Shown: positions 1 through 32,000 of the stretch, piece after piece
Position numbering within the stretch: position 1 is the first letter of the stretch
How the letters are laid out: every line of letters begins with the position of its first letter
Assembly (NCBI GenBank): GCA_015257795.3
Contig: CP072208.2
Location: 570,001 to 602,000, forward strand
Length of the DNA stretch: 32,000 nt
Direction: 5' to 3'
Origin: Candidatus Nanogingivalaceae bacterium
GTDB lineage: Bacteria > Patescibacteriota > Saccharimonadia > Saccharimonadales > Saccharimonadaceae
Position numbers and translations under genes: made by a program
Notes under the pieces: generated by a model
What the model saw: only the letters and a program-made list of their open reading frames with translations
The model's database searches: none
Told to the model about the DNA's origin: nothing

Positions 1-593
1 TGGTCTTTTAATTTTTTTATAGTAAAAATAACATCGTCTGCAGTAATTTTTTGTCCATCAGACCAAGTAGCATTTTTACGCATTTTTATAGTGAAATTGC
101 GATAATTATCACTAGTTTCAACACTTTCCGCCAAATCTCCTTTCAGCGAGCCATCACTATCTATACTATACAATCTAGAAAAAGCAAGCCGCTCGAAAGA
201 TTTTTCTGCATCAGTTGTAGCAAAAATTGGATTTAAAGTTTTAATTTCACTCAAAAACCCTTCCGAATACGTCCCACCCCTAAAAAAAACCTCTTCAGAA
301 AAATTACGATCACTCAACCATCTAAATAAACCAATTGACGAAATCAATAGAGCCATCACACAAATCCAAACAACAATTAGTTTTCGAACGTTTGAGAGGT
401 TTTCGAAGCGTCCAAAGAATAGCTTCTTGGTATGCGAAATAACAGCTTTCTCAGCAATATCAGCCTTCTCTAAAAAAGACAGTTTTTTACTATCTATAGC
501 CTGAATTGAACGAACTTTCGAAACTTTGCCTCTATTTTTTTGAGACATATTAGAAACTCGCTTAACTTTTTTTGGGTTTTTTTTAAAATCCAT
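1..593 (-). CDS. ABC transporter substrate-binding protein, family 5 (OppA/DppA-like), N-terminal part; the ORF runs off the left edge of the window
   Basis: Own translation of the minus strand from the ATG at 593-591. It starts MDFKKNPKKVKRVSNMSQKNRGK, has one hydrophobic anchor (LIVVWICVMALLISSIGLF), then GGTYSEGFLSEIKTLNPIFATTDAEKSFERLAFSRLYSIDSDGSLKGDLAESVETSDNYRNFTIKMRKNATWSDGQKITADDVIFTI. This is typical of the N-terminal lobe of SBP_bac_5 proteins. There is no stop before position 1, which explains its absence from the ORF track. Confidence 0.7.
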   Translation of the reverse strand, partial: MDFKKNPKKVKRVSNMSQKNRGKVSKVRSIQAIDSKKLSFLEKADIAEKAVISHTKKLFFGRFENLSNVRKLIVVWICVMALLISSIGLFRWLSDRNFSEEVFFRGGTYSEGFLSEIKTLNPIFATTDAEKSFERLAFSRLYSIDSDGSLKGDLAESVETSDNYRNFTIKMRKNATWSDGQKITADDVIFTIKKLKD

Positions 594-600
594 AAAACCC

Positions 601-828
601 CTATTTAGGCAAAAGTAAAATTGTAAGAATTGATGCTACAAATATAAATGCAAAAAATATCGTAGCTCTAAAAATACTTTTCTCTACCCCGCGTCGCTCT
701 GTGTACAATTCACCGGAAGCACCAAAGCCAGCACCAAGGGTCGCACCACGCTGTTGAAGTAAAATTAAAAGCATTGTCAAAATACCCGAAATTACGGTCG
801 CAAATTGCAAAATAACATTAATATTCAT
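601..828 (-). CDS. secG: preprotein translocase subunit SecG
   Basis: 75-aa two-TM protein with the SecG-type central motif LLQQRGATLGAGFGASG. Its start shares one base with the stop of the upstream gene (TAATG overlap). Confidence 0.8.
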   Translation of the reverse strand: MNINVILQFATVISGILTMLLILLQQRGATLGAGFGASGELYTERRGVEKSIFRATIFFAFIFVASILTILLLPK

Positions 829-1199
829 TACAAAGTCTCCTTTTCTTTATCAATACCAAAAAATTGGCTTAAACTATAATTCAACAAACTCATCGCCGCA
901 CCAACTATAACAGAATTCCAAAATCCCATAGAAATATTTGGCGCCAAAATCATTGAAATCCACACAATTAAGCCATTTACAATTAATGTAAAGAAGCCAA
1001 AGGTTACAATAATCATTGGCAATGATAAGATTGTAAGAATAGTTTTTAGCGAACTATTAACAACCGAAAAAATCAGACCGGCTAAAAAGAAAGTTCCTGC
1101 ACTATGGTTACTGACATTTCCAAAAATTGAAACTAAAATCCATAGCAAAAAACTATTCAAAAACCACCGATTTATAAATGTTATCAATTGATCTTTCAC
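828..1199 (-). CDS. small 4-TM membrane protein, phage holin family 4 / DUF360-like
   Basis: 123-aa ORF with four hydrophobic segments, matching the size and topology of the YvlD/DUF360 family. It has an apparent GTG start, preceded by TGtTAAAAT and 6 nt, with no SD. Confidence 0.55.
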   Translation of the reverse strand: MKDQLITFINRWFLNSFLLWILVSIFGNVSNHSAGTFFLAGLIFSVVNSSLKTILTILSLPMIIVTFGFFTLIVNGLIVWISMILAPNISMGFWNSVIVGAAMSLLNYSLSQFFGIDKEKETL

Positions 1200-1256
1200 A
1201 TTACCATTTTAACATATTTCAACAATAAAAAAAACACCTTTTGGTGATTTTTAAAT

Positions 1257-1333
1257 TGGTGGGTCTGATGGGGTTCGAACCCATGACACCCTGCTTAAAA
1301 GGCAGGTGCTCTAACCAGCTGAGCTACAGACCC
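1257..1333 (-). tRNA. tRNA-Lys (anticodon TTT)
   Basis: The reverse complement folds as a 77-nt cloverleaf: GGGTCTG/CAGACCC acceptor, GCTC/GAGC D stem, CCTGC-CTTTTAA-GCAGG anticodon arm, ATGGG-TTCGAAC-CCCAT T arm, encoded CCA. Upstream promoter is AAAAAGTCTTGACT-17-TATACT. Confidence 0.92.
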
Positions 1334-1378
1334 GTGCACTAACTGTATTTAAGAGTATATCTTATTTATCAATAAAAG

Positions 1379-1843
1379 TCAAGACTTTTTCTCGTTTTTC
1401 TTAAATTTAACTGGCGCAATACTCAAAATTGAAAGCACAACGCCAGCCAATATCACCCAGTTCATCCAATAGCCTAAAAAGATAGCTATATTTTTAGACA
1501 TATTATCTAAAACAAAAACTTTTTCAAAATATGGTAACAACAATAAAAATGCAAAAAATGCAGAAAATGCAGAAGAAATAACCCTAATAATCCAATTTTC
1601 TTGCTTTGGGTTTTTTGTCAAAATTAATAAAGCTGGTGCTAAAATCAAGACAATCCCAACAATTCCACTTAGTGTTAATTCTGGAATTGTTAAATTTGAA
1701 GTTGTCAAAAAATTCGTAATTTCTTTATTCCAGTATTTATTAAGCACAACCCCAGATAAAACTACTAAGTTGAAATATCCCATTTTTCGTTGCGAAAGTG
1801 TCAAAAAAACAATCAAAATCGCAATAAATATTATTGTTATCAT
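1379..1843 (-). CDS. hypothetical integral membrane protein
   Basis: 154-aa ORF with 4-5 hydrophobic helices and no recognisable family. TATAAT (1851-1856) lies 7 nt upstream of the ATG, with no SD. Confidence 0.6.
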   Translation of the reverse strand: MITIIFIAILIVFLTLSQRKMGYFNLVVLSGVVLNKYWNKEITNFLTTSNLTIPELTLSGIVGIVLILAPALLILTKNPKQENWIIRVISSAFSAFFAFLLLLPYFEKVFVLDNMSKNIAIFLGYWMNWVILAGVVLSILSIAPVKFKKNEKKS

Positions 1844-1872
1844 AATTAATATTATACTCTATTTTTCAATTT

Positions 1873-2973
1873 TCAAAACAATGACTTTTTAGATTTTTTA
1901 AATTCTTTAAGAAGTTCTTTTTGCTTCTTCGAAAGTCGTGTTGGAGTTTCAACAATAATCGTTACAATGTGCGCACCACGTTTATCATTTCGAAGATATG
2001 GAACTCCGTGCCCAGAAAGCTTAAAGTCAGTGTGGCTTTGTGTTCCAGCTGGAACTTTCATAGTTAATGGGCCATCAATAGTTTCAACTTCGATTTCAGC
2101 GCCCAGAGCAGCATCAACCATTGAAATCTTTTCTTCACTTAAAATTAAGCTACCCTCTCGAGTGAATTTTTTATCCGCTTTAACCCTAATATTTACATAT
2201 AGATCACCGTTTTGACCACCTTTAACAGCCTCACCATGACCAGAAAGACGAATTGTTGCGCCATCATCAATTCCTGCTGGAATTTTAAGTTTAATAGTTT
2301 GTTTCTTGCGAGAGATTCCGCTTCCACCACAAACTGAACAATTTTGTTCCGGAACTTCACCGCTGCCACTACATGTCGGGCAAGTTACCGTTTGCTGAAT
2401 TGGTCCAAAAAGAGTTTGAGTTGCTCTAGTTTGTTGGCCGCTTCCATTACAATCTGGACATTTTTTCATTCCATGGCCAGGCTCTGCACCAGAACCTTTA
2501 CAGTGTTCACATTTACTGTCTAAATTTAACGCAATTTCAGTTTCAGTACCAAAAATAGCTTCCTTAAAATTGAGCGTTAATTCTACTTCAACATCTCGGC
2601 CTTTTTTAGCTTGAGACCCTCGATTTTGCGAAAAACCACCGCCAAAAATTCCATCAAAAATATCACCAAATCCACCGCCAAAATCAAAATTAACATTTTG
2701 TCCAGAAAATCCATTAAATCCTTCGAAAGGATTTCCACCAGAGAAACCGCCAGAATTTCCACCAACTCCGGCATGCCCAAATTGGTCGTAACGTTGACGT
2801 TTTTCTTTGTCTTTCAGAACTTCGTAAGCCTCATTCACTTCTTTAAAGGCTTTTTCGTCACCGCCCTTATCTGGGTGAAGTTCAATAGCTTTTTTTCGAA
2901 AAGCTTTTTTAATTTCATCAGCACTGGCGTCTTTTTTAACGCCCAAAATATCATAATAATCAGCTTTGCTCAT
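1873..2973 (-). CDS. dnaJ: molecular chaperone DnaJ (Hsp40)
   Basis: J domain with HPD (DYYDILGV...ELHPDKGGD), a G/F-rich linker, four CxxCxGxG zinc-finger repeats and a C-terminal substrate-binding domain. Ends at a TGA stop. Confidence 0.96.
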
Positions 2974-2992
2974 ATATTTATATTATATCAAA

Positions 2993-3019
2993 TTAGCACT
3001 TAAAGCGCAAGAGTGCTAA
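2993..3019. promoter_or_regulatory. CIRCE operator (HrcA binding site) overlapping the dnaJ promoter
   Basis: TTAGCACTT-N9-GAGTGCTAA. On the minus strand the spacer contains TTGCGC (3010-3005), followed by 17 nt, TATAAT (2987-2982), 8 nt and the dnaJ ATG. Confidence 0.88.
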
Positions 3020-3360
3020 TTTTCTTCAAGTTTCGAAAGTTTAAACTCTAAACCAGAAATTTCAACGCTCAATTTGTAGCTCTGCTCACTTAAACGTTCA
3101 ATTTCATAATCTGCTCTATCTAAAAAATTCCCATAAGAATGAACATCACCCATTTCTTCCGGATCAGCCTCTCGAGTAAGTTTTAAAGCTTCTTGAATCT
3201 GTGCCTGAATTTTCTCATCTTGCTGTTCAAGTTTGGAAATTTTATTTTTAATTTGCTCAATTTCTTTTTGTCTTTCCGAACTTGGATCAATTTCCGAAAG
3301 CTCTTCCCAGCTATTTTGCGAATTAGTTTGATATTTTTTATTTTTATTAAAATCTTCCAT
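3016..3360 (-). CDS. hypothetical acidic coiled-coil protein
   Basis: 114-aa ORF rich in E/K/Q heptad-like sequence, lying between dnaK and dnaJ. It has its own putative promoter, TTGCGA-17-TAAGAT (3395-3367), 6 nt upstream of the ATG. Confidence 0.6.
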   Translation of the reverse strand: MEDFNKNKKYQTNSQNSWEELSEIDPSSERQKEIEQIKNKISKLEQQDEKIQAQIQEALKLTREADPEEMGDVHSYGNFLDRADYEIERLSEQSYKLSVEISGLEFKLSKLEEN

Positions 3361-3401
3361 GAAAATATCTTATCAGATTTCGAAGCAAATCGCAACAAAC
3401 T

Positions 3402-3431
3402 AAAAGACGCCCGATTATTCGAACGTCTTTT
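3402..3431 (-). terminator. intrinsic terminator downstream of dnaK
   Basis: Minus-strand hairpin AAAAGACG ... CGTCTTTT followed by T residues, directly after the dnaK stop. Confidence 0.65.
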
Positions 3432-3447
3432 AAGGAAAGAATCTTAG

Positions 3448-5328
3448 TTATTTTTTATCGATTACTTCGCCCTCAACAGGTTCATTGTCTTTCTTATCTG
3501 ATTCTTTGACATCTGAAGCTTCTGCGCTTTGTGCTTGATACAATTTAGCACCAATTGGCATAATTGCATCTTGAAGATCTTTCGAAGCTTTTTCAAGCTC
3601 ATCTTTATCTTCAGAATTTTGATGTTTTTTAGCTTCTTCAACCGCTTTCGAAATTGCTTCTTCATCTTCTTTCGAAATTTTATCTTTAAATTCGCTTGGC
3701 ATTTTTTCAGCTTGATAAATAGCATTTTCAAGTTGGTTTTTTGCATCAATTATTTCGCGCTTTTTCTTGTCTTCGTCTGCGTGAAGTTCTGCTTCTTTTT
3801 GAGCTTTTTCAATATCTTCTTTACTCATATTTCCTGAGTTTTGAATTGTAATATTATTCTCTTTACCAGTTCCTTTATCTTTAGCAGTAACTGTTAGGAT
3901 TCCGTTCGCATCGATATTGAAAGTAACTTCAATTTGTGGAACTCCGCGTGGAGCTGGAGCAATTCCTGAAAGCACAAACATTCCGAGTGATTTGTTGTCA
4001 GCGGCCATTTCACGTTCACCTTGAAGTACATGAATTTCAACTTGCGGCTGATTGTCAGCGTAAGTTGAGAAAACTTGCGATTTCGAAGTTGGCACAGTTG
4101 TGTTTCGATCAATCATTGGAGTTCGAACGCCACCAGCAGTTTCGATTCCAAGAGTCAAAGGTGTAACGTCAAGAAGGAGCACATCTTTAACATCTCCAGC
4201 CAAAACACCACCTTGAATTGCAGCACCAACAGCCACAACTTCATCAGGGTTTACACCTTGAGTTGGTTTTTTACCAAAGATTTTTTCAACTTTTTCAACT
4301 ACGGCTGGCATTCGGGTCATACCACCAACCATCACAACTTCAGCAATATCACTAGCTTTTAGATCTGCATCTTTTAGAGCTTTTTCAACAGGATCAGCTA
4401 GTCGCTCAATCAAATCAGCAACTAATTCTTCGAGTTTTGCTCGAGTTAGAGTGTATTCAAAGTGTTTTGGACCATCTTCATCAGCTGTCAAGAATGGCAA
4501 GTTCACTTCATAAGATATTGTCGAAGAAAGCTCTTTCTTAGCTTTTTCAGCTTCATCCTTCAAGCGTTGCATTGCAGCAGAATCATTTTTAAGATCGATT
4601 CCTTCTTCTTTTTTAAATTCTTCTAAGAAATGGTTCACAATTCGGTTGTCGAAGTCTTCACCACCGAGGTGTGTATCACCGTTTGTTGAAAGAACTTCAA
4701 ACACGCCATCAGCAATATCAAGCACTGAAACATCGAATGTTCCACCACCAAGGTCGAAAACAGCAATTTTTTCGTCTTTTTTACCATCCAAGCCATAAGC
4801 AAGTGCGGCTGCAGTTGGTTCGTTAATGATTCGTTTTACCTCAAGACCTGCAATTTTACCAGCATCTTTTGTTGCTTGACGTTGGCTGTCATCAAAGTAA
4901 GCTGGAACGGTAATCACAGCTTCGGTAACTTTTTCGCCCAAGAAAGCTTCGGCGTCAGCTTTAATTTTCGAAAGAATCATCGCTGAAACTTCTTCTGGTG
5001 TATATTCTTTGTCACCCATTTTCACGGCAACACCATTACCTTTTTTAACAATTTCGTAAGGCATAATTCCGAGATCTTTTTGAACTTCCTCGTCAGAATA
5101 TTTTCGTCCAATCAAACGCTTTACGCCATAAATTGTATTTTTTGGATTTGTTACGCGTTGACGTTGAGCAACTTGGCCAACCAAACGATCACCTTTTTTA
5201 TTAATCGCTACAACTGATGGAGTAGTTCGATTTCCTTCCGCATTTGTAATCACTTCTGGTTTTCCGGCAACCATGTAAGCAAAAGCACTGTTGGTTGTAC
5301 CAAGGTCAATTCCAATAATTTTTCCCAT
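3448..5328 (-). CDS. dnaK: molecular chaperone DnaK (Hsp70)
   Basis: Canonical Hsp70 motifs are present ([26 protein letters not shown]). The start is placed at [10 protein letters not shown] (ATG 5328), which has an AAGGA SD, rather than the upstream ATG at 5358 used by the ORF track. Confidence 0.97.
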
Positions 5329-5434
5329 TCTATCCTTCTTTCTTTTATTAATTATCACTGCAATTTCTTGCGTTTATTATCTTATTTTTGGCGCGCCTCG
5401 TAGTTCTCTCGCGCCATATTTAAATTATACGCTT

Positions 5435-5461
5435 TTAGCACTCACAAGTCAAGAGTGCTAA
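5435..5461. promoter_or_regulatory. CIRCE operator overlapping the dnaK promoter
   Basis: Perfect TTAGCACTC-N9-GAGTGCTAA. On the minus strand the spacer carries TTGACT (5452-5447), followed by 17 nt and TATAAT (5429-5424). Confidence 0.92.
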
Positions 5462-5533
5462 TGATGTATTATTTACAATATTTATTATTAATACCCTTTA
5501 TGCTATAGTTAATATTAAATATTTTTATTTATG

Positions 5534-5570
5534 CAACAATAGCGCTCTTAGTTTGCGAGCGCTATTGTTG
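5534..5570. promoter_or_regulatory. CIRCE-like extended inverted repeat (14 nt arms, 9 nt spacer)
   Basis: CAACAATAGCGCTC-ttagtttgc-GAGCGCTATTGTTG. The inner 9-mers ATAGCGCTC / GAGCGCTAT match the CIRCE half-sites TTAGCACTC / GAGTGCTAA at 7 of 9 positions, with the same N9 spacing. Confidence 0.5.
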
Positions 5571-5602
5571 TATTATTTAGATATTTATTAGATACCGTAT
5601 AT

Positions 5603-5631
5603 TTGACATAATTAAAGTAATATATTATAAT
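5603..5631 (+). promoter_or_regulatory. sigma-70-type promoter for the Zn-ribbon mini-gene
   Basis: TTGACA (5603-5608), a 17-nt spacer, TATAAT (5626-5631). Confidence 0.6.
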
Positions 5632-5779
5632 TATAAAATCTAGGTAAGTCCTTTAACTTTCTAGAAGTTTAGAAGTAGAGGTATTAGTATCTACTTCATG
5701 CAGTTTTCTTTTTGCAAATTGAATTCAATTTTAGAAACAAATGAATTTAATTTTCGAAACAATATCAAGGAGGAAAGCC

Positions 5780-5944
5780 ATGGATAATAAATTCCCTTGT
5801 CCAAAATGCGGATCTTACGATATAGAAATTTCATATGCTACACTTTCAGGTCTAGATATGCCTACAGCAGTCTACGGTTTTACTAAGTATGATTATGTCT
5901 GTCATAAGTGTGGAGGTTCTGGATATCATTGGATCGCCCCTTAA
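5780..5944 (+). CDS. small zinc-ribbon protein (54 aa)
   Basis: Sequence is MDNKFPCPKCGSYD...VCHKCGGSG, with two CxxC pairs. A strong AGGAGG SD lies 6 nt upstream of the ATG at 5780, so this start is preferred over the track start at 5741. Confidence 0.7.
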   Translation: MDNKFPCPKCGSYDIEISYATLSGLDMPTAVYGFTKYDYVCHKCGGSGYHWIAP

Positions 5945-5976
5945 ATCCCATCATAGAGTGATGGGATTTTTCCTTT
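5943..5976 (+). terminator. intrinsic terminator
   Basis: 11-bp stem AAATCCCATCA / TGATGGGATTT with a 5-nt loop, followed by a T run. Confidence 0.75.
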
Positions 5977-5994
5977 TTAGATATAAATGTATTA

Positions 5995-8358
5995 CTAATA
6001 AAATTTCAAATATCCCCAATTCTCTATCTCTGGCGCGTCTACTGAATTTTCTCGCGCAAAGCGTAAAGCATCATCTTGGCGTTTTCGATATTCTTTTACA
6101 AGACTCTCAAAAACTTCATCACCTTTACTAACCGAATTTAAGGCTCTCGCTGCAATATCATATCGCGATACTTTATTTCTCGCAAGCATATCAAACGGTG
6201 TAGTTGTTGAGCCTTTTTCTTCATACCCATTAATTTGAATACGCGCTGGATTTTGATAATCAAATAAAATTGATTTGAGAGTTTTAGCGTATCCGTGAAA
6301 AGCAAATATAACTGGCTTATCTTTAGTAAAAATCTTCACAAAGTCGCTTTTCGAAAGCGTATTTTCGAAAGTTCCAATTCCTTTTCCACAAAGCGCCTGA
6401 ATATAAACCAAGCGAATCTTAACTTGCGCAACATCATGAAGCAAAACTTGAAGTGCCGCAACTGTTTCTTTAAAGACATAATCACCACTTGCCGCCAAAA
6501 TTAAATCCGGTTCATCATCTTCCAAAATTGAATCCCAATCTGTAATCTTCTGATTTTTCCAACTATCAAAAATAAATATTCCGCCATTTTCAAGCTGTTT
6601 TTGCGCGCTTTCTAGAGAAAAATATCTTGGCTCTGGCGTTTTTCCCGCAACTAAAACATTGATATTATTTCGAGATTTTAGCATTTTCGAAATCGACACA
6701 ACCGCAGAGTTGTCATCCGCCGGCAAAAAAATCTGTCCAATTCCATTTTCGCGCCGCAAAACTTCATCAATAAAGCTTGGATTTTGGTGCGAAAAACCAT
6801 TGTGATCTTGACGCCAACCAGTTGAAGTTAGAATATAATTCAAACTTGCTAAATCACCTCGCCATTTTACCTCTTTCGATTGTGCCAAAAACTTCGCATA
6901 TTGATCCATCATTGAAGAAATAATTGGCGCAAAAGCTTCATACGAAGTTAAAATCCCGTGTCGACCAGTTAAAATATATCCTTGCAAAAGCCCTTGTAAG
7001 CAGTTTTCACTTAGAATTTCCGTCACCCGACCATTTTTTGCCAAATCCTTTTCCCAAGGTTTAATTTCTCGTTGCCAAGAACGTGAAGTTGCTTCAAAAA
7101 TCGCATCTAGTTTATTTGAATAGGTTTCATCTGGGCTAAAAAACCTAAAATTATCAGGGTTTTTTTCGAAAACTTTCTCCAACAAACCACCAACGGCATT
7201 CATTGCAAGAGATTTTTCGCCTAGCCCTTCAGTAGTTTCCGGCAATTTTAGCTCTTTAAAATTCAAATTCGCATCAATAAAACGATTTCGGCCAATTCTG
7301 CTTGAACTTTCTGGCAAAAAGTCATTAAGCCATTCCTTAAATTCACCTCGCTTATAATCAAAAAGCTCATCAAACTTATATGATTTCATCCAATTTTCAA
7401 GTTTTTCAAGCTCATTTTTATCTGTTTTTGCCTTTAAAAGAGGCACTTGGTGTGCAAGTGAATTTCCTTCAATTTTTTGACCATTATTTTCCTTTACACC
7501 CGAGCTACCTTTTTTGCTTCGCATAATAATCATTGGTAAACGGATAAATTTATTGTTTCGCCCAAATTTTATTCGCGAAATATCTCGAAACGCATTCGAA
7601 AATACATTCGAAAGTTCCAAATCAAAATCTTCTGCGGAATATTCATCGACAATTTTAGGCTCCCAACCAGCTCCATGAAAAAATTGAATTAACTCAAAAT
7701 CACTCATTGAACCAAAGATCGTTGGACCCGAAATTTTATAACCATTTAAATGTAAAATCGGCAAAACAACCCCGTTTTCAACCGGATCAATCAATTTATT
7801 CAAGTGCCAAGAGGCTGCAATCGTTCCGGTTTCAGCTTCACCGTCACCAATTAAAGTTGTAATTACTAGGTTTGGATTATCTAAAACAGCACCAAAAGCG
7901 GTAGACAATGAATAACCGAGCTCACCGCCCTCAAGAATTACACCAGGCGTAAATGGGCTGGCGTGCGATGGAAAACCGCCCGGCCAAGAAAAGTTTTTCG
8001 AAATATACTGAATTCCGCTACGATTTCGAGCAGCATTAATATCAAATTTCGAAAGAGTTTCTTCAAGAAAAAGATTCGCTTGAAGTGCCGGAAAAGCATG
8101 GCCAGGACCAAGCATAAACGCTGTTTTTAGATCACTTTTAGCAAAATCTAGCTGTTTTTGCATATTTAAAAGATGTGCATAAACATGATTAACACCCGGA
8201 CAACTTCCCCAATGACCAAGAAGCCGAGGTTTAATGTCTTCAGAAGTTAAGGGGCGCTCCAACAGAAAATTGTCTTGCAAAAAAATTTGCGAAACCGTTA
8301 AATAATTTGCCGCACGAATAAACTTTTTAATATTTTCAAGATTTTGCCCACTATTCAT
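5995..8358 (-). CDS. xfp: xylulose-5-phosphate/fructose-6-phosphate phosphoketolase (TPP-dependent)
   Basis: 787 aa, the typical XFP length, with family motifs (GHWGSCPG, EGGELGYS, GDGEAETG). No SD; TGaTAAAAT (8374-8366) lies 7 nt upstream of the ATG. Confidence 0.95.
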   Translation of the reverse strand: MNSGQNLENIKKFIRAANYLTVSQIFLQDNFLLERPLTSEDIKPRLLGHWGSCPGVNHVYAHLLNMQKQLDFAKSDLKTAFMLGPGHAFPALQANLFLEETLSKFDINAARNRSGIQYISKNFSWPGGFPSHASPFTPGVILEGGELGYSLSTAFGAVLDNPNLVITTLIGDGEAETGTIAASWHLNKLIDPVENGVVLPILHLNGYKISGPTIFGSMSDFELIQFFHGAGWEPKIVDEYSAEDFDLELSNVFSNAFRDISRIKFGRNNKFIRLPMIIMRSKKGSSGVKENNGQKIEGNSLAHQVPLLKAKTDKNELEKLENWMKSYKFDELFDYKRGEFKEWLNDFLPESSSRIGRNRFIDANLNFKELKLPETTEGLGEKSLAMNAVGGLLEKVFEKNPDNFRFFSPDETYSNKLDAIFEATSRSWQREIKPWEKDLAKNGRVTEILSENCLQGLLQGYILTGRHGILTSYEAFAPIISSMMDQYAKFLAQSKEVKWRGDLASLNYILTSTGWRQDHNGFSHQNPSFIDEVLRRENGIGQIFLPADDNSAVVSISKMLKSRNNINVLVAGKTPEPRYFSLESAQKQLENGGIFIFDSWKNQKITDWDSILEDDEPDLILAASGDYVFKETVAALQVLLHDVAQVKIRLVYIQALCGKGIGTFENTLSKSDFVKIFTKDKPVIFAFHGYAKTLKSILFDYQNPARIQINGYEEKGSTTTPFDMLARNKVSRYDIAARALNSVSKGDEVFESLVKEYRKRQDDALRFARENSVDAPEIENWGYLKFY

Positions 8359-8402
8359 ATGTTATATTTTATCATATTTATGCTTAATTTTAAAGTTTCA
8401 AA

Positions 8403-8559
8403 ATTAAAAACCGCCTAATATTAGACGGTTCGGTTATAAGAGGATAGGCTTCCTCAAGACAAAAAGAAAAGTACGGACTCTAGCTTTTTAAAAAATCATT
8501 TTGGTAGGAGGCTAATCCGCGAGTCCCAACCTTCTAGAATAAGGCGAAACGGATCAACG
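8403..8559 (-). ncRNA. candidate small RNA or regulatory leader (no family recognised)
   Basis: Bounded by a near-consensus promoter (8594-8566) and an intrinsic terminator (hairpin 8409-8430 plus T run on the minus strand). It holds no ORF of useful length. It contains internal hairpins (GAGGA-agccta-TCCTC; GGGACTC...GAGTCC) and a CCUCCU tract. Confidence 0.35.
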
Positions 8560-8565
8560 CTTATA

Positions 8566-8594
8566 ATAATATCACATTCCTTATATTTTGTCAA
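8566..8594 (-). promoter_or_regulatory. sigma-70-type promoter (minus strand) just downstream of the grpE stop
   Basis: Minus strand reads TTGACA (8594-8589), a 17-nt spacer, TATTAT (8571-8566). Confidence 0.5.
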
Positions 8595-8602
8595 CGATAA
8601 TT

Positions 8603-9130
8603 TTATTGTCTTCCAACTTTAACCATTGCGGCCCGCAAAACCTCACCTTTTAAAGTGTATCCTGCGCGCAATTCTGCTAGAATAATTTCTTCTTCACCCT
8701 CAGAGTCTTCATCAAATTGAATTGCTTCGTGAAGTTCAGGATTAAAAACAGTTCCTTCAGCGGAATTAATTTTTTCTACACCAATTTTAGAAAGGTTTTT
8801 ATCAAGATTTTTACTCATCTTAACAACATTTTGCGCCCAAGCATTTTGTGCTAATTCTTCTGGTAAGTGCGAAATTGCTCTTTCAATATCGTCAACCATT
8901 GGAATTAACGCCAAAATAGCTTTCTTTTCACCTAAATTTTGTGCATTCGAAACTCGACTTTCCACATTTTTACGATAATTCTCAAAATCTGCTCGCGTAC
9001 GCTGTAAATCGTTTTTTAGCTCCAAATTTTCTGCGTGAAGTTTTTCCGCTTTAGAATCTTTTTTAAAAAATCCACCTTTTTTCTCATCTTTCGAAACTTC
9101 TTGATTTGTATTTAAATTATTATCTTTCAT
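8603..9130 (-). CDS. grpE: nucleotide exchange factor GrpE
   Basis: Shows the GrpE pattern (DFENYRKN..., C-terminal GYTLKGEVLRAAMV). The start is placed at MKDNN (ATG 9130) behind an AGGAGG SD, which removes the overlap with the upstream gene that the track start at 9166 creates. Confidence 0.9.
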   Translation of the reverse strand: MKDNNLNTNQEVSKDEKKGGFFKKDSKAEKLHAENLELKNDLQRTRADFENYRKNVESRVSNAQNLGEKKAILALIPMVDDIERAISHLPEELAQNAWAQNVVKMSKNLDKNLSKIGVEKINSAEGTVFNPELHEAIQFDEDSEGEEEIILAELRAGYTLKGEVLRAAMVKVGRQ

Positions 9131-9140
9131 ACTTTCCTCC

Positions 9141-9764
9141 TTAAATTTTACTTGCATGTTTTGCAACTTTCTCTAAAAATATTTCTCGAACCTCCAGTGT
9201 ATTCGGCTCCCGGTTCATATCTCCCAAATTCATTACTTTTCTAGTTTTTATACCACAATGATTCAATACCGCATTTTTTAAAACTGCAATTCCATAGCTA
9301 TCTGGTACGCTAATGATTCCGCTAAAAATTTTATACCACCAACTTGGCCCTTGAGATGTTGTGATAATATCAGCAGTTTTACCCTTTAAAAGCTTTTTAA
9401 ATTGCTGACCAGTGATAAAGTTTAATATAAAAATACCTTTATGATTAGATGAATATGCGACTCCAGGCGTAAAAACACGATCAATCCAACCCTTCATCAA
9501 ACTTGGCATTGAGCTCCACCAGATCGGATAAATGAAGATTAGGTGATCCGCCCATTGAATTAATTCTTGCGAACGTGTGATTTCAGCGTCCTCTTCCATT
9601 CGCTCTCGATAGCCAAAACGCAAAACTGGGTCAAATTTCATATCCGCAAGATTTAGAGTTTCAATTTCATGCTTTTCATTATCAAGATTATCTATAACTT
9701 TATTAAAAATAGCTGTGCTAAAACTCTTTTTATCTGGATGACCGTTTATCACTAGAATATTCAT
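9141..9764 (-). CDS. flavodoxin-like fold NAD(P)H dehydrogenase (quinone), Flavodoxin_2 / KefG-YrkL-like
   Basis: The N-terminus MNILVINGHPDKKSF and the later IFIYPIWWSSMPSLMKGWIDRVF segment are characteristic of the NQO/KefG-type FMN reductase family. Confidence 0.75.
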   Translation of the reverse strand: MNILVINGHPDKKSFSTAIFNKVIDNLDNEKHEIETLNLADMKFDPVLRFGYRERMEEDAEITRSQELIQWADHLIFIYPIWWSSMPSLMKGWIDRVFTPGVAYSSNHKGIFILNFITGQQFKKLLKGKTADIITTSQGPSWWYKIFSGIISVPDSYGIAVLKNAVLNHCGIKTRKVMNLGDMNREPNTLEVREIFLEKVAKHASKI

Positions 9765-9778
9765 TATCTCTCCTTAAA

Positions 9779-10522
9779 CTATAATATCTCTTCTAAAAAT
9801 TCACCGGTTTTTTGAACTAATCGCACTACTTTTCCGTAATTCTGACGAGTTGGCCCAAGCACTCCAATGTAAGAATTTTCCGAAAATGGACTTTCGAATT
9901 TCGAAATAATCAAACTTGCACCCGAACTTTTACCGATTGGATTTTCGCTACCAATATAAACATTCAACGGTTCATTTGGCGCAACTTCACGCAGCCAAGG
10001 TTCAAGGTTGTCTAATAGCTGAGCAACAGATTGAACCGCCTCACCGCTTTCGAATTCTGGCTGTGAAAAAAGATTATAAATTCCGTTCATATAAAGTTGG
10101 TCGCCAATCGTTGCAAGACCAAGATTACCAGTAATCTCGACTAAAGAATCCACCGCCGAACGAATTGCATGATCAGCACGATCATTCTGAGCTGAAACCC
10201 GCGAAGAAATTGCACGAAAACCTCTTAGATTATCTTTTGAATTGCTTGCATTGAGTAAAATTTGCTCGTCTCCACCTTGGTTTTCTTCCGTTAATCGATT
10301 AACATAGAATCGATACCCTTTATCCGTCGGAATTCTGCCAGCGGAAGTATGTGGCTGAGTAATTAAACCGAGCTCCTCCAACTTAGCCATCTCTGAACGG
10401 ATCGTTGCACTAGAAACTTCGAAAAGTTTAGCTAAAGTGACTGAGCCAACCGGGCTGGCAACCTCGGCATATTGCTCAATAATTGCAACTAAAATTTGCG
10501 TTTGTCGCGGCGTAATATTCAT
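9779..10522 (-). CDS. hrcA: heat-inducible transcription repressor HrcA (short form, 247 aa)
   Basis: N-terminal winged helix typical of HrcA (RQTQILVAIIEQYAEVASPVGSVTLAKL...SSATIRSEMAKLEELGLITQPHTSAGRIPTDKGYRFYV). A CIRCE element lies immediately upstream. Confidence 0.88.
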   Translation of the reverse strand: MNITPRQTQILVAIIEQYAEVASPVGSVTLAKLFEVSSATIRSEMAKLEELGLITQPHTSAGRIPTDKGYRFYVNRLTEENQGGDEQILLNASNSKDNLRGFRAISSRVSAQNDRADHAIRSAVDSLVEITGNLGLATIGDQLYMNGIYNLFSQPEFESGEAVQSVAQLLDNLEPWLREVAPNEPLNVYIGSENPIGKSSGASLIISKFESPFSENSYIGVLGPTRQNYGKVVRLVQKTGEFLEEIL

Positions 10523-10541
10523 ATTTTTAGTTTAGCACAAA

Positions 10542-10568
10542 TTAGCACTTAGGTCAATAGAGTGCTAA
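10542..10568. promoter_or_regulatory. CIRCE operator overlapping the hrcA promoter
   Basis: TTAGCACTT-N9-GAGTGCTAA. On the minus strand the spacer contains TTGACC (10557-10552), followed by 17 nt, TAAACT (10534-10529), 6 nt and the hrcA ATG. Confidence 0.88.
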
Positions 10569-10592
10569 TTCTGTATTTTCAGAACATTATAC

Positions 10593-10621
10593 TTGACTTT
10601 TCCACTTCTGCATGTTATAAT
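10593..10621 (+). promoter_or_regulatory. sigma-70-type promoter, divergent from hrcA
   Basis: TTGACT (10593-10598), a 17-nt spacer, TATAAT (10616-10621). Confidence 0.6.
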
Positions 10622-10670
10622 TATATTGTTTTGATTTATGTCAAAAAGTTTTTTCAAGGAGGACAAGAAT

Positions 10671-11009
10671 ATGCCGAAAATTACATCAACTTCATCTGTT
10701 AGCTCTAAAAGGATTGCACACGCAATCAATGAAAAGTTCCGCGAACAAACGCTAAGTTCCAACAAGGATGAGCTAACTGGATTTGGTAGGTTCTGCCGCG
10801 AATTCTATAATCTTAACCCAGATTTGGATTTTAAGTTTAGGCTCGTTGATGATAATGGAAATACGCTATATGCCATATGGCTCACAAGTGAAGCTTGGCA
10901 ATCTATGAAGATTCCTGAAGGCTATTTCTTCGGTAAGCCGTGTGGATTTTCTGATGGTGTATTTAAAACTGCGGTTTTTGTCGACCGTCGCAGAAAAACT
11001 TATTTCTAA
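10671..11009 (+). CDS. hypothetical small protein (112 aa), apparent paralogue of 11315-11605
   Basis: An AGGAGG SD lies upstream of the ATG at 10671, so this start is preferred to the track start at 10638. A strong terminator follows. No family recognised. Confidence 0.65.
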   Translation: MPKITSTSSVSSKRIAHAINEKFREQTLSSNKDELTGFGRFCREFYNLNPDLDFKFRLVDDNGNTLYAIWLTSEAWQSMKIPEGYFFGKPCGFSDGVFKTAVFVDRRRKTYF

Positions 11010-11019
11010 GTCCCCGTGC

Positions 11020-11050
11020 AATCCCGTAAAATACGGGATTTTTTATTTTT
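11020..11050 (+). terminator. intrinsic terminator
   Basis: Stem ATCCCGTA / TACGGGAT with a 3-nt loop, followed by TTTTTTATTTTT. Confidence 0.75.
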
Positions 11051-11096
11051 CCTTATTTTTTATACCCATATAGAATAATCTCGAAAAGCGCTTTAT

Positions 11097-11125
11097 TTGA
11101 CTTTTTGTTGTATTTATGCTATAAT
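11097..11125 (+). promoter_or_regulatory. sigma-70-type promoter
   Basis: TTGACT (11097-11102), a 17-nt spacer, TATAAT (11120-11125). Confidence 0.6.
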
Positions 11126-11132
11126 TAAAAAG

Positions 11133-11314
11133 TCTTAGTAATTACTAAGAAGTAAGTTTTAAAGAAGAGTTATCTGGAATATCATCTATTCATTTTTCTA
11201 GATTTTCATTTCCGCAGATGGGTTTTCAATGTCTGAAAGCTCGCCCGCGGAAATGAAAACCGCCAAAATAATGAAAGGCTTTCACTAACAAGAGTGGAAG
11301 AAGAGTGAGAAAAA
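11133..11314 (+). other. long structured 5' leader (about 180 nt) of the 96-aa mini-gene
   Basis: Contains the palindrome CTTAGTAATTACTAAG, a 13-bp stem TTTTCATTTCCGC ... GCGGAAATGAAAA enclosing about 31 nt, and a further small stem (CACT...AGTG) next to a weak SD. Confidence 0.4.
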
Positions 11315-11605
11315 ATGGCTAAACTCAGTAGAGAAGAAATGATTCGACTAAATCCTGGAATAAAAATGGTTTTTGGAAGAACCCATGATTGTAGGGGTTA
11401 TTTAGTACTATTCAGTGCTTTAGATTTTCGTAATTTAATCCTACCAAAAGGGTGGAAGATTGATGCCGAAAATGGTTTAACAGATAAATATTTTACTAAT
11501 GGCTCATACGGTTCATATCCAGTATTTATAAAAAATGTATTGGTCGCAGGACCAAAGATAAATATTGACGAAAAAACGGATAAGGCTGTTATTTACAGAC
11601 CATAG
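11315..11605 (+). CDS. hypothetical small protein (96 aa)
   Basis: ORF between a consensus promoter plus leader and a strong terminator. By-eye similarity to the 10671-11009 product (RLNPGIKMVF vs NLNPDLDFKF; YLVLFSALDFRNLILPKGW vs YAIWLTSEAWQSMKIPEGY). Confidence 0.6.
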   Translation: MAKLSREEMIRLNPGIKMVFGRTHDCRGYLVLFSALDFRNLILPKGWKIDAENGLTDKYFTNGSYGSYPVFIKNVLVAGPKINIDEKTDKAVIYRP

Positions 11606-11612
11606 CTCTTCT

Positions 11613-11640
11613 AAACCCGCAAAAAATGCGGGTTTTTTCT
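11613..11640. terminator. intrinsic terminator between convergent genes
   Basis: Stem AACCCGC / GCGGGTT with an A-rich loop, followed by TTTTTT on the plus strand. Confidence 0.7.
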
Positions 11641-11646
11641 TTTATT

Positions 11647-12375
11647 TTATTTTTGCAGTTCTAAAAATTTACTCTTAATATCTTCCAAAAGCTTTCTTGC
11701 TCGCACACGCACCTCGATGTCTTTATAATTAAACTCAACATCTTGGTGCATAATTTGGTTAATAATTCGCGCCGTATTTCGAAAATCATCATTCAAAATA
11801 AAGTGAAAATATGGCACTTCGAGCGCCTGTTCTAGTGAAGAAATCGCTTCTGGCAAACGTTTTTCGAAATCTTTTTCGAATTCTTCTGCGCTTGAATACC
11901 GGTTCGCGAAACGCGCTCGCCAAGTTTCAAAATCTGGTGGCAAAATGAAAACTGCAACTACATGCTCGCTCATTTTTTTATATTCTGCAATTCCTTGAAT
12001 ATCAATATCCGTTACAGAAATCTGCCCGTTTTGATTTGCTTTTTCAATTTCTGCAACACTTGTGCCATAAATCTTGCCGTGAACAAATTTCGCCTCAATA
12101 AACTCACGCTTTTTAAGCATTTCTTCGGCCTTCTCTTTCGAAATAAAGTTATAATCAACACCATCTTGCTCAAGATTACCATTATTTTCACGAGGAGCAC
12201 GCGTTGTGTGGCTCACAATATCGCGATATTCTGGGTTTTTCAAAAGATATTTTTTAGTCGTGTCTTTTCCTGCACCAGAAATTCCCGCAAGCAATAAAAC
12301 TCGAGAACTCTCAACTAGCGAAATTGCTTCGGGCGGTGTTTGATAATTTTTTACAAGAAATTCAAGGTTATTCAT
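11647..12375 (-). CDS. gmk: guanylate kinase family protein (with N- and C-terminal extensions)
   Basis: P-loop GISGAGKDT, followed by SHTTRAPRENNG...DGVDYNF and YGTS...DIDIQG, which match conserved Gmk motifs. Confidence 0.75.
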   Translation of the reverse strand: MNNLEFLVKNYQTPPEAISLVESSRVLLLAGISGAGKDTTKKYLLKNPEYRDIVSHTTRAPRENNGNLEQDGVDYNFISKEKAEEMLKKREFIEAKFVHGKIYGTSVAEIEKANQNGQISVTDIDIQGIAEYKKMSEHVVAVFILPPDFETWRARFANRYSSAEEFEKDFEKRLPEAISSLEQALEVPYFHFILNDDFRNTARIINQIMHQDVEFNYKDIEVRVRARKLLEDIKSKFLELQK

Positions 12376-12387
12376 CTTAAAATTTTA

Positions 12388-12966
12388 CTATTTTTTTTGG
12401 ATTTCGTCAAAAATTTCTTGCTCAGAAATTTCATTTAATTTTCGATCTTTAACAATTTTTGAAATAATTTCGGCCGCAAAAATTCCAAGAAGATCCTGCT
12501 CAATTTTATTTTCACCATTCATATATTTATCAAAATCATAGTTTTTGGCATTTTTAGAAAATTCTAAAAAATCTTTTTTAATCTCTGGCGAAAGTTTGAT
12601 ATTTTTTGAAATTCCAGCCAAATAAAATCCTCCGCCAACCGCCAAAATATCCATTAAAAATTCGTTTTTAAAATTTAATTTTCGCAAATTCTCACTTGTG
12701 ACAGCTCGAATTATCGCGTTTCGAATATCAATATTGCGAATATCTCTAAAAATCTCACAAATTTCAAAAGCAGCATGATTTTGGCGACGATAAAAATCAA
12801 CTCCATCGTCAGAATAAGTCCAAATTTTTCGGCAGAAAACCAAATCATAACCTTTATTATCACCAAATTGTGGTCGTAAAATTCGCATCGCCTGCCTATA
12901 ACTTGAGCGCAATTTCTTGCGGAAAACTTTATTGTTTTTAAAATTTCCCAAAATTATTTTTCGCAT
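12388..12966 (-). CDS. hypothetical protein (192 aa)
   Basis: ORF overlapping the upstream HExxH gene by 13 nt, which suggests translational coupling. No family recognised. Confidence 0.55.
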   Translation of the reverse strand: MRKIILGNFKNNKVFRKKLRSSYRQAMRILRPQFGDNKGYDLVFCRKIWTYSDDGVDFYRRQNHAAFEICEIFRDIRNIDIRNAIIRAVTSENLRKLNFKNEFLMDILAVGGGFYLAGISKNIKLSPEIKKDFLEFSKNAKNYDFDKYMNGENKIEQDLLGIFAAEIISKIVKDRKLNEISEQEIFDEIQKK

Positions 12967-13637
12967 TTTAGAATCTCCTTTTTGGCAAATTTAATAAATT
13001 CCATTGTTGGAATTCGCACGGCTTCAATCGGTTTAATTTTATGAGATTTACAATATTCACCAACCAAAAAATCACCAATTTTATAGCCCAAATTGTGTGG
13101 AAAATCAGGATTTTCACCATTAAAGTTATACAGCCATGCATTATAATCGTAGTCTTTTTTATTTTCACAAATATCAATCGCTTCAGTAAGCCGCTTTAAG
13201 ATCATTGCTTTTTCATTTTTATTAAAATATAAAGATCTATCCTTCCATTGTATATTAATTTCTTTTCTAATCTGCTTCTCAAAACCCAAAGCCAAACCCT
13301 CTGGAATTATATTAGCCATTAGCCAAAGATCTCGCTCATAAAATCCTCGATAGACATGATTTAATTCATGAAAAATTAGCCATACAAAATCTGCTTCCGT
13401 AAAGTTATCATCGTAAATTTGAATTTCTGCACAGTTATCGACAAGATAACCAACACCCATCAATAGCTCATTCTCTTTACCTATAATGGACGGCTTTTTC
13501 TCATGGGCAAAATAAATATCAACATTATTCATTTCCGGAAAATATCTTTTAAAAAATGGTTTATATTTCTCGAAATATCGTTTAATTTTTGCACGTATTT
13601 CAAGGTTTATATCTGAATTAAAAATTAAATTAAACAT
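12954..13637 (-). CDS. putative Zn-dependent protease, DUF2268-like (HExxH)
   Basis: Contains the metalloprotease-type motif IFHELNHVYRG. The size and the later GYKIGDFLV segment are reminiscent of the DUF2268 predicted peptidases. Confidence 0.55.
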   Translation of the reverse strand: MFNLIFNSDINLEIRAKIKRYFEKYKPFFKRYFPEMNNVDIYFAHEKKPSIIGKENELLMGVGYLVDNCAEIQIYDDNFTEADFVWLIFHELNHVYRGFYERDLWLMANIIPEGLALGFEKQIRKEINIQWKDRSLYFNKNEKAMILKRLTEAIDICENKKDYDYNAWLYNFNGENPDFPHNLGYKIGDFLVGEYCKSHKIKPIEAVRIPTMEFIKFAKKEILKCEK

Positions 13638-13667
13638 GTTTTCCCTTATAATAAAATCGAGACTCTT

Positions 13668-13695
13668 AAAATTAAAAGCCCCTTTCGGAGCCTTT
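13668..13695 (-). terminator. intrinsic terminator downstream of yebC
   Basis: Minus-strand hairpin GCTCC-GAAA-GGGGC followed by TTTTAATTTT. It includes a G.U pair on the minus strand that would be a C.A mismatch on the plus strand. Confidence 0.5.
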
Positions 13696-13699
13696 AAAA

Positions 13700-14407
13700 T
13701 TAAAATTTAGCATTCGTATGAACATTCACCACGTCATCGACATCATCAAGCGCATCCATTAGTTTTTCAACTTTCGCACGAGTTTCATCGTCGGTGATTT
13801 CAACTTCCATATTTGGTACATATTGAAGCTCAGCTTCTTTCACAGTTAGACCTTTTTCAATTAGTTCTTTTCGAACTTTCATTAGATCTTTCTGATCTGT
13901 ATAAACTACAATTTCACCATCTTCTTCAACTGCATCTTCTGCGCCAGCATCAAGAATTTCAAGTAGAGCGTCTTCGCCCGTTGCTTCAACTAAAATAACA
14001 CCTTTTCGAGAGAATTGAAACATCACACTTCCGGCATCGGCGATTCGACCACCGTTTTTCACCAAAGCTGTTTTTACTTCAGGCAAAGTTCGATTGCGAT
14101 TGTCTGTTGCAGTTTCAATAACCAACCCAATGCCGTTTGGGCCATAGCCTTCATAGGTGATTTCCTCAAGTGCTGCTGCATTTTTATCGGCAGCTCGCGC
14201 AATCGCACGTTCAATATTTGCGTTAGGCATATTTACTGCGCGTGCTTTTTCAATTGCGAGTGCTAAGCTTGGGTTCATATCTGGATCAGCACCACTGCGC
14301 GCTGCAATTGCTATTTGGTTTCCGATTCGTGTAAAGATCGCGCCTCGTTTTGCGTCATTCACACCTTTTTGTCGTTTAATTTTTGACCACTTATTATGAC
14401 CAGCCAT
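13700..14407 (-). CDS. yebC: YebC/PmpR family DNA-binding transcriptional regulator
   Basis: Begins MAGHNKWSKIKRQKG..., the hallmark N-terminus of the family. 235 aa, with an AAGGAG SD. Confidence 0.92.
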   Translation of the reverse strand: MAGHNKWSKIKRQKGVNDAKRGAIFTRIGNQIAIAARSGADPDMNPSLALAIEKARAVNMPNANIERAIARAADKNAAALEEITYEGYGPNGIGLVIETATDNRNRTLPEVKTALVKNGGRIADAGSVMFQFSRKGVILVEATGEDALLEILDAGAEDAVEEDGEIVVYTDQKDLMKVRKELIEKGLTVKEAELQYVPNMEVEITDDETRAKVEKLMDALDDVDDVVNVHTNAKF

Positions 14408-14498
14408 AATTCTCCTTAATTTTTATCTATAAATCTTTACCTATTTTAACACTTTTTGGCTAAAATTTCAAATTTTGAAAGCAAAAATATAGCTGCTT

Positions 14499-15878
14499 TT
14501 ATCTAACTCGGTGTGCCGCTACACGAATAATTTCACTCCAGCTCAAAAATGGTTGCGGAATTTCAGCTAACTCTCGAGCTGTCATTTCATTTCGAATTGC
14601 TAGGGAAATTTGCGCAATAATATTCGATGCATCTGGTGCGACAACACTTCCACCGATGATTTTTCCTTTTTTATCACAAATAAGCTTCACGAATCCATTG
14701 CTAAAGTTTTCAATATTACTCTTTGCGATTAGGTTCAATGGCGCAATCGCAGTTTTATATTTTAAGTCTCGCTTCAAACAATCATCTTCACTTAAACCAA
14801 CACTTGCGATTTCTGGCCAGGTTGAAATCGTTCGAGGCGCAAGTGGAAAATTAACCGCCATTTTTGATCGAGGATGTAAAATATTATGCGCAACTGTTCG
14901 ACTTGAAAGCAGAATCTCAGATGTTTGCATTTGCGGATTAACAACTCCTCCAACGGCAAAAATATGTTTCATTGAAGTTTGCGCAAATTCGTTTACTAAA
15001 ATGCCGTCCTTAGAATATTCAACATGAGCATTTTCGAGACCAATATCTGTATTCGGAGTCCTCTCACCAACAACCAAAATCTCATCAACACGAACAAATT
15101 TTTCCGCTCCACCACGTTGAAAAATCACCCGTTTCATTAGCCCATCTTTTTGAACCGCTAAAACACGTGTTTGTGGCAAAACATAAACATGATGTTCTTC
15201 TACTAAAATATTTTCTAAGGTAATTCCTACTTCCTCATCTTCTTTAGGTAAAATTCTAGCTGAAACTTCGCTAATATAAACCTTCGTGCCGAAAATAGCT
15301 AAAAATTGCGCAATCTCAACAGCCTCCGACCCTCCGCCAATAATGAATATACTCCTTGGTGGACGTGAAATTTCGAAAATTGTTTTAGGAGTATAATACC
15401 TTACATTCTCAATATTTTTAACATCTGGGATTGAAACTTTCGAACCAGTCGCAATCAAGAAATTCTTTGCAGAATAATGCTTTTGGTTAATTGAAATTTC
15501 ATTTGGTGTTAAAAATCTTGCCTCACCACGAAAAGTTGTAATTCCTAGGCTTTCAAAGAACTTTTGGTTATCATGAGCACCAGTTCGTTCAACTGCGAGT
15601 TTTCTCCAATTAGAAATCATCGGAAAGTTGTAGGTCAAATTTGCCGAGCGAAGACCCATTTTTTCTATTCGCTTAGCTTCGAAAAAAGTTTTCTCTACTT
15701 TCGAAATTGCCGCCAAGGGAATATCGCTATAATTTGGTGATTCACCACCAAAAAGGTCATTCTCAACAACCGCAACATTTAAACCAGCCTTTGATGCAAT
15801 ATTAGCGGCAGCAGAACCGCCAGCACCACTTCCAAGCACAATCAAATCAAAATCAAATTTTCTTTTTACCATTTTCAT
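14499..15878 (-). CDS. class I pyridine nucleotide-disulfide oxidoreductase homologue lacking the redox-active cysteines
   Basis: The FAD motif (VLGSGAGGSAAA) and NAD motif (IIGGGSEAVE) are present. The expected GGTCxNxGCIP is GGESPNYSDIP, with both Cys lost. The GD motif is VGG. The C-terminal HPxxxE is QPFLSWSE. Confidence 0.8.
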   Translation of the reverse strand: MKMVKRKFDFDLIVLGSGAGGSAAANIASKAGLNVAVVENDLFGGESPNYSDIPLAAISKVEKTFFEAKRIEKMGLRSANLTYNFPMISNWRKLAVERTGAHDNQKFFESLGITTFRGEARFLTPNEISINQKHYSAKNFLIATGSKVSIPDVKNIENVRYYTPKTIFEISRPPRSIFIIGGGSEAVEIAQFLAIFGTKVYISEVSARILPKEDEEVGITLENILVEEHHVYVLPQTRVLAVQKDGLMKRVIFQRGGAEKFVRVDEILVVGERTPNTDIGLENAHVEYSKDGILVNEFAQTSMKHIFAVGGVVNPQMQTSEILLSSRTVAHNILHPRSKMAVNFPLAPRTISTWPEIASVGLSEDDCLKRDLKYKTAIAPLNLIAKSNIENFSNGFVKLICDKKGKIIGGSVVAPDASNIIAQISLAIRNEMTARELAEIPQPFLSWSEIIRVAAHRVR

Positions 15879-15883
15879 ACTCC

Positions 15884-16153
15884 TTAAATTATGCTTTTGA
15901 AATTTTTATATACATATGCAGCCTCTGGGTGAATCTTTTGTAATATTCCACTGGCTTGCCTTCGAATATCATCACTAGTTATCTCTGGCTTATTTTTTTG
16001 CCAATCGGCAAACTCAAGAAGAGTTTTTTTAACAAATTCATTGCTTTGACCTTCTGGAGATTTTACTATCAAAAAAGTTTCGCTTAAACTTCTCTGTAGT
16101 TTTTTATAATCAAATTTTTCAATTTTTCCGTTTGACTTAACTACAACCCTCAC
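15884..16153 (-). CDS. stand-alone ATP-cone domain protein (89 aa)
   Basis: MRVVVKSNGKIEKFDYKKLQRSL... matches the ATP-cone signature (V.KR.G..E.F...K). It overlaps the upstream gene by 4 nt and ends 5 nt before the downstream gene. Confidence 0.65.
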   Translation of the reverse strand: MRVVVKSNGKIEKFDYKKLQRSLSETFLIVKSPEGQSNEFVKKTLLEFADWQKNKPEITSDDIRRQASGILQKIHPEAAYVYKNFKSII

Positions 16154-16890
16154 AACGAAACTCCTAAAATCTCTGGAGTAAATATAACAACCCCTACAAT
16201 AAAAGCTAAAACTATCATCCCTAGGCCAGATACAAATTGCAAAAATCTTTTATTCATATTCCGCCAAACCTGAATTTCAGAAATTGGATGACCACCAGAT
16301 ATAATACAAGCAATACTAAAAATCGGTAGATTTGAAATCAAGACATAGATAACTAAAATAGCAAACTGGAATGCAGGCGAAACCCTTGACGCAAATAATG
16401 CTGAAACTACTAGAGGAGCAAAATAGAATAATAATTCGCTCAAAACGCTAATTACCCCCAAAGCAAAGGCTTCAGCTGAATGTTTAGTTTTACTTGCGCG
16501 ATTATTTAAATACTTAGCAAGTGGCCGAGGAACCCAAAGTTCTGTTCCATCTCGAATATTCTTCCCTCGTCGATAATAAAAAATCCAAGTAGCAACACCT
16601 GCAGAAACTAATATCCCCACCAAAACAGCCCAAACAACCTTCGAAAATACAAAATTATAAAATATTCCACCAAAATGTGCAAAAGTAGAAAAAATCAAAA
16701 TTGTTGAACATATCGAGCCTAAAACTAATGACATTGAAAGTTTAGTTAACTGAAGTTGAGATTTTTTACGGCTTAATGTATGTCCACTTAAAAGTGTTAA
16801 AACACTGATACTCAAATGGAAACTAGCGTGCACCATTGCCGCTAAAATCACCACCAATAAAATCATCCAATTATCCATAACCTTTATCAT
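16150..16890 (-). CDS. hypothetical polytopic membrane protein (6-7 TM)
   Basis: 246-aa hydrophobic ORF and first gene of a three-gene operon. TATAAT (16903-16898) lies 7 nt upstream of the ATG, with no SD. Confidence 0.6.
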   Translation of the reverse strand: MIKVMDNWMILLVVILAAMVHASFHLSISVLTLLSGHTLSRKKSQLQLTKLSMSLVLGSICSTILIFSTFAHFGGIFYNFVFSKVVWAVLVGILVSAGVATWIFYYRRGKNIRDGTELWVPRPLAKYLNNRASKTKHSAEAFALGVISVLSELLFYFAPLVVSALFASRVSPAFQFAILVIYVLISNLPIFSIACIISGGHPISEIQVWRNMNKRFLQFVSGLGMIVLAFIVGVVIFTPEILGVSL

Positions 16891-16952
16891 AAATTATATT
16901 ATAAGCACGAGCGAAAATCAAGGAAAATGTTTAAGTTTTTTCTAAAAGAGTC

Positions 16953-16981
16953 TTGACTTTTTTATTTTTTTGTGTTATTAT
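16953..16981 (+). promoter_or_regulatory. sigma-70-type promoter
   Basis: TTGACT (16953-16958), a 17-nt spacer, TATTAT (16976-16981). Confidence 0.5.
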
Positions 16982-17022
16982 AAATAACGTAATAATAAAT
17001 AAAACAAAAAAGGAAAAAATAC

Positions 17023-17136
17023 ATGGCACAACATGAACGAATGGCCTCATGGGATAGGCACCGAACAAAAAAAGAACTTCGAAATTTTATTGATGCAAGA
17101 ATTTCTCGCTTTGATGAATTTGACGATTTAATGTAA
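17023..17136 (+). CDS. possible 37-aa mini-protein (below the ORF-track size cut-off)
   Basis: Own translation gives MAQHERMASWDRHRTKKELRNFIDARISRFDEFDDLM. An AAGGAAAA SD-like tract lies upstream, and the hairpin AGCTCC...GGAGCT plus a T run lies downstream (17143-17168). Confidence 0.4.
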   Translation: MAQHERMASWDRHRTKKELRNFIDARISRFDEFDDLM

Positions 17137-17209
17137 AAACTAAAGCTCCTAAAATTGGGAGCTTTTCTATTGAATTTTTTTTCTAGATATGCTAAAATAG
17201 ACTCATTGT

Positions 17210-17286
17210 GGTAGCGTAGCTCAGTTGGTTAGAGCGTAGGACTCATAAGCCTAAGGTCGCAGGTTCAATCCCCGCCGCTACTACCA
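17210..17286 (+). tRNA. tRNA with CAT anticodon (elongator Met or lysidine-dependent Ile2)
   Basis: Cloverleaf: GGTAGCG/CGCTACT acceptor (G1.U72), GCTC-AGTTGGTTA-GAGC D arm, anticodon loop CTCATAA, T loop TTCAATC, encoded CCA. One mismatch in each of the anticodon and T stems lowers confidence. Confidence 0.7.
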
Positions 17287-17400
17287 GATATTATTTTAGG
17301 TTGCTGTAGTTATTACATCAACCTTTTTTATTCAACACATATTACATATTAGAAAAACAACCTCTTAGTTAGCGAGAGGTTGTTTTAAAAAAATAATTTC

Positions 17401-17478
17401 TTGGTTGCGGGAGTAGGATTTGAACCTACGACCTCTTGGTTATGAGCCAAGCGAGCTGACCAGACTGCTCCATCCCGC
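17401..17478 (-). tRNA. initiator tRNA-fMet (anticodon CAT)
   Basis: Reverse complement is CGCGGGA...TCCCGCA-A-CCA. It has the C1xA72 mismatch typical of bacterial initiators, a CTTGG-CTCATAA-CCAAG anticodon arm and a GTAGG-TTCAAAT-CCTAC T arm. Confidence 0.85.
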
Positions 17479-17531
17479 GATATCTGTTTTATATTTTATC
17501 ACAGAGCCCACCAAGAGTCAATAGTTTTTAC

Positions 17532-17972
17532 TTATTTTGATGATTTTTGCGCATTTCCGCCAAAAATAAAGTTCATCCACTGTGTAAAATTAGACTGTTT
17601 AGAAGTTTCAGCTTGTTGTTTCTTCTTTTCTTCTGGATACTTAGGAAGCACTAAAACGTGCTCGCCCGGTAGTGCAAGCCCAAGCTTTTCACGTACCGCT
17701 AGCTCTTGATATTCTGAGCTCTTTAAATATTTTTGCTCATATTGTAATGTTTGATAGTTGATCTCCTCAATTAAAGCCTGCCTTTGCTTTAACTCAAGCT
17801 TTTTCTGGATAGCGTAATTTTTTTCCATTGCAGAAATACTTCCCCAAACCCAAACAATCGAAACAACTATTACACTCCCCATGATAATATTACTCAAAGT
17901 TAAAATATCGTTCGAAAAATAATACTTCGCACGACGAGTTTTAGTTTTTAAATCGTTTACGTTTAATTTCAC
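17532..17972 (-). CDS. septum formation initiator family protein (FtsB/DivIC-like)
   Basis: A single N-terminal TM helix, a coiled coil, and a conserved C-terminal AVREKLGLALPGEHV segment. It has an apparent GTG start 6 nt downstream of TGaTAAAAT. Confidence 0.7.
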   Translation of the reverse strand: MKLNVNDLKTKTRRAKYYFSNDILTLSNIIMGSVIVVSIVWVWGSISAMEKNYAIQKKLELKQRQALIEEINYQTLQYEQKYLKSSEYQELAVREKLGLALPGEHVLVLPKYPEEKKKQQAETSKQSNFTQWMNFIFGGNAQKSSK

Positions 17973-18012
17973 TATTTAATTTTATCATATTTTTTGTTAT
18001 AATTAAATAGTC

Positions 18013-18088
18013 GGGGGATTAGCTCAGCGGTTAGAGCAGTCGTCTCATACACGATTGGTCGCTGGTTCGAACCCAGCATCCCCTACCA
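18013..18088 (+). tRNA. tRNA with CAT anticodon (Ile2-lysidine type or elongator Met)
   Basis: 76-nt cloverleaf: GGGGGAT/ATCCCCT acceptor, GCTC-AGCGGTTA-GAGC D arm, GTCGT-CTCATAC-ACGAT anticodon arm, GCTGG-TTCGAAC-CCAGC T arm, encoded CCA. TATAAT lies about 10 nt upstream. Confidence 0.85.
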
Positions 18089-18175
18089 AATTCGCCTAAT
18101 TGGCGTTTTTTTATTTTTGCTTAAAATTCAACAAAAAACCGCCCCATCTGGATGGAAGCGGTTTTCATAAATCAA

Positions 18176-18382
18176 TTATTTCTTTCGAGAAACTGTCAAG
18201 AATCCATTTCGTGGATTTTCTTTTACAATTCGATCTTCTGGAAGATCGCAAGGTGTTCCTTTATCGTTTTTTTCTTTTTTAGCAAAGAAGTAAATTGTTT
18301 GTGGTTTTCCGCCACGCAAAGTTACTTCACTTTTGTGCAAATAATATGTAATTCCTTTTGAATTTGTTTGACTATAAGCCAT
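18176..18382 (-). CDS. conserved small hypothetical protein (68 aa)
   Basis: The start is placed at MAYSQTNSKGITYYLH (ATG 18382) behind an AAAGGA SD. The promoter is TTGACA-17-TACAAT upstream, and a hairpin terminator lies at about 18135-18165. Confidence 0.6.
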   Translation of the reverse strand: MAYSQTNSKGITYYLHKSEVTLRGGKPQTIYFFAKKEKNDKGTPCDLPEDRIVKENPRNGFLTVSRKK

Positions 18383-18451
18383 TTCTATCCTTTCATTACT
18401 ACTGTTGTATATTTTCATTGTATACTAGTTATTAAGTAGTGTCAAGAGTTT

Positions 18452-19135
18452 TTATACTTTTGGCTTATATTTTTTTAGAATAAGCTTAAGAATTGTCGTA
18501 ATCATCATTTTAACTATAATCATAATTATAATTATAAACGCGAGCAGAGTTGTCCAACCAGCAAGATCTGGCGACCAAAGCGGTGCGATAAACGTATAAA
18601 CATATTCTGATTCACGTAAAGATTCAACTTTTAATTGTCCTTGGGTGCTTGAAGGGTATTTGTTTTGCTCGTTCAAGATACATTGTTGATATGCTAAAGA
18701 GTATCCACCGCTGAATCTTGGCCTACAAGCTTGCTCGGCTTTTTTAAAAATATTTCCGTTTGGGTTATTTTCGGCAGCATCACGAGCGGCTTGCTCGGCT
18801 TTAGCTGAGTCAATTTTATAAATATTAGCCCAAGCAACCTTAACTTCTCTATTAATTTTAAACCAATGCGTTTTATCGCTATACACAATTCCACCACTAT
18901 TCATATGTGCATGAACATAATTAGCAAACTCAATTGTTGCCTTTCTAGTAGCTTCAACATCACCAGCTTTATCTGCTGCCTCAACCGCTTCTCGCCGGCG
19001 AACCATTCCAACATTATTCAATCTTAATGCAGTCAAATCAACAAAGATAACAAGCAAAAGCAAAATAAACAACTGCCAATTTTTTAGCGATTGTATCTGT
19101 TTAAGACGTTTTTTAATCTTGCCTTTACCCACCAT
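18452..19135 (-). CDS. hypothetical membrane-anchored protein (N- and C-terminal TM helices)
   Basis: The ORF is 18452-19168 in the track, with a TTG start. The first ATG (MVGKGKIKK) at 19135 is preferred. No family recognised. Confidence 0.55.
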   Translation of the reverse strand: MVGKGKIKKRLKQIQSLKNWQLFILLLLVIFVDLTALRLNNVGMVRRREAVEAADKAGDVEATRKATIEFANYVHAHMNSGGIVYSDKTHWFKINREVKVAWANIYKIDSAKAEQAARDAAENNPNGNIFKKAEQACRPRFSGGYSLAYQQCILNEQNKYPSSTQGQLKVESLRESEYVYTFIAPLWSPDLAGWTTLLAFIIIIMIIVKMMITTILKLILKKYKPKV

Positions 19136-19171
19136 AATTCTTATGTCTATTTTATCAAAAACTTTCAAAAA

Positions 19172-20731
19172 TTACAAATTTTGCTTAATTTTTTCAGCTA
19201 ATTTTTCGCCAACTATTTTCGAAATCTCACTAACCGGGGCTTCACGAATTCGCTTCACTGAACCAAATTTACGCAATAATTTTGCTCGTGTTTTTACACC
19301 AACTCCATCAATTTTTTCTAAAATATTCTGCGTTTGTTTTTTTGTACGCAAATTCGAATGATAATTAATTGCAAATCTATGCGATTCATCACGAATTCGC
19401 TGAAAAAGTTTAGTTAAATCACTAAATTCAGAATTATTCTCGCCCAGTAAATTTCTAGCATGCCCATGCGAATGACTTTGCGATAGATGTAAATTCAAAA
19501 CCAGGAAATCGCCTTCACACCGAACCGAAAAATCTTCACCCCTTTTAGATAAATTTTCATTAAGCCAATCCGTTTTTAGATTAGTATTTCTAGTGTCAAA
19601 AATAATTTCCTCATCCCGCTTAGCTATTCCAATTGCTAAAATATCACTCGGTAAAACTTCTAACGCCACGCTCAATTGGCCTTTTCCACCATCAATTAAG
19701 ACTAAATCTGGCCGTGCCCATTTTTCATTACGTTTCGAAAATCGCCTCGTCAAAACTTCTTTCATATGTAAAAAATCATCATTTCCACCAGTAGTCATTT
19801 TAAATTTTCGATACTCGCGCTTATCGCTTAAACCGTTCGAAAAAACCACCATAGAGGCCACATTATTTTCGCCTCCTGTGTGTGAAATATCATAAGCCTC
19901 AATTCGCCGCGGAGGATTTTCAAGAGAAAGAATTTCTGCCAATTTCGAAAGCGCATGATCTTTAGAAATATCCAAAAACTCCTCATTTGAAAAAATAACC
20001 TGCTTACCAAGCTCACTCAAATCCCGCAACTGATTGCGTTTTTTTGCCGCCATTTCAAAATTCTGTTCACTCGCAAAATCAAACATTTCTTTTTCAATTT
20101 CAAGCTGGAGCATTTTTCGCTCGCCCTTCAAATACCTTGCGAGTTGCTGTAAATTGCGCCTATATTCAGCCTTTTTTTGATTAAATTCCTGCGAATCTTG
20201 TTCGAAATTTTCCAGTCCTGGCGTTAACCCAATTTGGAAATCTAAACTATTTTTTGCTGGCATCTTTTCGCTCAAATAGTACGGAAAAACTTTTCGAAGC
20301 AACCGCACCGATTTTTTTACCGCATTTGAATTATAAAACGGCCCAAAATATTCTGCCGAATCATCAAGCGGATTTTTGGTAAAACTGATATGTGGAATTT
20401 TATCACGAAAACCAATTCGCACATAAGTTGGCGATTTATCATCTCGCAAAAGAATATTATATTGAGGTTTATAGCGTTTAATCATCTCGCTTTCCAAAAA
20501 AAGCGCATCCATTTCAGTTTCAACTTCAATCCAATCGGTCATCGCTATTTCTGCCACTAAAGCTTGCGTTTTCGAATCTTTACCGCGTGAATTTTGAAAA
20601 TATTGCCGAACACGATTCTTTAAATTTGCCGCTTTTCCGACATAAATAATTTCGTCTTTCGAATTTTTATGAAAATAAACGCCAGCAGAATTTGGCAGAT
20701 TTTTCAATTTTTCGGCGAGTTTGGTGTTCAT
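19172..20731 (-). CDS. uvrC: excinuclease ABC subunit C (UvrC), compact 519-aa form
   Basis: N-terminal GIY-YIG domain (GVYFHKNSKDEIIYVGKAANLKNRVRQYF), an endonuclease V-like middle region, and a C-terminal HhH (GVGVKTRAKLLRKFGSVKRI). TGtTAAAAT lies 6 nt upstream of the ATG, with no SD. Confidence 0.9.
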   Translation of the reverse strand: MNTKLAEKLKNLPNSAGVYFHKNSKDEIIYVGKAANLKNRVRQYFQNSRGKDSKTQALVAEIAMTDWIEVETEMDALFLESEMIKRYKPQYNILLRDDKSPTYVRIGFRDKIPHISFTKNPLDDSAEYFGPFYNSNAVKKSVRLLRKVFPYYLSEKMPAKNSLDFQIGLTPGLENFEQDSQEFNQKKAEYRRNLQQLARYLKGERKMLQLEIEKEMFDFASEQNFEMAAKKRNQLRDLSELGKQVIFSNEEFLDISKDHALSKLAEILSLENPPRRIEAYDISHTGGENNVASMVVFSNGLSDKREYRKFKMTTGGNDDFLHMKEVLTRRFSKRNEKWARPDLVLIDGGKGQLSVALEVLPSDILAIGIAKRDEEIIFDTRNTNLKTDWLNENLSKRGEDFSVRCEGDFLVLNLHLSQSHSHGHARNLLGENNSEFSDLTKLFQRIRDESHRFAINYHSNLRTKKQTQNILEKIDGVGVKTRAKLLRKFGSVKRIREAPVSEISKIVGEKLAEKIKQNL

Positions 20732-20764
20732 TTTATTATTTTAACATTTTTTCGATAAAAAGTC

Positions 20765-20795
20765 TTGACAAATAGTAAAAAAAAAATGATAAAAT
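20765..20795 (+). promoter_or_regulatory. sigma-70-type promoter with extended -10
   Basis: AAAAAGTCTTGACA, about 19 nt, then TGaTAAAAT (20787-20795). Confidence 0.5.
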
Positions 20796-20875
20796 ATCCT
20801 TGAATTTGAAAATTGTAGTAGAATATCAGGTTAACCGAACTATTCGGTCGCACTTTTTAGAAAGAGGTGGCAAAA

Positions 20876-21160
20876 ATGCCAACTAACGACAACGATGCAA
20901 CTTTCGGAATGGGTCAAGGTGAAGGAAGTGGTGGAGATCGCAGCTGGTCAGCACCAGTCCATGCCGCAGACTCTAACGGCAATCCAGTAACAGTATCCTT
21001 CGGTCAGGGTAATCAAGAAGGTCAAACCCTAATTGCTAGCGGTCATAATAATTTTCTTGATTTCTACGGGGATAAAAATGCTGGCGTCCAACCAAATCAC
21101 GACCACTACGGCAAAGATGGCAATACTGGCAAAAACGGAGATCGTGGATCCTGGTGGTAG
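20876..21160 (+). CDS. hypothetical Gly/Asn/Asp-rich small protein (94 aa)
   Basis: The ATG at 20876 lies 6 nt after AGAGGTG; the track uses the GTG at 20867. Internal repeats are present (GQGEG / GQGNQEG; GDRSWS / GDRGSWW). A terminator hairpin follows. Confidence 0.6.
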   Translation: MPTNDNDATFGMGQGEGSGGDRSWSAPVHAADSNGNPVTVSFGQGNQEGQTLIASGHNNFLDFYGDKNAGVQPNHDHYGKDGNTGKNGDRGSWW

Positions 21161-21168
21161 TTGTCGCA

Positions 21169-21200
21169 ATGACTGTTCATTTTTGAGCAGTCATATTTTA
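21169..21200 (+). terminator. intrinsic terminator
   Basis: 10-bp stem ATGACTGTTC / GAGCAGTCAT (one G.U pair) followed by ATTTTA. Confidence 0.55.
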
Positions 21201-21220
21201 TAATATATAAGGGGAGTAAA

Positions 21221-21481
21221 ATGATGAACAAAACAACACTCTACAACAGTTGGCTAGATAGCCTTAAAGAATCTCTCGATAATCAAGATGCGGAAAAAGC
21301 CCAAATAATAGCCTCGAAAATTTCAACCGAGCTACATTCAGATTACGATAAAAATTCACCGATTAGTATAATTGGGTTGAACGAAATCGCCGACTATATA
21401 ATAAGCCACCTATTAAATTCGCCCAACGACAAACAATCTTATGACGAAATAGTGAAATTTTATAACGAGCTAAAATCATAA
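21221..21481 (+). CDS. hypothetical small helical protein (86 aa)
   Basis: ORF with an AAGGGGAG SD. The hairpin AGAGTAAG...CTTGCTCT plus a T run lies downstream. Confidence 0.55.
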   Translation: MMNKTTLYNSWLDSLKESLDNQDAEKAQIIASKISTELHSDYDKNSPISIIGLNEIADYIISHLLNSPNDKQSYDEIVKFYNELKS

Positions 21482-21541
21482 TCCGCCTAGAGTAAGCCAA
21501 AACTTGCTCTTTTTTATAAAATATTTTATAGTTAAATTATC

Positions 21542-21781
21542 ATGATTATCGAAAAAGCAAAATTTCCAGATTATCATTACGAATTTTATTATTCTATTTT
21601 TAAAGATGGCTCTGAATACTTTTTAGAATTTGATTTTTATGGTCCAGAAATTGATTTTTCGAAAAATTCAGAAGTTACAAAAGAGATTTTCGAAACAATC
21701 GGCGTTAATTTTATTGATTGGAAAGTTAAAAATAAATTAGCAAAAGTCCAGCTTCATTTTCCTGAAAAAGCTTATAATTAA
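21542..21781 (+). CDS. hypothetical small protein (79 aa)
   Basis: ORF with no SD; TATAGT lies 9 nt upstream of the ATG. The sequence is rich in aromatic and acidic residues. No family recognised. Confidence 0.5.
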   Translation: MIIEKAKFPDYHYEFYYSIFKDGSEYFLEFDFYGPEIDFSKNSEVTKEIFETIGVNFIDWKVKNKLAKVQLHFPEKAYN

Positions 21782-21922
21782 TCAATTTTTGACAATGCAA
21801 GCAAATTTAACATAAAATCAATCTGTTTTGTTAAAAATTTTAGCAATATTTTTTGCAAATATAAAGCAAACTTGGTAGCTGCAATTGAGTCTTTTTTGTA
21901 TAATTAGTGTATAATATTTAAT

Positions 21923-22849
21923 ATGAAAGGACAAAAAATGTTTAGTCAAAATTTACAAAAGCTACGTGCTTCAAAAAATATTTCACAAGAACAACTTGCC
22001 GATAAAATTGGAGTTTCGCGACAATCAGTTTCAGCCTGGGAAAGTGGAAAATCTTCACCAGAGCTTGAAAAGTTAGTTGCTATAAGTAATCTTTTTAATA
22101 TTAGTTTAGATGAATTAACTGGTGAAATTTCAACCAAGAAAATAGATTTCGATAAAGAAGACTATAATAAAACTTATAGAAAAATTGCTATAATCCGATC
22201 TTTAGGAATTTTTATTTTATTCTTAGGAATCACCCTCGCTACTTTTTCTTCAGGATATGATTTTAAAATGCGACAATCTCTACTTTCAGATTCAATGCCA
22301 GATTTCTCTATACTTTCCAGTATCGTTCTAATGTTGTCACTAGCAATCGCAGTACCATTATTCATCCTCGCTAGAAACTTTGATAAAACAGCAATTGAGA
22401 ATCTTGCCGAATCTAATACAAAAATTAACGAAGTTTTTTCGAAAAAAGAAATTCAAAACGCTGAGAGTATCGAAAGCTTTAGCAAAATGGCTCTTGTTTC
22501 GATAATCTTCATTGCTATAGCTAGCCATCAAGTTATCTACAATTTTACAAATCTTGGCGGAAGAAGTGCATCAACGATTTTTATGCTCTTACTTGGAATT
22601 GGACTTTCTATATCAACCTATGGTAATTCTATTTTTGCTAAAATTAGCAACTTTAACGAAATCGAAAGTGAAAATAAAGAGAAAAATCGAAAAATTGGCC
22701 TTTTCGCGGCTATTACAATGATGTCGATTACAGCAATTTATTTAACTTATAGTTTTATCACTAATGATTGGTCTTCAGCAAGAATTTTTTATCCTGTAGG
22801 CGGTATCGCAGTTGGAATTTTTGCAGTAATCACTAACCATAAAAAATAA
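21923..22849 (+). CDS. XRE-family helix-turn-helix regulator fused to a 6-TM membrane domain
   Basis: N-terminal Cro/C1-type HTH (LQKLRASKNISQEQLADKIGVSRQSVSAWESGKSSPELEKLVAISNLFNISLDEL) followed by about six hydrophobic helices. TATAAT lies 7 nt upstream of the ATG at 21923. An alternative SD-led start exists at 21938. Confidence 0.75.
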   Translation: MKGQKMFSQNLQKLRASKNISQEQLADKIGVSRQSVSAWESGKSSPELEKLVAISNLFNISLDELTGEISTKKIDFDKEDYNKTYRKIAIIRSLGIFILFLGITLATFSSGYDFKMRQSLLSDSMPDFSILSSIVLMLSLAIAVPLFILARNFDKTAIENLAESNTKINEVFSKKEIQNAESIESFSKMALVSIIFIAIASHQVIYNFTNLGGRSASTIFMLLLGIGLSISTYGNSIFAKISNFNEIESENKEKNRKIGLFAAITMMSITAIYLTYSFITNDWSSARIFYPVGGIAVGIFAVITNHKK

Positions 22850-22855
22850 ATAACG

Positions 22856-22890
22856 AAAAAACGCTCAATTTATAAACTGAGCGTTTTATA
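22856..22890. terminator. bidirectional intrinsic terminator between convergent genes
   Basis: Stem AAAACGCTCA / TGAGCGTTTT, flanked by A and T runs. Confidence 0.7.
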
Positions 22891-22900
22891 TTTTCGAAAA

Positions 22901-24799
22901 TTAGTTTTTATATAGTGCATGCGAATTTGCTGCAACACGTTCAAGAAACAAAAGCTGTGCCTGAGAAACGTTTTCAGCTTTACCAGCCCAAGCTTGCAAT
23001 GCAGGCAATTGAAGTGCTCTAGCATAGCTGTATGTAACCCCCCAATCAAAAGGACCAAGATTTGTAATTTCTTGCAAATTATCTGTTGCTTGAGTCGGTG
23101 TTTGACCGCCAGACAAGAATACAACACCCGCTAATTCTTTAGGAACAGAATTTTTCAAGGCCGCAATAGTTTCGCGTGCAACTTCTCTTGAAGATGATTG
23201 AATTTCATTTTCAGAACCAGCAAGAACCATACCCGTTTTTAAGATTGTTCCAGCAAGATCAACTTTAAAGATTTCTAATTCTTTAAACAGACTCTTCAAA
23301 ATCTTTTCAGTAATCTCACGACACTGCTTTATCGTATGGTTTCCTGAATAAACAACTTCTGGCTCTACAATTGGTACAATTCCATATTTTTGACAAGCTT
23401 TCGCATATTGAGCCAAAATTCGTAAATTCGCCTCAATGGCAGCATCGCTCGGAGTTCCTTTTTCTTTATTTATTTCAAAAGCAACTCGCCATTTTGCAAA
23501 GTCAATATTCATTTTTGAATATTTTTCAAGCTTTTGGTCCAAAGAATCTAAACCTACAGAAATAGTCTCGTCCTCAAAACCAGCTAAAGGTCGAAGTCCA
23601 CCATCAAGTTTAACTCCAACTAAAATATCTCGGTTTTTTAGATATTCAACAAAATTAACACCTTCAGAAGTATTTTGTTCAACAGTTTCTTCAAATAGAA
23701 TAATTCCGCTTAAATAATTCTCGATATCTTGAGTTTTAAAGAACATTTCCCTATAAGCTCGGCGATTTTCAAAATTATCTTCAACGCCAATACTTTCAAA
23801 CTTTTTATGGATATTTCCACCAGATTCATCCGCTGCAAAAATTCCTTTTGGTCGAGCGACTAGGCTTGATGCAACTTTATGTAATCTTCCTTTAATATCC
23901 GGCGTATCACTTATGATTTCAACCGGTAATTCATAGTTTTTACGATTTAGGATTTGTTGCGCATAAAAAGGTTTTAGAACATCATTAAAATCTGATTTAT
24001 TCGCAATTGTTAGCGCTAGCCGCAAGCTCTCTTCTAAGTTAGAAGAGTTTGAAAAGTTTTCAGCCACAAAAGCAGCCTGAAAAATATTGCTCTGATAAAA
24101 AGAATTCAATCCAAAATCGGATTCTGCGCTAGCAATTTTTTCTTTATTTCCAACAACTATTTTAGCTCCGTCAAAAATAACTATGCTACGAACACCAACC
24201 TTCAATAAAGATTCAACAACGGTTTGGTAATTGGAGTAATCGATTAAATCGCTTAAATTTTGTTTTCGAAAATCTACAAAAACTAAATTCGCTCGAACAA
24301 AGAGCTCCCTTGATAAGTCTTGATCTAGATCGGCAATGTTATAAACCAGCTCGATTTGTCGGTTTTCAGATAGATATTTTCGAAAATCCATTAAATAAGA
24401 TTCCGAAAAGTTTGTATCCGCGATATAGATTAAGTCTGGTGCATAAGGTGGAGAATTCCATTTTGTTTCGCGTGGATTGCTTGTTAAGATAAAACTCTTA
24501 CCCTTATATGAAACGATAAATCGTTCAACTAAGGAATCGTTAATTTCACTATATTCAAATTGAGATATCCCTTTTGGATTAGCATTCGAAAAAGCCTTGA
24601 AATGAGCAGCGGTAAAAATCTTCTCGCTTAAAATTGTACCACCAAAAATACCAGCTTTCTTTTTATAATTCAAAGTAGAGTCATCAAAAGTTAAATCGTA
24701 ATGAAAATCATTAAGTTCATCTTTGTATATTTTTTGATCTTGAATATCTAGAAAACTGTCTTTTGTTGCATTTCCAATCGATAGAATCGTCGGTTTCAT
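22901..24799 (-). CDS. fusion protein: N-terminal PfkB/ribokinase-like domain (degenerate) plus C-terminal class I fructose-bisphosphate aldolase
   Basis: The C-terminal roughly 320 aa show class I FBA motifs: GIFAADESGG, ILFEETV, VGVKLDGG, IVEPEVV, and LAGTILKTGMV with the Schiff-base Lys. The N-terminal roughly 300 aa start like a PfkB kinase (ILSIGNATKDSFLD, GIFGG) but lack the GAGD catalytic motif. Confidence 0.8.
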   Translation of the reverse strand: MKPTILSIGNATKDSFLDIQDQKIYKDELNDFHYDLTFDDSTLNYKKKAGIFGGTILSEKIFTAAHFKAFSNANPKGISQFEYSEINDSLVERFIVSYKGKSFILTSNPRETKWNSPPYAPDLIYIADTNFSESYLMDFRKYLSENRQIELVYNIADLDQDLSRELFVRANLVFVDFRKQNLSDLIDYSNYQTVVESLLKVGVRSIVIFDGAKIVVGNKEKIASAESDFGLNSFYQSNIFQAAFVAENFSNSSNLEESLRLALTIANKSDFNDVLKPFYAQQILNRKNYELPVEIISDTPDIKGRLHKVASSLVARPKGIFAADESGGNIHKKFESIGVEDNFENRRAYREMFFKTQDIENYLSGIILFEETVEQNTSEGVNFVEYLKNRDILVGVKLDGGLRPLAGFEDETISVGLDSLDQKLEKYSKMNIDFAKWRVAFEINKEKGTPSDAAIEANLRILAQYAKACQKYGIVPIVEPEVVYSGNHTIKQCREITEKILKSLFKELEIFKVDLAGTILKTGMVLAGSENEIQSSSREVARETIAALKNSVPKELAGVVFLSGGQTPTQATDNLQEITNLGPFDWGVTYSYARALQLPALQAWAGKAENVSQAQLLFLERVAANSHALYKN

Positions 24800-24864
24800 T
24801 TCCCACCTTTAAAAATTATTATGCTTTTGTTTAATTATAACAAATTTTTAATACCAACGCAAAT

Positions 24865-26190
24865 CTAAAGATTAAACAAGTCATTTAAACTTTCCGCAAC
24901 AGTTGGGTGTGTAAAGATTTGATCTCGCAAAACTGTATAATCCAGATTGGCATCGATTGCGGTTTTTATAATATTTATCACTTCTGGTGAATTGTAGCAG
25001 AACAAAGCTGCGCCTAAAATTTTATTCGTCTGTACATCAACTACAGATCGCAAAAGTCCTGTTGTCTTAAACTCGAGCTGAAGCTTTGGAACCGCTGCGG
25101 CTGGAATTTCTTTCACTTTAATTTCGAAACCTTCTGCTAGGGCTTGCTTTTCAGTTAACCCAACTTTCGAAAATGGAACCTGCAAGAAAACTGAATTTGG
25201 CAAGTTTTTGCGGCTATTTAAAGAATATTCGCCATTACCATAAAATTGCGAGCGTAAAATTCGAAAATCATCCAAAGAAGCATAAGTGAATTGTTCTTTT
25301 CCGCGCACATCACCAACCGCCCAAACTTTTGGATTTGAAGTTTGAAGTTTTTCGTCCGTCCAAATTCCACCATTTTCAAGCGTTTTAATTCCCGCTTTTT
25401 CAAGATTCAATTTCGAGATTGCAGGTTTTCTTCCAATCGAAACCAACACTTTGTCAAACGCAAAATTTTCGCCATTATTTTTTACTAGAATTCCATTTTC
25501 AGTATTTTCGAAAGCTTCAATATTTGCATTAAATTCAAAATTAACACCTTGCGAAACTAGAAAATCATAAATCGCTTTTCGCATCGAGTCATCTTCATCG
25601 GCTAAGATTTTATCAAACTTCTCAAAAATTGTAACTTTTGTGCCTAATTTTGTGAAGGTTGAAGCAAATTCCAAACCAATAAATCCACCACCAATAATTG
25701 CTAGATTATCAATTTTTTCTTGGTTATCAAGAAGTTCTGTGCTTGTAAAGATTTTTGAATTTTGCAAACCTTCTTCAATTCCTTCAATTTTAGGAATAAA
25801 ACTTTCCGCACCGGTATTAATGATAATTTTATCGGCCGAAAGCTCAAGTTTTTCACCATTCGATTCAACTAAAACCGTGTTCTCATCTAGAAATGAGCCA
25901 AAGCCATCAAAAACCGTAACCAAATCGTTATCAGCCAACATGTGATAGTTTTTTAAGTTTAACCGCTTAACAACATCGCCTTTACGCGAAATCGCTTCTT
26001 CGAAAGTTAAATTCTCGCTTGCCGCAACCGCTAAAGTCTTCGTTGGAATACAAGCAATATTAATGCAAGTTCCACCATACATTTTTGAAGATTTTTCAAC
26101 CAGAGCAATCTTTTCACCTTTATTTGCTGCTAAAACAGCTAGCGTTTTTCCAGCCTTTCCAAAACCAATTATAACTTTATCAAATTTCAT
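24865..26190 (-). CDS. rclA: class I pyridine nucleotide-disulfide oxidoreductase, RclA/YkgC-like
   Basis: 441 aa. The N-terminus VIIGFGKAGKTLA, an intact redox motif GGTCINIACIPTK, and the C-terminal FTHPTVAESLNDLF closely resemble E. coli RclA as I remember it. The family assignment rests on memory, not on a search. Confidence 0.65.
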   Translation of the reverse strand: MKFDKVIIGFGKAGKTLAVLAANKGEKIALVEKSSKMYGGTCINIACIPTKTLAVAASENLTFEEAISRKGDVVKRLNLKNYHMLADNDLVTVFDGFGSFLDENTVLVESNGEKLELSADKIIINTGAESFIPKIEGIEEGLQNSKIFTSTELLDNQEKIDNLAIIGGGFIGLEFASTFTKLGTKVTIFEKFDKILADEDDSMRKAIYDFLVSQGVNFEFNANIEAFENTENGILVKNNGENFAFDKVLVSIGRKPAISKLNLEKAGIKTLENGGIWTDEKLQTSNPKVWAVGDVRGKEQFTYASLDDFRILRSQFYGNGEYSLNSRKNLPNSVFLQVPFSKVGLTEKQALAEGFEIKVKEIPAAAVPKLQLEFKTTGLLRSVVDVQTNKILGAALFCYNSPEVINIIKTAIDANLDYTVLRDQIFTHPTVAESLNDLFNL

Positions 26191-26247
26191 CTTACCTCTT
26201 TTCTCTTTCTATTTTATCATATTCAACTTAGAAAAATCTTAAATTAA

Positions 26248-26276
26248 AAAGAAAAACCCCCCGATTCTTCGGGAGA
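26248..26276 (-). terminator. intrinsic terminator downstream of the phosphatase-GT fusion gene
   Basis: Minus-strand hairpin CTCCCGA-agaa-TCGGGGG (one G.U pair) followed by TTTTTC TTTTT. Confidence 0.6.
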
Positions 26277-26317
26277 TTTTCTTGGCTCCCCTTGATAGGA
26301 ATATTACTAACCAACAA

Positions 26318-27916
26318 CTACTCGGGTACTGTATCAGACAGCCGAAAATCTTCAATTTTAATAGATGAATCTTTTGAAAACATAGATAAATTAGAGTCAT
26401 CTTCATAAGCAGATAGGTATTTTTTATATTCTTTAGAGTCTTGCCAATACACCCCACTTTTCGCCATGTTTTTATATAACGATAATGAATTCGGCAAGAA
26501 TTTATAATGAAATACTACCGATGATATATTTACAAAATTTAACTCTTTCGGAAATACATAATGATCGTTCACAATTAATTCATTTCCAGTGTAATATAGT
26601 AGTGGAACCTTTTGTAGGCTAGACCTTAAACCAAAAATCCTTCCTCTAGGGCCACCGTAAATTCTTAACCCGTAAAAAGGGTTTATTTCAGTTTTATAAG
26701 TGTTCGAATCTACAAATTTCATATCACTTATATTCTTATTTTCGAAAATGGGCTTTTTAGAATATACGTCTACCATAATAGCTTTAACAGATTTACGACC
26801 ATCCTTACTTATAGAGTCAATGTATTCTTCTATCTTTTCATCAACATGGAATAATTCATCGGAATCAACATTCAAATACCATCTATTAATTCCATAAATA
26901 TCTAAAATCTGTTGTCTCCAGCTACAAGCCCTAAAACAATTATAGGTAGCTTCAACATTGTATAAATCCAGTTTAATATCTTTAATATTTTTCGTAATTT
27001 CATTTATCTTTTTTATTGAGTCATCACCAGAATTATTATTTACCAATACGAAATTCTTAACGCCCAATTCGACGTAATGTCTTATCCATTTCTCAAAAAA
27101 TTCTGAAAAATTATTAAATATACAAACTAAAATAATCTCTTTTTTATTTTTATCAATAGGTTTTAAGGTATTTTCAACCTTACTGAGTTTATCATTCAAC
27201 CCTAAAATTAAATACTTAAGTGTTTCATTATTAAATTCTATATTGTTATAGTCTTTAGCGATATTTACATATTTATGTCTGGTTTCGCTATTCTTAATTT
27301 TGTCTGTTTCTTTAAGTCTTTTGCTAACTTCAAAATTCGATATATCACTCAATAAATTATTGTGTTTTTCTAAAAATTGAAAATCAACATCTTTAAAAAC
27401 TTCGAATTTACCTTTTTTCGCATGAGAAGATTTTAACCCTAAGATCCACTTCATAAAGGATATAATCGTTCCATGAGAAACTATTAATACAGTGTTGTTT
27501 TTGAAATTATTCTTTTGGATATCAGTTAAAAAATCGCATAATCTACTTTCAATGCTATATTTACTATCACCATACTGACCAAATCTAATAAAAAAATCCC
27601 CAGCAACTTGCTTTTCTCTAACCTCATCTAATTCGGTAGAGTTTTCTTTTCCGTTAAATTTACCCCAATTTATCTCTCTAATACGGTTATCTATTTCAAC
27701 ATTAAGATTTTGATTATCCGCAACTTCTTTCGCTGTTTGCAGGGTTCTAATTAATGGCGAAGCGTATATCTTATCTATTTTAGGCAATAATTTTACCGAT
27801 TCGATAACTTTCTTTCTACCATTTTCAGTCAATATTGAACATTGTATTTCTTGGCTCGATAAAATTTCACGCGTATTATCCATCGCCTCACCATGTCTCA
27901 TAAATATTAAGTTCAT
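26318..27916 (-). CDS. fusion protein: N-terminal histidine phosphatase (PGM-like) plus C-terminal GT-A fold glycosyltransferase (Glyco_tranf_2_4 / GT92-like)
   Basis: The N-terminus has LIFMRHGEA (RHG), SPLIRTLQTA and VSHGTII. The C-terminal half has ILVCIFNNFSEFFEKWIRHYVELGVKNFVLVNNNSGDDS and a DxD motif (LNVDSDELF). Confidence 0.7.
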   Translation of the reverse strand: MNLIFMRHGEAMDNTREILSSQEIQCSILTENGRKKVIESVKLLPKIDKIYASPLIRTLQTAKEVADNQNLNVEIDNRIREINWGKFNGKENSTELDEVREKQVAGDFFIRFGQYGDSKYSIESRLCDFLTDIQKNNFKNNTVLIVSHGTIISFMKWILGLKSSHAKKGKFEVFKDVDFQFLEKHNNLLSDISNFEVSKRLKETDKIKNSETRHKYVNIAKDYNNIEFNNETLKYLILGLNDKLSKVENTLKPIDKNKKEIILVCIFNNFSEFFEKWIRHYVELGVKNFVLVNNNSGDDSIKKINEITKNIKDIKLDLYNVEATYNCFRACSWRQQILDIYGINRWYLNVDSDELFHVDEKIEEYIDSISKDGRKSVKAIMVDVYSKKPIFENKNISDMKFVDSNTYKTEINPFYGLRIYGGPRGRIFGLRSSLQKVPLLYYTGNELIVNDHYVFPKELNFVNISSVVFHYKFLPNSLSLYKNMAKSGVYWQDSKEYKKYLSAYEDDSNLSMFSKDSSIKIEDFRLSDTVPE

Positions 27917-28087
27917 AATATACCCTCTCTAGTTCTTTAGTTTTTTATCAGACTAGTTATATTTTCTTTATTTATAATATATTAATTAAAAATTTTTTAC
28001 AATATAAAATTAAATAAAAGAAAAAAGGCTCTATTTTAATCTGTTAGAACCTTTTTTACATTATCAAATTATAATAAAAATCAAATT

Positions 28088-28162
28088 TGGCTCCGGCAGC
28101 TGGGCTCGAACCAGCGACCTATTGGTTAACAGCCAACCGCTCTACCACTGAGCTATGCCGGA
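28088..28162 (-). tRNA. tRNA-Asn (anticodon GTT)
   Basis: 75-nt cloverleaf on the minus strand: TCCGGCA/TGCCGGA acceptor, GTTGG-CTGTTAA-CCAAT anticodon arm, GCTGG-TTCGAGC-CCAGC T arm, encoded CCA. The promoter is AAAAAGTCTTGAT-17-TATAAT upstream. Confidence 0.92.
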
Positions 28163-28267
28163 ATAATAGTTATATTATACATGAATATTTTCGAAATATC
28201 AAGACTTTTTTATAATTTTCTAAAAAATAAAATTGACCCGCATTTCTACAGGCCAATTTTCAATATT

Positions 28268-29569
28268 TTATTCAGTTCGAAGAGCTTCGATTGGATTCAT
28301 TTTTGCAGCTTTTCGCGCTGGAAGATATCCCGAAAGAATTGAAATTATCATCAAAACAAGCACCAATAAAATCCAGGCCAACCAATTCGGCTGAAGAAGA
28401 TTTGTATCCACCCCAGCTGTATTTTGTAGTTTTAAGGCATTTTTAATTACTGGGTTTAAGAAAGTTATCCCATAAGCAACAACAATTCCAATAATTCCAC
28501 CAATCAAGCCAATTAATGCTGCCTCGTATCTGAAAAGTTTCGAAACATCACTTTTACGCATTCCAAGTGATTTCATTAAGCCAATTTGCGAAGTTCGCTC
28601 CAAGACTGAAATATATTGAGTATTTATAATTCCAAAAACTGCTGCCAAAAGAGTTAAAAACCCAAATCCAGCAAGTCCAGCCGATATTGCATTAATTCCT
28701 GCTTGAACAATAGCTTTATCATCCGCAAAAGTTGAAACATCATAGTAGCTTCCGCCATTTAAAGCTAAAATATCTTTTTTAATTTCATCAACCGTCCGGC
28801 TTCCATCTGTTGTTACGCTCAAACTATAAAATTGAGGATCCCCTTCATTCTGTTTGGTAGCAATCGCCAAACCATCACTATTTTCTATCCAGAAATTACC
28901 TTTATAGCTAAAAGTTGTCTCTGTTTTTCCAGCATCAACTGCTTGGATTTCGAAAGTTTTTTCAAAAATTTCTCCTTTCGAATCTTTAAATTCCAAGATA
29001 ACTTTTTTACCTATAATATCCTCGGGTTTTTTGCCGCCAAGAACTTCAACATAAGCTTTTGGTGCAACAATTTTACCAGCATCAATTCGGTTATTTTTAT
29101 CAAGCTTTCCAGCCGAAAGCTCCATTTCTTGCTCGTCATTTTTAGTTGCAACACCAACATCATATTTTTCGCCATTTTCTATTCGAACTGTTTCGGCGCT
29201 TACTGGTATTGCTGGTGAAGCCTTTCGAACACCTTTTACTTTCGAAATTTTATTTAGATCTTCTTTGCTGATTATTCGCGATTTTATGCTTTCTTCTGTT
29301 TGAGTTTTTTCAAAATCCTCGCGTGTTGTCGAAATCTTATTCGGTGCATATGGGTCTCGAGCTTTAACAGCACGAATTACTGTTAAGGCTCTTTGGTCAC
29401 CGATTTTATTAGCTAAACTTTCAACATATGCATTTCCACCTTTCGCTGCAGCTATTGCGACCGCCACTGTTGTTGCCCCAACTGCAATCGCAAGGCTTGT
29501 TAAAATTGTTCGTTTCTTTGCTAGACGAAGACTCTTTCCGGCTCGTCTAATAATATCAATCCTACGCAT
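28268..29569 (-). CDS. ABC transporter permease, FtsX/MacB-like
   Basis: An N-terminal TM helix, a large extracytoplasmic domain and a C-terminal FtsX-type 3-TM bundle, ending in ...LPARKAAKMNPIEALR. It overlaps the ATPase gene by 8 nt. Confidence 0.85.
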   Translation of the reverse strand: MRRIDIIRRAGKSLRLAKKRTILTSLAIAVGATTVAVAIAAAKGGNAYVESLANKIGDQRALTVIRAVKARDPYAPNKISTTREDFEKTQTEESIKSRIISKEDLNKISKVKGVRKASPAIPVSAETVRIENGEKYDVGVATKNDEQEMELSAGKLDKNNRIDAGKIVAPKAYVEVLGGKKPEDIIGKKVILEFKDSKGEIFEKTFEIQAVDAGKTETTFSYKGNFWIENSDGLAIATKQNEGDPQFYSLSVTTDGSRTVDEIKKDILALNGGSYYDVSTFADDKAIVQAGINAISAGLAGFGFLTLLAAVFGIINTQYISVLERTSQIGLMKSLGMRKSDVSKLFRYEAALIGLIGGIIGIVVAYGITFLNPVIKNALKLQNTAGVDTNLLQPNWLAWILLVLVLMIISILSGYLPARKAAKMNPIEALRTE

Positions 29570-30248
29570 TTCTTACTCCTTCAATCTGTTCAACTTTTCC
29601 GTCTTTAATTCGAATTCGAATATCACATTTTTCCGCCAATTCTTCATCATGTGTAACAATTAATAGCGTTGCTTTAGAATTCTTATTATATTCGAAAAGC
29701 ATTTTTTCAATCTTAGCGCTTGTGATCGAATCAAGATTTCCAGTCGGTTCATCCGCAAAAATTATTTCTGGCGAATTCGCAATCGCCCGCGCAATCGCCA
29801 AACGCTGTTTTTGCCCACCCGAAAGATCACGAGCTGGTGTTTTAATTTTATCCTCCAAGCCAACTGCTTTTAGGGCATTTTCAATAATCTCTTTTCGCCG
29901 AAAAATTGGCTCTTCGGCAATTTCAAGCGGCAAACTTACATTTTCGAAACAAGTTTCATTGCCTTGCACGAAAAAACTTTGAAAAATAAATCCCATTTTT
30001 TTCGAACGAAATTTATCAATATCTTTCTGCTTCATTGAAAGAATATTCACGCCATCCATTAAAACTTCACCTTCTTCTGGCGCGTCCAAACCGCTCATCG
30101 CGTGAATCAATGTTGATTTTCCGCTTCCCGATTTTCCAATAATCGCCACGCTTGCGCCTTTTGGAATTTTAAAACTTACATTTTTTAAAGCTTGAAAACT
30201 ATTTTTCTTTTTACCGTAAGTTTTTGAAATATTTCGAACTTCAATCAT
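29562..30248 (-). CDS. ABC transporter ATP-binding protein (MacB/LolD-like)
   Basis: Contains Walker A (GKSGSGKST), the Q-loop, the signature LSGGQKQR, Walker B (IIFADEPTGNLD) and the H-loop. Confidence 0.92.
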   Translation of the reverse strand: MIEVRNISKTYGKKKNSFQALKNVSFKIPKGASVAIIGKSGSGKSTLIHAMSGLDAPEEGEVLMDGVNILSMKQKDIDKFRSKKMGFIFQSFFVQGNETCFENVSLPLEIAEEPIFRRKEIIENALKAVGLEDKIKTPARDLSGGQKQRLAIARAIANSPEIIFADEPTGNLDSITSAKIEKMLFEYNKNSKATLLIVTHDEELAEKCDIRIRIKDGKVEQIEGVRNA

Positions 30249-30262
30249 ATCGCTCCTTTTAA

Positions 30263-31849
30263 TTAAAATTGATCCTCATCTGGGTTTTCAAGATACAAAC
30301 ACTGACCTTTTGTGTTTTCATTGAAATCATAACCATTTACTTTAACTTTTTCAGCACGCATTTTTAATCGCGTATTTTTCGAAACCACAGAATTACACTT
30401 ATTTGTTTTAACGTCCGCATTTTCAACCTTGTTCAATTCCAAATTTCCACCATTACTATTTACGCTTAAGTTCTTTGCGTCAATTCCGTTCGCATAAAAA
30501 TTGCTAAATTCGCCCGCGTAAACTTCTAAATTATCAATTTTTGCTGAATTTTCGAAATTAACAGACCCGTTTTTCGAAATGTCCACCTTAATTTTCTCGG
30601 CATTTTTTGCAAAATATTTTACTTGCGAGCTCGATTTCAAATTAATTTCACTTAACTCTGGGCCATAAATATGAACTTCTTCCTGATTTCCGCCATAAAA
30701 ATAACGCGCATTATTTGAAACTTTATTCAAATTTAGTTTTAAAGTTTCGCCATCAAAATTCATTTCAAGATTATCTTTTTCGAAATTAAAATGTGTGAAT
30801 TCAATTTTTGGCTCATCCGCAATATGATAGAAAACCGCCACCGAAGAATCAACTTCTAGCTTTTTAATACTTTTCATTTTTGCAGAATCAATTTTAACTC
30901 GTTCTGAAATTAAACTTTGAGAAACCCTATTATTTACTTTATCGCGCAGCAATGATGCTGAAGTAATAAATCCCATGAGTCCTACAAATGCAATCACAAC
31001 TGAAATAATCGAAACAAAGATGTCAATTTTTGTAATTTTTAGTTTGAAAAGCATTTTTGCGACAAATCCCGTGAGCAAAAGATAAGCAAAACCTAAAATA
31101 TTAGCACTAATAATTACACCTATACCGGCATCTTTAGCATTTGCAAAAGCCGCCGCGCTATAAATTTCTGAAAGCGCTAAATTTCCAAGAATTATTGCTG
31201 TAACTCCGCCCAAAAAGGCCAAAACTGCAAAAATACCAAAAATTATACCAAAAGCTTTAGCAATCTTTAAGTTTCGAAGGTGAATTTTTTCGAAATTATA
31301 TTCTTCATTTACTTCCCGAATAGAATTTGCGGTAATATTTTCGCCACGAAGTCGCAAAATGTCATTCGCATTTTTTGCTGCAGGAATAACCAAAATCGAC
31401 AAAATATAGATCGGAACTATTCCACCAAAAGTCATAAAAAACATTACAATTAACACCAAGCGAACCCAAACTACATCAATGTTTAAGTATTGGGCTAAAC
31501 CGGATGCCACGCCAGAAATCATTCCATTTTTCTCATCACGATAGAGCCTTTTTGAAATTTTCGCCGAAGATTTCTCTTCATTTTTTTCGGTAAAATCTGT
31601 ATCTTGAAAAACTTCTGGTGAACCAATTTGAGCTTCAATTTTCGAAATCTCTTTCTCGGTAATAACTCCACCTTCTTTCACTCCAAGTTCCGCCAAAATC
31701 TCAGTAATCCGAATTTCTACATCTTCAAAAATATCTTTATCGCTTGAATAAATCTTCAAATCTTTTAGGTATTTTTCTAGTTGCTTTTTTGCTGGAATTT
31801 CAATTTCATAAGGAATTTTAGCCAAATGAATTCTTGTAATTTCTTTCAT
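30263..31849 (-). CDS. PspC-domain membrane protein with an N-terminal PadR-associated helical (HAAS/DUF1700-like) region and a C-terminal repetitive beta-rich domain
   Basis: The PspC motif RLYRDEKNGMISGVASGLAQYLNIDVVWVRLVLIV is followed by several TM helices. The C-terminal region has repeated N/K-rich strands, resembling DUF4097/LiaF-like domains. Confidence 0.7.
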   Translation of the reverse strand: MKEITRIHLAKIPYEIEIPAKKQLEKYLKDLKIYSSDKDIFEDVEIRITEILAELGVKEGGVITEKEISKIEAQIGSPEVFQDTDFTEKNEEKSSAKISKRLYRDEKNGMISGVASGLAQYLNIDVVWVRLVLIVMFFMTFGGIVPIYILSILVIPAAKNANDILRLRGENITANSIREVNEEYNFEKIHLRNLKIAKAFGIIFGIFAVLAFLGGVTAIILGNLALSEIYSAAAFANAKDAGIGVIISANILGFAYLLLTGFVAKMLFKLKITKIDIFVSIISVVIAFVGLMGFITSASLLRDKVNNRVSQSLISERVKIDSAKMKSIKKLEVDSSVAVFYHIADEPKIEFTHFNFEKDNLEMNFDGETLKLNLNKVSNNARYFYGGNQEEVHIYGPELSEINLKSSSQVKYFAKNAEKIKVDISKNGSVNFENSAKIDNLEVYAGEFSNFYANGIDAKNLSVNSNGGNLELNKVENADVKTNKCNSVVSKNTRLKMRAEKVKVNGYDFNENTKGQCLYLENPDEDQF

Positions 31850-31858
31850 ATTTCTCCT

Positions 31859-32000
31859 TTAAAGATTATTTATTGTTTTGGTTAGCTTTTCAATTTCTTC
31901 ACTAATATTTGCTAAAACTTTTGTACCAAAATCGGTTATTGAATAATACTTTCTTGGCGGCCCTTGCTCACTTTCTTGCCATTCGTGGCTTAATAATCCA
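31859..32000 (-). CDS. PadR family transcriptional regulator, C-terminal part (the ORF enters from the right edge)
   Basis: Own translation gives ...GLLSHEWQESEQGPPRKYYSITDFGTKVLANISEEIEKLTKTINNL*, which contains the PadR wing signature (W...G..RKYY.IT..G). Confidence 0.7.
   Translation of the reverse strand, partial: GLLSHEWQESEQGPPRKYYSITDFGTKVLANISEEIEKLTKTINNL

Follow-up and report, generated by a model that had tools for sequence, protein, structure and literature searches.

The window analyzed here, a stretch of 32,000 nt with a G+C content of 34.7%, derives from an ultra-small human oral bacterium belonging to clade G6 (Ca. Nanogingivalaceae) of the oral Saccharibacteria (TM7). It carries dnaJ (1873–2973, minus strand) and dnaK (3448–5358, minus strand), with an intergenic spacer (3361–3447) located 3' of dnaK and ahead of the gene at 3016–3360, and uvrC (19172–20731, minus strand), which served as the anchor gene for the retrieval of 69 related loci. 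ARAGORN detects a tRNA-Lys gene (1257–1333, minus strand) and a tRNA-Met gene (18013–18088). Several genes are low in G+C, namely two accessory genes (30%; 12388–13637, minus strand), a His-phosphatase/glycosyltransferase gene at a strain-variable insertion site (29%; 26318–27916, minus strand), and the genes at 828–1199, 1379–1843 and 21923–22849.

The palindrome TTCGAA, which reads identically on both strands, is present 93 times in the window, i.e., once per 344 bp, with starts at positions 383, 402, 517, 1274, 1928, 1989, 2722, 2895, 3032, 3379, 3418, 3581, 3647, 3671, 4082, 4122, 4967, 5753, 6350, 6364, 6686, 7165, 7595, 7607, 7997, 8048, 8946, 9090, 9893, 9900, 10049, 10418, 11778, 11863, 11875, 12137, 12720, 13870, 14591, 15372, 15439, 15678, 15700, 15961, 16640, 17078, 17911, 18066, 19218, 19353, 19734, 19836, 19944, 20201, 20293, 20571, 20658, 21658, 21689, 22438, 22893, 24265, 24379, 24585, 25123, 25166, 25260, 25507, 25999, 26703, 26741, 27401, 28190, 28276, 28539, 28949, 28977, 29182, 29224, 29241, 29609, 29615, 29691, 29943, 30001, 30233, 30378, 30551, 30573, 30779, 31273, 31289 and 31641. 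This exact count agrees with the roughly 90 copies noticed by eye in a preliminary description of this DNA, and the 44 copies of the 8-mer TTTCGAAA bear out its judgment that about half of the sites are embedded in this longer palindrome. Words with a mismatch at one end are rarer, as had also been stated, although [ACG]TCGAA occurs 24 times instead of the estimated 15 to 20; there are 31 copies of TTCGA[TCG]. The sites at 1274 and 18066 lie in the T-arms of the two tRNA genes, where TTCGAA is the universal tRNA T-loop sequence, and are thus outside the phenomenon described here.

Markov models predict 10.6 (order 0), 23.6 (order 1), 36.1 (order 2), 51.2 (order 3) and 77.2 (maximal order) copies of TTCGAA, and 1.1, 4.4, 6.7, 10.6, 23.4, 38.0 and 41.9 copies of TTTCGAAA at orders 0 to 6; the order-0 values match the approximately 10 and 1 copies previously predicted from a G+C content of about 35%. 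The hexamer therefore stands about 4- to 9-fold above expectation (~4-fold for dinucleotides, ~9- to 10-fold for base composition), and its z-score against the dinucleotide model is the highest among all 4096 hexamers. That the maximal-order model comes close to the observed count is due solely to its sub-words TTCGA, TCGAA and TTTCGA, which share the signal. Single-mutation neighbors and half-sites of TTCGAA are found at 0.5–1.1 times expectation, TTCGAT and TTCGAG being without enrichment. The base preceding the hexamer is T at a frequency of 0.67 (baseline 0.43–0.46), and the excess of the 8-mer mostly reflects the hexamer combined with a moderate preference for T and A in the flanks.

Within the genes of the window, 79 copies were counted, while a synonymous codon shuffle within each gene yields 30.6 ± 4.6 (maximum 46 in 500 runs), and a stricter shuffle preserving both the protein and all codon-junction dinucleotides yields 41.2 ± 4.4 (maximum 53). 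All three reading frames are used, as previously proposed, and each is enriched under both procedures: 22, 18 and 39 copies were observed against 7.5, 8.2 and 14.9 (simple) or 7.9, 12.1 and 21.2 (strict). The four sites of dnaJ (0.8 expected from codon shuffling) cover all frames, with PFEGF written as TTC-GAA, AFRKK and YLRND as xTT-CGA-Axx, and RLSKK as xxT-TCG-AAx; the two examples that had been singled out, PFEGF and AFRKK, are thus exact. Equally accurate was the account of dnaK, in which five of the six sites (2.0 expected) consist of a T-ending codon followed by TCG AAA (x-Ser-Lys), while the sole Ser-Lys dipeptide following a codon that does not end in T (ATG) is written AGT AAA. In uvrC, nine sites contrast with 3.6 expected. 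The suggestion that codon choice is steered toward the complete hexamer holds in every frame: Ser is written TCG in 51% of T-TCG-AA contexts (11–20% elsewhere), Phe is written TTC in 55% of cases preceding GAA (9–18% elsewhere), and Arg is written CGA in 78% of TT-CGA-A contexts (15–46% elsewhere). Codon choice switches only where the full hexamer is formed.

Non-coding DNA is enriched as well, with 12 sites outside genes and tRNAs against 3.3 expected. Two of these (3379 and 3418) lie in the spacer adjoining dnaK, and further truly intergenic copies are located at 22893 and 28190; the preliminary description had placed the first three correctly and the last at 28188. Density is 2.2 per kb in non-coding and 3.1 per kb in coding DNA, intergenic and terminator regions being no denser. 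Collectively, the excess is a property of the DNA itself, is specific for the full palindrome, and is not explained by amino-acid, codon or dinucleotide usage. That such usage, including that of codon pairs, or chance has produced it is vanishingly improbable, even though the maximal-order prediction approaches the observed count and the codons TCG and CGA are used unusually often in the window: the shuffles fall far below the observed number, the enrichment extends over every frame and non-coding DNA, the surplus of TCG and CGA is concentrated in motif contexts, and the excess recurs in many assemblies made independently from short or long reads. This candidate was rejected by the very tests named in the preliminary description, since the excess persisted in the dinucleotide and codon-shuffle controls and was not confined to a single frame.

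The excess is specific to clade G6. Relative to dinucleotide expectation, TTCGAA is present at 4.07-fold in the pooled G6 sequences (418 kb, including a lineage of 42% G+C with 4.5 sites per kb) and at 2.15-fold in the L010 lineage, while it is found at only 0.27-fold in the sister clade and 0.55-fold in other Saccharibacteria, in which several further palindromes are avoided too. This corresponds to ~3 sites per kb in G6 versus 0.1–0.5 per kb in other Saccharibacteria. Within the window, the two accessory genes at 12388–13637 contain a single site in 1.25 kb, and the gene at 26318–27916 contains three, the motif being realized at 3 of the 17 positions where synonymous recoding could create it. 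Pooled with the other low-GC genes, they harbor five sites in 4.6 kb, in line with the shuffle (4.6), whereas the remaining genes contain 74 in 21 kb; this lack of excess was counted in favor of the self-DNA tag discussed below. Both regions (12388–13637 and 26318–27916) are patchily distributed among relatives, with identities that conflict with the species tree. Two other strain-variable insertions are rich in the motif, with 2.27 sites per kb in a serine-recombinase element of locus L110 and 4.2 per kb in a GmrSD insertion of locus L115. The excess is thus found throughout the core genome, is missing in some accessory genes of low G+C, and is present in two strain-variable insertions.

At ~80% nucleotide identity, 44–63% of the TTCGAA sites are conserved, compared with 29–36% of frame-matched hexamers and 21–26% of other NNCGNN words, and within the species motif bases differ at 0.85% versus 2.4% overall. 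Synonymous substitutions were mapped on a tree of 13 genomes with matched controls; in this parsimony-based analysis of a ~15-kb alignment with a modest number of events, 34 changes created the motif while 9.2 were expected (3.7-fold relative to matched controls), and motif-destroying changes occurred at 0.52 times the expected number. Control hexamers with adequate counts gave ratios of ~0.5–1.5. Losses were suppressed at the central CG (44 versus 75.9 expected) and at the four outer bases as well (7 versus 22.7); a repair bias directed at the central CpG alone is therefore insufficient, and these sequence comparisons disfavor both pure mutation bias and CpG-only repair. They show that a weak fixation bias at each site, acting on the whole hexamer in all frames and in intergenic DNA, maintains TTCGAA at ~3 per kb; we estimate the scaled advantage per site at roughly 2. 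Evolution hence keeps the abundance of the motif in place in G6.

Together with its weaker T/A flanks (TTTCGAAA), TTCGAA constitutes a highly iterated palindrome specific to the G6 lineage, an AT-rich counterpart of the cyanobacterial HIP1 (Highly Iterated Palindrome 1, GCGATCGC). Four explanations had been put forward at the outset, with no preference among them; their premise of a DNA-level signal stands and mutation bias has lost ground, while the data do not separate uptake or recombination, methylation and an architectural role. Our preferred reading, which we hold tentatively and consider somewhat short of probable, is that TTCGAA serves as a self-DNA tag, read by a specific, probably methylating protein that favors motif-bearing DNA in transformation or recombination. 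The perfect 6-bp palindrome and the unenriched half-sites point to a dimeric recognition protein of the restriction-modification type, the likeliest reader being a methyltransferase whose restriction partner may have been lost or outlived. The (methylated) motif would mark DNA of the own clade, fragments bearing it would gain an advantage in natural transformation through more efficient uptake, sparing or recombination, and this bias would spread motif-creating alleles and eliminate motif-destroying ones. Counted in its favor are natural competence in Saccharibacteria (PMC10633639), an intact ComEC-like gene (481 aa) 5–6.5 kb beyond the left end of the window, and the gene-by-gene identity mosaic of G6 species, i.e., mosaic recombination. 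In Synechococcus, methylated HIP1 raises transformation efficiency (bioRxiv 10.1101/2024.09.10.611283), and HIP abundance tracks cognate methyltransferases (PMC4390886). Neither a TTCGAA-specific methyltransferase nor such a nuclease or receptor was found in the window and the related loci examined, whose sole DNA methyltransferases are a FokI-like double enzyme (L008) and a HpaII-type pair (L110). Counted against the tag, 6–8 bases discriminate weakly at the densities seen in G6 and other Saccharibacteria, uptake sequences known to date are non-palindromic and of greater length, and the sites are no denser intergenically or at terminators. The insertions in L110 and L115 are motif-rich, which a process acting on any resident DNA would explain equally well.

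A rival reading is very-short-patch-type repair, in which an m5C methyltransferase at TTCGAA and a Vsr-like nuclease turning T:G into C:G would over time convert TTTGAA and TTCAAA into a motif that itself has no function. Turnover is indeed dominated by exchange with these two words (35 of 45 gains, 47 of 85 losses), CA/TG changes to CG at a rate of 0.042 in the TT__AA context versus 0.022–0.028 elsewhere, the reverse change occurs at 0.043 versus 0.058, and both words are present at 0.74-fold abundance. Yet their depletion is no greater than that of other neighbors, their deficit (~25) falls short of the TTCGAA excess (~69), the outer bases invisible to such repair are protected too, an additional T/A preference exists in the flanks, and the frame xTT-CGA-Axx is enriched (18 versus 8.2–12.1) despite transition precursors that are a stop codon or Gln; we thus regard this neutral by-product as unlikely. 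It is likewise doubtful that a high site density is needed for an intracellular methylation-directed process, such as strand discrimination in mismatch repair (the Dam/MutH principle, Elhai's HIP model) or the timing of replication or segregation, with selection keeping a site within reach everywhere. Whole-motif conservation, a density of one site per ~340 bp, equal to the highest of HIP1 (PMC5861425), and a spacing in group B genomes that is slightly more even than random (CV 0.78–0.91 versus 0.98 ± 0.11) would fit. However, spacing is near random in the window (CV 0.97 versus 0.99 ± 0.10 for random placement) and indistinguishable from random there and in its closest relatives (CV 0.97–1.00), sites are clustered in L024 (CV 1.20; 27 gaps below 25 bp versus 10 expected), accessory genes manage without the motif, and no methyltransferase for TTCGAA or MutH-like gene was seen in the DNA examined. 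We give still less credence to an abundant nucleoid-associated or architectural protein that, as a dimer on T-tract, CG and A-tract, would help compact or organize the very small chromosome. The symmetry of the palindrome, the flexible CpG step within the T3-CG-A3 element that the flanks complete, the uniform distribution along the DNA and the nucleoid role proposed for HIP1 by Xu et al. (PMC5861425) speak for it. Against it, a candidate protein is lacking, nucleoid proteins seldom require an exact 6-bp match, and some accessory DNA is devoid of the motif without obvious harm.

Carriers of a restriction system normally avoid their own site. The sister clade and other Saccharibacteria resemble such carriers in their scarcity of TTCGAA, which is a BstBI/AsuII-type restriction-modification target (TT^CGAA; REBASE). 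G6, unlike these hosts, enriches the site, and neither an R nor an M gene for it was found in the DNA examined. As with Dcm/Vsr, a system in which a repair enzyme with sequence specificity can make a methylation site more frequent, CpG transitions dominate turnover at TTCGAA and are biased toward the motif. Oligonucleotide skew caused by Dcm/Vsr very-short-patch repair was reportedly described for E. coli by Bhagwat and McClelland and by Merkl et al., both in 1992. In contrast to that system, the bias in G6 reaches bases untouched by such repair and a frame whose transition precursors are non-synonymous.

With the DUS of Neisseria and the USS of Pasteurellaceae, TTCGAA shares over-representation of a short motif across core genes in all frames, its presence in common among DNA-exchanging lineages, its scarcity in some recently acquired genes, a host that belongs to a naturally competent phylum and carries ComEC-like and type IV pilus genes, and a weak per-site drive that fits the molecular-drive model. 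DUS and USS are, however, 9–12 bp or longer, non-palindromic, hundreds-fold over-represented and spaced at ~1 per kb; they frequently occur in pairs at terminators and are recognized by a pilin or receptor, whereas TTCGAA is a 6–8 bp palindrome at 3 per kb, without intergenic preference and with a putative uptake role. The closest known case is HIP1 of cyanobacteria, together with alternate HIPs (PMC4390886; PMC5861425; bioRxiv 10.1101/2024.09.10.611283). Both are perfect short palindromes reaching about one copy per 350 bp, occupy all reading frames and intergenic DNA, steer synonymous codon choice, are more conserved across genomes than control motifs and than the same codons at other places, and are lineage-specific, loss or replacement of the motif being seen in some lineages; candidate roles likewise comprise repair linked to methylation, a part in nucleoid structure and, as the latest proposal, transformation or uptake. 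HIP1 differs in being a GC-rich 8-mer with a 15- to 300-fold excess and known cognate methyltransferases, while none was identified for TTCGAA in the DNA examined; the latter is an AT-rich 6-mer with soft flanks and a much lower excess, hosted by Patescibacteria/Saccharibacteria with genomes of ~0.6–0.7 Mb. TTCGAA of G6 hence offers a second, independent system besides cyanobacterial HIP1 in which the role of such motifs can be probed.

An exact count in the 32-kb window (G+C content 34.7%) yielded 93 copies of TTCGAA and 44 copies of the 8-mer TTTCGAAA. The number of hexamer copies predicted by Markov models rises from 10.6 (base composition) through 23.6 (dinucleotides) and 36.1 (trinucleotides) to 51.2 (tetranucleotides); the 77.2 copies expected under the maximal-order model lie close to the observed value because the sub-words on which this model rests already contain the TTCGAA signal. 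Measured against the dinucleotide model, the z-score of TTCGAA ranks first among all 4096 hexamers. The excess reported in the preliminary description, a reading by a model of the sequence alone, is hence confirmed, and chance or base composition is ruled out as its cause across Markov orders 0 to 4. The same description had held that the hexamer itself is enriched, and this is what we found: only 24 copies of other NTCGAA words and 31 of other TTCGAN words are present, and all single-mutation neighbors of TTCGAA, half-sites included, occur at 0.5–1.1 times expectation. The enrichment therefore concerns the full palindrome and not a half-site, and a general TTCG/CGAA bias is ruled out. A T precedes the hexamer at a frequency of 0.65–0.67 (baseline 0.43–0.47), while position −2 is already at baseline. 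This excludes a longer repeat or mobile element that contains TTCGAA; the 8-mer TTTCGAAA is explained by the hexamer together with a moderate preference at its flanks.

The excess persists when the coding content of the genes is held constant, a control that the preliminary description had asked for. Genes of the window contain 79 copies of TTCGAA, while shuffling codons within genes (500 runs) left 30.6 ± 4.6 (maximum 46) and a synonymous, dinucleotide-preserving shuffle left 41.2 ± 4.4 (maximum 53). Codon, amino-acid and junction-dinucleotide usage are thereby ruled out as its cause. All three reading frames contribute, as had been claimed: TTC|GAA is found 22 times (7.5 and 7.9 expected by the codon and the dinucleotide-preserving shuffle, respectively), xTT|CGA|Axx 18 times (8.2 and 12.1) and xxT|TCG|AAx 39 times (14.9 and 21.2). 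The claim that the motif also occurs in non-coding DNA likewise holds, with 12 copies against 3.3 expected once tRNA genes are set aside; two copies are ordinary tRNA T-loops.

Codon choice in the genes of the window shifts only where the full palindrome results. Serine is encoded by TCG in 51% of cases within T|TCG|AA (11–20% in other contexts), phenylalanine by TTC in 55% before GAA (9–18%), glutamate by GAA in 96% after TTC (69–77%) and arginine by CGA in 78% within TT|CGA|A (15–46%); the individual codon examples from dnaK and dnaJ given in the preliminary description proved exact on checking. CGA is the commonest arginine codon of the window, which is unusual at 35% G+C and largely tied to the TTCGAA context. 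Furthermore, CpG is over-represented overall (1.25-fold), and the strands are strongly asymmetric, with 6459 C and 4641 G on the plus strand (GC skew −0.16) and 24 of the 26 genes on the minus strand.

The genomes closest to that of the window, as identified with UvrC as the probe, are human oral metagenome-assembled genomes labeled Candidatus Nanogingivalaceae or Saccharibacteria, corresponding to TM7 clade G6, which possesses the smallest genomes and the lowest G+C content among Saccharibacteria (PMC8386444). In 418 kb of pooled G6 loci, 1332 copies of TTCGAA were present and 327 expected (4.07-fold). Density is highest, at 4.5 copies per kb, in a G6 lineage with 42% G+C (represented by locus L024), and it is halved, at 1.2–1.4 copies per kb (2.15-fold), in another one (L010/L023/L025; hereafter the L010 lineage). 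The sister clade (L027/L066) has the motif at 0.27 times expectation, and other Saccharibacteria at 0.55 times, like several other palindromes in the same genomes. These ratios place the origin of the excess within G6 or at its base, and its presence in many independent assemblies excludes an assembly artefact. A scan of viral contigs for TTCGAA clusters gave 39 loci, nearly all of them local repeats. Two unrelated "viral" contigs, L095 (IMGVR_UViG_3300044959_000237) and L106 (IMGVR_UViG_3300020567_000331), carry 6–8 copies per kb; their bias is broader (CpG at 1.7–1.9 times and TTCAAA at 0.15–0.37 times expectation, TTCCGA and TTCGGA enriched as well, open reading frames overlapping on both strands) and appears to have a different cause from that in G6.

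The palindrome is also retained over evolutionary time. At about 80% nucleotide identity, relatives keep 44–63% of the TTCGAA sites of the window, in comparison with 29–36% for frame-matched control hexamers and 21–26% for other NNCGNN hexamers. Even in L024 (about 72% identity), 42% of the sites are conserved against 19% of the controls, whereas conservation in the half-density L010 lineage, which is equally distant, is at control level, and none of 19 sites is conserved in the sister clade. Within the species, motif bases differ by 0.85% and all bases by 2.4%. We inferred substitutions by parsimony on a tree from 13 aligned genomes (14,880 gap-free columns). Site turnover chiefly interconverts TTCGAA with TTCAAA or TTTGAA; in the TT__AA context, CG is lost at 0.043 per branch-site (0.058 in other contexts) and gained at 0.042 (0.022–0.028 in other contexts). 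Restricting the analysis to synonymous changes, with the identical codon change next to the identical neighboring base outside the motif as control, we counted 34 changes that create the motif at the central CG (9.2 expected), 44 that destroy it there (75.9 expected) and 7 that destroy it at an outer base (22.7 expected). Control hexamers with adequate counts gave ratios of about 0.5–1.5; the outliers were TTCGAA and its one-base shifts, and TTCAAA showed the mirror image. These data demonstrate a clade-specific fixation bias at the DNA level for the complete palindrome. The gain/loss ratio, together with the odds of codon use by context, would put the scaled advantage per site at about 2, as is typical for codon-bias selection or biased gene conversion. 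The TTCGAA excess is thus real, statistically robust and evolutionarily maintained.

Even spacing, as would be expected of Dam/MutH-type sites, has no support in the window, where the coefficient of variation of the intervals (0.97) is near random (0.98 ± 0.11); it is 0.78–0.91, hence slightly more even, in one set of related genomes (group B) and 1.20, hence clustered, in L024. In ordinary genes, approximately 40–47% of the synonymously recodable motif positions are occupied, as opposed to 13% in low-GC genes, which hold 5 copies against 4.6 expected and therefore show no excess. Several of these low-GC genes, which are accessory cassettes subject to exchange, are patchily distributed among relatives, with identities that contradict the species tree. 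Two insertions that vary between strains are nonetheless rich in the motif. An element near an FtsX gene (L110:13721-20100) that comprises a serine recombinase, a Phage_CRI-like protein, a C5 methyltransferase and an HpaII-like nuclease carries 2.3 copies per kb; only a remnant of it is left at L112:13721-18249, and no relatives of its replication protein were found among viral contigs. An insertion with a GmrSD type IV restriction gene, located between the phosphoketolase gene and dnaK in some strains (L115:3892-6240, L116:4547-6299), has 4.2 copies per kb in L115. The two strain-variable insertion sites fall at 5359-5994 and about 26190-28268 of the window. Genes for phosphoketolase and a flavodoxin-like FMN reductase (5995-8358) lie inside the hrcA-grpE-dnaK-dnaJ heat-shock cluster (1873-10522), whose HrcA protein is short (247 amino acids).

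Identity to relatives changes from gene to gene (window positions 9779-31849 compared with loci L003, L005, L011 and L028). For instance, L003 is 94–97% identical over uvrC-PspC and 76–86% over yebC-hyp238, and it lacks the strain-variable gene at 26318-27916; some single accessory genes are 91–95% identical between species that otherwise share about 80%. Such mosaics indicate that homologous exchange among G6 species is frequent. A separate feature of this part of the window is a 632-amino-acid protein (22901-24799) in which a class I fructose-bisphosphate aldolase makes up the C-terminal half and the N-terminal approximately 300 residues have no Pfam match, so that it may be a fusion.

A search of the window, 69 related loci and eight same-species contigs (about 20–30 kb per genome) found no TTCGAA methyltransferase or nuclease. 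The only such enzymes in the searched DNA are a FokI-like double adenine methyltransferase (L008), the HpaII-type restriction-modification pair of the L110 element and GmrSD (L115, L116). The first of these, a 624-amino-acid open reading frame on the minus strand that carries an RYIGTK motif at its N terminus and two motifs of the DPPY type, is present in a single group B genome and is probably a strain-specific restriction-modification system for an asymmetric site. Three conserved uncharacterized proteins encoded at 16150-19168 were considered and rejected; they are membrane or septation-like proteins and resemble neither pilins nor DNA-binding proteins. The same region has three tRNA-Met (CAT) genes on alternating strands in less than 900 bp (17210-18088), with a gene for a small FtsB/DivIC-like membrane protein (17532-17972) among them. 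Competence machinery, which an uptake sequence calls for, is encoded: genes resembling those of type IV pili are present in G6 genomes (PMC8386444), and four same-species contigs (L113-L116) carry an intact 481-amino-acid ComEC-like gene (98–99.8% identical) about 5.0–6.5 kb beyond window position 1 (e.g., L116:16587-18032), with Pfam Competence and weak DUF4131 matches and without a beta-lactamase-type nuclease domain.

In general terms, the cause is very probably a sequence-specific fixation bias that acts on DNA, and we infer that a sequence-recognizing protein, probably dimeric, would alone provide such specificity. The nearest enzymology is that of restriction-modification, because TTCGAA is the BstBI/AsuII site. 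A repair bias directed purely at CpG fails as an explanation: the outer bases are protected as well, the CGA frame is enriched (18 copies against 8.2–12.1) and certain flanking bases are preferred. The rivals are methyl-directed repair or some other process governed by site density, an architectural binding site, and a by-product of very-short-patch-type repair. The mechanism that we favor, with somewhat less than even confidence, is a self-tag for transformation or recombination, probably read through methylation. It draws on the natural competence of the phylum (PMC10633639), the pilus-like and ComEC-like genes of G6, the evident recombination between species, the increased transformation of Synechococcus by methylated HIP1, the Highly Iterated Palindrome 1 of cyanobacteria (bioRxiv 10.1101/2024.09.10.611283), and the correlation of palindrome abundance with cognate methyltransferases (PMC4390886). 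Against such a tag stand the weak discrimination afforded by 6–8 bp, the greater length and non-palindromic nature of known uptake sequences, the lack of an intergenic preference and the recognizing protein missing from the DNA searched.

A more specific version, an independently evolved HIP-type system in G6, is rather unlikely as a complete scheme. In it, about three sites per kb of the cell's own DNA would carry a mark set by an orphan TTCGAA methyltransferase, and the competence and recombination machinery would sort incoming DNA by this mark: DNA of the same clade would be recombined, and host and bystander DNA would be degraded for nucleotides. Saccharibacteria are believed to rely on scavenged nucleotides. 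If true, G6 would provide the first highly iterated palindrome reported from outside cyanobacteria, and this would support the emerging view that such palindromes are methylation-dependent tags by which self DNA is recognized in gene exchange.

HIP1 has puzzled researchers for about 30 years. A second, independent case, which differs in sequence and phylum and occurs in genomes of about 0.6–0.7 Mb, makes comparison possible, and genes that track both motifs would be the likely machinery. G6 itself offers a natural experiment, comprising high-density lineages, a half-density L010 lineage without preferential conservation and a motif-avoiding sister clade; the contrast between L010 and L024 could reveal the responsible gene. 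On the practical side, G6 DNA from oral metagenomes can be binned simply by its TTCGAA density, BstBI cleavage would give a cheap methylation assay and, if methylated, the motif would predict the form of DNA needed to transform these uncultured organisms.

Among known systems, sequences of the DUS/USS type are non-palindromic, 9–12 bp or longer and over-represented hundreds of times, whereas the G6 motif is a 6-bp palindrome with soft flanks and a 4–10-fold excess that matches them neither in length nor in asymmetry. Restriction targets are normally avoided by a genome that carries the system; avoidance of TTCGAA is confined to other Saccharibacteria, and G6 enriches it fourfold. Unlike a Dcm/Vsr skew, the bias is not confined to a methylated C, the outer bases being protected too (7 losses against 22.7 expected), and TTTGAA/TTCAAA, at 0.74 times expectation, are no lower than other neighbors. 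HIP1 is the closest match. A HIP1-type palindrome would be expected to have a cognate methyltransferase, usually an orphan, in motif-bearing genomes and not in others; none was seen in the window or the related loci (about 20–30 kb per genome). It would also be expected to be periodic on a 10–90 kb scale, and within the 32-kb window the local spacing is close to random. The searchable literature yielded no report of TTCGAA or TTTCGAAA being in excess in Saccharibacteria, and HIP1 had been considered exclusive to cyanobacteria (PMC5861425). Both motifs are short perfect palindromes far above Markov expectation (in G6, about fourfold both in the window and in the pooled loci), occur about once every 350 bp at their densest (PMC5861425, PMC4390886), occupy all reading frames and the DNA between genes, override normal codon choice, are better conserved than control motifs and than the same codons in other places, and have been lost from some lineages (PMC5861425, PMC4390886). 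They differ in fold excess (4–10-fold in G6, 15–300-fold for HIP1), in sequence (GCGATCGC or a GC-rich alternate in cyanobacteria, TTCGAA in G6) and in phylum. The G6 motif is thus an analogue of HIP1 and not a member of it, best described as an AT-rich form of the highly iterated palindrome that occurs in a phylum unrelated to cyanobacteria.
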